A stretch of 64,000 nucleotides of DNA from Adineta vaga. Taxonomy: Eukaryota; Animalia; Rotifera. A program made the translations under genes and the position numbers. Below, one piece after another: positions 1-64,000 of the stretch. The first letter of the stretch is position 1, and the number at the start of each line of letters is the position of its first letter. The notes under the pieces are model-generated. The model was not told the DNA's origin, made no database searches, and saw only the letters and a program-made list of their open reading frames with translations. The stretch lies in NCBI GenBank assembly GCA_021613535.1, contig CP075497.1:434001-498000 (forward strand), written 5' to 3'.

Positions 1-76
1 TGTCTTGTCAAGAGCCCGATCCGAATTCAGAATGTGTGATTATCTGTGCGAAATTATGTTGAATGAACAAGCAAGC

Positions 77-2372
77 TTATCTTACCCTTCCCTGTACAAA
101 ATTGTAGATCCCAGATGACTGATCGCATGTGTTAGGAGTAAATTTGCAGGAACAAGTAGTATCAGGATCATTCTGGTCTGGTATATAGAAAGAAGGATGA
201 AAGATGAAATTGAGTGAATTAGTCACATTTGAAAGTCCATAAAAATAATTTGTTAACCACGCAGAGAACAATGCATTGCTACTCATTGTCTGTTGAAAGA
301 TGGCTAACTGTAGTAAAAATGAACTTCTAGCTGTTTGTTGAAATAAACTTGTAATTTGTTGTGCTTCCGATTGAAAGAGGGCGCGTGATTGTAAACTTTT
401 TGTAGCGTATTTTGTTGAATTAAAGTTAAGCAGTTCAGTGTTAATTATTTCTAATGATAGATTGCAAAATACTCCGAGAAGTGGAAAGAATGCCAAACCG
501 TTAGCACGAAAATCTTTTATGTATACATTAACAGTCGAATTCAGATAATCTATCCATCTTTGAGTTATAAAAATGCTGGAGCAAAGTTGATGAAATATTG
601 GTCGAAACGACATGAAACTTTTGTAATCATTTAAAATTGATGTACATGGGCAGATGAGTGTTTTTGCGTACGATTGTGTTTCCAATCGACTGTAAACATC
701 GATTGATGGCTGGTTCACAATTACGGTTTGTGTTGTGTAAGACAATGAAGTAAAGAGAATGAGAAATGAAAGAACCATGATCATTGAAACGAGAAAGATT
801 CTAGTTGAGAGACGTTGATTGTCGAAATGCCAGACAGTTTCTTGTTCAGGATCTTTAAAGAAATTGAGATTTATAATGAATCTCTTAGCTCTGATGATCG
901 GATTTGTTCGCTCTTTGTCTAATGGTCGTCTTTCTAAAAAATTAAAGTTGCACACAGTGCTAAAGATCAAAAGTAAAGCTGGAATGCAGAACTGATTTAC
1001 CGGAATCATTGTTAGCAATAGTCGCAATTCTGGAACGCATGGCTTGTGATGTGGTCATTGATTTTCGAAGAAATGTAACCACTGGTAATATTGCCAATAA
1101 GAAAATAGTGACGATCCCTCCAAGAAAGACAGATGTCGTCTTAATGATGTAGATCGTGTCAAATTGCCGGGTGTACGTATAAATACAGGAGCGCGGATTG
1201 CATTCCTTAAAGTATGATTCAAATGACAAAGCAAGGTGCCATTCGTCAACCATCAAATGATCAACTAATTCTTCCACTGTTGGCAGAGAAGGAGAAGAAG
1301 AAGGAATGTTGAGTGCTGTTATGTTGCCCGTAGCCATTGGATACGGTGAGTCATGAAGATAGCTGTATAGCTGGGTTAAACATGAAGCATTGTACAAACA
1401 AGATAAATTCGATTGCAGTACAGCATCTAGAATAAGACAACCGACGTTAATTCCTTCAACTTCGAATTCACGATGCCCTGGTATTAGTTTCCCAGAAGGC
1501 TCCCAATATTCAGGAATGTCGGTCATATTCGACCGGTAAACTTGGTAGATACCAGTTGTTGTTTTGCATCGAGAATTAGACATACAAGAACAGCCACCAT
1601 ATACAGAAGATATTCGAGGACTCAGTAAATTAATAAGTCGTCCAGAACTTTCAAAAGTTACTATTTGCCAGTTTGTTTGTAATCTATTCACAATATTATT
1701 ACCTTGTATTGTCGTTTTCAATGAATTCAGTAATGTTACAAATGTATTTGCTATGGTAATCAAAAACTGATCACTTGATGCATTGATGATTGCATTCCAT
1801 GCTGTTCTTGAAATGACATATTCTGTAACTAAACTGGTTGAATAGAATTTGATCAACTCATCATCGATCGTTGAAGAAACTAATTGACACAGTAGGTTCA
1901 ACATGTTGAAAAATGAATAGGCTGAATGACGAAAATCATAGAACAAATGATACTTTATATCGGGTAATGAACGATAATTGACGTAGTTGAGCCAGTCGTT
2001 AGTGATGAAGTCACTTGAACAAATTTGATTAAATGTTGGCTCGAATGAGAGAATAAATTTTTGATATGAAACAAGAGCTTGTTGACATTTACATACTAAA
2101 GTGTCAGGATAACTTTGTTGCAGTGTGTTATAGACACTGATAGATGGTTCTTGAACGACAACTGTTTTCGTAACATGGGCTAATGATGAATAAAGTAATA
2201 GAGTGACGACCGACAGGACGAGTAGAATGCAAAAGACGAATGTGGATATACGTTGGTTCTTTAAGTCTTCTTCGCTTCGCTCCCGACTTTCGAATAAGTT
2301 GTAGTTTTTGATATTGTTCTTTAACTGAACCCACCATCTTGTGTTCAGAGACATAATTCGTCTAGTATTCAA
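77..2372 (-). CDS. Large multi-pass membrane protein with repeated TM + C-x-C modules (rotifer-expanded family); 3' end probably runs off the window
   Basis: ORFs 960-2372 and 77-1027 can be joined by a GT..AG intron at about 1000-936. Repeated module (TM, then L-x-C-P/K-C, P-x-F-H/N-Q-x-CSS-x-F). Same family as 35609-41718. Confidence 0.7.
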
Positions 2373-2480
2373 TATCTAACGAGAAAGAGAATTTCTGAGG
2401 GTGTGTGTGTGAGAGTGAATACACTGTAAAAACTGCGTAATACAGAACGCACAAAAATCCTTTATGATCAAGGTCAGGAA

Positions 2481-2612
2481 TAGGGGTGGACCATTTAATT
2501 TAACGCGAGTTAATTAACTTGCGTTAATTAACGGATTCCGTTAACCGTTATTATTAACGTTGACGAAAACCGTTTACGTTTATTTTAAATAAACGTAAAT
2601 GTCCCACCCTTA
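2481..2612. mobile_element. Small MITE-like element with nested palindromes
   Basis: Ends TAGGGGTGGACCATTTA and TAAATGTCCCACCCTTA are imperfect inverted repeats. Internal near-perfect palindromes TTAACGCGAGTTAATTAACTTGCGTTAA and TTTACGTTTATTTTAAATAAACGTAAA. No clear TSD. Confidence 0.55.
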
Positions 2613-2711
2613 CGACTGAGTCAGGAACCTTTTTGTGTACTCAAAAAGTGAGTACACTACTAAAATCGGTCAGTGTGTCCGGTCATCCGTTTATCCGTTA
2701 ATTTTCGAAAG

Positions 2712-2783
2712 GAGAGTGTGTGTGGGTGTGGGTGTCTGCTGAAAGAAGAGATATCCACCCATTCCAGACTCTCACCCACCCCT
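2712..2783. repeat. Telomere-like palindromic element (G-arm / spacer / C-arm)
   Basis: GAGAGTGTGTGTGGGTGTGGGTGT ... CCACCC...CTCACCCACCCCT. A lone G-arm CTGAGGGTGTGTGTGTG also lies at 2395. Confidence 0.65.
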
Positions 2784-2862
2784 TTGTTCCTATATCTTGT
2801 TCTATATATTTTCTATTCATATTTGAGATAAAGACATTAAAACAAATAAATTTGTGCGTAGT

Positions 2863-3404
2863 AACGGGATTTAATGGTATTACGCAGTGAGCTTCATCAA
2901 AACCTTTCGGTGTCGAACTTAAAAGAATTTCAAAAATTTGACACTTTTTGGAGATAGAAAATGTCGAAAAATGCGAAGAAATTCATTTTCTTCATGTCGA
3001 TGAGAAACATTAGACTTTTCAATGAAAATGGATGTTTTTCAGTATTTTTATAACAGGAGACTCTTCGAAATACATCTCGGAGATGCAGCGGGAAAACTGC
3101 GTTTAATGCCATCGATATGAAGAAAATGAATTTTTTCACATTTTTTTACATTTTCTGATTAGTTTTCCAATATTTCATCTCAGAAAAATGCTCTCAAAAT
3201 TTTTCCATCTACACAGTTTTGCAGAACTCGTTGAACTCTATCGAACTATGTAAAAAGATTTAGGAAAAAAAATGTTTCTTTCATGTTGCAATTACTTACA
3301 CCATATTTTCTATCACCAAAAAGTGTCAAATTTTCGAAGTTCCTTTAAGTTCGACACCGAAAGGTTTAGATAAAGTTCACTGCGTAGTACCAATAAATCC
3401 CGTT
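2863..3404. mobile_element. MITE with ~100-bp terminal inverted repeats
   Basis: AACGGGATTTAATGGTATTACGCAGTGAGC...CTTTCGGTGTCGAACTTAAA from 2863 is the reverse complement of about 3305-3404 with few mismatches. Non-coding interior. Confidence 0.85.
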
Positions 3405-4967
3405 TCCGACAGGCTTTCATCTGATGTAACATTCATTATATATTTACTTTGAAAAAATATCGTTACCCGCCTTGTACTATAGTGGAAGATATTAGAAGTA
3501 CCAACATATAAAGAATTTTTGAGTTAACACTTGGCATCTCGCTTCTCCTCTTTTTTCGTTTCTCTTTTCTTCGATTTTATTCTGAATTTTCTTGTTGACA
3601 TCACTACTTCGCATTTGTGACATACTTACGTTTATTGATATTTAAGTTTATGCAAAAAAAGGGAAAAAAATACGTCAAGAAAGTATTTTCTCAAAAGAAG
3701 AGAAAAAGAGAAATTGGCAAGCCAGGTTAACACCGATTTCAAACTTCCTCTAGAATCAGTTTTTAATGCGGAATCTGAAAATAACATTTTCTGAAAGTTT
3801 CATGAAAAAACCAAAGATAAATTTCACTCGAATTTTGCATTGTTTGCACCTTATATTAAAGAAAAAAATGGGTGGAAAAATGCAGGATGTTTCTCTGAAA
3901 ACGAGATTTACATTGACATAGAACAGAAACAGATATTGTAAGTTAGTTGTCAATATATAGTCGAATTATTCATCTAGGAAAAGTTAATCGTAGTTTCAAA
4001 ACCAGCGAACTCTTACAAACATTTCTTCTATCCAAAAGATATTTCTGACTGTCATCTATCAGTAAGTTTGTGTTCTCTATATACATGGTTACTCTCTTTC
4101 TCTCTCCGAAAAAAGAGAAACAATAACCTTTGACTACTGCGCTTGTATTCTTATATATTGCAGCAAAACATAATTTGTCCTTATATTAGTTTTGGAGCAG
4201 TTAAGGATATTGCTTTCTAAGTATGTACGTCACCACCTCTTTTGTAGATCAAAATGTAAAGATGAATGAATATAAAGTGTTTTGAGCCAGCTGGCGAATA
4301 GTATAACCGTAGCTTTCTGTTTAGTTTCTACTATAATTATATATTATTGCCATTTCTCTTCGAAGCTACCTTCTTTTTATTTCCAAGAAAAAAAAATACT
4401 GGTCTATATCATCGTATATTTAGAACACTAAAGAAAAGTTCTAAGTCACGCTGTGAATTGATCATCTATATTTACTTTTTTCCTCTTTTTTTCGAATCAT
4501 AAACGAGTATTCGATTCACACTCTCTATATGCAGTAAAACCTCTCTTACTGAACGCCTGCGAGAACCACAGAGTGAATTTTTGTTTGATTCACACCCCTC
4601 CTATATGATCATCTCGTCATTCTGAGAATGAATGCATTTCTTCGATCCCGTCTATCTGAACGATAGTAAAGAGCGCCATCTTGAAAAACTATTTCATTAC
4701 AGCTATGAAGTTGATTATCATAAAGGTGATCGGATCTATTCTTTTATTCAATTACAAACGAGCAGGAGAAAAAAGAAAGAGAGAATACACAAGTAGAGCG
4801 CCTGATACAAACTACATCACCTTTGTGAAAATTTTTCGTTCAACTCAAATATCTCGACTTTTTGACATGTCTTGAAGTTGAATTGTATGGGACCATCGGA
4901 AAAAACCTGTTTATGGTACTAACTTTGTAAGACACAGTTTTCATGTGGGGATAAAGAATGCCAAGAT

Positions 4968-6275
4968 TTGAATTCTAAATGTAACAATGGTCGCAATCTA
5001 TTTTTTAGTCAAAGTCTATTGTATATTTCAACTGTGAATAACAATGCTTCGAACCGTATCACTTTTGATTGTTGGTTTTTATTGCTGTGTATGTACGAGG
5101 AAATGAATGTAAATCTTATGGGATATGACTATGATGATTGTGAATCTTTTAAAGATTCCTTCGATAGATGGACGTATTTAAATTCTTTTCGAAAGATCTG
5201 TACTACTACATTCTGGTTTCAGTTTGAAGAAAACTTTCTGTATCCACATTTGCCAGATATCTATATCATAATATGTCAACGAATGATGAATGGTGGTTGC
5301 CAACTCATCTCTGTTATAATCAGAAAAAATGTCCCGTTTTTCCAATTGCTAGTTTATTGTTAATAGACAATTGGTCGTGTATTGAGGCAGAAGAAATTGA
5401 GAATGGGCATGATCCATCATTATTGTCGATAGCCTTTTCATCTTGTAATAGATTCCATACAGCACTACTACAGAATGATTCTCGACTCTTTCATTGTGAT
5501 AGATCGATGAAATTCATTTCAAAGCATCGAGTAAAAGACTATGCCGATGATTGTTATTACGAGGAAGATGAATACGAGAATGTTAATTCTACTATTATAA
5601 ATGCTCTTATTCTGACCGATCGTTTCAGATGTATAGAAAAAAATGAATGGTTGCCACGTCCATTAGCATTAGATCTTGATTGTATTGCAGCATATAGAAA
5701 ACTGGGTCTTGGTGTTTGTGAAACCGCTTCCGATAATGCTTGTCAATATCTTCGTGGTTCGTATTCACCGTCTATATATTACATCTTTCGAGAAAATTGT
5801 AATAATTTCGTAGCGTTAGATTTTCTTGTCGAAAACGAAACAGATGAGACAAATTGTGAAGAATGGTGAAGATGAATTAAAGTGTTCTAATACACTTTTC
5901 TCTTACATTATACATACAGTATTTTAATGTAATGCAACTGAACATTATTGTACATATCGAAATGGTACTATAGGTCGCTTATCAAAAGATCGTGCAGGAG
6001 ATGGAACTGTCGATTGTTTAGGAGGTACTGATTAAAGAAAAACAACAACATGTAATTTTCCAAATAATGTACACCAATTTCAGTGTTCCAGTGGCATGTG
6101 TTTATTAACAAGGGACATCTTTAACGATGTTTTTGATTGTCTTAAGTATGATGATGGATGGCTTTGTTTTTCTAAACATGAAAGACCATTAGAATTCTCA
6201 CTCGACAGACTTAATGAATATCCTCAAGTTACGATGAAGTCATTTTCTCAAACAACAGAAAATGCTGATGCTTAA
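4968..6275 (+). pseudogene. Decayed LDL-receptor-class-A repeat protein fragment (LDLa/EGF-GPCR family)
   Basis: Fragments ETDETNCEEW, NGEDELKC and GDGTVDCLGGTD*...FQCSSGMC are spread over several frames with stops. They match motifs in 25423-30146 and 58502-61015. Boundaries approximate. Confidence 0.6.
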
Positions 6276-6396
6276 GTATCAATATTCATCAAAATATATT
6301 GTAAAGGATATAAAGAAGAAATACATGAAAATTAACATAGATATATATTTATATGATGAAATGGCTTTTTTTCTCTTGTGAATAATTGTTAAATTG

Positions 6397-7110
6397 TCAT
6401 TCCATTGATCGATAACTTCTTTCAAATTTAAGTTCAACTCTTCCTTCCTCATTGTAATTTTTTGTTTTTATAAACCATTTTCCTTCAAATTGATATTGAT
6501 TACAATTCCAATCAACTTGAATTGTAACATTATGTCCAAGATTTTCTATTAAATTTCCAGTTCCTTTTCGATATTTCTTTATGAAAGCTATACGATTCGT
6601 TTTTATTGAATAAACTCCTTCAATAACAAATTCTCCAATATCATCACTTCCATTTCCAGTTATTTTCGATGTTTCTGGATCAAATAAAAGTGAAAATCGA
6701 TAAGGTCCATGAAATTTATCATATTGATAATAACGACTTAACCAAAAACCTGAATGGAATTGATCACACTTTTCTCTATTTGATCCTATGTTAACATATT
6801 CTTCATTTGATGGTGTTGGAAAACTATTTGACCAAAGATGATAAAGTGCCATTAGAAATACAATAAATATACCAAATGTTATTACATATTCTATAAATGT
6901 CGTTGGAATTTGATAACCACTACGCATGTAACCTGCATGTCTTCCACGATAGAAATGATCTAAAAAGTAAAGATATGATAAAAGATAGAAAAATCTTATT
7001 AACTTACTTCGTCCTGGACGACTACGACCTTTTGGACCAGTAGTACCTTGACAATAGATTACACTTATAAAAATTATAAGGATTAAAGATATACGAAAAA
7101 TAATATGCAT
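6397..7110 (-). CDS. Signal peptide + TM protein with a beta-rich C-terminal domain, function unknown
   Basis: 237-aa ORF with hydrophobic N-terminus and internal TM. Probably one short in-frame intron at about 7008-6961. A decayed paralogue lies at 33628-34143. Confidence 0.75.
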   Translation of the reverse strand: MHIIFRISLILIIFISVIYCQGTTGPKGRSRPGRSKLIRFFYLLSYLYFLDHFYRGRHAGYMRSGYQIPTTFIEYVITFGIFIVFLMALYHLWSNSFPTPSNEEYVNIGSNREKCDQFHSGFWLSRYYQYDKFHGPYRFSLLFDPETSKITGNGSDDIGEFVIEGVYSIKTNRIAFIKKYRKGTGNLIENLGHNVTIQVDWNCNQYQFEGKWFIKTKNYNEEGRVELKFERSYRSME

Positions 7111-7455
7111 TATGTATCTTTACTGTATTCGATCAATTATTTGTATTGAAGAAATATTATGAAAGAAATTTATGTGTTATTTTGCATCATATCATAATAA
7201 ATGAAAATAAGAATGTATGATAATCAAACGTTTGTAACGTGAATATTGATCGATACACCTTTGAAAAGCACGTGTAATATGATGAAGAAAAAACAGGAGA
7301 ATAGTTTAATAAGAAAAGAAAAAAAACAACCCTCTTATGAGTAATATCTTTTCAAATATTTTCGATTGCAATTTTGCAATAAATCAAGAACGGAAAGAAT
7401 TAGATATTTGCACAAAAGTTTATTATTGAAATATACAATTGACTAAATAACAGAT

Positions 7456-7514
7456 CTTGAGAGTGTGGGTGTCAGAGAGGTTGGTTGGTTCTTACTGTAT
7501 CCTCACTCACTCCC
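7456..7514. repeat. Telomere-like palindromic element
   Basis: CTTGAGAGTGTGGGTGT ... CCTCACTCACTCCC. Confidence 0.65.
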
Positions 7515-7704
7515 ATGTTAAGATAATTCAACTCGAAAGAAAAGTGACAGAATCATAGTTAGACCTTTGATAAACTAATAATTTTCTCCTCTATATGTCA
7601 TCAGTGTAATTAAGATATGGAAATCGAATTTGTTCTTTTCTTCCTTTTATTTACAACAATAACATTATTGTGTATATAAATATCGCAGTTGCTTTTTTTT
7701 AAAT

Positions 7705-7757
7705 AGGGTGTGGTTGTAGATGATTAGCTAGTGCTCACTCCACACCCACACCCTCAA
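7705..7757. repeat. Telomere-like palindromic element
   Basis: AGGGTGTGGTTGT ... CACACCCACACCCTCAA. Confidence 0.8.
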
Positions 7758-8036
7758 TATCCATTTAATATCGCACGCACCAGCGGATTGTTACTTTCCT
7801 TTTTTATAGTACCTCTATTTTGTCAAGATATACGCACATTGAAATTATCTCGATTGACCAATACTAAACACCAATATTCACCTTCAATCATCATTTCAGT
7901 ATCTAATCAAAGACATTGTCAAATCATCTGTTTATCTATGTCTAACTGTCGTACCTTGGTATTCTACAAGGGGAAAAAAGCGGATCCTGGGATCTGATGT
8001 GGGTAATGATTTCTTATTTTTCATCATTAAACCTAT

Positions 8037-11000
8037 CAGGGTTCCCGATTACTTTTGAAAGTGGGGGGGGGGGGCTAAATTTTGGCAGAAAGGTTTTTCT
8101 GCCAAAATCATTTTTTTACAAAAATTAATATTATTTCAAATAGTAACATCTAAGTTCATTTTTATTGAAAACAACAAAATATTTAAAAAAACAACTTCAA
8201 AAATGTTCATCATTTTCTTTTACTGGATCAGTTTCTAAAAACAATGCTATATTTCGTGATTTTGCACGTCCAGGATTTTTAACAAAATCTTCAATAATGA
8301 AATTGACAGCATCGTTTGTCAATTGCAAATCAAGACTACTTAATTTTAGTAATACTTCGACAGTATTGTCACTTAATCGATTTCTCATCCAAGTTTTTGT
8401 CCGTCGTAATGTGCTGAACATACGTTCAGCTTCATTTGAACCAACAGCAAATGTTGCAAGTATCTGGTAAAAACGATACCATTCAGAACATTGTTCACTA
8501 CCAAATTTTGCCAGTTTTGATAAGATTGCTGGAATTGTAGTTACACCTTCGATAATTTTCAGGAAACCATGGACATCGTCTTTTAAATTATTTAAATTCA
8601 GTAAAGGTTTATCTGTACGTTCATATGATTTTCCATCAACACCTGTGTGTTTATAATGAATAGGAGATGTATACTTTTGTATCAGTGGATTATTAATTAA
8701 ACTGTCAGGTGATTGATTCGATGGAAATGAGAATACATTCAAATTTTCAATTAATTCTTGAGCTTTTCCATCAAAGCGATTATCTAATGATTTTAAAACA
8801 TGTTGAATAAATTCATTTCCTATTTCACGAAAATGGTTTTCATCAATGCTATTATTAGTTGATTGTTGTTGTCGTCGTGTTGAATTTGCTGTTGATGGAA
8901 TTATTGGAGCAAAATTCTTGATATAATCTAAAGTTGTTTGAAAGCTAATAAAATCAAAATTATTCATGGCTTGTGAGATTGTTTCTCGTGCAGCATTAAC
9001 ATTCACAGCAAATTCATCCAGACATAAACCACGTTTTTCAATTTGTTTTAAGAATTTCATTGCCGGACGAAGGGTGTCACGTAATAAATGTATTTGAAAA
9101 GCAACTACTGGTTTTAATAAATCAGTTACATAACGACGTCCGTCGGAACTTCCAATGCCTTTTGATTGAGATATTGTTGAAAAAGTTAAAATAATAGCCG
9201 AATAATGCTGGCAAGCAAATTGAACAATTTCATACGAATAAGTCCATCTAGTATTACTTGGCTTCGGTACTTTATGTCCTGATAAGTTTCATAAATATTA
9301 ATAATCATTATATTCATAATAATAATAAACTCCTACCTTTCTGACTTGAACCCATAAGCTTTTGACTATTAAAAAGAATTTCAAGTCTATGTGAACTATC
9401 ATTTAAAAAGATTAATGCTGATTTAATTGTATCATATGCATCATAAAAAGAATATTCGATAGCATCTTTAACACCGAGATTAAGTAAATGAGAACGGCAA
9501 TAAATATAAATTCCCCATGCTGATAATCGACTTTGCACATGACCTTGTGTTTGGAAACGCATTGCTGCTGCACCATCATACGTTTGAGCTGTAATTATAA
9601 ATTCTTTACCAACTTGATTTTGTAATTTAGCAAGAAACTCATTGATCACATTAAAAATCCCTAATCAAAATTATAAAAATAATAACTGAATTATAATTGT
9701 TTCAAAAATCTAGTTACCTTCACCACTCACATCATGTATTGAACTTAATTTGAAAATTTCCTCTTTAATTATTCCATTTCCATTTTCTACATATCTCAAA
9801 CAAATACAAATCATCTGTTTAACAGTCACATCTGTAGTTTCATCAATGATTAAATTAATAAATTCTGTTTGTTTTAGTGAAGATATTTGTTGATGATTAA
9901 TATAATTATCGATACTTAGAAGCCATTCTGATGTGGCTTCGTGGCTCCAATACCTTTATATAAACACAGAAATCAGACAGATATCATGTTATGATTTTCG
10001 CATTTACCTTTGTTTCACATTTGATAGATTTAACCATTGAACAATACCAGGACATTCAACTTTTTGTAATAATTCAACAAAAGATTTGAATTTTATAAGA
10101 GCAATCTCTTCTTTAATTATAAACCATAAAGTCTGAAGAAGAATACTCAAGTATTTTCTTGTTTGATTTTCTAAATTTACACAATTTAATTGACCAATTA
10201 TATTTCCATTTTTTTCAACAATTTCAGCTCCTAATCGACGAGCTCGACTCTCTCGATGTAAATCACTGTTTTGATGACGATCGATACCTATGAAAAATCA
10301 AACTTATATTATTTTTTTCCTAACGAAAAATTGAACAAACCATATAATCCTTTATGTTTCAATTTCCAAAAAGGTCTAACTACAAAAGCTCCATTATTTC
10401 GATCAATTAATGTTTCATTTGTCGCAAATTCTATGCAATCAATACATAATAAACCATATCTATCATTACTATGTACGGCTCGCAACCAAGTGCGATCTTT
10501 CGAAAACCAATGACGGCTTGGTTTAACTCGTTTTTGTTTATCATCCGTAAACCATTGAATATTAGGAAATTTTCTCCTTTGTATATCAATAAAATTCAAT
10601 TCATGATGAGTAATAAATTTTACACCTTCGATATGTTTAAAGCTGATTATTGTACTAATTGGAATAAAATCATCAATATTTTGTGTAGATTCAGGCATCA
10701 GTGTTACATCATTTTCTGATTCATCATCTTTACTTTCATCATCACTTGTGGTTTTGGAATCCAAGTCATTGTCATGTTGTGTCGAAATAAAATCTTTAGG
10801 GGATCCAACTAAACAAAGAACGGTATGGTAATGTGAGATATTTATCAATATTTGTTTCATACCATTTTCAGAAACACTTGTTTGATCAGTAGAAGATAGA
10901 ATGTTAGTAATCGATGGTGTTGTTATAGGTGTATTGATTAATGGATTATATGAACAAGAATTATCTATGTAAAAAAATAATGTTATCTTCCGATTTATTT

Positions 11001-11782
11001 TATGTAGAAGTGTACAGTATCATACCATTTTCATTGTCATTGACATTCGGAAGAATATTAGATAAACTTGTTGAAGATTCAATAGTATAGCTTGTGGACT
11101 GAACATTTGTGTCTTGAACACTTGATTCCATTGATACCAATCTATCAATCTCACGATCACTATGAATGGCCAAATCTGTTGATTTTGTCAAAGCAAATTT
11201 TTTCATTGAAAACAAGTTATTTGTTATCACTGGAGTAGGTTTTTCAGCTACTGTTGTTACATCTAATGCTGGTACTGTTGGTTTTAATTTTTCTAAATCG
11301 TTTTTCATTTCATTATACTTAGCATCAATTACTGAAGATGACATTGTATGCATTTGCCTACAATGATCTTTCCAGTTTTTTAGAAGCATTGATTTAGAAC
11401 ATGAAGGACAATGTATTTTACAACTAGTAATATATACTGTTTTCGAAGCCATATAAAGAACTAAAAATAATCTTAAATATAATGAAAATATTACATGTAC
11501 ATGTTAATTAATTAAATCTATAGACGATCAACAAATATGAGTTTTCTGGCAAAAAAGAGTTGATAGAAATGATAGATTTTCTGGCAGAAAAGAGTAGACA
11601 GAAACGATAGATTTTCTGGCAGAAAAGAATCGACAGAAAAAAAGCAAAAATTCGATTTGTATGGTTATTTTATGCGTTTGAAGACCATAAGAAAAACCAA
11701 AAGAAAATGAAAAAAATTTGGCAGAAACAACTAATTTTTGGGGCTGGACACCCCCAGACCCCCCCCCTAATCGGACCCCCTG
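8037..11782 (-). mobile_element. hAT-superfamily DNA transposon, apparently full length
   Basis: TIRs CAGGGTTCCCGATTA and TAATCGGACCCCCTG. Perfect 8-bp TSD AAACCTAT at 8029-8036 and 11783-11790. Subterminal TGGCAGAAA motifs, including three tandem ~34-bp units at about 11540-11640. Confidence 0.95.
8197..11452 (-). CDS. hAT transposase (ZBED/ZMYM1-like), multi-exon
   Basis: N-terminal C2H2-type finger (CPSC...HCRQMH), DETTD, YDGAAAM, CRSH, RW and the C-terminal AERMFS dimerisation motif. About six short GT-AG introns. Confidence 0.88.
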
Positions 11783-12611
11783 AAACCTATAGTCAACGTT
11801 GTATTCATAAGAAATTCAGTTTGGTTATCGAATTCGATAAAATCTCTTCAATTGTTTTTAATTACCAATGTTTTATTCATAACTCTATCTAAAACAAAAA
11901 AGTAATAATTATTAATGCTCAATAATACAATGACATTGTTGATCAATTTCAATGAATTTTTCTAAAATATTTTCAAATTCATTTTCATGAACAAGTTTTA
12001 CCATTGTATTTGTCTTTTTTTCGGATATTTTTAAAAGTAATTCAACACTTTTCTATATCAAAATACAATTGCTATACTCAACAGAGAATCTTTGTTCCTA
12101 ATAGTTTTCAAATTTTCCTATTTACGATTTACAATGATAAAATGATTTGTTTTATGGAAATGGATTATTGAATATATATAATTCCTTGTTGTTTAAATAC
12201 GAACAAATGTAATTATATATAATATTAATCAGGGTAACAAAGGAATATATATTTATACTTTCCAACACTGAATTTTTATGATTGAATTATATGGAGAAGA
12301 AAATCAGGTAAAAATGACGACATATTCAATTCTTCATAAGGTGAGAAGAAGAAAGAAATATTGGTTGCTAACAAGTTCAATCACGATTTGTTTGCAACGC
12401 ATTTTCTTTTTGTCTATGTTTCACCTTTTCGAATTCGAAAAAAGACATTAACTGTGTAACATTTTCTGAATGCGACGTACTTTCAAAAGAAAACATTAGC
12501 AACGAAGCATTAAAATGTAAATATTTAATCGTACTTTCACTCACGATCTCAACAGTATATAAACAAACGACAAAAGTCTGTAATATATTATTCATATTTA
12601 ACGTTTTCAAC

Positions 12612-14150
12612 ATGCTTATTCAATTACAAATCATATCCTTAGTTAGTGCTCTGTTATGGACTCAAACATGTATGTATAAAAAGAGAATTCTAGTGATCGA
12701 ATATAGAACTTTCTTCGTATTTATTATACAGTAGCAGGTAAATCTTACTATGTAACAAAATCTGGTAAAGACACTAATATTGGAACAAGTGAAGCAACAG
12801 CGTGGTTGACAATAAAGAAAGCAGCAAATTCAGCAACACCTGGTTCAACTGTTTATATTGGTGTTGGAACTTATTATGAAGCAGTTACAGTAAATGTTCA
12901 AGGAAATGTTCAAGATGGACCAATTACATTCACTAATTTAACACCAAATAAAATACCGATCATATCAGGCAAAGAAACAAAAAAGACATCAGCCGATGGA
13001 ACATTAAATATAATTTATATTCAAGATAAAAGTTATTTACGTTTCATCAATCTCGAATTAACAGAATTGAAAGCAGTAGAATGTAGTGGAGTAAGAATTA
13101 CTGGTGGTGGAACGAATATTGGTAAAGTAAATTCATTTATACATTCTAATCTTTTCAATAGAAATTATTTATATTTGTAGAACTTCGAAATTTACATATT
13201 TACAATATTCGTGGTGGAGGTGAAAATGGTGGTGCAATGGCTATTACTGTTTACAATACAAATCAGAAAACAAGTCGTCGACAAGTAATCATTGATAATT
13301 GTACATTACATGATTGTGAACCAGCATGGAGTGAAGCTTTAACATTTAATGGAAATGTTGAACAAATTCAAGTCACGAACAATAAAGTCTATAATATGAA
13401 TAATATTGGAATTGATTTTATTGGTATGATTTTGAAAATTTAATTTATTAAAAGTTAATTTTTTCATTTGTTTATTAGCTGGAGAAAGTTGGACTGGTAA
13501 ACTTGGAGTTCGAACTGGACAATGTGCTAATAATACTGTATGGAATATACATTCAATTTATGATAGTAGTGCAGCAGGTATCTATGTTGATGGAGCATCA
13601 AATATAACTATAGAATACAATGAAGTTCATCATTCGGATATGGGAATTGAAATCGGAGCAGAAAATAAAGGTCAAATTGCTACAAATATGACTGTAAGAA
13701 ATAATTATCTTCATCATAATGATAAATATGGATTGGCCTTCGGTGGATATGATTCTAAGTAAAATTATTTTGAAATTGATTATTAATTGATAGAAAAAGA
13801 AAATATTTGTTTGTAGACGTGGTCGTGTTACGAATAGTTCATTTACTGATAACCGTTTTGAACAAAACGATAATAATCATACAGGTGGAGGAGAAATTGC
13901 TGTTTCATATGCATCTAGCAATACATTTCTTCGTAATATTGTCAAACCAAATGATCAAAATGTGATTCTTCTAGCAGATGGAAAAGGAGGTTTAACAAAT
14001 GTATTTGATTATCAAAAGTATTATCCAAATGGAAAAGATGCAACACAAAATAATCTTATTTTCTATTGGGGAAATACTGAATGTAATGGATTAACCACAT
14101 TTCAAAAGAAAAGTAAACAAGAAATGCATGCTCAAGTATTTGCGAATTAA
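12612..14150 (+). CDS. Secreted right-handed parallel beta-helix protein (pectin-lyase-like fold, DUF1565-type N-terminus), bacterial-like, intron-containing
   Basis: Signal peptide from ATG 12612, then YYVTKSGKDTNIGT...AWLTIKKAAN..TPGSTVYIGVGTYYE. Repeated beta-helix turns (AGIYVDGASNITIEYNEVHHSDMGIEIGAE). Four short GT-AG introns link the ORF pieces. Confidence 0.85.
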
Positions 14151-15352
14151 AACTTCTTTTTTATTTCATCAATTTATTAAATTAAACAAGCATATCGTTT
14201 TCAAATAACGACATTTTGTATAATGATACATAGTTTTTACGAAAACATTAATGACAATAATAATCTCAGAAATACTTTATTTGAAAAGAAATCAATATAT
14301 TTCATTGGTTCAAGTAAATAGACTTCTAATCAAATGTTCTATGTTCTAATCTGACTCGTCGCACTGTTTAAATGATGTGTACATGACTCAAGAATCATAT
14401 GCAAACGAGTAAAGAATGCCTTGAGTCGTGAGATATCACGGTGAGATGCCGTGGCAGTTTCTTTCTAATTAATAAACATCAACCTGTACTCATCGTTCGT
14501 TATGTCGTATGTTTTGTATTTTTGGAAAACGTATTGAAGCTCACGAATGTCCAGTAAGTCAGTGTAAATGAAGTCCATGTGAAAACGAATCACCATTACT
14601 CAGTAGTTATAATTGTCGATTTGATTCTTGTCCATTCACTAAATCAGTAAATTCAAATATTGCAAAAAATAAACAAAAAACGAATTCTTTTTATTAGTAC
14701 ATAAAAATATGTTTCGTAAACGTAATTAAAAACGTTAATTTGATGACATGACACAGAGTCTAACTATTTTCACGGTTCATTTCCATTCGCAAATTTCACG
14801 AAATACTTTCATTGTTTTTTTCCAAAAACATTTTCACCAAGATAAATCATTCTACTTGTCTAAATACATATAACAAATGCGGAAACCTCGAATTGAAATC
14901 CGAGTGTAGGTAAGAATATCCATTTCAACATACACCGTCACTCTCAAGATGGCAAAATCGCTCAGTATCAACAAATATTTTGCTAGGAATATGCCAAATA
15001 ATAATCAATGAGAAACTTCCGAAATAACTTTTCTACCTATCCTTCCTATTTATTCATTTGCCAAACACTGAGGGGTAGTTCGCAAGAGCTCATAACAAAA
15101 CAAAACATGACATATCGATTGAAGCACTCGTTCGTTATTGCACAAAGATTGACGAATCAATACTGTGTAGCGCAAGTTTTATTGCTATTTGCTTTTTGGT
15201 TTTACTGACAGCATAGTTTTTAGACACAACTTCTTTTTTTAGATTGATTCCTTATCACTACCTGGCTCTATGACAGAAATATTAGAATAATTGAAACACA
15301 AACGAGACAATCCTCCATTAGTACATCAATTTATAATTCAACACATGAAACC

Positions 15353-15460
15353 GAGCGTGGATGTAGATTTTAAAGTAGAAATAGAAGATTTTTAGCGCGA
15401 TACACATCATCACTAACAATATCTGATGCTCCTTTACTTCTCTACACATTCACCCTCAAG
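15353..15460. repeat. Telomere-like palindromic element (degenerate left arm)
   Basis: GAGCGTGGATGTAG ... TACACATTCACCCTCAAG. Confidence 0.55.
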
Positions 15461-15858
15461 ATTTCAATGCATTTTGGTAGATCTCATACAGTAAAATATG
15501 ATATCGTATGTATAATTTTGACATCAGACAAAGAGATAATTTCGATGGTTCTCTGGGAAAGAATACAAATCTTTTAGTATAACATCAGGTGAAAACGTTA
15601 GGAAATGCACCAATTGGATGTACCGAAGGACATCGTGCAACATTAGAAACAATTGAAGATCGAAAATGAATCGAAATCTCTTTGGAAAACCGTTCAAATT
15701 ATTGATTACGTATTGAAACTATACCGTATGGAAAAAAAATGACTGACTATCGATATATTTCATCTTTGATTATATATCTTCTAAAACATAGAAAAGATTT
15801 ATGTTCGATTGATTTATTTTTATTCTGAAATGTATTTAATATTATACGAATTAAAAGT

Positions 15859-16525
15859 TTATTTATAGTACATGAAAAGAACAACAACAACAAGAGAAAC
15901 AAAAATACCAAAATAGATAATAGCAGTAGCAAATGCACAAGTATAAAGTATTGGATGACAGTATGTTAACGCATAAGAATTAGAAAATTGTACACTTAAT
16001 ACTGTAGGAAATACAATAATTCCACCCTAAATATAAAATATTTATAATAATTGAAAAATGAAAATCATAACTAAACTTACAAGTAATATTATAATAAGTA
16101 TCGTAGTACCACAAATAATAATGAATGACGTAACAATGAAAAATGTATTTATATAGTTGCCGATAGATTCGAACAAACGATCTAAATATGATTCTGCTTC
16201 ATTTCGCTCATCACTTGATAAAACACTCTGTTAAATAAAATAAAAAAAAAGATAATTTTTCGTAATTACATATAAGAGATAAAAAAAATAAAGAAGAATT
16301 TCATACCAAACAAAAAACAATAATGAGAATAAATTCTAATATAGCACTGGTAAGAACATAAGGAGAAATAAATGATCCAATTGAACATTGATTAAAATAG
16401 ATAATTCCAATAAATAATTTTACTATTGGAATAAACAAAATTAGAACAAAAACTACAACAGATATGATATCAGAAGAAGTCATTGTTTCAAATGAGTTCC
16501 TTTCCATAGATCTTTTCGTTGGCAT
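15859..16525 (-). CDS. Small four-TM protein, TMEM272-like
   Basis: Three exons with hydrophobic helices and motifs IGIIYFNQC...PY and YCHPILYTCAF. Stop TAA at 15859-15861. Confidence 0.6.
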
Positions 16526-16984
16526 TGATTTAAATATTGATTGTTTGTTATTTAAATACGTAACACAAATCGTATTAACAGTAGATATTTTTACAAACGT
16601 TTTATAGTTTTATATACAAAATAAAATGAATCATAATGAGAAATGAAATCATGTTTTTTTTAATCTTATCAAAATGCAAACATGTAGTTCATTCGATTTT
16701 GTAGATTTAAAATGATTCACAAAATGTTAATATTTGATTTGTATCAGTTTTCAAAAGAAAAAACCAACCATATATTAAAAATCGATATGCGTATTATATT
16801 TTCTTCTGTTAAAGTTTCTGAAAGTGTGACTCGTCTCGTGTATTGATTAAAGAAATGCACATGTGTCCTTGCAATTGCGTTTATAATTTTTTATGTAAAT
16901 TATCGTTAGATGATATGATTAATCGCAACAAATTTTTCGATGGTATCATCAATTTAAATAAATATTCAATAAAACATAATGTAA

Positions 16985-17041
16985 TTGAGGGTGTGGGTGT
17001 GAAGGTTTCTCTGTTATATGCAGATCCACAATCATTCTCAA
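16985..17041. repeat. Telomere-like palindromic element
   Basis: TTGAGGGTGTGGGTGTGA ... CCACAATCATTCTCAA. Confidence 0.75.
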
Positions 17042-17139
17042 AATTTTTTTGTCATTTGAAATTTCGGTTTCCAATTAAATATAAATTTCAAGATTGATCT
17101 GTATGCAGAAATTATACCGAATGCTTGAGATAATTTCAG

Positions 17140-17390
17140 AATGAGAAAGAGGAGAAGAATTGGCTCGATTTGCTTGTACAGGTATATACGATTTTGTTGA
17201 AGAAAATTTAGGGAAATCCAAATCTTATTTTGAAGATTATGCTTGTTATCTTAATAGAGATGATAATCAAAGTAAAGTGGAATCTGAAGAAAATATTTCA
17301 GTTGAAGTTGAAGTTGATGACGAAGTAGATTCAAAAGAATCATTAAGAATGAGTTCACAGAATGGATTTAAAAGTTTTCAAAGATCATAA
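17140..17390 (+). pseudogene. Orphan terminal exon with an acidic C-terminus; host gene unknown
   Basis: Open frame after a TTTCAG acceptor. No 5' part is visible between the repeat at 17041 and this exon. Confidence 0.35.
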
Positions 17391-18048
17391 ATAGTTTTTC
17401 TAAGCACATGAGCGTTCAAATAAATTAATGTCTTTCATCGATTGATTCAATTATTACAAGAAAGATACCTTCTAAAAATAGATTCTTTTGTTTTATAATA
17501 ATTATATTTTTTGATGGATTCTGTTCAATTTTTTCTTTTATTATTAATTCTTGAGAAAATAGTGTATATGAATGGAATAAACAATAAATCGCTATACGTT
17601 TAAATCCTACATATAGTAGTCGGAAAAACAAAGAAAACGTGTTCTTTTATGAGGAATCAGCATGTATATCTGCAAAAATTTAAGAAAAAGAAATATATAA
17701 ATTTTCTCGATCACGTGTAAATGTCCTGCGCTTTCTACAATTTAAACGAGAATAAGACCAGATTATGATTTGATTCCGTAATAGAGATATATTTAATTAT
17801 GTCGTTGTTTTCTATGTTTTATACAAGTTTTAGAGGAATAATGAAACTTGCAACGTCGTTTTTGATAAAGCTGCTTTCGTTCACTCGATGTAACATTAGC
17901 TATATCGTGCTGTGATAGCAGCAGTGAATATGAATTGTAAATATCTTATTAATTTAACATTATTTTTTTGGTTCGAAAAATACAAACAAAAATACAGTCG
18001 TTTATCAATACTTGAGCGAGTGCTTGATCGAGTAGATCATAATTTAAA

Positions 18049-18101
18049 TGAAGATGTGGGTGGGTGAGTGAGGGTACAGAAAAGATACACACATCCTCAA
18101 G
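18049..18101. repeat. Telomere-like palindromic element
   Basis: TGAAGATGTGGGTGGGTGAGTGAGGGT ... ACACACATCCTCAAG. Confidence 0.7.
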
Positions 18102-18146
18102 AATTCGAAATCGAATTGTTCGAGAGTATAAGATAAAGACATCTGT

Positions 18147-18608
18147 TTATTCGGTTATTCTCTCTATAATTTTATGAGTATTTCCCAAATAAATTTCAAA
18201 ATTTTCTGTTTTATGTTCTTCTTCGTAAGTACTTTTCCCTGTAGAACACCCATCAAATAAGAATGATTCCATAGTATATGTATACCGCATAGTTCCTGTT
18301 CCTTTTTCATATTCAATACAAGCTCTGTACTTCTCTGGAATTGTTATTGTCACAGATTCTTCATGTGATATTGATGATGCAATATTGTATTCAATACCAA
18401 ACGCTTTACACAGTGCATTTATTGGTAACTCGACGTTAGTAGATATTCCAAAAGACTTGCTACGGCCAACTGTATAACTTATGCTCCTTGTGTCATCACC
18501 AGGTCCAGGATTTCTATGCCATGGCGTTCTTAATGTGTGAACTTGCTTATCAATAACTTTGACTTTGGTCAGTTCTTTTTTTCTTTTAACCATTCCAAAG
18601 TCGTCCAT
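18147..18608 (-). CDS. Small beta-rich protein resembling the aerolysin/ETX-MTX2 pore-forming core
   Basis: Intronless 153 aa. Ser/Thr-rich alternating segment SISYTVGRSKSFGISTNVE...FGIEYNIASSISHEESVTITIP. Confidence 0.5.
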   Translation of the reverse strand: MDDFGMVKRKKELTKVKVIDKQVHTLRTPWHRNPGPGDDTRSISYTVGRSKSFGISTNVELPINALCKAFGIEYNIASSISHEESVTITIPEKYRACIEYEKGTGTMRYTYTMESFLFDGCSTGKSTYEEEHKTENFEIYLGNTHKIIERITE

Positions 18609-18709
18609 CTCTCGATATAAGACTAATGTAAAAAAAGAACACTTTTACAACTCTTTTATCTTGTGCGTGATCAAAATAAAAGAAAAAGAATTAGTGTAAT
18701 GAGAATACT

Positions 18710-18784
18710 TCCTATTCCGCGATGTTACACATTCCGGGGATGGGTGGGAACTGATTCCGGAATGTTCAACATCGCGGAATAGGA
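18710..18784. other. GC-rich hairpin / inverted repeat
   Basis: TCCTATTCCGCGATGTT and AACATCGCGGAATAGGA form a perfect 17-bp stem, extended by ACATTCCGG / CCGGAATGT. Confidence 0.85.
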
Positions 18785-19353
18785 TGACTGCTCGAATAAG
18801 CTAACTTGATTTTCATAGATGATGATCTGTTCGTTTGGAAACTCTTCTTATTTCTCTTTTTTACATTTATAATTTGAATAGATGCTATTTGTGTTCCTAC
18901 AGAAATTTTTTTAAATAAATATCGTTGATTATACATGCTGTCCAAAAGAAACTGCACTTGTAGCAATGTATCAAAACAAATAGATTAATTCTTAATGATC
19001 ATAACTACGTTGTCAATTTTAATATCTCTTTAAATGCATGTGATATAGTCAAATGTTTCATATTTCATAAATTAACTATCTTTTGTATGTGAATTTTCCA
19101 TTTGAATATGTGTCAGTGACTTAGTATTACAAAAATATAACATCTTCAGGATGTGGAGAGTTGTGGATATGTTAAGTGTACATGATGAGCTAACGTTCAA
19201 CCCACAACCATTTCTATTTGTTCATCTAGTGATGGTGAAGCCTTAGTCGATGTTGATGTTCCTGAACTGTGTGACTGCGATGAAAGATCCACTACAGCAA
19301 GTTGAATAATTTTTTTTGATAAATGTTTACATAATCTTTTATCTTAATACATT

Positions 19354-19602
19354 TTGCTAGATATTAAAGAAATTTTGCATAATCCTATTTTATCATTGCC
19401 TTGGATTCAAGACAGCAAATGTTCGGGCACATTTCAGTTTTGGAAATCAACTAGAGCGTTTGTCATTGATGCAATTAATAAAAATGGAACAGTTCTTGAC
19501 ATTGGCTGTGCTAATGGATTCTTGTTGGCTTGTTTGACTGAATGGCTACAAGAAAAGTCCATAACTATTGTTCCTTATGGTATTGAATGTGATCCATCTT
19601 GA
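19354..19602 (+). pseudogene. Class I SAM-dependent methyltransferase, 3'-truncated
   Basis: Motif I VLDIGCANGFLL and the post-I strand VPYGIE. The frame stops inside the repeat arm at 19598, before the rest of the fold. Confidence 0.7.
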
Positions 19603-19657
19603 GGGTGTGGGTGTGGGTGAAGATGCCGTAAGAACAAATCACACTCACACCCTCGTG
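19598..19657. repeat. Telomere-like palindromic element
   Basis: CTTGAGGGTGTGGGTGTGGGTG ... CACACTCACACCCTCGTG. Confidence 0.9.
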
Positions 19658-20031
19658 AAAACTTAAGATGATGTCGATATACCAAAGCAAATTGTAATTA
19701 CAAGTATTCTACGCATGCTGTTAAATGACAGATTATTGATCGATTCTTCAGGTATTTATTCATGATATTTTTATCATACAGGTGACTAAATAGAAACGTG
19801 GGATGTTTATATAATACGTAGGCTTCTTTTGATTTTGTATTGTTTTGATTTATTTATAGAAAAAAATAAATCCTATGTGGGTGAAAAAGTTGAGAACGTA
19901 GTTTCTTGTGGAGAAAAAATATTGCACATGAAAATGACGTCAATAGTAATAATGTTGAATAGCAAAACGTTAATATAAATACCAGTTGTACATTTGAGAC
20001 ATTATGGACTCACAACGTCAAATTATACATA

Positions 20032-20456
20032 ATGCGTTCATTATTCATATTAGCTATTTGTGTTGGTGTATTAGTATCATGGTATAACGTTATTTCGATT
20101 ATTTTCAAAATATGTGTTTTGATTTTAGTATTCATGCTGTAGGTAATTGTAGATGCCAAGATAATCGTGGGCAATACACTGAGATAACAAGAATTTGTTG
20201 CCTAGAACAACAGGTAACGCGTGATGTTGGAGTAGTATTTATGGGTCCAAATAATCAAGTATGTTGAAATTTAACAAAATACTCGTTCTAATTATTAATT
20301 GATTGATTCATGTGTATTCGTTATCTTACAGCATTTTTTTACAAATATCTTTTTTTCTTTTATATTTAGTGTATGAATCCAATGAATCGTCTCGACAGTG
20401 GTGCTTTTGAACGGTGTTGCAAAACATTGGCCGTTGGCGGTGCGTCTTGTTGGTGA
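20032..20456 (+). CDS. Small secreted cysteine-rich protein (88 aa, 3 exons; not in the ORF track)
   Basis: Exons 20032-20081, 20129-20258 and 20370-20456 with GT-AG introns give MRSLFILAICVGVLVSCIHAVGNCRCQDNRGQYTEITRICCLEQQVTRDVGVVFMGPNNQCMNPMNRLDSGAFERCCKTLAVGGASCW*. Confidence 0.8.
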
Positions 20457-20787
20457 ACATTTATAAATTTTTATATAAATTATTCGAAATTGCTTCAAAT
20501 ACTAAAGTTTACTTCTGTTTTTTTTCATCTTTCTATAAATAAAATTTCCTTTAACAGAAAACCGAAAGTCATTTTTCTATGATTTTACAAATACAGTGCA
20601 ATTATTTGTTTTCTTTTCCATTTTGATGAATATACAATTTATGTATTTTTGAAGATAATATGTGTCCAGAGAAGAGGTTATGCGAAAATTATAAGCCTCT
20701 TTCTATCTTGATGAAGAAAATTTAATTTGCGTTTTTAAGACACTTATGTTAGTTCAGTATATATATTCGTTAGATAAGCAAATACAT

Positions 20788-20837
20788 AGGTGTGGGTGTG
20801 GCCTCAGAAAATACTAACAGTACACCCACACCCTCGA
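20788..20837. repeat. Telomere-like palindromic element
   Basis: AGGTGTGGGTGTGG ... TACACCCACACCCTCGA. Confidence 0.85.
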
Positions 20838-20915
20838 AAAATAAAAATATTTTGTTGAAGTCTAATTAACAGTAATCAAAGTAGATTAATAATGTCAATA
20901 ATAAAAATTTGAAAA

Positions 20916-22495
20916 CTACAATAATTCATACATCATTACTTTCCCATCGTCTAAGAATGCATACATATTCATATGTGAATCAAATGCAATATCGACTGGT
21001 TTATCACTCGTTGTTATAGCAACGTTGCCAATCGTTGAATTAATACAATACATTACTATTCGTTTATTTTCCGTGTCTGCAACATATAAATTCCCTTGAG
21101 GATCTAGTTTCATGCCTCTTGGGCGTCTGAGTGTTGATGAGCCACTGGCAACATTGGTATAAGTTACAGTTGGCATTGAAGCTCCAAAAGTCCATAAAAA
21201 CACTTTCGTACCATCTTCGTCGCTCATATATATTTGATTTGGTGTACCATGTGGAAGTAATAGTGCAGATAAACTTCCTAAAAGACCGCCAGTATTAATA
21301 ACAGTGATCAGATTCGATGCATTTGGAGCCAATCGTACTACTGTGTCGGCACCTTGATCCGCAATATAAAGATTCAAGCTATCATCAATAGCAATACCAA
21401 ACGGATCATTTAGAGTACCACTAACGTTCGAGCCGATTCCAGCAACAATGTTTCCGTTGGAAGAGCCTGGTGCATAGCTACGTACTCGAACGTACTGGTG
21501 ATCGTTTGTATACATATATCCATTTTTATCAAATATGATATAATCAATATGATCGCCATAATTTACTGTTACCGCATTTATATTTGTTTCGTTAGTTGGA
21601 CACATTAGTACTTGTCCAATCTGATGACCACTAAGATAGATGATGTCACTCGAATCTATAGAAATACTTGTAGGATTTATTACACCGTTTGAACGAGTAC
21701 AGGCAACAGTGATGCCGGTTGTATTCCAACAGTAATTTGTACCTTAGAGAATCAATGTATTAGACATATATAACTAAGACTATTAGAAATATTTACATGA
21801 AGTGCATCCAGTCGTAGTAGTCGTTGTACTAGCAGTACTTGTTGTTGTTGTTGTTACTGACGTCGACGTTGTTAGAGTACTTGTTGTTGTCACTGATGTT
21901 GTTGTGCTAACAGTACTTGTTGTCGTTGTTGATGTTGATTTTGATACACTAGTGACTGATGTGGTTGTCGTTTGTGTTGATGTTGTAGTGGTAGTAGTGA
22001 TGGATGAAGTTATTGCTTATTTTATTAGATAAAGATATTCATTCGATACTATATAAATCTCTTTTTCTTTTAATATTTTACTTACTTGCTGGCTGTACGT
22101 TCGTATTCTGATTATTTTCGGATTTTATTGCTATAGATTAATATTTCGAAAAAAAAAGTAATCGAGATTATATTTCATAGTTACATCCTTACTTGACATT
22201 GGTTTCAACCACAGTGTTAAGATAACAGCTAAACCAATACTTGCAACTAACGCACCAATTAATAAACCAACTAAACATGCTTTACACTCAAAACAATATA
22301 ACATATAACCTGCTGTACGTCTGAATAGATTAATAATTAATAAGAAAACATAGTATATATTGGTTTATATCATACTGTCTATCTGTATATTGATCATCAT
22401 CATCATCATCATCATTCCGAGCATAGATTGGTTGTTGTTTCAATGTCTAAAATAATTACATCTTAACTAGTACCATTCATAATGTAACTCACCAT
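20916..22495 (-). CDS. Type II membrane protein: TM, Thr/Ser-rich stalk, NHL-repeat beta-propeller
   Basis: Multi-exon. TM segment CLVGLLIGALVASIGLAVIL, poly-Thr exon at about 21800-22015, NHL motifs (LNDPFGIAID..NLYIAD; PRGMKLDPQGNLYVAD). Confidence 0.8.
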
Positions 22496-23099
22496 TTGAT
22501 AAAAATGAAAGTCTGGATTTATACCTTTCTAGTACGAATTTTATTTCAATCTAATATAAATTTGTATTTGACAATGCTTTTTTTAGTCATCATTTGTTTT
22601 AAGAACTCGAACAGTCCACAAACAAATGTTTTTTTTTCTCTCAAAATATACAAATTCATTTTAATAATTGAAATTTTCTTTCTTTTTTTTCTCGTTAACA
22701 ATAACCTATATCTCAATCAGGTTTCCAACTAGCACTTTGTATTTCATTTCCATACTGAATATTCAATACAACAATACTTGTAATTGAAAGTTTTCTTTGA
22801 TAAATTAAATGAAGGGTTTGAAAAAAATCTTATTACTTATTATTTCGAAAAAAAAGGTAACAACTACTATTTTCAACAAATAAAAGTCGAATACTCAGGT
22901 ATACTTAACTAATTTAAATGTTTAATTAACATCAGATATGGATACAACAATAGAGTAAAGTCGTAACTAGTGATAAAAAAGACATTCTACGATTTTCTTT
23001 TATACAAAAAATTATTTTGAATTATATTCATATCGAATTGAAAGTTTATCCATATCAAGATATATATTTTGAGAAAAATACAAATATTTACAAGCTTGG

Positions 23100-23147
23100 T
23101 TGAGAGTGTGGATATCCATCTTATTCTTACTCACACTCATCCTCAAA
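23100..23147. repeat. Telomere-like palindromic element
   Basis: TTGAGAGTGTGGAT ... CTCACACTCATCCTCAAA. Confidence 0.7.
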
Positions 23148-23202
23148 ATTTTTATTCTTTTATAAAAATAAAACAAGTTCTCACTCTATCAAATCTTTTA
23201 TT

Positions 23203-24729
23203 TTAATTTATTTCAAATTTTTGTATTCGATTATTTCCACAATCAGCTACATAAAGATTATATTCTCGATCAAATAACAAACCAAAAGGATTATTCAATT
23301 GATCTGATTGTTCTCCTTTTCCATTTTCCCCAACAATAATAGTTCCTTCTTTTGAACCTTCAAACCAACACATTATTCGATGATTGTCTGTGTCTGCTAC
23401 ATATATTTGACCAATTTGATCGAGAATTACTCCACGAGGATAAGACAATTGTCTTAAACTTTCTCCTTGACCATTTCCACCAGCAACAATAATTCCTTCT
23501 TTAGCATCTTTGATCCATTTCATGATACGATGATTGTAACAATCTGATATATATAATGAACAATCTTGATCAATGAAAATAAAAGTAGGTTCATTTAATT
23601 GATTCAAATTATTTCCTCTTCCATTTCCACCTGCTACAATTATTCCATTATTATCTCCTATTTTCCATCGTCTTACTTCGTGTTTTTCAGTATCAGAAAC
23701 ATAAAGATATCCATTGTTATCCATTGTTATTCCATAACAATCAATATTTTCAATGATAATTTGTCCATTTATATTATTATCACAAGGCCATTGTACTATT
23801 CTTCTGTTGTGTCTATCAGCGATAATAAAAAATTTATTTTGTTTATCAATTAACACATCTATTGGATGACTCAGTTGATTAATTTTATTTCCTCGTTCAT
23901 TTCCACCTAGAATAATTTGACCACTATTTGCATTATATTTCCATTCTACAATACGATGATTCGAATAATCAGCTATATAAATGCTTTCATTATTATCAAT
24001 AAATATTCCAGATGGATTAGACAATTGATTTAGTTTTTTTCCTTGATAGTTTCCTCCAGCAATACTAGTTCCATATTTGTCCCAACTATTGTCTAAAAAA
24101 ATGAAAGGTATTTCTAGATTTGGATCATTTTCTCGTAATATCTAATGAAACTTATGTCAAACAAACGTTTACGAAGTCTCTTACGATATTGACTTAGATA
24201 AATATCACGTACTACGTGGTATAATAACCGATATTTTGTTTATAAATGATGTAAAATTTTGTTCAATTGAAACATTGAATGGTTTGTTAAATTCATTTGA
24301 TAATTTTATTAATGTTTCTTTGAGTCGATTTAAATGAATTTCATTAACATTATTTTCTTGATGAATTTGTTTTAATTCTTCAGTTAATTTAACTAATTTA
24401 TTTTCAATATGAATAATATGTTTATTGGTATAATTAATTAATTTTCGTCGACATTCATCTGCTGTTTGTTTGATTCTATAGATTGAATCTTCTTCCCATT
24501 CATTGATTTGTTGTATCAATGGACGTTTTCTTGCATCATCTTTTTGATCGACTAGTGTTTGTAAAAATAAATTACAATCATCTTTTATTTTATCCAGTTG
24601 TTGATTCATTTTTTCATGATGTTGTGTTAAATGTTTGAAACAAAAATGTTCTGAACATCCTTTACATTCATCTATGTTTGTTTCTTCACTACATATAAGA
24701 CATTGTACTTTATCAGGTACTGCGCCCAT
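23203..24729 (-). CDS. B-box-like Zn finger / coiled-coil / NHL-repeat protein (TRIM-NHL-like)
   Basis: Exon 1 has CxxC...CxGC...FC..HL..H and a coiled coil. Exon 2 has tandem NHL repeats (QLNxPxG..D...YVAD..NHRI). Confidence 0.88.
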
Positions 24730-24925
24730 TTGTTAAATAATTTAGAAAAGTAGAAAAAAGCACACACACATGTGTCGAAAGAGATAGAAAAAAATAAAAT
24801 GAGTCAATGTGAATAAAAGAATGAAAAATATTTCTTTTTATATATTCTTTTCGTTCTTGGTACTTTCTTGCGTTCTGTCCCAATAACGACAATGGTGAGT
24901 TTAGATGAATAATGTCAATACAACT

Positions 24926-25017
24926 ATCTTGAGAGTATGGATGGAGGGGTGTGGGTGTAGGTAATATATTAACACATGAGTCTCACCCACCCACATTTAC
25001 ACCCACACCCTCAAGAT
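24926..25017. repeat. Telomere-like palindromic element (longest well-formed copy)
   Basis: ATCTTGAGAGT...GGGTGTGGGTGTAGG ... CTCACCCACCCACATTTACACCCACACCCTCAAGAT. Confidence 0.9.
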
Positions 25018-25422
25018 TTTCGTCTCATAACAGACAGATCTTTGTATCATCACTCTCAAATATGTAGGAAATCTAAAATTGATTATGCGAATATTTCATG
25101 CCGATTAAAATTTGAGTTTGGCATGTTAAAATCGAGTAGAATATAATTGATAACAGAAACATAGAACACCTATCATTTTCTACCATAAAACTTTCCATGA
25201 TAATTATATTCACATACGTTATTACAGTAAGATAAATTCTGGCGTATGTGGAATAATGAATAATGGTATAGTGCAGGAATAAATAAGTTTGTTCAATATA
25301 TACACCATACATTTTTATAAACGTTTTCCTTCCGCTCACATAGTGAGAGAGAGAAAATAAAAAATGAGATCTGATAAATTACTGCACAATACATTTATAT
25401 TCCATTTGTGAAGATATAAATA

Positions 25423-28400
25423 ATGCCATTCGTGCGAATTCTTCTATGGTTTATGTGCTTCTATTCGGTATCCACAGTGATGGGTTCACCTCAATTCAAT
25501 CTTCATCATACAGATGAGGTAAGTGAGAGTAATTATAAGATTGTAATGCAACACAATTGTCTCTATGCCGCCACCAGCTCGAGTTATAATAAGAAAGGAT
25601 CTCATCAAATAATTCCCTACTGTCTGAGTGAATGGCCATCAAACTGGAAAATAGAGAAAAATAGTCGTGATCAAAATTTTACTTTTCACGAATTACACAT
25701 ACGAAACATCACTAGTCAACAGTTGTATCTCTGGTCGGCACCTATGGATCTTATCGAACGTTATCAATTCTACTTGAATCAGCTGTCGAATTCAAATGAA
25801 ACAAATGTAAACACAGAGCTCTTCTACAATTGTACAATGCCATGGTTCGGTCCAATGTGTCAGTATATGTTCGGTCAATATAAGCCGCATCATTCGTCAT
25901 TTGCTGAAATGACTTATGATTTTAATTTGCATAGAAATGAAATGAGTTCATTAACATGTTATACTCATTTACAATGCAATCATAGTATGCCTTCGATGTG
26001 TCTCGATTGGACTGATATTTTTAATGGAATTATTGATTGTATCGATGGAGAACAGGATGAAAAATATTGTTGGCAACTCGAAGTTAATGATTGTCAAGAC
26101 AATGAATATCGGTGTCGTAATGGACAATGTATACCCGAAGATTTCTATCGCGATGATGCATTGAATCCTGATTGTCTCGATGGATCCGACGAAAATTCGA
26201 TTACAATAAACGTGATCGATGCAGCCATCATGTACCAGATTTTCAATGCGAAGAAGTCACATGTCGTAATTCAGAAGTTGACGAAACAGAATTTAGAATA
26301 CTTTCGTCAAGTTCCTGTGTGAGAGAACGTGGCAAACTGCTTATACAAGCGATGTTTTATGTTAAACATAATTCAGTAACCGACACATGTTGGTTGTCAT
26401 TAATATGCATCGCTCTTGATCCATATCGAATTGACAGTCGAATATGTCAGAACTTTTGTCAAGATGAAAACTGTGATCAACTTGTCGAAGAAAATTGTCC
26501 AGATTTGATACATCTACCATCTGTACCTTTATTGCTCGATCATGTGTACTGAGTTTACACCAACAAAACCATCGGACATAGAGAGGTAATTTTGATGCCT
26601 AAATATGTGTGCTACAGCGGTCGACTCTGCAGTGAAATGTCGACCACCATCACGCTGCTCTCCTTGAATAATGTCACATGTCGTCATTACTACGAACTTC
26701 CATATCAATTGGCAGAAATGGCTCACGAATGGGGCAAAGTATTCAATCATGTACAAAGCCTGTTTCGAACGTGTACGCCAAGCGTCAACGAATATTCAAC
26801 ATTTTGTAACATGTCGACCATGTATCAGTGTTTCGGTTCATCCAAATGCATTTCAATATATCGTCTCAATGATGGTATTCGAGATTGTTATCATGAAGAT
26901 GATGAAAAATTCATTGTGACTGATCAGGACAATCCACTCAAACCATTTAAAAACTGTTACAAATGTAAGGAATCAAATAAGTATATTGATCGTCGTTTTC
27001 TTAACGATTATAGAGATCACTGTCCGCTCGGTGATGATGAAACTCAGGATCATTTCATTTCAAAGCACATTTCCTTTCAAACAATTTGCGATGGTTTTAC
27101 TGAACTATCGCCGGAAACCATTGATGGGCGAGAAGAAACAGATGAAACCGAATGCAAACAATGGTCGTGCAGTAATATATACACACGCTGCAATAGCATA
27201 TGGAATTGTCCCAATGGAGTTGATGAACTTAATTGTGATACGTTACCACGATCAAATTGTACGTCTGATCAATACATGTGTGTTTCACCCATATCAAAAC
27301 AGTTAATGTGTCTACCTATTGAAAAAGCTAATAATGGTATTATTGATTGTCTTGGTGCAACTGATGAACTACAAGTATGCCGAATCTATTTCAACACAGC
27401 ACATACAGTTTTTATTGTAAGAACGAATACTATAGACTTTGTTTACATTACACCACTGTGTGCGATGGTACTAATGATTGCACGTATGGCGAAGACGAAC
27501 AAGTCTGTGAGCCTAAGAATCACAAGGCAAAGTGTACTGCAGAGAACGATCAACTGGTTCTTTCTGATGCCCAATTCTTTTTTTGTGACCGTCTTTCTGA
27601 TCATCGGAGACGCAAAGAAGTGTTCTTCTCACTCAATAGGGCTAACAACCGATCAGACAAAGAGACACATCTAAACACGAAGAGAACACTATGCTACTAT
27701 CTTCACCTATACTTCGAACTATTTCCGAGAGTCAGCAACGTTGTCACCGTGGTCTTGATATGAAATTTTGGTTGGGCAACGAAGTGAACTCGACAAGGAC
27801 TATATGTCTCTGTTCACAGAACTATTATGGTAATATGTGCCAGTTTCAGAATCAACGGGTGAGCTTGACTATGAAAATGCAAGCATCACTAAACTCTTGG
27901 GGCATACCATTCGCCTTTATTATCTCTCTCATCGACGATGACGACCGAATGACTAATTCTCATGAACAATTTACTTATCTCTCAGGAGAAGATTGTCAAA
28001 AGAAATTCAATCTCTATTTACTCTATCTGACTCGACCAAAACACGAAACGAAAAACTATTCGATACATATTGATGCCTATGAAAAAGAATCATTAATCTA
28101 TCGAGCAAGTTGGCTGATACCACTTACTTTTTCATTTTTTGCCTGTGCATCGTACTATCACTCAGCTTAGGATTCCAGCTCGCAGCGACGCCGATAATAT
28201 CTGTTCAGACCACCAGTGTGTTCATGGTCAATGTATCAAGTACACCAACAACAACACGAGTGGCACCACTTTTTTTCGATGCAATGAAGGATGGATTGGA
28301 CGCAACTGTACAATTCCATACACATGCACCTGCGCGTACAATTCTCTATGCGTTGGTGTCTCAGCTGAAAATCGATCTATCTGCGTTTGTTCTCTCGGCA

Positions 28401-30146
28401 GGTTTGGATCTCGATGCTTGCTGAACAATACAGTATGTCAATCCACTACATGTGACAATGGTGGGCAATGCGTACCCTCTGATGAACATATCGCCCCCCA
28501 CAACATGTTTTCATGCATCTGCCCGAAAAGCTTCAGTGGAAATACATGTCAGATTGTTGACACCAAAATAACTATTACATTTGAAAAGAATGTGATTTTA
28601 TCACAATCGATGCTTGTTCATTTTATTCAAATATTAAATAATCTACCACCTACGCGTGTCACGACCTTCAAGAAGATTCTTATTGATCAAAATTCCACGA
28701 CTATTTATTGGACACATCCATTCCATATTATATTTATCGAACCTTCCAAGAAAAACTACTATTTAGGTGTTGTTCAAAAGACATACGTACTATCGACGAC
28801 GCTTAATAATACAACTAAATCATCGCATCGATGTGCACATATCAGCGAATTATTTAACGAGTCATTCGTCAAATCACACCCTCTTTGTCTCATTAAGTAC
28901 TATCATATACCGTATCAAAACCGTTCGCAGCAATTATCCTGTTTCTATGACGATATTCACATGTGTTTATGCACCGATTTTGAACAACAACGATTGGCAA
29001 ATTGCATCGAATTTGACCATAATATGAAACATGATTGTATTGGTCAAAGTATCTGTGAATATGGAGCTCAATGCTTTCAAGACGATTCAGTATGTTCACA
29101 ATCATCAATGTGTATATGTACCGAATGCTTCTATGGAACACACTGTCAATTTACCACAAAAGGATTTGGCCTTTCACTGGACGCTATTTTAGGCTATCAT
29201 ATTCGACCTCATATGAGTCTTCGACATCAACCCTCGACTGTGCTGACTATCATTATGTTCGTGCTAGGACTCTTCAATGGAGTTCTGTCGATAACTACAT
29301 TCGAGATTCAAAAGTTACGCGAAGTTGGATGTGGTTTCTATCTATTGGGTTCATCAATCACTTCCATACTCACAATGACTGTATTTGCGATTAAATTCGG
29401 ATTGCTGATGCTCTTGCAAATGGGATCGATCACCAACCGATCGTTTCTACGTAGTCAGTGTACTTCAATGGATTTTCTTGTACGAATCTGTCTTAGTATG
29501 GATCAATGGCTCAATGCGTGTGTGGCTGTGGAACGAGCTATAACCGCTATGAAAGGAGTCAAATTTAACAAAAAGACGAGTAGACGAACAGCTAAATGGG
29601 TTATTTTCGTCCTTATTCTTCTAATGATCAGCACTACCATTCATGATCCCATTCATCGACGACTAATAGATGATAAAGATGATGACGAGCGGCGAATATG
29701 GTGTTTTTTTCACTTATTCGGCCAATCTCGAAGTTTTCAATTCGATTGTCAACATTATTCATTTCCTCGTTCCATTTTTCATCAATGTGATCTCAGCTGT
29801 TGTCATTATCGTGGCAGCAGCTCGACAACGAGCACGCACTCGTCCTCATCAAACATAAAAACAGCATTTGCATGAACAATTTCAGCAACACAAACAACTT
29901 CTTATTGGACCATGCATACTAATCATTCTCGCTTTTCCGCGTCTCTACATTTCATTCATTTCGGGCTGCATGAAATCAGCTCGTAATCCATGGTTATTTC
30001 TTGTCGGTTATTTTATTTCATTTGTTCCATCCATGCTTACATTTCTTGTTTTTGTTCTCCCATCAAAATTGTATAAAGACGAATTTTATAAATCAATCAA
30101 ACAACGTAAAATAGCTATACGTCGATATCTACATCTGAATCCATGA
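25423..30146 (+). pseudogene. LDLa-repeat / EGF-repeat / rhodopsin-like 7TM receptor, frameshifted
   Basis: Signal peptide, LDLa repeats (CRNGQCIP...DCLDGSDE), EGF repeats (CDNGGQC...CICP..FSGNTC) and a 7TM region with CVAVER. Split over about 8 overlapping ORFs by frameshifts, with no evident introns. Sequencing error cannot be excluded. Confidence 0.85.
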
Positions 30147-30660
30147 GAAACAGGTAATATATATATATAAAGAAGAATATTTGTTCATCTGTTCTTTATT
30201 ATTTTGATACCATAGGAGCCAGTGCAGCTAAACTTTTTACAAACTCTTCTTTCATCAAGAGGTAGGTTGAGGGCTATTTAGTTTTCAGAAAACATTGGTC
30301 TTCCGCTCAGAAATAGGTCCGCCCATTTGTCTAAAATCTTATTGGTTGACTGGAAATCAATACGAATTAAACTAATAAAAAACAAGCTGATCAAAATTGG
30401 GTTTTCGCGAGAATAGTCGTCTATGTGTTTCTACAGGTGACGAGCTCGAATCCGATGTCCATTATCCGCGAAATCCAATGAGTTATAGTCGAAAGTCAAT
30501 AGGAATCGAGTTTTGGGGAACTGGTTTCTCGGAGTTGCTCTGAGACGGGGATTTCGAATAAACAGTTTATCAGGTTCAAAGGCTGTGCCTCAGTCATTAG
30601 CTCATAAAAATCCACTTCTGACGTTGCTGTAAAGGTTCTGTCGCACAAAAATTGTGCTGT

Positions 30661-30682
30661 GTGTCTGTCTGTCTGTCTGTCT
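30661..30682. repeat. (TCTG)n microsatellite
   Basis: GTGTCTGTCTGTCTGTCTGTCT. Confidence 0.7.
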
Positions 30683-32544
30683 TTGCAACAAACTAGGATT
30701 CAGCTTGATTCGAACAGTTCAAAGTACGATTTATCGTCTTAATTCTCTCGATGAATGAGGATTGTGAACATGAGGTCCTAGACCAATTAGACGTATCAAA
30801 GCCTCTTTATTTTGCAAGGCTGTCTACGGCTACGGATAGATTTCCCAGCAGGGCTCCCCATTCGTCAGGCTTTTCTACATGTTCTCGAACTCAATGGATC
30901 TTTTTCATGCATACATTAATATATTCATCTTCTGAATAACACAAACAAAATATTCTATCATAACTATTTTGAGTGACTTCTCTATTGAATTCCACTGATA
31001 TAGCTTGTCGATCTTAGTCTATAGTGTTCTTCATTCTTTTTTATGGAGATGAATAAAACATTGTCTTTACGATCCTCATAGATGGATGGTTTTAAGATAG
31101 TTTGCTTGATGGAACTGAAGTCACTTTATAGAGAGCACACTAAATATAAACAAAAAATTTTGTTCGTTTTTCATTTGAACTTCGATGGAGTCTGTATTAT
31201 TAAAATTTTTTTCTATCAAACTTCATCTCTATAACTTAAATATTTACATAAAAATTAAAAATATTTCATTTTTATTGTAGAACAAAATTTTCAATGACCT
31301 GATCTGTTTTGAACACTGACTTTTGGATATTTTTTTGTTTTGTACGTTTCTATTTCGATGACCGAACAATTTGTCGCGATGATATAATCCAATCATAATT
31401 TATCATTATTTTTTCGATGATGAAGTCACCTCCTAAGTTAAGTTTGAAACACATATTCGAATGAGTATAAAAATTGTAGAGAATATTTCTACTGACCACC
31501 CTAGACGAACATTTTTTCTCCTGTTTTTGAGCCAGACAGGTTTCAAGATGTGTCATGCGCAGATAATACGCATGACATATGAGCTAGAAAGTTTCAAGTT
31601 TCTAAGTTACGCAAAACAATTTGTTGGTAATTCTATTTTATATCAGAGCAGGACTGCTATTTCTTATTTTGTAAAAGGGGATAGATTCTTTTCATTCCAA
31701 AGTAGAGAAAATTACATTTCTTTTAATAAATCAAGGCAATATATTACAGTTTCTATAATTAGATTATCTTTATTATTCTTTTTTTCCAAAAAACCATTAT
31801 ACTACTTGATTTAGTTCATAGGATAAGTGTCAAAACAATATAACTTCCTACTAATGGAAACAAACTGAACACTCCATGGTACTTTTTCATATCAACGGCA
31901 TCGCGGCACCGATACTATTATGTCCTCACCCTCACTTCGAACTATTGTATTCGGACGACTGATATGGCTCGAAATTATGAACTAAACTTACAACACAATA
32001 AAGTTGCTTGCTTCAAAAAATGAAATAGTAAACAGTATTATTTGCTATAAATCAAAGCGTCGAGAAGTTAACATAGTGACATAAAATTCATTTGAAATAA
32101 AAAAATAAAAAATAGTTTTGTAGATCGATTATTTCATTATCTGTTTAGATAAAAGTGTGTGTGTGTGTGTGTGATATACGATATAATAATTCCATGTTTA
32201 ATCAGAGAATTATCACAAAACTTTAGAGAAAAAATCTACTCCTAAATCTATATTTATTCAAATAAAGATATATGTTATAAAAAGCACGGATCATACGATA
32301 TAAACACACTATTATGACGAAGTGCACACTATACCAACCATTTTATTAAGGACAAAATACAGAAAATATAAAAAGAAATATGTGACAAGGCAATTTTTTA
32401 CTTTATATTTACAAAACAATACATAAAATTTGTATAATCAATATGATAAAGCAAAATAATATATATATATATTGATTGAAATATTCTGCATAATATTGAT
32501 TAGAATTCATCGAACGAAATCAACTATTAATATACAAATTAAAA

Positions 32545-33300
32545 ATGGGTAAACTTGATGGAAAAGTTGCTCTTATTACTGGTGGATCAGAAGGCATTGG
32601 TTTAGCAACAGCTATAACATTTGTCAAAGAAGGTGCTTACGTTTTTATTACTGGTCGTCGAAAAGAAGTTTTAGACGATGCAATTAAGAAAATTGGTGAA
32701 AAATTTGTTACTGCAATTCAATCTGATGCATCAAAATTAGATGAAATTGATAATGTTATCAATATTATTGAAAAAGAAAAAGGTAAACTCAATATTATCT
32801 TTGCAAATGCAGGAGGTGGTACAATTGTACCATTAGAATCAATTACTGAAGATCATTATAATCATGTATTTGATTTGAATGTTAAAGGTATTCTTTTTAT
32901 TGTTCAAAAAGCTTTAAAAATTCTTGAAAATGGTAGTTCAATTATAATAAATGGATCAACTCATAGTATAAAAGGTGTTCTAGGTTATGGTGTTTATGCG
33001 GCATCTAAAGCTGCACTTCGATCATTTGCACGTTGTTGGTCTGTTGATTTAAAAGATCGACAAATTCGAGTTAATATTATTAGTCCTGGTGCTACGGAAA
33101 CTTCATTAGCGAAACAAGCTGTTGGTGGTACAGAAAAAGATTGGCAAGAAATTGTAAAACAACTTTCACCATTGATCGTCTTAGGTCGTTTTGCTCAACC
33201 TGATGAAATAGCTAAACCTACTCTATTTCTTGCTTCAGATGATAGTTCATATATTACTGGAATTGAACTTTTTGTTGATGGAGGTCTTGCACAAATTTAA
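32545..33300 (+). CDS. Classical short-chain dehydrogenase/reductase, bacterial-like, intronless
   Basis: TGGSEGIG, ANAG, YAASK, NIISPG and C-terminal ITGIELFVDGG motifs. Confidence 0.95.
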   Translation: MGKLDGKVALITGGSEGIGLATAITFVKEGAYVFITGRRKEVLDDAIKKIGEKFVTAIQSDASKLDEIDNVINIIEKEKGKLNIIFANAGGGTIVPLESITEDHYNHVFDLNVKGILFIVQKALKILENGSSIIINGSTHSIKGVLGYGVYAASKAALRSFARCWSVDLKDRQIRVNIISPGATETSLAKQAVGGTEKDWQEIVKQLSPLIVLGRFAQPDEIAKPTLFLASDDSSYITGIELFVDGGLAQI

Positions 33301-33520
33301 TTATATTTCGTTTATTATTGATAAATTTAATATTTATTCGATTGAAATACATTTATAATGTCAATATTTTTTGGTATTAAACTTGTTTTGTAATCTTACT
33401 AATAAATATATGGATAAATTGCAAAATTATTGTAAGATACAATGCGATACAAACGTCGGAGTAGAAACTTTTCTGCCATTTTTTTCACATTATTCGATAG
33501 AGTTTTAGCCTTAGCAAAAA

Positions 33521-33619
33521 CTTGAGGATGTGAGGTTCGAGTAAAGTTTTATCCACATCGATCCGTCAACCTCTGACATAAACACATACACAAACTATTT
33601 CTTTTCTTGAGAGTGAGGA
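33521..33619. repeat. Degenerate telomere-like element(s)
   Basis: CTTGAGGATGTGAGG at 33521 and CTTGAGAGTGAGG at 33606. Right arm weak. Confidence 0.45.
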
Positions 33620-33627
33620 TTAGATTG

Positions 33628-34143
33628 TCACTCCATTGATCTATAATCTTTTTGAAGTTTAGGTTCAAATCTTCCTTGTCCATTGTAATTTTTTGTTTTT
33701 ATAAACCATTTTCCTTCAAATTGACATTCATTGGAATTCCAAACAAGTTGAATTGTTACATAAATAAATACCTTCAATAGTAAATTCACCAATATTATCA
33801 TAGTTATTTTGTTCAATTCTATTTTTAATATAATCTTTATTCGATGGTATTGAAATACTATTTGACCAAAGATGATCAAGTGCCATTAGAAATAAAATAA
33901 AAATAACAAATGGCATCACATAGCCCATAAATGTAGTTGGAAGTTGATAACCATTACTCATACGGCTTGCATGTCTTCCACGATAAAAATGATCTAATAA
34001 TAAAGAAAATATTATTAAAGATAGAATAATTTAGTTCGTCCTGTTCGAGTTCGACTACTACTTTTTGAATCAAGAGTACTTTGACAATAAATGCTACTAA
34101 TAAGAATCATTATGATCAAAGATCGATGAAAGATTATGTGCAT
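33628..34143 (-). pseudogene. Internally deleted, frameshifted paralogue of 6397-7110
   Basis: Shares GYQxPTTF, HLWSNS and FEGKWFIKTKNYN...YRSME. The central part is missing and the frame is broken. Confidence 0.85.
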
Positions 34144-34631
34144 TATGTATATGTTTTGAACAAATCAAAAATTTCTTTCGTCAAAATATAATACAAGGAA
34201 AGATTGTATTTTGTTTCGCTTGATATCATATCAAATAATAAACAAAAAATAAGCACGTGTTCATCAAACATTTCTTCAATACATATACCTTTTTGTTTTT
34301 TGAATATAATATGTATATAATGATGAAAGAAAGAAAAATAACTAACGTAATAAAAAAATCGAATATTTCTCTGGATCAAAATATAACTTGTAGATGTTTC
34401 TCACATGTGACAGTTTTTATTTTCCTATACATTGAACTTTTCACCGGTTTCTTGAGAATTGTTCACTTCAGAAAGAATATTCGCGATCAAAATAACATCG
34501 AATAGAATCCTACGAAGGCATTCTGTATATAATAACAAGTAATATTCATTCTTACAATTCACTAAATCCTCAACTGTGGAAGGTAGAAATATATTTTACC
34601 TACACAATTTTAAAAAGACTATCAATACTAC

Positions 34632-34693
34632 GGCGTGGATCAGGTTGGTGATAATATATAATAGTGGATCAACACACTCACCCTCACCCTCGA
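34632..34693. repeat. Telomere-like palindromic element (good right arm)
   Basis: GGCGTGGAT ... ACACACTCACCCTCACCCTCGA. Confidence 0.6.
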
Positions 34694-35175
34694 ATTTTCA
34701 ACTAATAATTTATTCGTTTGATCGATTGCTATTTGACAAAGATCGAGAATATTCATTTCGTTGATCGTATTTTTTAATATAATCAGTTAGATAAAATTTC
34801 AATTGTTCTATGTTGAAGAAAATTGTGTGAATGAAATATCATGCGAACGTCCATTACTATTAAAACTTTCATGTTGTTGTAATTGTCATTCAATGATCAC
34901 ATACTGTATTCTTTCCATATTTCGATCATTGAATAAATATCTATACATTTCATATTACGATAACGAGTAGAGATTCTTCTATTGGTGGATATATTTAAAC
35001 GTATGATGTGATAAAGACTAAGATGGCAGAGGATGCGAGAATCAAAAGAATAATTATATTCTCAATGAACATTCTTTTAACTTAGTGTTCATTTCTCATT
35101 ATGAAATAAAATGTTTATTTTCTTGAATTATTCATCAATCTTTATGTAGTTCCACATGGATATTTTCCTTTACAT

Positions 35176-35250
35176 CTTGAGGGTGTGGGTGTGTGAGTAT
35201 CACCTCTTCTTTCACATTCACATCCATCCACCCACACCCTCCCTCGTAAG
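35176..35250. repeat. Telomere-like palindromic element
   Basis: CTTGAGGGTGTGGGTGTGTGAG ... CACATCCATCCACCCACACCCTCCCTCG. Confidence 0.9.
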
Positions 35251-35608
35251 TTTGAGCAAAGATCTTGCTGTTGATTATCAACGTTTCTTTGATTCGTGTA
35301 TTCCCAGCTGCTCGATATTTCACAATAATAATTATGATTTAAAACAAAGCGAATAATATTTGAAGATGAAGTATGAACGGAACTATGGAATTAAAAATTT
35401 CAACTTTCAATGCGATTTTAAGATTATTTTTATTTGAGAAGTTTGAATTTCAACTCTTAAAATATTTGAATATAATGTTAAATAAATACGAACAGAAGCA
35501 CAATTATAATTTCAATAAAATAGATTGTTTTTCATATTATAAAACAAACTAGATTAAAATCATTGATAAATAATACGAATAATTTAGTATAAGATCAGTT
35601 GAACAGCA

Positions 35609-38600
35609 TTAGCAAATGATGGTTAAAATATTCAGCATACCATCGATGTTCGTCAAAACGATAATATCTTGAGAACTATCACCAGTAAAATCACCAACGA
35701 ATATGTCTTCGAAAGATTTTCGATTGATCGTATCTGGGAATATTTTTTGTTCTTGAAAGTTACCTTTTCCATCTCCTAGCAGAATACATATATTGTTACT
35801 AATATTTTCGGTAAGAAGGACATCTTGATGACCGTCACCATTAAAATCACCGACAAAAATATATTCCGCTGTACTACACTCACTTGAGAAATACTTCATT
35901 AATCCACCAAAAGAACCATTTCTATATCCAAACATAAAACTAACAGTATTACCTCCAAAATAGCTAAAAACAATGTCAGTAATATTATCACCATTAAAAT
36001 CACCGACATCGATATATTCAGACGTACCACTATTTTCAATAAAAGACAATTTTGGTTGGTCAAAACTCCCATTGCCATGTCCTAGAAGTGTACAAACATT
36101 TTTATCCCAACCATCATTCATTATAACGATATCCATATGATTATCTTTATTAAAGTCACCGATCGCAAACGACTCCAACCGAGCACCAAGTCCGACATCA
36201 AGTTCTGTTGAGACTGAAAAATATTGATTATTAAATCCAAAAATCACTTGTATATGTTTTTCATATGATTTGAGAACGATAATATCTAGATGACCATCCT
36301 CGTTAAAGTCTGATACAGCGCTTTGAGATATACTACCAGAGTAATTGAAGATATTTTTTGGCTCTTAAAAAGTTGCGTTCCCATTGCCAAATAAAATACT
36401 CAACCTCGTAGTAGAGGAACCAGAGGATACAATATCTACTTGATTATCATCGTTAAAATCACCAGTTGCAATAATGTTTGAAATTGTATTTCCAATTAGC
36501 GAATAGATTGGCAATATATGAAAAGTTCCATCACCAATTCCAAGAAAAACCTGTATACCAGAGGATGTTTGAGGAAAAATTGCAACATCAAGTCGATTAT
36601 CATTATTAAAATCTCCAACAATAGTTTCTGACGAAGAACCGCTCATATACGAGATATCTAGCCTTGTATATTTATATTGTGGATGACAAATTGATACTAT
36701 TAGATGAAAAATAATAATATACAGAATGATATCATTCAATATTAAACGTTTTCAAAACATATAAAGATTACTTACCATTCGCAGCTGGTTTTGTTGATGA
36801 TTTTGTTGTTGTTGTTGATGTTGATTTTGTTGCGGTTGTTGAACTCGGGATAGTATTGTTTGCCATATCTGTAGAGGAAACTATTAAAGAAAAATTGATA
36901 AATCTTTTATAATAGAAACATTTATTAAGAAGCGATGTAATATAAAAAGAATATACCTGTTGTGACAATATTGATGTTTTCTTTTCGCGCGATGTAAATC
37001 GAAAAGAGAACCAAAGCAATAATCACAAACATTACGAGCACACATATTATGACAATTTTGTAAGAACAACAGATTGTCGAATGAATGTTATGTGTTCTAA
37101 AATAAGAATTATTTTAAATGATCGAATGAAAAAGATAAATGATATACCGAGATCTTTTATTAGTTAATATTGGTTCGAATTTAGAAGATGATTTGTAAAT
37201 ATTTTTGTTTACTGTTTCAACAGGTGGCATTTGAATTGAATGAACAGGTTCAACAATACTTATTCGTTTTTTTTTACGATAATTATATATCTTATTTACA
37301 ATTCGAACTATATGAGGAGAAATCCATTTGAGAACAATTGTTAAACCACCTTGAAAACTTAGTAAAACTGTTATTGTATAAAGAATACTAAATCGTTCAG
37401 TATAAGTAAATGAACATGAAGAAGGTAAACATCGTTCATAGTAGGATGAATAGTTGACCGTTGTATTCCTATTCCATTTTTCAACAAATAATTGATTAAG
37501 AAGTTCATTTATAGTCATATTAATTGAGAATTGATTCATTGTTCTTGAGAGAGGAAGAATTTTAGTAGGATAATTTGTATATTGTTGAATAAGATTAAGA
37601 CATGTTTGATTATAAAAACATTCAAGTGTCGAAGAACGAAATGATTCACTTGGTGTACATCCGATTTTCAAACCTTGAAGTGAAAATATTTTAGAAGAAT
37701 TTATATTAATGTCAATGAAATTTGCTTGACTTGTACAATTGGAATATAATCCACATGAACATTTATCATAGATTATACCTTCTGTAGTTGCAATGCCATT
37801 GCGTGTGGAAAAGATATCACCTCTTGTATCTGTAGAGACAATATATTTATAATTCGATCCATACGTTGATATAATTGCATTTCCATGATTAATACTTCGA
37901 ATAAAGGATAGAAATTGCTTGAATATTGCTGGAGCATTTGATTCTATCTGTTCAATTAATGAAAAAAGACGATTATTAAAATTCTTTTCTGACAAAAGTT
38001 GATTGGTGACAAATAAGGAAGAAAGAAATTGTTCAATTGAACTATTCTCTGATTTAATAGAAAAATGACATAATTGTTGAAGAAATTGTAAATGAGCAGA
38101 AAGAAAACGACGATAATCTTGTTGATCATATGTCGAAAGAGTAGTGTCCATGTTCTTTGTCAAATCAATTCGCCATTGATCGGAAACGAATTGACTTAAA
38201 CAGATCTATGAACAAAAAATACATTAAAAATATTTTCGAGATATTGTGATACATTTAAATATTCTTTGTTCTTACTTCATGAAATAATGGTTCTATAGAA
38301 ATTAATCCATAATATACTAATGAAATATTTGAACATGAGCAGTCTAGTTGATTATCATATTGTTGTTTGAGAGAATTATAGAAATCGAAAGATGGTTTAT
38401 CGAAAGTTTTTGTTAATACTTGTGGTTGAACAATTATGAAGAGAAAGAAAATTGTAAGACAAATAAAGAATAAAATAATATAAAGACGAGTTGCCCATTG
38501 ACCAAGATATTTAGCTGTTACTTGATTAGTATTACTTCCAAAACTTCGTAGAGGAAATATGTTGAGATTGAATACCATGTGTTTGAAAAGACTAATTAAC

Positions 38601-41600
38601 TTTCGGAATAGTAGTTTTATACGATCACATCAGTGCAGTTGAACTATAGAAAAAAAAGCAATATATTATGATAAATAGCGAAGTGAATTTGAACAGTGTG
38701 AATATGAGACAGTAATTACCTTGTTGTTTCTTTTTCGATTTCTTTGAGGTGAATAAGTTCATAATGAATATGCAAATATAAGGCGTAATAAGACGGATTG
38801 ATACAATAAGACCACCAATCATTGATACCAATATTACCATAATTTCTATCAAAGTCTTTTGACGAATTCTTCTCGAATAAGTGCAATAATTCGGTGAACA
38901 TAAGTCATAAAAGGTTTTGTATGACCATGAAGGATTTCGTTGTTCGATCATTAATTCTCTAATTATGTTCGATATTGAAGTTTTTGGCGAAAAACGACTT
39001 GAACTTGAATTATAAATAAGTGGTTGAATTTTAATCTCAACTAAATCTTCGACATTTTGAGTATATGTTTTATTTAGATAGTTTTTTAAGATTGAAAGAC
39101 AATCGGAATCTGAATAGAAACATTCAAGTGTTGACAAAAGAAGAGATTGAATAACAGAACAACTCAAGATCGATCCAGGAACTACATAAGAAAATACGAA
39201 AAATTCATTTTCACCAATAACAACAGACATATCACTGCGAATAGCAACTGAACTTTGACAATTCCAATTTGTAGCACAAATACAAATTTCTGATGGTGAA
39301 TGTATATTTCGAACACTACGTAAAGGTAATATAAACTAAAATAAAAATAAAACGATTTATTGAATTCTATTTAATGATATACCTGTGAACTATTCCGAAC
39401 TGTAGAGAGAAAAAATGTTTTCGGAACGAACCATTCACCACGAAGTACACCATCTGTAAACGGTTGATCAACTTGCATTATAAGATCAATTGTATTGACC
39501 AAAAGATCAAAATAATTAACCATCGATCGAAAAACTTGATCGATAGTGCTGTTTAATTGTATTTCGAAATCAGTCTTATTGAGAACATTTAAGGTAACAA
39601 ATGATTGCAAAAGAAATCGTTCAATAGCGTCCTTAATCGTTTGATTAACCAATTTACAAAGATTTAATAATAATTGAAACTGTCCAAATGCTTGATTTCG
39701 CCAATCTAATATTTGGGCACCAGAAAGACTTTCTTTCAATATTTTAACCCAACGATCACCAACAAAATCACTTGAACATATTTCATGTATTGTAGGAGAC
39801 AAATTCATGAACTTTCTATATGGTATTGTCATAGTTTTACAAGGACATTTGAGAGTAGTGGAATAAGAATTCTGTAGATCATTATAAATATCGAATGATG
39901 GATTTGAAACGGTTATTGTCATTATTCGAGTATTTAATAAATTAAAGAGAACAAGAATAATTATCGAACCTAATCATATATATCAAACAATTGAAGATAA
40001 GAATAGTTGAAATAAACATACCTGTTAGTAAAAATAAATAAACACGTGTAATAATCTTCTGTTTTTTAATACCATCTTCTGTTCGATCATCGATCTTTTT
40101 AAACAAATTTAATCGTTTCATCCATTGAATAAACTTTGATAAACGTGTTTGTTAAGATACTAAAAATCATGTCGAAGATTATTATATAATTAAATCAATA
40201 ATATATTCCACACACTTACAACTTATATTTCTTGAATTATATTTGAAATTCATTACAGAATGAATTAAACTTGGTACCATGAAACGAAGTATAATAACAA
40301 GACCACCATAAAGACTGATGAACAAAGTGATTGCAGAAGAGATATCAGTTCGATCAGTAGTAGTATATGTGCATAACGATGGAGAACAATGATCGAAATA
40401 TTTTGAATAATTTATTGTAATTGATCTTTCTTTCACAAATAAATCACGAAAATGATCATTGACAGAATGATTTTCTACTAATGAAGTTAAAACCGAATTA
40501 TTCAAATCTAGATGAATCTAAATAATGATATAAGATATGTTTCTAAGAGATATGAAATAATATTACTACAAACTGAATTTAAATTAGGAAAATAGTTGAG
40601 TAATAATTCAAGACATTTAATGTTGTATAAGCAATCAAGACTACTTCGAAGTAAAGCTTCAAGTGGAGTACATCCGGAAAAAAATCCATTAACTTGTTTC
40701 GTTCCCGAATTATATTCATCTCGTCCAAAGAAAACATCAAATATATTATCATTTGAACTATTAAGAAAGCTAACTGGACTCGTTGGATTATTAACACCAC
40801 AAGACATCACGTTGCTTATATTCTTAAAATCAAACTTTGACATAAATCTGACTTGTTCACATCGAATAAGGATATTCTCAGAAAACGGATTAGATTCTAT
40901 TGTAATCTGAAAATTTGTATTGAGAGCAGTAATTAAATGATTTGTCTGAGTTGTGAGTTTAAGATAATTAAGAAATGAAATAATTCGAGTTGATAAATTA
41001 TTTATGAATAATTCACCTTTAGCATCAATTTCAGATTGAACTTGAATATCAGTAAGAAGATAAATTGTAACAAGTTCATTATTACGCAAATCAATCTGAT
41101 TTTGAACTATTGCATCTTGAGAAAATGAACAAAAACTTGTCAAAAGTTCAAACTAAATAAAAAAAACGAAAGTCTATTATTTTTTCCTCTTCATATAAGC
41201 TTTACTTGTGATTTTGCTGTTGTTCGAAAATCGTTTATGTGATATGTACTTGCATTGATGAAATACAATGCATTTATCCATTGTTGTTTAACAAATTCAC
41301 TTGAACAAACAGGATGAAATATAACTGTATCCAAAACAAAATCTTGATAAGGTATTATAATTGTTGAACATCGACATGAAAGAGTTTCTTTATGTTTTAG
41401 ATAAAGTTCATCAAAAATATGACGAGTAATATTTGAATGGATAATTGTTCGAGATTGTGGTTTTATTAAAGTAGTATAGAAAAGAACATATGATGATACT
41501 AAATGAAAAAGAATCAATGATATTGAGTATATTACATCGTTAAAATCATATTTACTAATAAGAAGAAAAGTATATAACCATGTTGAATACTTTTGATGTT

Positions 41601-41718
41601 TAAGGACAATTGTTGAATCTTTTATTTCATCATCATAATGATTTTCTTCTGGTATAAAAGCATTATAGTTAATTATATATCCGTAAAACCAACGGAATAC
41701 CCGCTTAAAGTTGATCAT
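35609..41718 (-). pseudogene. Very large multi-exon membrane protein: three TM/C-x-C modules followed by FG-GAP (VCBS) repeats; carries nonsense codons
   Basis: Modules with C-x-C, PxFHxxCSS and CxPxxCxY. C-terminal GDFNxDxxxD repeats. In-frame stops TGA at 38630-38632 (depends on my splice model) and TAA at 36365-36367, with the frame continuing past both. Confidence 0.75.
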
Positions 41719-42561
41719 AACAATTTTATATATGAAAATGATATTGTATACAGTTGAAATTCTATTGAAATAATATAGACTGAAAACAAAAAAAACATTC
41801 TCTTATAACATTTATCTGAAATAACAGTAGAAAAAAAGGGTTTAAATATTCTTGTTTACGCTCGATTATATTTTTATTTTAAAAGAAAAATTTTTAATTA
41901 GAATAAATCATGTCTTTTTTTTTCATTGTGCGCCATTTTATCTCCTTTTCTCTTTTATACTTTTGATTATGAATATTAACTAAATATAATTGCATACCGT
42001 TCCGATAATGATTTTTTCATTGTAAGGAGACAAAAAGAGAAAAACATCTTCGTTAAGTTTGATTTTTCGTCAATATTGAAATTTATATTTATTCTTGTGA
42101 AATAGTCAAAAGTTTTGTCACATATAATCGCTTAATCAGGGTAGGATATATGTGGATAAGTACCCATACTTACCGAAGATATTTTACACATGAAATATAT
42201 CGTTTAAAACAGAGAGATCGATAATCACTTTTAAAAAAGAAAATATATATATTTCCCTATCAAATGTGTGAATATATTGTTATGATATTAGAAAAAAGAA
42301 AAATTTGTGTATTAAAAAGAATATACTTTTTCTCTGCGTCAATTTTGGTCTTTTTTAAGTTTTTGTTTAACTCTTTGTCAGACATCATCATTAGATTGAG
42401 GACGGAAGTTATTGAAAAATCTTGACAAAAACCAATATCGTTCACTTGATGACGAACAACTTCGGCACTACACTGGGAAAAATCTTTTTTTTGATAGAAG
42501 AGTACCATTATACTATTTCAAATAGACTAAATAATAAATTTTATATTAAATGAAAGTCTGT

Positions 42562-42935
42562 AAAAAATGGGATTTATTAGTATCAAATCGTATGGATTAT
42601 GGAAATCTTTTAACATCGAACTTGGAGAGGTACTACGCCACGACAAAAAAAATATAACTTTTTGAAACGTTTTTAGTATTTTCCAAACCTTTCCAAATTC
42701 GTCATCACCCAAAAATAAATAAGAAAATATTTCATCTATACAGTTTTGTAGAACCCGATGAGCACACTATCGAACCGTGTAAAAATATCCTAGAGAACAT
42801 CTTACAGTATTATTAAGTTACTGGCATCGTGCTTTTTCATTGCAGAAAGGTATTAAGTTTATGAAAGTTTCTTAAGTTCGATGTTAAAACCTTTTCATAA
42901 ACCTTACGATTTTGTTTCAATAAACCATATTTTTT
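42562..42935. mobile_element. Degenerate MITE related to 2863-3404
   Basis: Imperfect TIRs (ATGGGATTTATTAG...TTTTAACATCGAACTT and AAGTTCGATGTTAAAA...AATAAACCATATTTT). Shares the internal motif CATCTAYACAGTTTTGYAGAAC with about 3205-3230. Confidence 0.65.
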
Positions 42936-43296
42936 AGTCTATTTTGAAATTATAGCGACAGCTCCTATCAAAATATTTTTCCCAATCTAGAAAAATGAAT
43001 ATAAAGAATGATATTTGGATGTTTTTTTCTGATGATAGTTCCTATGAATGTATCGCACACTCACCGTCCATTGACAATATAAAAATAATATCTATAGTTG
43101 AACCATCAGTATTGCGAATATACAATTTGTTGTTTAGATATTATTCTACCATCCATACAGAGTACAAAAACTACCATTAGATTACAACAATAAATAAGAA
43201 TAATACTGATGAATATTACGAAACAACCAGTAGTGTCAAACTTGAAAGTTGAATTCAATTATTCATATCTGATACCCCTATTACACTTCCCACACT

Positions 43297-43360
43297 CTAG
43301 AGAGTGTAGGTTTGAGGTTCTCTTATCTGTTAATATCCACATTCAAATCTACACTCTTAA
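43297..43360. repeat. Telomere-like palindromic element with co-varying arms
   Basis: AGAGTGTAGGTTTGA (43301-43315) pairs 14/15 with TCAAATCTACACTCT (43343-43357). Confidence 0.7.
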
Positions 43361-43842
43361 TATATCGGTGTAGAGATCGGACGAACAGGTGTAAAATTAC
43401 TTCCGATATCTTATGAAACAGTAGCCAGTAAATAGAAACACCACATATGGATCCATTATTATACGAAACTATGTTAGCTTTTACTACGATCTGGTAGCGT
43501 GATGTATTCTTTTTTCTCTTTCTTTCGATGATTTGAGTGCAATGTTGTTCTGCTCTATCATTGTATGCCGCAATAACGCATGATTCTCTTTAACTGCGAT
43601 GTGCTTACCAGTTACCTTTTTTTGTTCTTCTACTGGTGATTCTCAGTCAAAGAGCAATACTAATTTCTCTTGTTGTTTTTCTATGTAGATAAGATGGCAG
43701 ATGCAATAGATATACACGCCAACGCCTATTTTTTGTGATAACAGAATATTTATATATCGTCCTTTCATCCACAACAAAAACATTATTGCAATCCTTTTCT
43801 AAGAGAATCACTTTAAATTTCACTCGCGTAGCACAAATAACA

Positions 43843-44174
43843 ATGACATTTCTTAACCGATCCTATCTTATGATGGTTTTCGCTCTCATCCTTGTTTTGT
43901 GTTTCGTTATGCCGACCGTGATGGGTGAGTAGTCCGCTGGACTAATTCATTTGTGCATTATAAAAATTGCATATATACATTCTAGGAAGACCATGTGGAT
44001 GCCCGTGCATGAAATGCTCTGCCGGTTACCAGTGTATACAAGGCTCCAATGGACTTGCACAGTGTGTTAAGTTTGATTTTGACTGGTTTAACGTGGAAAC
44101 ATGGCCAACCGCTAATCTTTCAATATAATACTCTACTGCCGCCTTTTGTTGACTTTCTTATGAAAAAGCAATAA
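43843..44174 (+). CDS. Small secreted Cys-rich peptide with follistatin-N-like spacing, 2 exons
   Basis: Signal peptide exon 43843-43924, intron GTGAGT..TCTAG, exon 2 GRPCGCPCMKCSAGYQCIQGSNGLAQCVKFDFDWF...KKQ*. Confidence 0.75.
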
Positions 44175-44275
44175 AATGTCAAAAACTTAACTATAGAAAA
44201 TCCGATAATGTACAAGTATCGAGGATTAGTTCACTAGAAAAGAAAGTCACCTAGTCTTTATTGTACCACCGCATT

Positions 44276-44326
44276 AGGGTGTGGGTGTGAGCATAGATAA
44301 AGCTACAATACCTCCACTCTTCACTC
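44276..44326. repeat. Telomere-like palindromic element (good left arm)
   Basis: AGGGTGTGGGTGTGAG ... CCTCCACTCTTCACTC. Confidence 0.7.
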
Positions 44327-44815
44327 ATATTTACAATAAACAAAAGAAATCAGTCGAATATGTTTAGTGAACTAACTCCCCATTATCAAGATAAAATCTG
44401 TTTGATTACGCTCAAAGCATATTTTACTAGTATCCGATTGAAATAGAAACGAAAATTATAGTCGTATAATATGAATGAGATTAGAACTTAATTAACATTC
44501 TTTATTTGAAACAAATCAATGTTTACGATCACAAACATACTGTGTCTGACTATTTTGAAGGTTAAAAATACAAAATCTAGTACGCAAACCAATATGACCA
44601 TTAGCAAAATAATCAAAGTAACCATTATTCATACGATCAATCGCCAGATAAATACCAGTACACAAAGAATCAGTATTAATACAACCAGTAGCATAATTAA
44701 TAAAATCATCACGGCGAGACTGAAGATGAGCAATATCACCTCCATAGTTAACAGCAAGATCAGCAGCAGCATGATAATCTGCATCAAGAGCAGCATTGTT
44801 ATAATCTGATCGTAA

Positions 44816-45544
44816 TTAGACTTGGTTATTTTGGCCACAACGAGGACAAAATGGATGCTGTGCTAATGAATATGTTTTATTATTCGCTGTCGTCATGTTA
44901 AAAACAGAGCTTTGACCAGAACTGTTACTCGAGTTTGCGAATTTTTCCACTATCATCGTATCCATGCATTGTAACTGTATAACTCGAGCATCTTTAAAGG
45001 TGTTCTTTTCACAAAATCCACTATACGGATAAAACAGTACTTCTTCTTCTGGATATGCAGAGTAATTTCTAATATCTGTACGATATGTTCCATCATTGGG
45101 CGATCCATCGATTTCAAACATATAACTACCAAATACTTGGGCGATGTTTTTGTTACGACTTGTACTAGAAAATGTTGGCCAGAGAAAAGCCATACCTACT
45201 TTTAGTTGATTCATTTCATTTGATTCAAGTTTAAGTCCTCGATAAACTTTAATTGATTCATATGAAAGATTTTCTTTGATAGCCTGTCGTAATTCATTAA
45301 TGTAGTTTGCGTGTTTCTGCAAAGTTTGAAGATCATCGTTTAGAAGGGCTCTGTTGATTTCTTCATAACAAGAATCTGATCCTTCGATTGTCCATTTACG
45401 GAAAAGACTGACTTTATCAATGTTTCGACTGGACACCATCGTGTTTATGATACTTTTATAAGCTGTACGACGAGATCTTGGCCATGTTACTGGTGATGTT
45501 GTATCAACATATCTATTGAAGATGCCATTGTTGTCTCTTGGCAT
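44816..45544 (-). CDS. Mono-ADP-ribosyltransferase (R-S-E class, exoenzyme/ART-like)
   Basis: INRAL helix, VYRG, FSSTS and YPEEEVLF catalytic motifs. Intronless. The frame continues past the TAA to 44516. Confidence 0.88.
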   Translation of the reverse strand: MPRDNNGIFNRYVDTTSPVTWPRSRRTAYKSIINTMVSSRNIDKVSLFRKWTIEGSDSCYEEINRALLNDDLQTLQKHANYINELRQAIKENLSYESIKVYRGLKLESNEMNQLKVGMAFLWPTFSSTSRNKNIAQVFGSYMFEIDGSPNDGTYRTDIRNYSAYPEEEVLFYPYSGFCEKNTFKDARVIQLQCMDTMIVEKFANSSNSSGQSSVFNMTTANNKTYSLAQHPFCPRCGQNNQV

Positions 45545-46032
45545 TATTTGTAGTGTGTGTCTTATTCAAGAATATCTGAGTGAGAATGGAAGAGTATATG
45601 GGATACATAAAAAATGGACATCTTTATAGTAACTATATTTTTGTTCGCCGAAAAATATTCTGTCGAAAGAATTTTTTCTCCTCACCGTCACTTTTACGAC
45701 GGCTTTCGAGACGAAAAACTGTCTTCAATGAAACCTTTTTCAGCGAAGAGGATATATATCTTTTATTATTGATTGTAAAAGAATAACAAATAAAGCCATG
45801 ACTCGTCAAAATTGATAAGAAATACTCCTTTATATAGCCCATTAAGATTATATTCACTTTGGGAAGTTTTAATTTTAATTTTATGATTGATAGCAGATAA
45901 TATTCTTGAATCATTGCATGAAAATCGCATCTAAATCTGATTTATATTACGCAACGATATTCATCAATTTTCATTTTGTTTATAGGATAGCTTCAGATAT
46001 CTATAAATACAGGACAAAGGACTTTTCTCGCT

Positions 46033-46079
46033 CGAGTATGAGTACATCTTATTCATGCACACCCACACCCACCCTCAAG
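46033..46079. repeat. Telomere-like palindromic element (good right arm)
   Basis: GAGTATGAGT ... CACACCCACACCCACCCTCAAG. Confidence 0.75.
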
Positions 46080-47393
46080 AATTGTTTTTATTTAATCTAG
46101 AATATTATTAAAATTAATCTTCAAAAGAATAGAATTATTAATGCAATTACGAAACGTTTTGTACATATACTTTAAAACAAAATACTATAAGAATAATATT
46201 ACGACTTTTCACTGTGTATATGATTTGATATAGACACGAACGACTCTTCGAATCAATTGAAAAGAACAATTCAAGATTCGATTCATTTCTATTAATGAAT
46301 ACAAACACTTCTAATGTTGAATTTGAAGAATAACAACATAATTAATAAAGAACACAAAGTATTTTCATTTAAACAATGTTATTATCCTTTTATCATCACG
46401 AATATTTTCATCGAGAATTGAAAAGAAAGAATAATATTAGAAATTCTAAATAATACATAAAACACCTTAATTGAAAAATGGGTTTGTCGAAATGGAAATA
46501 ATTAACATATACGGGAATTGATCGAAACAATTCTTTATGAAGATTTAAATCATTTTGAACTTAATTGAAGTACAACACTTCATTCAATATATCACATCAT
46601 GAAATTCGATTAGTTTCATATAAAATGTCATAGAATCCTCAATTGAGAGATTGACATCTTCATGACTGATTAATATATCTTTTAGTTCGAAAACATATTA
46701 TCGTTAATTATGCTTTAATTACATTTTTAGAGTTCAGAAATTCAAATTCTTTTTCTTTTATTCAAAAAAGAATCTCTGAAGACGAGACAATTTCTTTTGT
46801 TCTTGTTAAACAGATTCAATGATTTGTTGATAAAAATGATCAATTGTCAAATTGAAAAACTAAATTCAAATTTTATTTTTAATTTCTTTTTTTCTTCTTG
46901 AAAACAAGTTTTCATTTCAAAATCGATTGTCGAGTTATTTTATAAATATTTAAAACTTTATCTTAAAAAATTGATAATTTTACAAATCAATTTACAAATT
47001 ATCTTTATTTTCCTATTAAAATAATTTTTTAATCGTATTTCAAAGATTTCAATTATTTTTCTTTTTCAAAATCTTTTCATTGATTTTCATTTGTTCATTG
47101 AGAAATTTTCAAGATTTGATTTGAAAACAAAAAATCTTTGATTTAACAAACATTTTCTTCAAATCAAAACATTTCTTCTGCATAGTTTCATTTCAATTTA
47201 ACAAAAATCGTTTTTTATGACCGAAAAAATTCTTTGAAAAAATAATTTCATCGAAACAAATCAACTTTCGATCTATTTTGCATCGAGTTTTTGAAAAAAA
47301 CAAAAATATTTTCTCACTTTTATTACGAAAAAAAAAATTTTCTTTTCCTTTTTCAAAGTCAAACAATTTCGTTTGAAATACAAAGTTCATTTC

Positions 47394-47637
47394 AATAAAT
47401 TTTATCAAATCGAAGGATTCGATGATTTTCACAATCTGAAACAAAGATTTTCTCCAAAATCAAATGATAAACCGGCAGGACGATTCAATTGATTTGATTC
47501 TCTTCGTTGACCATTTCCAACAACAACAATCTCGCCTTCTTCATCACCTTCACACCATCGCATTATTCGATGACTTCTATAATCTACCACATAGATTCGA
47601 TTCCATTCATCAACAAACAATCCTTGAGGAGAATTCA
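47394..47637 (-). pseudogene. 3' remnant of an NHL gene, paralogue of 53934-55487
   Basis: NSPQGLFVDEWNRIYV is shared with the 53934 gene. Downstream non-coding DNA at about 46617-47400 matches about 53331-53935. Confidence 0.85.
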
Positions 47638-47697
47638 TGGGTGTGTGTGGGTACTCTTTAATTTGGGCCTACATCCACCCACCCACACCCACACCCT
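47638..47697. repeat. Telomere-like palindromic element at a junction of two gene remnants
   Basis: TGGGTGTGTGTGGGT ... CCACCCACCCACACCCACACCCT. Confidence 0.85.
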
Positions 47698-48413
47698 TTT
47701 CTACGTTTTTGGTAGTAGTGCAACGTTAGGAAAAACTTCGCAGCATCAGTGATCATAGTTAATCCATTCAATGGTACACAACGATATCGAGCAATGACGA
47801 CAGAAAGTGATGGTGAAATATTTGCTTTACGTGTTGATAGTAGTACAGGAAATTTATATTCAGTGCAATTGAACCATGAAATGAAAAGTCCTACAAGTAT
47901 CGTTCAGACAGATCCAAGTAATTTTATAGCTGAACAATGGGTAAATATAACCAAAGCTAGTGGCATGCAATCAGATTCAATGGAATTCTTTTTCAATTCA
48001 ACAGCTCATGAATATTTTGTGACAGTGTCCTACGATTCTGATTATCTTGTCGGTATTGATGTATAGTACAACGAAAAATAATAAATGAAACTAGAAATTC
48101 GAATTTACCAGCATATTTATGTTATGCCAATAAAACAGATGCTTTTTATGGTATTCAAGAAGTTCAAGAAAAACGTGCTTGTCGTTTAATACGTTTAAAT
48201 CCTAATACTGGCACCCTGGATATTCTGTCTCCTGACTTTAATGATTTTCTCGCATCGACTGGAACTTGTTATGGAGGTTATTATTTTACAATGATTGTTA
48301 AGAGTCTACATAAACGAAATATTCTCACATTTGATTTAATCAACAAAGGACGAATAATAGCAAATAATACAGCAGATGCATATCTCGATTCAGTTGCATT
48401 TGTTCCAACTTAA
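47698..48413 (+). pseudogene. 5'-truncated, frameshifted beta-rich (propeller-like) protein gene
   Basis: Coding-like sequence starts right after the repeat, passes through ORF 47749-48066, and continues in another frame to ...YLDSVAFVPT* at about 48413. Confidence 0.55.
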
Positions 48414-48843
48414 TTACAAGGCTTTCTTTCGAAAAACTAGACGATTTTTTGTACGACTATGTTTTTCAATGCAATAAAAGACACAAAAATGCACTGTTGA
48501 ATTACTGTTCAATACTGTTTAATTGAGATAAATTCTTTGATTTTGCTATTTTAAATGTTATAGTCAGGTTTGGTGATTGAGAAGAACAATCACAAAAAAT
48601 AGTTCTAACAAATATATTATAAAAGGTAGATTACACCATGGAAGGTTAGAAGAACTTTGTTTCATTATTTTATTCTAATCAAAGTCAAGAAATCAGTTTG
48701 ATTAAATGGACAGAAACAATCATTATAATGCAATTATTTTGATTTTTCGAGAAATATAGCTGATTATCAAGGGTAGAAGAAATATTTGATAAAAGAAAAT
48801 TTGTGATCATCTTGATCATTCATGAATAGTCTTTTGATTACAG

Positions 48844-50270
48844 TCAGTTACGATCACGTTCGTGACTGTAATCGTGTCTGTTCGGGCGCTCCTGCTGATT
48901 GATCGGGTTGTGTGTGTTGTTGACTGTACCATTTGATATGGTTTGGTCGCTCATTGAATGTTGATCCAAGGATTGTTCTTCAATATTGAAAAGGATACCT
49001 TTCATATCGGGCCATAGACAAGCTTTGTTGAGGTCATCCCAAATAGTACCACCCGGGCACGATTCCAGCCACATATTTACACCGTCGCACATAGCGAAAC
49101 CTTTCTCGCTGAAAGTCAATGGTCCAGTTCCACTTACACCTTCGCATGGGTTGGCATGAACTAGAACAACATGAGAATTGAATTATCTTGCTGTTTCCAA
49201 CTTTAGTTCGATTAATTTTACCTTCTTGGCAGTTAAGACCATACGAGGTACTTTGATTGCAGATGCAAACATATTTCAGAGCAGCATCTAATCGGAACGA
49301 CTGACAGCGTGAGTCGGATGTTTCACCACATGGTTTTAGGGTTTGACAGACATGGACATCCAGTTCACAAACCTTCCCATCGAAACCAAATGGGCACTGA
49401 CACTGATATGAGGTTTTATCAGTTGGAATGCATCGACCATCGTTGAGACATGGGTGCGAGGTGCACGGATTTTCCACGGGATCCAATTCTAGAATAATCA
49501 GAAAAAACTTTCTTTAAGCTGAAGCGAAAAAAAACAAGAGTATACTGCGTTCACATCGGCGTGAGTAATCATCGTAGTGAAGACCGTAGGGGCACGATTG
49601 TTCAAAACCACGACCATCATCGATGCAAACAACGAATTTACGACCCATCTCCAATGGGATTACAGTTTCAGGACTTTGACCTTGACAGAGAATATCTAAA
49701 ATACGAGAAAAAACATTATTTATACTCCAACAAACAACCACAAGCTTACCAGCGGGATCCGAGGTGACTTGCGTATCCGTATGAAGATCCGTAGGTTTCA
49801 TACCTTGGACAATGCCTTGAAGTGTATTTGGTTGGTGTTGTTGGACCGCTGAGCACTGGTGAGGTGTTGGCATCGCTGATGGATTGGAGTTCATCACTAG
49901 GCTCTTTAATTGGATTCGAAATCGAATCGGTATGACCAGACTTGATATCTTCAGGCTTGTATTCGACTTTGCATGAAACGGGAAAGTTTTTTGCATTGAA
50001 TATAACAGTCAAACCAATGGTCCGAGCAGCTGTATCTTGGAGTTTTGTATCACGCAGTTCAGCGTAGACCTTTGCATTCAAATCAATCGTATTCGCTCCT
50101 GAGTGTGTCACTTTGCCAGTGATCACATTTTCATTCTTAGCAGAGCGCACAACAGCACCTAACAAAAATATAACTGCAGTTTTTATCCAGGTGCTTGTCA
50201 AATACTCACTTTCAATAACACAGAAGAAGACGGAGGCGATAAACGCTAGCAGAAATCGACGACGAATCAT
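48844..50270 (-). CDS. Signal peptide + YbaY/YscW-like domain + chitin-binding (CBM14-like) + EGF + CBM14-like; probable frameshift near 49800
   Basis: ITGKVT...AKVYAELRDTKLQDTAARTIG...FPV...EY resembles YbaY. FVVC...QSCPYGLHYD...RC and ESCPGGTIWDDLNKAC resemble CBM14. CLNDGRC...CQCPFGFDGKVC is EGF-type. Short introns present. Confidence 0.65.
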
Positions 50271-51177
50271 GGAGAATGGACAGTCGTGTACTATGACTTT
50301 TGACACACGGTTCTCTCTATCAGGGACGTTCTATATTACTGTTTTGCTGGTACAAATACGCGGTGGTATTTATACTACGCAATATCTCTTCTTCTATCAC
50401 GTGACTAGCTGTGTGACTCCTCGGCACGATCATCTATACAGAAGAGCATGATTGTTTTTTGAATTAGAAAGGAGAGATGGATGGGATATGTAAGACGAGA
50501 ATCCCTCTTTTCTTTTAAGATTATCAATAATTGATTTTTTTTAATCTTTAACACGATCACTAAAACAACAACAACAAAACAACAAGAGAAATAGAGACGT
50601 AGAACGTTGCTAATATTCGATGATAGGATTCTGTCCATGTTAATAGAAAGTGAATCAAAACAGACCAGCAACTAATGCTGTGTTTGGATGCGTACCTATG
50701 TCAAGAAAAATCATAAACCATCGGTAATTAATCGTGACTTAAACCCGATTTATGCGATTAATCGTCAGTAGTGTAGAACACAACTCGACGATTTGATTCA
50801 AATGATATCTCTTTAGTTCAAATATTCGAGTCTTCAGCGCGCGAGCCCGTTGAGATAGGCTTCTATACTCGGTTGGTAGTCCCGCTACATCAATGCTCCC
50901 GCGTGCTGATCTCATATTAATAGCTTATTCACTTTACTGCTGATTTTGAAATTTAAAAGTCGAGGACTCAAACATTCGAACATTTGAATATTAGAACTAT
51001 CTTGAGGGTGAGTTTATATAAAGATATAGATTCCCAACTACCATGACGCATTTTGAGCTGGCAAAAGATCTCATCGGATGGCCTTGAAATCATCATGAAT
51101 CTAGAAAAACTGAATCAGATGAAGTTGCTTAAGAGAGTGACTAACTCTATGGATAGTATTGTGGAACTCACGTAAAT

Positions 51178-51226
51178 TTGAGGGTGTGCGTGTGTCAGTA
51201 TTACATCTATCTAACACCCACACCCT
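51178..51226. repeat. Telomere-like palindromic element
   Basis: TTGAGGGTGTGCGTGTGT ... ACACCCACACCCT. Another left arm CTTGAGGGTGAG lies at 51001. Confidence 0.85.
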
Positions 51227-51393
51227 TTGGAGAAAATCTTTCGATTTTAAAATATGTTTTATTACCAGTTACATTTGGTAATATGATTCGTGAAGGAGTT
51301 TTTGTTAGAGGATTATATTTAGCAAAGCTATATCTAATACAAGTACTAATGTTGATATTGAAATACCAACAACAAATGTATATCAAAGTGTAA
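51226..51393 (+). pseudogene. Possible C-terminal remnant of a formate/nitrite transporter (FNT) gene
   Basis: VLLPVTFGNMIREGVFVRGLY resembles the FNT last-helix motif PVTLGNIxGGxxFxG. It starts at the repeat arm. Confidence 0.45.
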
Positions 51394-51558
51394 AACAACA
51401 TGATGACACGATTTCATGTTAGTTTAGATTTGAATTAATTTGAAAACAAAACTAATATTTTGTGCTTCATTTATAGTATTTATAGTTTATAAAAATAAAG
51501 AATAAAATTTATCATGAGAATTCTTTCGAAATTAACATACGAAAATTGATTGACATAT

Positions 51559-51598
51559 CTTGAGGGTGTGGGTTAAGAGCATAGCCACACCCACACCC
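51559..51598. repeat. Telomere-like palindromic element (shortest copy)
   Basis: CTTGAGGGTGTGGGT TAAGAGCATAGC CACACCCACACCC. Confidence 0.9.
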
Positions 51599-51798
51599 GA
51601 ATCTTTTATTCACGAAGTTCTGATGGTGATTTGAAGAGGACAAAAAAACAATATTTAATCTTCATTTAGAATAGATTACATAGAGGATTATGTATTTATA
51701 TGACATTTGATGTTGTGAATATAATCTGTATGATATTTAATAGAATGAGAACAATTGATTTCTTGTCAGTTGTACTATTTTTTTGTTACGAATACATA

Positions 51799-52962
51799 AT
51801 GTTTTTGCAAGTATCTTCTACGATTTATTCAATCTTTTTATTACCAATAGTTCTTAGTGAAATGATCAATGATCATCAAATATTCACAAATAAATTCCTT
51901 GGTAAATCGATTGAAATAAGTGACACACAAACTATTCGCACAATTGATGCATTTCTTCAAGGTGTATTAGAAAGATTTTCAATACCTGGTATTGCACTTG
52001 GTGTTTTTCGAAATGATAAAATAATTCATGCAAAAGGATATGGATATTCAAATATTGAACATCAAGTACCTGTAAAACCTGAAACAGTTTTTCAATCAGG
52101 TTCTGTGGGTAAACAATTTACTTCTATGGCAATAATGATGTTAATTGAAAAAGGAAAATTAAGATTAGATGATAAGATAAAGCAATATTTCCCTGATGCA
52201 CCATCAACATGGAATAATATTACAATTCGACATCTTTTGACACATACATCAGGAATGACTGATTATCCTGATCATATTAATTTACAAGATGATTACACAG
52301 AAGAGGAAATTTATCAAGAAATTAAGAAAAATCCACTTGCATTTCCAGTAGGTGAACAATGGTCATATAGTAATCTTGGATATGTAATGCTTGGAATATT
52401 AATTCGACGTATAACAAATCAATTCTATGGGGATTTTCTCAAAGAAAATGTTTTTAATCCTCTCGGAATGACAACAGCTCGAGTTATTAATGAAACGGAC
52501 ATTATTCCAAATCGTGCTTCAGGATACATTCTCGCCAATGGTGAACTTAAAAATCAGGCATGGGTATCACCGTCATTGAATACTATGGCTGATGGTGCTT
52601 TGTATCTAACTATTTATGATATGGCTAAATGGGATGCCGGACTAAATAATAATCAATTACTAAAAGATCCGAAAAGTTTTGATACAATGTGGTCTCCTGT
52701 AAAACTAAATAATGGTTCGACATATCCATATGGTTTTGGTTGGACTCTTGCACGAGCAAAGAATGGAATGCGTATTGTTGAACATGGTGGTGCATGGCAA
52801 GGATTTAAATCATTTGTTATTAGAATTTTAGAAGAAAAACTCACAATTGTACTCTTCGCTAATCTAGGAGAAACAGAAATCGAGGAACTAGCTAAATTAG
52901 TATTACATTTTTATAAACCAGAATTGGTTCCTAATTTGATTTTGAAATCGATAAATCGATAA
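51799..52962 (+). CDS. Secreted beta-lactamase-family serine hydrolase (AmpC/PBP4-like), bacterial-like, intronless
   Basis: SxxK (SVGK), LLTHTSG, YxN (YSN) and HGG motifs. Likely start MFLQVSS at 51799 with a signal peptide; the ORF track starts at 51700. Confidence 0.92.
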   Translation: MFLQVSSTIYSIFLLPIVLSEMINDHQIFTNKFLGKSIEISDTQTIRTIDAFLQGVLERFSIPGIALGVFRNDKIIHAKGYGYSNIEHQVPVKPETVFQSGSVGKQFTSMAIMMLIEKGKLRLDDKIKQYFPDAPSTWNNITIRHLLTHTSGMTDYPDHINLQDDYTEEEIYQEIKKNPLAFPVGEQWSYSNLGYVMLGILIRRITNQFYGDFLKENVFNPLGMTTARVINETDIIPNRASGYILANGELKNQAWVSPSLNTMADGALYLTIYDMAKWDAGLNNNQLLKDPKSFDTMWSPVKLNNGSTYPYGFGWTLARAKNGMRIVEHGGAWQGFKSFVIRILEEKLTIVLFANLGETEIEELAKLVLHFYKPELVPNLILKSINR

Positions 52963-53933
52963 TCGACTATGATTTTCATCGAAATCTATGGAAATAAAAT
53001 TATGTCTCACTGACCAAAGCTCAATAAAGCAATTAATTTGTTTGGTCTTTACATAAAATATTATAAGAAGAATAACATTTACTATGTCGTAATACAATGA
53101 CTATGGATTTTTTTTTCTTTAGATTTTTTGTAATATCATCATGAATAAGACGAAATCAAGTAAAACAGGGCACGAGAATCACGTTATTTTCTTCATTCAC
53201 CCTGAAGAGTGCATTATAAATAATAGTTAACAAAGTTTCTAAGGTCTATTATTTGCACACAAGAATGATAAGAAGTAATATATATATGATTATACAAACA
53301 TATCATGAGAACTTTTTTTCTATTTAATCTCATATAAAATGTCATAGAATCCTCAACTTAGACCGATGTCTTCGTGACTAATTGATATATCTTTTAATTC
53401 GCAAATATTTATCGTTAATTTATAATTCAGAAATTCAAATTCTTTTTCTTTTCATCAACAAAGAATCTCTACAGATGAAACAATTTATTTAATTCAATTT
53501 CTTTTTTCTTCAAAACAAATTTTCATTTGAATTAAATTTAAATCAACTAAAATTATGTTTTTCCTTTGTTAAAATAATTGAATTTTTCATTTCAAATTCG
53601 ATTGTTGATTTATTTGATAAATCTTTGAAATTTTTTCTTAAAAAATTTATGATTTTACAAATCGATTTACAAATTATCTTCGTTTTTCAATCAAGATTAT
53701 TTTCCTCCTTCAGAATCTTCGAAAATCAATTTCATTTCATTTCATTTCTAATTGAAAACACTTTGAAATCAATTTGAAAGAAACAAAATTATCAGAAACA
53801 CAAACACCAAATGGAAATCTTTGATTTAACAAACATTTTTATCAAATTAAATCATTTCTTCTGACAAATTTCATTTCAATTTCACTAAAATCGTTTTTTC
53901 TCAAATCTTTTCGTTTGAAATGCAAAGTTCGTT

Positions 53934-55487
53934 TCAATGAATTTTATCAAATCGAACGATTCGATGATTTTCACAATCTGAAACATACAGATTTCCTTCT
54001 ATATCAAACGATAAACCTTGAGGAGAATTCAATTGATTTGATTTACTTCCTTCACCATTTCCACCAATAACAATCTGACCTTCGTCCTCTCCTTCATACC
54101 ATCGCATTATTCGATCATTCCCCCAATCTGCCACATAGATTCGATTCCATTCATCAACAAACAATCCTTGAGGAGAATTTAATTGATTGAGATTGTTTCC
54201 CCAAGCATTTCCTCCAGCCACAACAACTCCTTCACGAGCATCTTTTCTCCATTTCATTACACGATTATTCTTCGAATCTGAAACATAAAGAGATTGATCT
54301 TTATCAATAAAGATGAAAGTAGGACAGTTGAGTTGATTTTGTTTATTTCCATTTCCACCTGCAACTAACGTTCCTTCTTTGTTTCCATTCATCTTTTCTA
54401 AATTCCATTTTCTCACTTCATTCTTCTTATAATCAGAAACATAAAGAAATCCATGTTGATCCATTGTTAAACCACAACAATCAATATTTTCAATGAGAAT
54501 TTGTTGTTTTTGATCTCTTGACCATTGCATCACTCGTCTGTTCAAGTAATCAGCAATGATGATTGAACGGTTTTGTTGATCAACAATCACGTCTGTTGGA
54601 CAATTCAATTGATCTATTCTATTTCCTTCTTCATTTTCACCTGCAATGATTTGTCCTTGTTTTTCATCCCATTTCCATTCAACAATACGATGATTTAAAT
54701 GATCAGCAATACAAATGGTTTTGTTTTCATCAACAAAGATTCCATAAGGACGAGAGAGTTGATTTAATTTACTTCCATTTCCATTTCCTCCCGCAACACT
54801 TTTTCCATTTTGTTGAATTTTAATTTCTAAACAATTTTCAAAAGAAAAAAGATTTTTGAAAAAGACATTTGATTTGTCTTTGTGTTTTTAATTAGAAAAT
54901 TTAAATCTTTAAACATGAGTTTAAAATCAACTTTTCATTTCAATAAAATAAGAATTCATAACTTTCAACTTACGTTTCGTTAAAATAATTGAAATTTCAT
55001 TAGTGAATTCTTGACGATGTTCTCGGATTGAAATATTTAATGGATTATTCAGTTCTTCAGTCATTTGATTTAATTTTCCTCGTAAATCCTTCAAATCAAT
55101 TTCATTAAATTCATTTTCTTGTTGAATTTCTTTAATTTGTTCACTTAATTCACTTAACTTTTGTTCGATCTCTGTAACAGATGTTTTAGAATGTTCAACA
55201 ACATTTTGTCGATATTTTTCAGCTGTTTGTTGAATTATTCGAATTGAATTTCTTTCCCATTGATCAATTCGTTTGATCAATGAATGATTTAATGGGTTTT
55301 GTTTCTGTTCGTTTATCCTTTGTTTAAATTGATCATAATTATTGATAACAGCGTTTAATTCTTCATTTAATAATTGTTGATGTTCATTTAAATCTGCCAG
55401 ACAAAATTCTTTTGAACATCCTCTGCAAAGAGTTGTAAATTTTTTATATTTGAGACATTTGAAACATTGTGCTGTGTTGTTTGCCAT
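53934..55487 (-). CDS. B-box-like Zn finger / coiled-coil / NHL-repeat protein
   Basis: Exon 1 has CFKC...CRGCSKEFC and a coiled coil. Exon 2 (about 54826-53934) has NHL repeats. Paralogue of 23203-24729. Confidence 0.88.
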
Positions 55488-56115
55488 AGGCATTTGTTTG
55501 AATTGAAGTTGATTAAAGAATGAAATGACTATCGATGCATTTGAATATTTTACACAAACATGAGTCAAAGTCAACAAAAATATTTTGATGTAGGAAAAAT
55601 CACTGATTTCAACAGAGTTCGTAATATTAAATCAAACAAATCTAATACAATGAAAAGAATTTATTAATGTTTTTTGTCAAATCAACAAATATTTGAAAAA
55701 ATTTGTTTTTTTTGTGGAAAAGAATAATTTCGTAAAGATATTGAATAGATGTCACTAATGTTAAAATATTTGTCAAAGAAAAAAGTCGCTCTGCATTGGT
55801 AAGACTGACGGTAATCGGTACTCATGTCAATGCCGTTGTCTTACTGATCATTAACACTGAGAGAAGCTCACTTGAAGCTTTTCTCCTAAAAAAAGACATG
55901 AATAAAATCATTATTCTACATAGTAAGACCAACTTGATCGAGACATTAATAAGAATGAATTGTTCAAAAGATTTTAATACAATATCTGACTCATTCTTTC
56001 TCAAGTTGTCACGTAAACAACCGAATATACTGATTGATTTTAGTAGAATACTCCAAAATTGAGCATATTTAGCATGAAGATGAAAAAATAGATCTGTTAA
56101 ACATGTTTTATTTAA

Positions 56116-58509
56116 CCCTTTGACTTCCGAATTATTTTTTGTTGGATTGCATTCAAGTAAATCACTGAATTAGCTTCCTCTAGACATAAGAGTATATGTT
56201 AGATATATCTTATGTGTTATCACAGGTGATTAATCGATTTGCGCAATATAAGTCACATTGAACTCTACTAGGCTGAACGGAAATTTTAACTGTTGAAGTT
56301 TATTAATTGTAAAACTTATGCAGTGTTTTCATGAAATAACAAAAAACAATTTTTATGCTGTTTTACACATAAAGAAATACCACAAAAACTGCATTTTATG
56401 TTACTAAATATCGGTCGAGCTTTAGTACTGCAATATCCACACCTTCCTTTAGGTCCAGCTACAGGCATATGTGCTAATAATTGAGTTGATAAAGATTTGT
56501 TCTTCGTTGTCATTTGAATTCGTCTTAGCTTTTGAGCAGAAAAGTGAACAGGTCTACCTTTTCTTTTTCTTGTACTAACATCACCAATTAGCGACATTGA
56601 AATAGAAGAGAGGAAGTCAATATAATCCATATGTTGTTCATTGAGATCGTTATAACAAATCAACGCATTCGAAAGACTTGCTTGAAGGAAGTAAATAAAT
56701 ATACGAAACCAATTTCGCTTAGATTTTCTGTCAATCGAATAACAAGAAATGCGTTGATCGAATGAATCTACACCACCCATAAATTTGTTGTATTTAGATA
56801 TCATTTGTGGACAAATAATGCGTTGTTTTGAGCCATCTTTTTCTCCTCTAAAAATTGTTTCTGTTTCTCTTGGATCAAAGGAATTAGTTGCAACAAACAC
56901 CGGCTTCCTGTCCTGCCATTTGACCACAGATATTTGGTTGTAAGAGCAGTATTTATATTCTCCTCTTTTCAGTTTCTCTTTTAGTAAAAGTTCTGTAGGA
57001 AATAACTTTCTATTAGTTCTTATCGTTCCAGTTGCTCCAATTTTCTTCTGTTTTAGTTGTAGCAGCAGAGGAATAGATGTAAAAAAGTTATCAAAAAATA
57101 GCTGGTGATTCACTAAATCCAAGTTGTTAATAAGCTGTAAAACAACACTTTCACCTAATGCTCCTTGTCTAGTTTCTTGTTTACCGGTATAAATGTCGAA
57201 ATTATAAAGATATCCTGTCAAAGAATCTGCTAAACACCACACCTTGTATCCTCTCTTGATCGGTTTTAAAGGTAAATATTGTTTCAAAGAGTTTTTACCT
57301 TTAAATTTGATCATACTTTCGTCGATGCAAATGTTGGTTCCCAAAATAAAGTTCACTTGAAAGTTCGTCTTGAGTAAATGTATGAAGTCGAAAACTTTGA
57401 ATAATTTGAACTTTTTTGAACTTTTTGCAAATTGTTTTTGTTTTGTATTGTCTGATAAATGAAATGAAGTAAATATTCGATAAAATTCTTTTCTTGGCAT
57501 AGTATTCGAAATAATTTCTGTATAAAATATTTTATTCCTATACCAATAATCATTTATTCGAGGTAATCGATGTAGACCCATGATTATCAATATACCGAGA
57601 AAAGCACGAATAGTACTTTCACTAACTTCTTGCCAATTACTTGGTTGTTCTTGTGCCAACCATTTTTTCTTTCCATAAATATTTGTTTGTTTTATCATCA
57701 AATTATAAACATCTTGTGTGAAGAACTTGTGGAAGATGTCAATCGGTTTGATGTTATTGGTAAAATTTATTGTTGTGTGTCCTTTGGCTTCATTTACAGA
57801 AAAAATTGTGTCTTGTATAAATTTTTCACTCCAAATCCACTCAAGTTCTTCTTCCATTTTGTTTTCAGTATCATCATCTTCTTCTTCTTCGTTTTCATCT
57901 TCAATAACGTCTTCTTCATCTATTTCAAGATCACTTTCATTTTACTCATAAAAACCGCTTTCATCAGCAAAAGGTAAGTCACTTGCATTACTTTCTTGAT
58001 CAGTATCCATGTTGTGCTTGTTGTATATTAGAATTACGTTCGATCAAATGGAAACAGTTAAAACTAATTGTATGAGATAAATATAGATGTATTATAGCAG
58101 AAAATCAGTAACTATATATAGATTTCGAACATTACGTTCTAGGAAGATCCAACAGAGAACATGACGTCATGAAAGAATACATATATAATATCATAGAAGA
58201 ATAGCAGAACATAGAAGGTAGATGAGTACAAATCACGTCATTAGAAAAGGAAAATCAAAGATATAGAAGAACGCGTAAAACTGATATACGGCATCAACTG
58301 ATCCAAATACTTCGCGACACTAGCTTGTGTTAAGATCGCAAATACCGCTATGTGAAGGCGGTGTATATGGCACAGGTACTTCGAAAAAAATCCTAGAACA
58401 CTTTCTGTTACATCCTTTCAAAAGATTATGTACTAATTTTTATGAATTACATTATGAGAAATATTAAAAAAACAGGTGTAGCTTTTTTTATACCAGGGAA
58501 GTCAAAGGG
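56116..58509 (-). mobile_element. piggyBac DNA transposon
   Basis: Perfect 13-bp TIR CCCTTTGACTTCC / GGAAGTCAAAGGG. TTAA on both sides (56112-56115 and 58510-58513). Confidence 0.95.
56316..58010 (-). CDS. piggyBac transposase (PGBD4-like) with a nonsense codon in the acidic N-terminus
   Basis: IDESM, DNFFTS, GGVDSFDQ and a C-terminal Cys-rich domain. In-frame ATG at 58010, TAA at 57942-57944, then a 513-aa ORF from 57857. Confidence 0.9.
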
Positions 58510-61015
58510 TTAATTCAGAATTGATATTATGCAGAATCTTTTCCTTTTGATGTATTTTAGATATCAATGAAACAGAAAGATTCATCGATATATCTGGATA
58601 ATTACCTAAATCTCTCGCTGTGAAAAAGCGATCAATATCATCATTATCAGTTCGTAATTCCAATTGACAAAGATATTCTTTGTTTTCAAAAATTTCAACA
58701 GGTTTTATATACATCAAACCTCGATCTGTAGATTGATAAAGACAACGTTCTTCTTCAACCAATTCTGTTTGTAAATCCTGATTTATACGACAAACTTTAT
58801 ATGGAGTGATACATTTACTATCATTCCATGAAAAATAATCATCGTTAATATTTGTAGTTCCATTATAAAAGTAGAATTCACGTAATAAAAATGTATCATT
58901 ACAAGAATCAAGATATTTCTCGTACATATGAATTAATGGTATACAATAAGGTGATTCAAAATAGTCCTTGTAACATTCATGTTCATTAAAAGAACATTTT
59001 GTATTAGGACAATTAATCTCATCTTCACCATTTGGACAATTCCAGTATTTATCACAATATGTATATGGATTATTGCATGGCCACCAATCACAATTGCTTT
59101 CATCAGTTTCTGTAAGCATAAGTGAAACTATTTTTCTGTTGTTATAATGATTGCATAATTCTACAAATGGTACTAGAATTACTAAATTTTGTGTGTATGA
59201 AAATATTTCATCCTCGCCCAAAGGACAATCAGGAGCTCCATTACCAACTGCAACTGATGATAAACATTTATTCGAATCTGATTGACATTTAAATCGATTT
59301 GAATTGTTCCATTGACAGGTATTAAATGTTTCGTCTTCTCTAAAAATACAATCCCGTGCACCATCTCCAACGCGATGATATGAAATACATTTCATAGATT
59401 CATTGCAGTAAAAATAGGATGAATTTATACATGATTTTTCATTACTCATTTTTAAGCATTGATGATAATAAAAGCCAAAAGATGACACTAAATCATTAAA
59501 ATCTTTCATTTCAATAAATTCTGTTAGATTTGAAGGATGACAACATGTTAATCCATTGATTATTTGTGTAGAATCTATTTTCATTAATAACATAGGACAA
59601 CTTTGTATATTAAAACATACAAAATCAGGTATAATATTTTCTTTGAATTGATCAATTGAACGATTAGTAAAATAAATAAATTGAAAAAAACCAAATAAAA
59701 TAGGATGTTCTGGTATTGCTAACCATTCAGAAAAACAATGTTGAGTTAAAGGTTCACAATCTTTATTCCATACATCTGCAATAGACGGAGGTGGTTTCAG
59801 AATATCCAATGCATTAAATTGATCTAAAACAATATATTACATAGAACAAAAGGTAATCTAATTGTATATTGTGCAATGGTATAATATCTAACGTTCTTGA
59901 GTAGAATCTCGATTTTTGTGACTCCTTTTGATCTATGATTTCTTATGCTAGAAATTATAAGGATCAAACACACAGATATTTTTCTCACCTAAACCAAATG
60001 TTCGATTGAAATGAAGTGCACAATAAAATGCTTTTTGACAATTAATACTTGAAATATGATCTATTGAGTTAAGCATGAATCGAGTTAATTCTATGTCTTT
60101 GCCATTAGAACACCTTTTCTGATCAACTGGTAGATAAGTATCTATCAAATATTGACCATCACCACATTGAAAAGACCATGAATATCGACCAGTACGTTCC
60201 TGACATCGAAAGGTGGAAATATATGAACAATCTTGATTCATCATTTTATTATGAGACGAGCGAACTTCTTCTTCATCACTACCATCCAAACAATCAATAC
60301 TATGACTACTATCTTTTTCAAATGTCAATGGAATACATTGACCACCATAATGACATCGATATTCATTATTAGTACATTTAATCATTTCTAACAGATGACA
60401 CCATTGTTCATCTTCTCCATTAATACAATCAATTTTTCCATCACATATTTCACGCCAATCGAAACACATTGGCCATGATCCACGATTACAACCAGTTAAA
60501 AATCGATAACATGTTCCATTGGTAATACTTAATTCATTAGCGAAAGTAGCTTGAACAATATCACCGAATGATAAAGTTAAATCATAATCTAACTTGTATT
60601 GACACATCGAAACAAACCATGGTGATGAACAATTATGAAAAACATCTAAATTGTTTCTATTCATTTCATAATTTTCAGCAACATTAATAGGTGCAAACCA
60701 TTGAAGTAATTGTTCACTTGTTATATTTCGTTCTTTTAATTCCTTAAAACTTATTGTTTCTGCTATATTTCCACTAGAAGAATACGAAATTTCTTCTTGC
60801 TCCTCTTCACTCATATCAGATCGTCTACAATAAGGAATTAAATGATAATTACGAATGTAATGTTTATCACGTTCTTTGCCTCCATCAATCAAATAAGCAT
60901 ATAAACAATCCAATGTTGGATAAGAAATTTGACGAATACCAGAATAGTACAATGAATAACGAGTATTCACTGAAATACACTAGAGTAAAAATAACAACAT
61001 ACGTATTATCATCAT
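58510..61015 (-). pseudogene. 5' half of an LDLa/EGF-GPCR family gene, cut by the piggyBac
   Basis: LDLa repeats (CDGKIDCINGEDE, CLDGSDE, NCPNGEDE). TAG within the signal-peptide codons at about 60980. The reading frame runs into the piggyBac TIR. Confidence 0.8.
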
Positions 61016-61120
61016 AGTTAGTAATGCTATATGAATGTAGACATTTTTTTTTATAAAGCAAGTTAAAATAGTGTTTTTTTTTTCTTCTCGTTCCTGTTTA
61101 TTTGCTACTAGCACAAAATA

Positions 61121-62798
61121 CAGGGTGGTTCAAAACCTTTACGCCCCTGGTTCTACCTCTAGATCAAATGGTTTCATCAACAATTTTATACTAAATCGTA
61201 GCCCGTAAACAACTGCATCAACGAGTGCAGCCATATACTCATGATTAACAATGAAGGAAAAGACACAGGGACGATACATGCATATGTGCACGTACAGATA
61301 AGGAAGAAATGAAGAAAAAGAAAAAGGAAAAGAATAACCAGGACACTTTTTCAATGTTTTTCATTTCTTTCATGTTCTAAACGTTTCTTTGCTCGTGAAG
61401 ATAACTGTTTTCGTTACCTCAAGAACTGAGTTAAGTATTATCTGAACTTCGACAAGTTCCTGATATCGAAATTGAAGAAATTAAAATGGTCACTCTTCCT
61501 GACACAGAAGAACAACGATTTGTGGATCGAATTCGTTGCATTACATACCGTGAGATACGCGATGAAATGATTGCAAGAACAGGGAATACATTTATCAGTC
61601 GCGAATGGATTTCCGAAAAGCTTCATCGTAGTGAAGACTGGGTACCACGGACTTGGAAGAAAACAGTCGAAGAATGCTATACACAATTTGCAGATGGTCG
61701 ACTTCAGGTGCTCTCGTAAGAAAGCAGAAACATTGTTGCTTCAGCAAGTGGTGTTAGAAACAGCGGCTCTCGAAAAATGGCACGAGAATTTTAGAGAAAA
61801 CAGGACAGAAAGTGAGTTATTCTACGGTTCGTCGTGAACGTCAGTGACAAGGATTAAAACCATTCCATGTTATTTCAAAGCCACGGAAACCAGTCACACA
61901 TGTTGAGGATCGAAAATGGCTTGCAAATTTCGTTGCTGACTAGGCCGAGGAAGATTTTCTACATATGGCGCCGTCGGATGAATTTTATATCTATGTGATA
62001 AGAAAACCAAACCATCAAAATGACAGAATTTGGGCAAAATCTGTTGAAGACATCACCGATGATGAAAGGTACCGTGAAATGGTTCAGAACGCAAAATGCA
62101 TTGGAATTTTCGTTATGTTCACTGCAAAGAAACTTCTTTGGATTCTGAAAGGGGATGGTCAATCGTGGAATGGCGCCTATTTTCGTGACATTATTCTGGA
62201 GAAACATGTGATTCCATTTCTGCATAATCCAGTCAATGTTGTTGATACAGATGAAGTCATATTTCTTCACGATAAGGCAGCCTGTATGAAAGCTAATGCA
62301 ACACAACATTTTCTGGAAGATGAAGGAGTGCATTTCTGGGGCAATTCGATTTGGCCTGGCAATAGTCCTGACATGAATCCTGCAGAGAACATCGGTGCAA
62401 TTATCAAAGATAGAGTTGAAGAGCTGATGGCAAGTGAAGATCCTCAAGATAGATACAATTATGACGCTCTCGCAGCTGTCAGAGGATGTCATACCAATTT
62501 CTAAAGTTATAAAATTTACTGTTAAGCAGTTTATATCCTCAATAAATGAGAAACTTCATGATATATTCGAATAGGTGAATGGAATGATGGTTCTTGCACA
62601 CATTCTAAATTAGAGGATATATGGCACTCTGATATATATGGCATAAGCTCTTTTGATTATGTAATAGACAACACCTGATTCGATAGTACAGGTTGATGTA
62701 GCAGTTTACAGACTACGATTTGGTATAAAATTGTTGATGAAATCGTTTGATCTATAGGTAGAACCAGGGAGGGGGCGTAAAGGTTTTGAACCACCCTG
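61121..62798 (+). mobile_element. Tc1/mariner-superfamily transposon (DD37E type), defective
   Basis: ~100-bp TIRs starting CAGGGTGGTTCAAAACCTTTACGCCCC. TA at 61119-61120 and 62799-62800. Confidence 0.93.
61486..62504 (+). pseudogene. DD37E transposase, interrupted
   Basis: SDE, HDKA and WPGNSPDMNPAEN with 37 residues between the second D and the E. Stops and frameshifts between 61719 and 61965. Confidence 0.88.
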
Positions 62799-63499
62799 TA
62801 CTAATTAAATCGATCATCACAGAAAAGAACGAGAGAAAGGATAACTTCTAGTAAAGTTCTACTCATCAATGATGTCGATGAGATATATTTTTGATTTGTA
62901 TATCGATTCTTTCTTTTGATCTGACTTATAGATAGCCTTGAATAGCTTATGCGAATAATAAAAAAGGACTGCGTCTTTTCAAAGATATATGATTTGATGT
63001 CGATATTTTCTGATTAGCAAAAAACACGAAATTTTCTCACGATTTTTCTTAATCAAAGCGTTTTTGGAATGATCAATCGTTTCATTTGTAGGGATTTCAT
63101 TCTCATCAACTGAGAAATAGGAAGTAAATATGGTTTATATTTTTATTCAGCTATCAAAACGAATATCAAACAAACAGAGAGATATTCTTCGTCGAAATTT
63201 ACTTGTTATTATTCATTAAAATCAAATATCATTTTCTCTATAACAGAACTGTAATTCTGACGATTAAAAGTGATATTTTATGATTTATCACGTATTTTCA
63301 CTAACATTTTATCAAAAATAAATGACATTTCGAATACATATAGATGTTTTATGCTGTTTTTCTTATTTACCATAATCTTTGAATTTAACATTTGCAAAGG
63401 TTATCTTTCGATGGGAAAATTGATGACCTTAGTTTTAATTAAACATCTTCCAATATAAAAAGCAGCACTCTTCTGCAAATATTCAAGGTAATTTTACCA

Positions 63500-64000
63500 A
63501 TGGATAATCGTCGCTTACGTTCTGTTATTCTCAATCTTCGATATCGTCTTACTAAGGACGATCGAAAACGTCTTCGTTTCTATCTTGGTACTGATGAAAT
63601 ACGAAGAATTCAAGATCATCCGACACTGGCTGGAACTCTGAATCTTATTGGCTCTCTTCTTGATCAAAACAGAATTAACGATATGAATCTCACTCATCTC
63701 ATCAATGCACTTCACGAGATTCATTGTCGTGATGCTGTTGATCGCTTAAGAGGTACATTCATCCTTTTTTGTTTGGTATAATGGCCAGATTAATCACTTT
63801 ATTAAGAGTATCGAAATCGAAATTGTGCAAATCATTCAAATCCATTGATGCACACATTGTCAGAAGTAATGCCAGTCCGTCGACGACACCAGTCAGGACC
63901 GGGTAAGTAAACAACAAAGCAGTCGACATTCTGCTCTTATCTCAATTTCAATTTAGTTTCTCTTCATCGTGATGCTACGAATCCTGATGACATGACAGGC
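63500..64000 (+). CDS. Death-effector-domain-like protein, 5' exons; continues beyond the window
   Basis: Helical pattern LTKDDRKRLRFYL...LNLIGSLLDQNRI...NLTHLINALHEIHC..AVDRL followed by GT-AG introns. Confidence 0.7.

What the first reader, a model, noticed from the sequence alone, without database searches (positions are those of the whole stretch)
2395..51598. Array of gene-sized segments punctuated by ~20 telomere-like palindromes (candidate cassette system)
Seen: an element of about 40-110 bp with consensus CTTGAGGGTGTGGGTGTG-[unique spacer]-CACACCCACACCCTCAAG. Copies are at about 2395, 2712, 7456, 7705, 15353, 16985, 18049, 19144, 19598, 20788, 23100, 24926, 33521, 34632, 35176, 43297, 44276, 46033, 47638, 51001, 51178 and 51559, some degenerate or one-armed. 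The arms are conserved but the spacers are unrelated, which is unlike a MITE family. I found no copy inside an intact ORF or inside the three large transposons. Many intervals hold exactly one gene in either orientation: TMEM272-like (plus a short remnant), aerolysin-like, the 88-aa Cys protein, each of two NHL genes, the 33628 pseudogene, the Cys peptide and the ART. Knowledge (from memory, verify): TGTGGG and TGAGGG are reported bdelloid telomeric repeats. G-arm followed by C-arm is the geometry of a telomere-to-telomere fusion, so each gene segment looks like a mini-chromosome capped at both ends. Inference, three alternatives: (a) integron attC-like recombination sites for a eukaryotic cassette array; (b) scars of telomerase healing followed by end-joining of fragments; (c) CAC-starting TIRs of gene-carrying Pack-type elements inserted side by side. 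No recombinase specific to the motif is visible in this window.
Basis: partly seen in the sequence, partly recalled or inferred. Interest (0 to 1): 0.93.

Follow-up and report, generated by a model that had tools for sequence, protein, structure and literature searches.

The report
Back-to-back telomere-repeat seams between rotifer genes
About two dozen short pairs of telomere repeats facing each other lie between the genes of this bdelloid rotifer region; they are likely scars where DNA ends were capped by copying an RNA template and then joined, so they would mark the seams of a stretch patched together from fragments.

Summary
Each is a G-strand tract of the bdelloid telomere repeat, a short loop, then the C-strand tract. 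The order is always G then C, and the number is far above chance.

They are not cassette sites or TIRs. Two duplicated segments end exactly at an arm, one of them inside an NHL coding sequence. Arms decay without compensating changes. Hairpin potential is lost in 11 of 20.

The arms look copied from a template:
- Tracts chosen without regard to their flanks almost always start in one phase (28 of 32 preceded by A).
- They carry a nested series of one 7-8 nt leader (ATCTTGAG).
- Younger copies in metagenome contigs share a polar pyrimidine loop.

Best reading (0.55): both DNA ends were extended from a telomerase-type RNA and then joined. This resembles vertebrate TERC-ITS, but it is two-sided and very dense.

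The main rival is a one-pass copy of a small hairpin RNA.

The same kind of module was already reported by this scan in other bdelloid windows. I found no description in the papers I could search.

No genome, haplotype or read data were available, so break-point tests beyond this window remain open.

The parts
2394..2420 (.). module 1, G-arm only (leader TCT-GAG with one base missing)
2713..2790 (.). module 2, G-arm 2713-2736, loop, decayed C-arm
7454..7530 (.). module 3, full leader on the left, decayed C-arm
7699..7760 (.). module 4, weak G-arm, strong C-arm with 7 of 8 leader
15350..15462 (.). module 6, very weak G-arm, C-arm with full leader
16982..17046 (.). module 7, G-arm with TTGAG leader, decayed C-arm
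18045..18103 (.). module 8, TGAGGG-rich arms
19142..19235 (.). module 9, weakest copy (13 of 20 to the arm model)
19596..19659 (.). module 10, perfect left arm with full leader; right arm with CGAG-type leader
20785..20840 (.). module 11, both cores intact, left no leader, right TTCGAG
23097..23149 (.). module 12, decayed
24926..25017 (.). module 13, full leader on both sides, long arms
33519..33597 (.). module 14, decayed; its C-arm abuts the start of a duplicated pseudogene segment
34630..34696 (.). module 15, TCACCC-type C-arm with TTCGAG leader, G-arm nearly gone
35174..35252 (.). module 16, perfect left arm with full leader, long decayed C-arm
43295..43385 (.). module 17, decayed
44270..44340 (.). 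module 18, intact G-arm without leader, decayed C-arm
46033..46081 (.). module 19, C-arm with 7 of 8 leader, G-arm nearly gone
47638..47701 (.). module 20, leaderless arms; its G-arm begins where a copied NHL gene piece is cut off
50999..51020 (.). module 21, full leader plus about one repeat, no partner arm
51175..51232 (.). module 22
51557..51605 (.). module 23, full leader on the left, none on the right, 12-nt loop
46610..47637 (-). copied segment: 3' flank plus the last 82 of 317 codons of an NHL gene, frameshifted, cut at 47637
53324..54179 (-). parent-type copy of that segment (NHL gene 53934-54887 continues past the break point)
33598..34273 (-). copied, degraded segment of the gene at 6397-7119; homology starts at the C-arm of module 14
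6367..7233 (-). parent-type copy of that segment

Best explanation
Each module is most likely the scar of two DNA ends whose 3' strands were each extended by a reverse transcriptase copying one telomerase-type RNA template, and which were then joined head to head.

Shown:
- The tracts are the bdelloid telomere repeat.
- The order is always G-strand then C-strand.
- At least two modules sit exactly where a copied DNA segment is cut off.
- Tracts start in a fixed phase behind a nested series of one leader.
- The arms decay neutrally.

Inferred:
- Synthesis would start 0 to 8 nt downstream of the repeat template, which gives the leader ATCTTGAG or a shorter inner part of it.
- It would then run through a variable number of repeats.
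- In many events it would read a few bases past the upstream template boundary, which gives the pyrimidine loop seen in young copies. That read-through would leave a C-type tail able to pair with the other end's G overhang.
- Fill-in and ligation would close the joint.
- Telomerase is the likeliest enzyme; an Athena-type reverse transcriptase is the alternative.

The segments between modules would then be DNA fragments, some holding a gene and some only a piece of one, stitched into a subtelomere-like region.
For: - TGTGGG is the published bdelloid telomere repeat (passages of PMC7943196 and PMC8494291). Terminon tails use ACACCC or TCACCC (passage of PMC6431247).
- Orientation is G then C 8 times and C then G 0 times, with a strand-composition switch in the middle of the modules.
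- Junction evidence: 46610-47637 copies 53324-54179 at 71-86% identity. It keeps only codons 236-317 of the NHL protein. It stops at 47637, where the G tract begins. DNA beyond the module is unrelated.
- Second junction: the copy 33598-34273 of 6367-7233 begins within about 5 nt of the C-arm of module 14.
- Templated start: 32 outermost tracts were chosen by repeat core only, 12 from the window and 20 from leaderless metagenome hits. 28 are preceded by A (P 8e-10). Leader match lengths are 0:4, 1:11, 2:2, 3:3, 4:5, 6:1 and 7:6, against 0.2 arms expected with 4 or more.
- Polar loop: 6 of 19 young loops share TCTCTT (max-statistic null mean 3.25, P 0.002).
- Neutral decay: arm changes are rarely mirrored, and 11 of 20 modules fold no better than shuffles.
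- Precedent (sections 8 and 11 of PMC8537989): vertebrate TERC-ITS carry template-adjacent TERC pieces, both upstream and downstream of the repeats, and are head to head in 3 of 41.
- Telomere repeats were found at deletion break points in A. vaga lines (passage of PMC13564844).
Against: - Only 2 of the 4 ends of the two duplicated segments coincide with an arm. The other two (46610 and 34273) fade 350 bp or more from any module. For the other 21 modules I cannot say whether the flanks were ever contiguous.
- A near-constant centre, with both arms meeting the loop in a fixed phase, is not what plain joining of two independently capped ends predicts. My read-through explanation is an added assumption.
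- No template RNA was found: no telomerase RNA of bdelloids turned up in my search, and Rfam gives nothing in the window.
- The loop motif is only marginal in this window.
- Some arms are TGAGGG-type, which also fits Terminon-type tails.
- No haplotype, population or read data could be examined.
Confidence: 0.55

Rival explanations
1. One-pass copy of a small hairpin RNA. A short non-autonomous retroelement (G-arm, pyrimidine loop, C-arm) would be reverse transcribed at a broken end by telomerase or an Athena-type enzyme, and would bridge the two ends as a filler.
For: - The centre is near-constant, with a fixed repeat phase on both sides of the loop in young copies.
- Nested loss of the outer bases on both sides resembles internal priming plus 5' truncation.
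- Endonuclease-deficient Penelope-like elements are reported to prime at breaks (passage of PMC3846280).
Against: - Arm length varies from about 1 to more than 9 repeats and differs between the two arms of one module.
- Some young copies have no loop at all (L054, L010).
- One-armed copies exist.
- Leader lengths on the two sides look like the same nested distribution, which two primings explain more simply.
Confidence: 0.18
2. A DNA foldback or MITE-type transposon whose terminal inverted repeats happen to be telomere-like.
For: The structure is an inverted repeat with conserved outer bases and sits in intergenic DNA. A shared loop motif in young copies suggests common descent.
Against: - No target-site duplication is visible around the best copies (reading).
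- The outer ends are the variable part: a nested leader series, with many arms lacking it.
- Arm lengths vary.
- A module sits exactly at the cut end of a gene fragment joined to unrelated DNA.
- The transposases in the window (piggyBac-like; DDE_3 remnant) lie in the module-free part.
Confidence: 0.06
3. A maintained functional site: an attC-like recombination site of a gene-cassette array, or a hairpin terminator, insulator or small-RNA gene.
For: The modules are palindromes with a variable centre between genes, and 6 of 22 intervals hold a single gene.
Against: - No tyrosine recombinase or integrase was found among the 51 of 78 ORFs scanned.
- Genes lie in both orientations.
- 11 of 22 intervals hold no ORF of 90 aa or more, and 5 hold several.
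- There is no compensatory change between arms.
- 11 of 20 modules have lost hairpin potential.
- There is no Rfam match at gathering score.
- The 12.4 kb at the right end has several intergenic spacers and no module.
Confidence: 0.05

Closest known systems
TERC-ITS and short interstitial telomeric sequences inserted at double-strand breaks in vertebrates (PMC8537989: abstract and sections 8 and 11 read; PMC2246262: search listing and abstract start only)
   Same: Telomere repeats at internal sites, flanked by a piece copied from the RNA next to the template, either before the repeats (Xenopus locus) or after them (4 loci). They are inserted in one step during break repair. Head-to-head repeats occur in 3 of 41 loci.
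   Different: Here head to head is the rule. The density is about one per 2 kb, against 41 loci in 30 genomes. The copied flank is only up to 8 nt, against 25-98 nt. At least two modules join non-contiguous DNA. The template RNA is unknown.
Neotelomere formation and chromosome healing, including repeats seen at deletion break points in Adineta vaga lines (PMC13564844, passages)
   Same: The same repeat is added to non-telomeric broken ends in a bdelloid.
   Different: Those are single caps at terminal deletions. Here two caps face each other inside a chromosome, so the capped ends were joined again.
Athena/Terminon attachment to chromosome ends (PMC6431247 and PMC3846280, passages; the primary paper PMC5850863 is not held)
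   Same: A reverse transcriptase primes on a 3' DNA end through C-rich repeats of an RNA. 'Short stretches of telomeric repeats' are a known feature of bdelloid subtelomeres (PMC2861651, passage).
   Different: Terminon chains would give tracts all pointing one way, with retroelement sequence behind them. Here tracts face each other with 10-40 nt between them, there is no hammerhead, and no reverse transcriptase was found among the ORFs scanned.
Fusion-type head-to-head interstitial telomeres such as human 2q13 (recalled, not from a call)
   Same: G-strand repeats followed by C-strand repeats.
   Different: That is a single large event between two full telomeres. Here there are many tiny tracts of 1-9 repeats, with a leader and often a shared loop.
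Integron attC sites (recalled knowledge)
   Same: Imperfect palindromes with conserved outer parts and a variable centre, lying between genes.
   Different: There is no integrase, no uniform gene orientation, no maintained pairing, and the arms are the host telomere repeat.

Membership tests
Telomerase-RNA-templated insertion at breaks (ITS / TERC-ITS type) | Tract consists of the species' own telomere repeat | tested here: met
   Arms are TGTGGG/TGAGGG units. The repeat identity comes from PMC7943196 and PMC8494291.
Telomerase-RNA-templated insertion at breaks (ITS / TERC-ITS type) | Repeats flanked by sequence copied from the template RNA next to the template | tested here: inconclusive
   A fixed-phase start and a nested 1-8 nt leader and a shared loop look copied. 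However, no bdelloid telomerase RNA is available to compare with.
Telomerase-RNA-templated insertion at breaks (ITS / TERC-ITS type) | Orthologous empty site shows one-step insertion at a break | not testable with these tools
   No genome is held. No homologous locus was among the fetched contigs.
Junction of two capped ends (head-to-head scar) | G-strand tract always precedes the C-strand tract | tested here: met
   8 G-then-C pairs and 0 C-then-G pairs.
Junction of two capped ends (head-to-head scar) | Flanks on the two sides are not contiguous in the source DNA | tested here: inconclusive
   Met for modules 20 and 14. Unknown for the other 21. Two other segment ends are not at a module.
TIR/foldback DNA transposon (MITE) | Fixed termini with target-site duplication | tested here: not met
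   The outer ends vary. No duplication is seen beside the best copies (by eye).
TIR/foldback DNA transposon (MITE) | Copies related over their whole length, including the interior | tested here: inconclusive
   Loops are unrelated in the window. A motif is shared by 6 of 19 young metagenome copies.
Integron-like cassette array | Site-specific (tyrosine) recombinase nearby | tested here: not met
   No such Pfam hit among the 51 of 78 ORFs of 90 aa or more that were scanned. The other 27 ORFs and shorter ones were not scanned.
Integron-like cassette array | Maintained secondary structure of the site | tested here: not met
   11 of 20 modules fold no better than shuffles. Arm changes are not mirrored.
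Terminon/Athena unit junction | Hammerhead ribozyme and retroelement body next to the C-rich tail; tracts all in one direction | tested here: not met
   No Rfam family reaches gathering score in the window. There is no hammerhead among the 150 listed weak hits in 19 loci (59 lower rows not seen). The tracts face each other.

The most novel reading that the evidence does not exclude
Bdelloid subtelomeric gene neighbourhoods are assembled from loose DNA fragments, native and foreign. Each fragment is capped at both 3' ends by an RNA-templated telomere-type addition and then ligated cap to cap. The modules would therefore be a readable, datable record of every capture and rejoining event. Their leader and loop would spell out about 35 nt around the template of the still unknown bdelloid telomerase RNA.
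Probability: 0.3. Interest if true: 0.88.

Novelty: new variant of a known kind. Interest (0 to 1): 0.7.

Why it matters
Bdelloid rotifers survive shattered chromosomes and carry many foreign genes, and how fragments are put back or taken in is an open question. If these modules are seams between capped ends, three things follow:
- Any assembly could be scanned for them to map past break-and-join events and the limits of inserted fragments, and their decay would date them.
- The leader and loop would give a concrete sequence with which to look for the telomerase RNA.
- A rare vertebrate curiosity (TERC-ITS) would turn out to be a routine repair outcome in another animal.

The modules are also long palindromes of telomere sequence, which could themselves be fragile or protein-binding sites.

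Tried and rejected
- **Whole genome:** none is held for this window.
- **Sequencing runs:** the first call was one base over the length limit. No RNA, haplotype or population evidence was therefore available.
- **Metagenome scan:** Only about 18 of 119 loci looked like bdelloid DNA.
- **Viral and prokaryote-genome scans:** a 16-mer of leader plus repeat gave only GC-rich chance hits and no rotifer DNA.
- **Rfam:** nothing reached gathering score in the window. The permissive search of 19 loci gave only sub-threshold matches of the hairpins to many miRNA models, which I treat as noise, plus one tRNA.
- **Papers not held:** the Terminon paper and the 2007 Athena paper.
- **Apparent arm at 33606:** rejected, because it is homologous to the paralogue.
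- **Tract-like hits at 11749, 29519 and 32154:** rejected as a C run, a coding chance match and a GT microsatellite.
- **Possible third break-point coincidence at module 12:** the 3' flank of NHL gene 2 did not hold up on alignment.
- **Loop motif inside the window:** only marginal.
- **Snap-back self-copying:** rejected, because the two arms of one module differ in leader and length.
- **Literature:** three searches for a description of head-to-head modules in bdelloids found none. The library lacks most subscription papers, including the 2008 report on bdelloid telomeric regions, which I only recall as mentioning interspersed telomeric repeats.

Full report
**What is there**

The window is AT-rich DNA (GC about 0.26-0.39) from a bdelloid rotifer. 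Its beta-lactamase-like protein lies on a 13.9 Mb contig. The nearest named relatives are Rotaria sp. and Didymodactylos at 68-69% identity, followed by Acidobacteria at about 62-65%, which is the pattern of a horizontally acquired gene. I did not determine the genus.

The motif is real:
- A leaderless 13-mer hits 19 times against 0.01 expected.
- The 18-mer arm with up to 5 mismatches gives 42 hits against 1.1 expected.
- I count 23 modules between 2394 and 51605. One further copy lies at 14893-14950.
- The arm-like string at 33606 is not an arm, because it aligns with the paralogue at 6375.

**Anatomy**

Every module reads G-strand tract, loop, C-strand tract.
- With a leaderless 12-mer core there are 8 adjacent G-then-C pairs and no C-then-G pair.
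- Left halves hold G 273 and C 82. Right halves hold C 277 and G 69.
- The units are TGTGGG, the published bdelloid telomere repeat, and TGAGGG, whose complement TCACCC is reported in Terminon tails.
- Tract length varies from about one repeat (50999) to six or more (24926, 35174), and differs between the two arms of one module.
- The modules are clustered. None lies in the last 12.4 kb, where 5.8 would be expected (P 0.003), although that part has several genes and spacers.

**They mark cut ends of DNA segments**

A self-comparison of the window finds two duplicated segments.

First segment:
- 46610-47637 copies 53324-54179 at 71-86% identity.
- It holds the 3' flank and only codons 236-317 of the 317-codon last exon of the NHL gene at 53934-54887, with a frameshift.
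- Homology stops at 47637, inside the coding sequence.
- The next bases are the G tract of module 20, and the DNA beyond the module is unrelated.

Second segment:
- 33598-34273 is a degraded copy of 6367-7233 (41% protein identity with a 40-residue gap).
- It begins within about 5 nt of the decayed C-arm of module 14.

The other two ends of these segments, 46610 and 34273, fade 350 bp or more from any module. So 2 of 4 ends coincide with an arm. By my rough estimate, a random point has about a 1% chance of lying within 5 nt of one of the 46 arm edges. A third candidate, beside module 12, did not hold up on alignment.

**They look copied from a template**

I took tracts by their repeat core only: 12 from the window and 20 from metagenome contigs found with a leaderless head-to-head pattern. 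I asked what precedes the outermost GGGTGTGG.
- 28 of 32 are preceded by A (P 8e-10), so tracts start in one repeat phase.
- The match to ATCTTGA, read outward, has length 0 in 4 arms, 1 in 11, 2 in 2, 3 in 3, 4 in 5, 6 in 1 and 7 in 6.
- Only 0.2 arms would be expected with 4 or more matching bases.
- This is a nested series with a sharp maximum. It fits synthesis that enters one template at different points, and it does not fit a fixed transposon end.
- About five arms carry a CGAG variant.

Within the window that is nearly so: 6 of 23 lie within 2 mismatches of the loop motif against 2.8 expected (P about 0.05). Among the young metagenome copies, however, 6 of 19 loops share TCTCTT (max-statistic null mean 3.25, P 0.002). 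When aligned, the centre reads as a G tract ending GGGTGT, a pyrimidine loop close to CTTCTCTTTAC, and a C tract starting CTCAC. The loop is polar and occurs in either orientation. Some young copies have no loop at all (L054, L010).

**They are not maintained**
- Changes in one arm are seldom mirrored in the other.
- As single-stranded DNA, 9 of 20 modules fold with z of -2 or lower, and 11 of 20 fold no better than shuffles.
- The module at the younger duplicate (86% identity) is well kept. The one at the older duplicate (74-83%) is badly decayed. With only two cases this is anecdote.
- No Rfam family matches at gathering score.
- By ORFs of 90 aa or more, the 22 intervals hold one gene in 6 cases, several in 5, and none in 11. 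There is no cassette regularity.
- No integrase or reverse transcriptase was found among the 51 of 78 ORFs scanned.
- A piggyBac-like transposase and a DDE_3 remnant lie in the module-free part.

**Mechanism**

The shown facts point to reverse-transcriptase-type extension of 3' DNA ends, followed by joining of two such ends.

My inferred model has these steps:
- An end pairs with an RNA 0-8 nt downstream of its C-repeat template.
- The leader and then repeats are copied, with a variable number of rounds.
- Often the enzyme runs about 10 nt past the upstream boundary and into a G-rich stretch. That leaves a C-type tail able to pair with the G overhang of the second end.
- Fill-in and ligation finish the joint.

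The model accounts for the fixed start, the leader series on both sides, variable arm lengths, a constant polar centre, loop-less copies (plain joining) and one-armed copies. It rests on an unseen RNA.

Vertebrate TERC-ITS give precedent for both kinds of template-adjacent copying, and for a second enzyme acting on the other end, though this is rare there (3 of 41 loci). Telomere repeats at deletion break points were reported in A. vaga lines.

The main rival is a one-pass copy of a small hairpin RNA. It explains the constant centre more simply, but explains the variable and unequal arms less well.

**Relation to earlier work**

Published work describes 'short stretches of telomeric repeats' in bdelloid subtelomeres and counts the hexamer around genes. 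My three searches found no description of head-to-head modules with a leader, but the library lacks key subscription papers.

This scan has reported the same kind of module before, in other bdelloid windows (Adineta steineri and Rotaria spp.).
- Two of those notes mention a copied leader or copied-looking spacers, which my tests here support.
- One note found no shared leader in its own locus.

**Verdict**

The cassette reading is not supported, and the healing-and-joining reading is supported. I class it as a new variant of a known kind of repair scar, with an unexplained constant centre. Decisive tests need the genome, haplotypes and reads, which I could not reach.

Noticed in passing
window 51670-52962 (+): Single-exon beta-lactamase/serine hydrolase gene. 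After other bdelloids (68-69%), its best relatives are Acidobacteria and other bacteria at about 62-65%, so it is a likely horizontally acquired gene. It lies just right of the last module.
   Followed up: partly
window 56316-57941 (-): Long ORF with a full piggyBac-type transposase domain (DDE_Tnp_1_7, E 5e-80), in the module-free right part of the window.
   Followed up: no
window 61145-61222 and 62692-62769: 78-nt inverted repeats (88%) around a weak DDE_3 match: a decayed Tc1/mariner-like element.
   Followed up: no
window 2863-2962 and 3305-3404: 100-nt inverted repeat (91%) with 342 nt between the arms, not telomere-like; nature unknown.
   Followed up: no
window 8197-11503 (-) and 37114-41802 (-): Two runs of long ORFs without clear Pfam families (one weak hAT dimerisation hint). 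They are not similar to each other by blastn.
   Followed up: partly
window 20916-21743, 23203-24732, 53934-55631 (-): Three NHL-repeat genes plus the truncated piece at 47395-47637. This is a locally expanding family; 150-nt internal repeats are visible at DNA level.
   Followed up: partly
window arms at 19659, 20840, 34696, 35252, 14893; locus L065: A second leader variant with CGAG instead of TTGAG recurs in about five arms. It could reflect a second template variant.
   Followed up: partly
loci L010, L054 (2598-2644), L057, L041: Metagenome contigs with long head-to-head telomere arrays (8 or more repeats on each side), some without any loop. These are larger relatives of the window's modules.
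   Followed up: partly
window 44816-45941 (-): ADP-ribosyltransferase-like gene (ART / ADPrib_exo_Tox domains) that sits alone between modules 18 and 19.
   Followed up: no

Follow-up and report, generated by a model that had tools for sequence, protein, structure and literature searches.

The telomere repeat of bdelloid rotifers is TGTGGG (PMC8494291, PMC7943196), and the complements ACACCC and TCACCC both occur in bdelloids (PMC6431247). Telomere repeats have been reported from the deletion breakpoints of Adineta vaga lines (PMC13564844), and the neotelomeres described there, in which bdelloid repeats sit on break ends beside deletions, have been proposed to be transient caps that leave scars. 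In vertebrates, short ITS and TERC-ITS are described as having been inserted during break repair, accompanied by deletions and filler, and one of them is head-to-head; they hold few internal units, have empty ancestral sites and short matches at the break ends, and are rare and mostly of one orientation (PMC8537989; see also PMC2246262, PMC7215372). Fusion-type head-to-head ITS show a G-rich and then a C-rich arm and join natural chromosome ends with their subtelomeres (PMC8537989). Lastly, the ends of Athena/Terminon elements carry short ACACCC/TCACCC stretches, and copies are cut off by short telomere tracts (PMC6431247).

Here we describe a palindrome at position 19600 of an A. vaga window (the whole 64-kb stretch of DNA that was analysed), in which two short telomere-repeat arms stand face to face, the left arm perfect and the right decayed. 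It is a member of a family of such elements. Like the A. vaga neotelomeres, it places bdelloid repeats on a break end beside a likely deletion; however, each neotelomere caps a single end of a shortened chromosome, whereas here there are two facing arms, a spacer and rejoined DNA, recurring approximately every 3 kb. The resemblance to short ITS is closer, in that a few units of the organism's own telomere repeat (TGTGGG, TGAGGG) occupy an internal site and are probably associated with deletion, filler and short break-end matches, but the head-to-head arrangement is the rule here and the deletion probably ends in an older scar. An empty homologous site exists for the element at 23102-23144; the 19600 element is probably for the most part common to the intact homologue. 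The order of a G-rich before a C-rich arm is that of fusion-type ITS, although arms of only 2-4 units lie here on cut exons (at 19599, 47637 and 47699) in place of subtelomeres. In contrast to Athena/Terminon ends, the window gave no hammerhead match and no reverse transcriptase was found among the ORFs scanned. MITEs are short, present in many copies, bounded by inverted ends and mostly intergenic. The present family is likewise short and multicopy with terminal inverted repeats, but it lacks target-site duplications, its interiors appear heterogeneous, host DNA is lost at the site, and the two halves of the host gene are not both kept. The element works like a break-repair telomere insertion, and we class it neither as a fusion ITS nor as a MITE.

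The named homologues of two window genes come from Rotaria, Adineta and Didymodactylos, marking this as bdelloid rotifer DNA; its G+C content is 31%, its introns are short, and NHL, B-box, LDL-receptor-A and FG-GAP genes are present. The ORF that runs into the left arm (19354-19602) ends in VPYGIECDPS and, as the first-pass annotation had read it, takes its stop from the arm, the TGA at 19600-19602 being that of CTTGAGGGTGTGGG. The TTG at 19354, which the ORF finder had chosen, had to be given up as the start, as it lies inside a GT-AG intron that is conserved in an intact relative of 73% identity (L001). Both class I methyltransferase features are present, namely the glycine-rich motif I (LDIGCANG) and the acidic residue after the second strand (GIECD). 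Pfam matches of the ORF all fell under the curated cut-offs, and its homologues are named class I SAM-dependent methyltransferases. All 8 significant matches, from 18 candidates, run on for approximately 123-132 residues beyond ECD[PS]S, bearing out the earlier view that the fold extends past the cut; beyond strand 2 it is incomplete, approximately 130 residues being absent from the window allele. Similarity stops at 19599 for each of four homologous proteins (tblastn against the 64-kb window), and so does DNA similarity to L001 (blastn). Neither tblastn with the four homologues, whose other matches had E values of 0.47 or worse, nor blastn found the 3′ part anywhere in the 64 kb, in agreement with the claim that the gene does not continue beyond the right arm. 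With no 3′ half, no target-site duplication and homologues that do not end at the cut, a simple insertion is excluded, as had been argued.

Other parts of the first-pass annotation fared less well. It had looked for a CTTGA-like seed in the intact copy, and none is there: the residue following ECD[PS]S is V or I in 8/8 homologues, with a codon that begins in G or A, L001 reads CCCTCT and then GTG at the cut, and the second allele (below) departs from the window after 19599. The host supplies at most CATCT, which is a candidate priming seed or microhomology. The unrelated gene that it placed after the right arm is probably real, as a small, three-exon, Cys-rich gene at 20031-20456 whose splice sites are uncertain, but it starts approximately 375 nt further on.

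In one Rotaria homologue the N-terminus carries a fused PF05721 domain, which was seen neither upstream in the window nor in L001; with this domain absent, the 5′ part of the gene may also have been lost long ago. Elsewhere upstream we note, directly ahead of the splice acceptor of the earliest exon seen, a possible, much-decayed element at 19147-19211 (arm scores of 3.7 and 6.5 bits), and further a 37-nt inverted repeat at 18701-18793 (84% complementary, with a 19-nt G-rich loop) that is unlike the other elements.

Table 1. Positions in the window of the truncated gene, the palindrome that ends it, and two sister elements
Feature	Positions	Strand	Evidence or remark
Upstream methyltransferase exon (contains LVDVDVPELCDC)	19230..19300	+	tblastn/blastn to homologues; bounded by AG acceptor and GT donor, both shared with L001
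GT-AG intron	19301..19360	+	Same position in L001; absent from spliced homologue P0004
Truncated exon, class I SAM-dependent methyltransferase, motif I LDIGCANG, cut after ECDPS	19361..19599	+	
CATCT, where the host sequence ends; also the flank most often found 5′ of arms	19595..19599	+	Second allele aligns to 19599
G-rich arm (TGAGGG, TGTGGG twice, TG); provides the stop codon	19600..19619	+	
20-nt spacer, probably common to both homologues	19620..19639	.	
Second telomere-repeat arm, slightly decayed, C-rich on the + strand, probably common to both homologues	19640..19654	-	
Sister palindrome, matched on either side by a paralogous site lacking the element	23102..23144	.	Left p 0.016; right 0/500 random segments as good
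3′ fragment of NHL-repeat gene, cut mid-exon at G-rich arm	47395..47637	-	86% identity to paralogue at 53901-54179 stops at approximately 47637
Sister palindrome joining two truncated genes	47637..47698	.	
Conserved bdelloid gene (approximately 313 aa), first approximately 76 residues absent, cut mid-exon at C-rich arm; frameshifted	47699..48410	+	

Allowing one mismatch at most, the arm motif was matched 20 times in the 64-kb window, against 0.0 in 20 Markov simulations. A hand-made list comprises 31 arms in 20 elements, 11 of which are two-armed, and three further partner arms were found later. Elements measure 39-82 nt with spacers near 20 nt, and their arms are built of TGAGGG and TGTGGG units in varying number and register. 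Polarity is uniform, with the G-arm before the C-arm in 6 pairs and the reverse in 0. Ends of two kinds recur, TCTTGAG on the one hand and YCGAG or ACGAG on the other. TCTT stands directly 5′ of 10/31 arms and is missing from the other 21, against a background for TCT of 1.8% per position; this enrichment could mean that priming favours such sites or that TCTT is a constant portion of the element itself. Target-site duplications were not found (3.86 vs 3.57 ± 0.31 nt, 14 elements), and spacers are not copies of their own flanks (7.06 vs 7.20 nt). Purine skew in the spacers is marginal (p 0.07). Among 18 spacers, with extents picked by hand, likeness was slightly above chance (mean score 11.05 vs 10.2-10.6, p approximately 0.01 or less); 15/153 pairs scored 16 or more where approximately 5-6 were expected, the best matches spanned 10-15 nt, and no pair was near-identical. 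The 19600 arm is the sole one of the 31 into which at least 75 open codons read, and for 28/31 arms no gene cut was shown. Three elements sit 50-80 nt beyond stop codons, like the place proposed below for the 19600 element before the break.

At Rfam gathering score there were no matches in the 64 kb, a search that weak or unmodelled hammerheads could escape, and no bacterial promoter or terminator was found. The sequence ATCTTGA resembles rolling-circle nick sites or integron sites; we rejected such a reading, as the 78 protein queries scanned yielded neither a Rep nor a recombinase (approximately 55/129 long ORFs lay outside these) and 21/31 arms lack TCTT. Matches of the arm motif in viral contigs were put down to chance (25 matches, 0/25 with a partner arm within 90 nt).

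The sister palindrome near 47.6 kb is a true break-and-rejoin scar. Its right-hand gene begins at approximately residue 77, immediately after the C-rich arm, in 8/8 homologues tested (of 22 found), and its arms start in other registers and without the ATCTTGAG flank. With unrelated genes cut mid-exon on both sides, each bearing at its tip repeats that point to the join, this element has the form expected from capping and ligation of two broken ends and not from an insertion. The break-and-rejoin origin that had been suggested for the 19600 element stands for the family, through the two cut genes at 47637-47698, but at 19600 itself the palindrome, judged by contig boundaries and depth, does not seem to have been made entirely at this break. 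In the same neighbourhood, 46610-47635 duplicates the NHL gene 3′ end and flank at 53324-54179. A paralogous gene pair is also formed by 6367-7233 and 33598-34273, and element 7459 begins where the paralogue has TCTTGAGA; a TCTTGAG host seed at that paralogous site is weak (p 0.03, left flank only). Elements 7704-7755 and 34640-34691 were considered as lying at paralogous positions and were dismissed, with flanks matching no better than chance.

We compared public contigs of four runs with 18900-20400; the three heterozygous runs represent three studies. In these three, depth is two-copy upstream, with a heterozygous bubble, and the graph then splits at 19569 into branches of 86 and 571 nt. 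The 86-nt contig (19539-19624) contains the junction, whilst in the fourth run (X1) the whole stretch is one contig with the cut allele alone at a depth of 65.6, i.e. two-copy, and this run may be the source of the window DNA. The 571-nt contig, present in 3/4 runs, matches 19539-19599, with one mismatch at an unlisted position within 19570-19599, and then continues for 510 nt unlike the window. Both branches have approximately one-copy depth (12.8, 13.9 and 51.7 for the 571-nt branch; 12.1, 18.6 and 48.2 for the 86-nt window branch). In 3/3 heterozygous runs, 19609 is the first base of the downstream contig, which extends across the spacer and the right arm with no branching. Its depth is 0.95, 0.86 and 0.80 of two-copy (2.05, 1.42 and 1.50 of one-copy), and its letters vary between runs, including T/A at 19656, as expected of merged alleles. 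The protein of the second allele was not among the matches of our homologue protein searches.

Since L001 needs 399 nt to complete the gene, the 510-nt overhang would hold the missing coding part and approximately 80-110 nt of flank. The 571-nt contig would then complete the gene and rejoin at 19609. From contig boundaries and depth, we infer that the intact homologue has the palindrome from 19609 onwards together with all downstream DNA, and that the G-rich arm before this point differs from it at base 19608 at least. Because the homologues would share sequence from 19609, a local deletion likely gave rise to the window allele, which was not joined to a foreign segment under this reading; the net loss would be at least approximately 470 nt, a size that is likewise deduced from boundaries and depth, and most of the palindrome would be older than the deletion. 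Out of 8 toy graphs, the sole model to give all observed boundaries combined sharing from 19609 with an assumed further locus sharing the arm, which the end of the 86-nt contig then requires; in one run, loose ends at 19625 are a hint of such a second locus. The length of 571 nt in these graphs followed from the choice of filler and therefore tests nothing. A graph without rejoining predicts one-copy depth downstream.

The explanation we favour, with modest confidence, is that a deletion of this kind on one homologue ended in an older scar and that the broken end was re-capped with telomere repeats. Its most serious competitor, to which we give appreciably less weight, dispenses with telomere synthesis: an old palindrome already starting ATCTTGAGGG would, as a hairpin, have broken or brought replication to a halt, and plain microhomology would have rejoined it to CATCT. 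The hairpin is indeed stable (folding z = -4.1), TCTT precedes 10/31 arms well above the TCT background, and an identical shared element would produce an 86-nt branch (toy model M2). However, that reading expects an intact allele with an identical CATCTTGAGGG left arm, for which the two-copy contig should start at 19595 or 19596 and not at 19609, so that an extra allele difference at 19608 is needed; moreover, the 47.6-kb arms were laid directly on cut exons without a ATCTTGAG flank. New synthesis is favoured by the difference deduced between the alleles at 19608 and by a left arm that is perfect where the right one has decayed. One old substitution or slip at 19608 combined with plain microhomology joining nevertheless gives an identical graph. 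The favoured explanation is further weakened by a downstream depth that reaches only 1.4-1.5 times one-copy in 2/3 runs, by the 28/31 arms without a demonstrated gene cut, and by a likeness among spacers that a decayed mobile family would produce as well.

That both arms and the spacer were made afresh at the 19600 break, joining the gene to element-free DNA, we regard as improbable. The left arm begins exactly at the cut and the same anatomy recurs at 47637-47698, but an element-free intact allele predicts a two-copy start at approximately 19655 (model M1) where 19609 was observed throughout the heterozygous runs, the T/A difference at 19656 lies inside an unbroken contig, and only the right arm has decayed. 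Slightly more improbable still is a decayed family of miniature transposons, one end of which caused an adjacent deletion into the gene. Inverted arms, the range of lengths, the modest likeness of the 18 spacers of approximately 20 nt and the two recurring end types would suit it; against this are the lack of target-site duplications, telomere units in varying number and register, spacer matches of merely 10-15 nt, and the two-sided gene loss at 47.6 kb. The junction does sit at a repeated motif, where an assembler might err, but it appears in the independent assemblies of 4/4 runs, in one of them within a single contig, and an assembly artefact is therefore largely refuted and most improbable.

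Under the favoured explanation of re-capping within an older scar, events may have run as follows. The old scar would have lain approximately 80 nt beyond the stop of the intact gene. The gene would have been broken within its 3′ part or close to it and the left end resected to CATCT, and TGAGGG-TGTGGG would have been added to this end by a telomerase or an Athena-type reverse transcriptase, primed on TCT. The new G-rich tail may then have annealed to the complementary strand of the left arm of the old scar, with trimming and ligation to complete the joint. The other elements of the family are likely break scars too, in which both ends would have been capped with 2-4 repeats and joined through approximately 20 nt of filler.

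A wider proposal, which we advance tentatively and would not yet bet upon, is that bdelloids routinely cap both ends of a break with a short pass of telomere repeats and join them, that old scars serve as reusable landing pads, and that TCT and the shared spacer words are a readout of the telomerase RNA. A newly capped end would anneal to the nearest old scar and the intervening DNA would be deleted. A candidate telomerase RNA locus would then hold CCCACACCCTCA beside the shared spacer words. To our knowledge, no telomerase RNA is known for bdelloids, and our literature search, which covered its sources in part, found none. Nor did we find a description of dense head-to-head bdelloid scars in the portions consulted; the primary Athena/Terminon papers or fig. 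S25 of PMC13564844 may show them.

Scars at intervals of a few kb would bear on the way bdelloids repair heavily broken chromosomes, since telomere-assisted end joining would then be a main force in their genomes, truncating and shuffling genes. What we describe here is a broken allele of an ordinary gene, and it marks a little-described repair signature, to which the locus adds a coexisting intact allele and a hint of the reuse of old scars. The locus is useful in that the same cultures harbour both the cut and the uncut allele, and one run has the cut allele only. Losses of heterozygosity have been reported in A. vaga (PMC8494291), and run X1 possibly represents such a loss, fixing a null allele.

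The window also contains other repeats and mobile elements. A piggyBac-like transposase (PF13843) lies at 56316-57941, a weak DDE_3 match at 61944-62504 is bounded by inverted repeats at 61119-61222 and 62692-62800, and a broken transposase-like region without a Pfam match occupies 8197-11503. At 2863-3404 there is a MITE-like 100-nt inverted repeat of 91% identity with an inner 47-nt pair. Lastly, several genes of bacterial appearance are possible horizontal transfers, these being a beta-lactamase-family gene (51670-52962), a short-chain dehydrogenase (32500-33300), a YscW-like gene (49746-50330) and an ADP-ribosyltransferase-like ORF (44816-45565).

Follow-up and report, generated by a model that had tools for sequence, protein, structure and literature searches.

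The palindromic joint and its two flanking genes

The region considered here is a 64,000-nt stretch of the Adineta vaga genome (assembly GCA_021613535.1, contig CP075497.1, positions 434,001 to 498,000), referred to as the window; all coordinates count from its first base. It is AT-rich and contains NHL, LDL-receptor, FG-GAP and ADP-ribosyltransferase-like genes, a beta-lactamase-family ORF and transposons. Within it, a 59-base back-to-back run of telomere repeats separates two unrelated 5'-truncated genes (Table 1). The two tracts are interstitial, lie head-to-head and consist of the species' own telomere-type repeat, and their DNA is foreign to both flanking genes. At each end, the G-rich strand runs 5' to 3' away from the retained sequence. 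The arms are 93% complementary over 15 nt, and the fold of the unit has a z-score of -2.9. An earlier note, made from the sequence alone, had described a palindrome joining two such genes back to back, and this description and all of its coordinates hold.

Table 1. Features of the window that define the joints and units discussed in the text.
Feature	Position	Strand	Remarks
SAM-methyltransferase gene, 5' part	19237..19599	+	cut after the D-P-S codons; remainder absent from the window
Second unit	19596..19659		full left arm; its first four bases are the gene's last native bases
Unit	24926..25017		outer ends complete left and right; lies between divergent genes; flanks read by eye
NHL-repeat gene, 3' tail	47392..47637	-	~82 codons with stop; 5' part absent; 2-nt frameshift near 47442
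Native CTTGAGG	47623..47629	+	encodes PQG of an NHL repeat on the opposite strand; 8 nt separate it from the tract
G-rich arm	47638..47652	+	irregular TGTGGG-type repeat, without the outer ATCTTGA of full arms
Linker	47653..47676		24 nt; no copy in 300 nt on either side
Second arm (C-tract)	47677..47696	- (G-rich on minus strand)	outer part absent; at most 1 nt common to the gene
Remnant of a 313-aa bdelloid protein family	47697..48413	+	lacks the initial ~75 codons; frameshifts near 47735 and 48063
Unit	51175..51232		linker common to 10-13 other contigs per run
Intact-looking NHL paralogue	53934..55490	-	reference for the left break

The NHL remnant aligns to positions 53901-54179 with 86% identity over 279 nt and is identical to the paralogue over 47591-47635. 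NHL contigs from public sequencing runs (10 in X2 and 5 in X13 in one comparison, 2 in X2 and 1 in X4 in another) match the remnant up to 47637 and then continue as NHL coding sequence, which fixes the left break at 47637/47638, in agreement with the earlier observation that the remnant follows its paralogue right up to this base. No copy of the telomere-repeat unit is common to the NHL paralogues. On the other side, homology of the plus-strand remnant begins at the codon before F77 of the 313-aa family, whose typical members are 308-321 aa long, and the gene starts directly after the C-arm, as had been noticed. This remnant shows a 99% match to an A. vaga protein, and all of its species-named matches are bdelloid. 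A public annotation at 47794-48410 (186 aa) begins past the first frameshift and bypasses the second by means of a 50-nt gap, although homologues show these bases to be coding. Both genes at the joint are dead gene pieces. The value of this joint lies in the fact that both native sides are known, so that the added bases can be read exactly: the outer seven arm positions are gene sequence on both sides, and arm and gene overlap by 0 nt at the left end and by at most 1 nt at the right end.

Single contigs of the public runs X1, X2, X3 and X4, which judging by their codes represent four samples from four studies, bridge the joint and reach 32-37 letters to its left. Since they cross it without a difference and carry the right-hand frameshifts unchanged, both the joint and these frameshifts are real, and the palindrome is a genuine junction between two broken genes. 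Palindromes in an older A. vaga assembly were artefacts (PMC8494291), and one of the bridging runs may be the source of the present assembly; against four bridging runs with zero differences, however, the misassembly that the earlier note had named as a refutation has become vanishingly improbable.

To the left of the joint, two allelic contigs cover 45897-46064 at depths of 15.4 and 12.3 in X2 and of 66 and 53.9 in X4, and allele-like variants can be followed as far as about 47029, so that the second homologue would depart between 47029 and 47720. Across the joint, the contig depth is 14 in X2 and 58.2 in X4. In bins at 88% likeness, the depth amounts to 28.6-28.9 on the left vs 14.4-14.9 on the right in X2 and to 31.2-33.9 vs 17.6-18.2 in X3; X1 exhibits no step (72.8-77.5 vs 66.9-69). 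Contig depth reflects copy number only weakly; with this reservation, the values suggest that in X2, X3 and X4 the joint, together with 5 kb or more of the sequence on its right, is present on one homologue. The event would then be recent enough to sit on one homologue.

A family of paired telomere-repeat units

The palindrome, which had been considered a single case, belongs to a family: about 17 paired units were identified in the window, about one per 4 kb, always with the G-arm preceding the C-arm. The strict pattern GGGTGTG-N12..42-CACACCC yields 8 matches at 7 window sites vs 0 in 100 shuffles, and the opposite order (C-arm then G-arm) has 0 occurrences of the strict pattern in the window. 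A window-trained profile identified 17 G-then-C pairs, one of them probably false, vs 2 C-then-G pairs (binomial p = 7e-4), together with a few unpaired arms. As the consensus of the arms we obtain ATCTTGAGGGTGTGGGTGTG, whose first 12 bases occur 12 times at <=1 mismatch vs 0.66 expected. The profile locus at 33519 and the match at 33604 overlap coding homology and are probably not units; they were nevertheless kept in the counts of 17 and 12, respectively. All arms can be described as pieces of one 20-mer, ATCT-TGAGGG-TGTGGG-TGTG. Past the first four bases, an arm therefore consists of one TGAGGG and one TGTGGG, followed by TGTG; TGTGGG is the telomere repeat of A. vaga (PMC8494291) and TGAGGG that of Philodina roseola (supplement of PMC7943196).

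When 20 window arms were anchored on their inner core, 4 of the 20 were found to carry all seven outer bases, and the remaining arms match 0-4 outer bases, beyond which the match rate is 0.32 vs a background of 0.29. Truncation explains this pattern better than position-only decay (column permutation p <= 5e-5) and better than age-only decay (within-arm permutation p = 0.00035; 4.8 log-likelihood units). With row and column totals both fixed, nesting of the arms is not significant (p = 0.28), and a conserved core combined with copies of mixed age also fits the pattern. These statistics cover window arms only, to the exclusion of the pattern-selected arms of the two metagenome contigs described below, and the arm at 46070, which was anchored off register, was left among the 20. 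At the three ends with a known native side, the arms start at different positions (overlaps of 0, <=1 and 4 nt).

The linkers between the arms are 9-52 nt long. A set of 21 linkers is slightly more alike than its own shuffles (likeness 12.5 vs 11.4 +/- 0.2) and no more alike than random pieces of the window (12.5 vs 12.0 +/- 0.4), and the 18 window linkers show no copy from nearby DNA (longest match 7.06 vs 7.34 for random pieces). In each run, 10-13 contigs contain the linker at 51192-51225 between other flanks, so that some linkers have to be considered templated. Further copies of the unit with other linkers are present in contigs of the public runs.

The second unit at which both arm and gene can be read interrupts a methyltransferase gene at 19596. 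The gene ends in Y-G-I-E-C-D-P-S, and in 5 of 5 aligned homologues the residue after D-P-S is V or I and the protein continues for about 130 further residues; these ~130 residues were found nowhere in the window, including across the unit. The P-S codons supply ATCT in register with the arm, resulting in a 4-nt overlap between arm and native sequence. The TGA that follows in the arm is not native, as it would place a stop inside a gene whose homologues continue. Judged by the alignments, the two units tested against homologues, i.e., this one and the joint at 47638, sit exactly on coding breaks, so that breaks are demonstrated at 2 of about 19 units. A Pfam search of 57 frames near units returned only the methyltransferase and weak PAN and SRP1 matches, and showed no other break. 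The frame at 7761-7991 has no homologue among longer proteins, and the sole match of 51235-51390 is one spurious repeat. At 7761-7994 (+), directly after a C-arm ending at 7760, lies a frame with a signal-peptide-like start and a weak PAN domain that lacks an ATG.

Units are located 20-1450 nt from the nearest long ORF, at either its 5' or its 3' end. Those at 18103, 20840 and 23149 lie 44-76 nt past a stop codon, and those at 2392 and 51605 precede an ORF start by 20-95 nt. Open frames that extend as far as a unit show no enrichment. Near ORFs, joints that spared genes may have survived. At the unit with full outer ends on both sides (24926), no target duplication is evident past the palindromic AT.

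Beyond the window and the public runs, the paired pattern was found in two AT-rich contigs of a metagenome collection (L001 and L002), with the same arms as in the window; L002 exhibits perfect 20-nt inverted ends. In L001, a second, decayed unit (1115-1185) precedes the intact one by about 75 nt. A collection of viral contigs gave 0 matches to the paired pattern. One match in a prokaryote genome (Azospirillum) is an isolated hairpin without the ATC outer end, two phage matches in a single-arm scan lack a partner arm, and nine viral hairpins retrieved with a looser paired pattern lack the outer flank; all of these were rejected as unrelated. The exact arm sequence was not found in the literature searched, and two primary bdelloid telomere papers outside it may describe the unit.

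Several other elements share the window. A piggyBac-like element at 56112-58513, with identical inverted ends starting with TTAA and a 513-aa DDE_Tnp_1_7 ORF, looks complete. At 61119-62800, a pair of ~105-nt inverted repeats flanked by TA surrounds two overlapping ORFs, the one scanned giving no Pfam match; we take this element to be Tc1/mariner-like. The ends of these two elements with terminal inverted repeats (TIRs) differ from those of the unit. A 38-nt stretch at 43228-43265 is present in 14-16 contigs per run that have loose ends left and right of it; it is a further short dispersed repeat and has no relation to the telomere-type unit. An X13 contig joins 43923 to 43985 at GT..AG, which suggests a small spliced cysteine-rich gene at 43821-44142, whose end and the unit at 44270 are separated by about 130 nt. 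On the minus strand, a 242-aa ORF with ADP-ribosyltransferase Pfam matches (44816-45544) is located 486 nt from a single arm at 46030-46081. An uninterrupted 420-aa beta-lactamase-family ORF at 51700-52962 (+), 95 nt after a unit and inside the single-depth block, is possibly a foreign gene.

Origin of the arms and alternative explanations

It had been suggested, tentatively, that the GT tract may have been added de novo near a CTTGAGG seed, as in telomere healing, and that two ends capped in this way were then fused. A native CTTGAGG is indeed located near the tract, and the paralogue carries the heptamer at 54017 and 54167 (150 nt apart); the gap to the tract is 8 nt rather than about 10. 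These eight native bases place the heptamer 8 nt out of register with the G-tract, while in other units ATCTTGAG runs directly into the tract, and no CTTGAGG-like seed is present at the right-hand end of the joint. If the intact NHL paralogue were broken at random, the end of a CTTGAGG would lie 0-13 nt upstream of the break in 3% of cases; its proximity is thus mildly unusual, and an enzyme-attracting role, though conceivable, is not supported by this one post-hoc case. In-register pairing of the first added repeat with native bases is seen at 19596 alone, where the native ATCT comprises at most 4 nt and the TGAG cannot be native. As ATCT is native at this site and the following TGAGGG, with its stop, cannot be, CTTGAG is for the most part an addition, for which no more than four native bases served as primer. 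The native CTTGAGG is therefore probably not the trigger of tract addition. Thus, the real joint, the telomere repeat and an orientation such as telomerase would produce all survive from the healing-and-fusion proposal, and priming at a native seed does not: that telomerase primed on a CTTGAGG already in the gene before two healed ends fused is highly unlikely, even when its closeness at the left tract and the in-register ATCT at 19596 are counted in its favor.

With moderate confidence, we instead favor the interpretation of the palindrome as a repair scar, in which the telomerase template together with its 3' flank was copied onto both ends, which were then joined through filler. A double-strand break would be followed by one short telomerase pass on each broken 3' end, with priming at a variable register of an extended template and 0-4 nt of pairing. 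We infer that the arm would be copied from RNA, that ATCTTGAG would be complementary to the bases that directly follow the telomerase template on its 3' side, that priming could occur at any register, and that the two capped ends, here from unrelated loci, would be end-joined, leaving the ~24-nt filler as the linker. This interpretation is favored because the arm comprises one unit each of the A. vaga and P. roseola telomere repeats, because the G-then-C polarity is fixed and the arms look cut from the outside, because both units tested against homologues sit on coding breaks, and because depth changes from the two-allele to the one-allele level at the joint in X2, X3 and X4. Telomere repeats reported at newly formed deletion breakpoints of A. 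vaga lines (PMC13564844) and a Xenopus locus of the same layout (PMC8537989) also count for the repair scar. Counted against it are the tracts of 15-20 nt, which are too short for working telomeres, and the recurrent linkers, which random filler does not explain. The repair scar predicts a telomerase RNA that contains the complement of the 20-mer. An Rfam scan of the window gave 0 matches, PMC8480181 includes no rotifer, and a bdelloid telomerase RNA was not found in the literature searched.

Alternatively, the unit could be a tiny mobile or pre-existing hairpin element, similar to a MITE with 20-nt inverted ends, and the joint at 47638 would have formed later, when deletions or recombination between two copies removed the outer bases. 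Like the MITEs of the TIR transposons ISL2EU (AT duplication) and Spy (no duplication; PMC4122938), the units are short and dispersed, have inverted ends, perfect over 20 nt in the best copies such as L002, and show AT at the edges of full copies, which might represent a 2-bp duplication as in ISL2EU. The many copies, the linker subfamily common to 10-13 contigs and the fixed-margin test, which is compatible with decay, point in the same direction, as does one alignment that hints at an insertion at 23097 in AT-rich and unreliable sequence. Unlike these MITEs, however, the units have no shared interior or uniform length, their linkers being no more alike than random pieces of the window, and they have ragged ends and arms made of telomere repeats. 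The AT is palindromic and looks the same as the arm end, with nothing duplicated past it where the flanks were read by eye. In addition, the remainder of the methyltransferase gene is not found across the unit at 19596, and the joint at 47638 would need two separate losses that end at nearly the same point of both arms. A mobile or hairpin origin is consequently considered unlikely.

Less likely still is a bridge built by an Athena/Terminon reverse transcriptase (RT), in which the 3' end of an RNA with ACACCC repeats would anneal to a capped end and a short aborted copy would form the linker. Terminon/Athena retroelements resemble the units in carrying ACACCC or TCACCC repeats at chromosome ends and breaks, and their exposed (ACACCC)n or (TCACCC)n 3' ends attach to G-rich ends (PMC6431247). 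Athena pieces have been described at new breakpoints (PMC13564844), and the conserved linker subfamily adjoins an ACACCC tract. Yet this route yields repeats in direct orientation, whereas those of the units are inverted, and it leaves the same outer ATCTTGAG on both arms unexplained. Neither a hammerhead at Rfam gathering thresholds, which divergent ones could escape, nor an RT among the 34 frames scanned was found in the window. The units might also be paired protein-binding sites (insulator, promoter or telomere-protein sites) under selection, with the joint at 47638 as an incidental deletion. Such a function would agree with the recovery of the same arm in two metagenome contigs and with the absence of all 19 copies from the interior of long ORFs, a figure that is partly circular, since a unit breaks an ORF. 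The units keep no fixed side or distance, and their spacing of 20-1450 nt on either side of long ORFs argues against a promoter element; two copies on coding breaks and the lack of a common copy in the NHL paralogues further reduce a binding site to a very improbable explanation.

Known systems and biological meaning

By analogy, the closest known counterpart is the TERC-ITS of vertebrates, which the unit may resemble in its way of working; class assignment awaits the telomerase RNA. As at the head-to-head TERC-ITS locus of Xenopus and two loci of mouse lemur, short head-to-head interstitial telomere repeats mark a repaired break, a non-repeat piece precedes the tract in the same orientation, and two telomerase actions were proposed there (PMC8537989). 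At this Xenopus locus (type C), the sequence in front of the two opposed tracts derives from the region directly downstream of the template (PMC8537989). The head-to-head arrangement, however, accounts for 3 of the 41 vertebrate loci described in PMC8537989 and is the rule here, and the TERC origin was shown there by alignment, whereas a template origin of the rotifer arms is a prediction. In the rotifer, both arms have the same flank and are separated by a linker of 9-52 nt, and the sequences brought together at each of the two tested units are unrelated.

Neotelomeres and telomere-spanning fusions in human cancer likewise place repeats on broken genes, with 0-3 nt of microhomology and later fusion, but these are about 5 kb long and somatic (PMC11293586), whereas the tracts in A. 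vaga measure 15-20 nt, occur in several samples and are two-sided. Bdelloid neotelomeres and interstitial (TGTGGG)n share the repeat and the organism, as well as the association with deletion breakpoints and rearranged, transposon-rich regions (PMC13564844; PMC8494291; PMC2861651); as described in these sources, they consist of plain repeats or Athena pieces, in contrast to the paired arm-linker-arm structure with its ATCTTGAG flank. Penelope palindromes (PMC3846280) were considered and represent another kind of palindrome, and a link to N4CMT target motifs was not found in the consulted part of PMC8885841. New here are the exact arm sequence, the in-register 4-base overlap at the second break, the one-homologue joint and a concrete template prediction.

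Bdelloids survive massive DNA breakage and carry unusually large amounts of shuffled and foreign DNA, and the end-joining routes responsible are poorly known. Should telomerase have left the units as scars, each would record a rearrangement of the past, at a density of about one per 4 kb in regions of this kind. As a tentative extension, bdelloids might use telomerase as a routine two-sided end-joining tool: a single pass over the template, including its 3' flank, would cap each end, capped unrelated ends would be sealed, and many gene-shuffling scars would result, which would spell the template region, predicted to be 5'-CACACCCACACCCUCAAGAU-3'. If true, this template would also explain the occurrence of both TGAGGG and TGTGGG as bdelloid telomere repeats, and the 20 bases would provide a probe for the telomerase RNA. 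An arrangement that is a rarity among vertebrate TERC-ITS loci (PMC8537989) would then become a main pathway.
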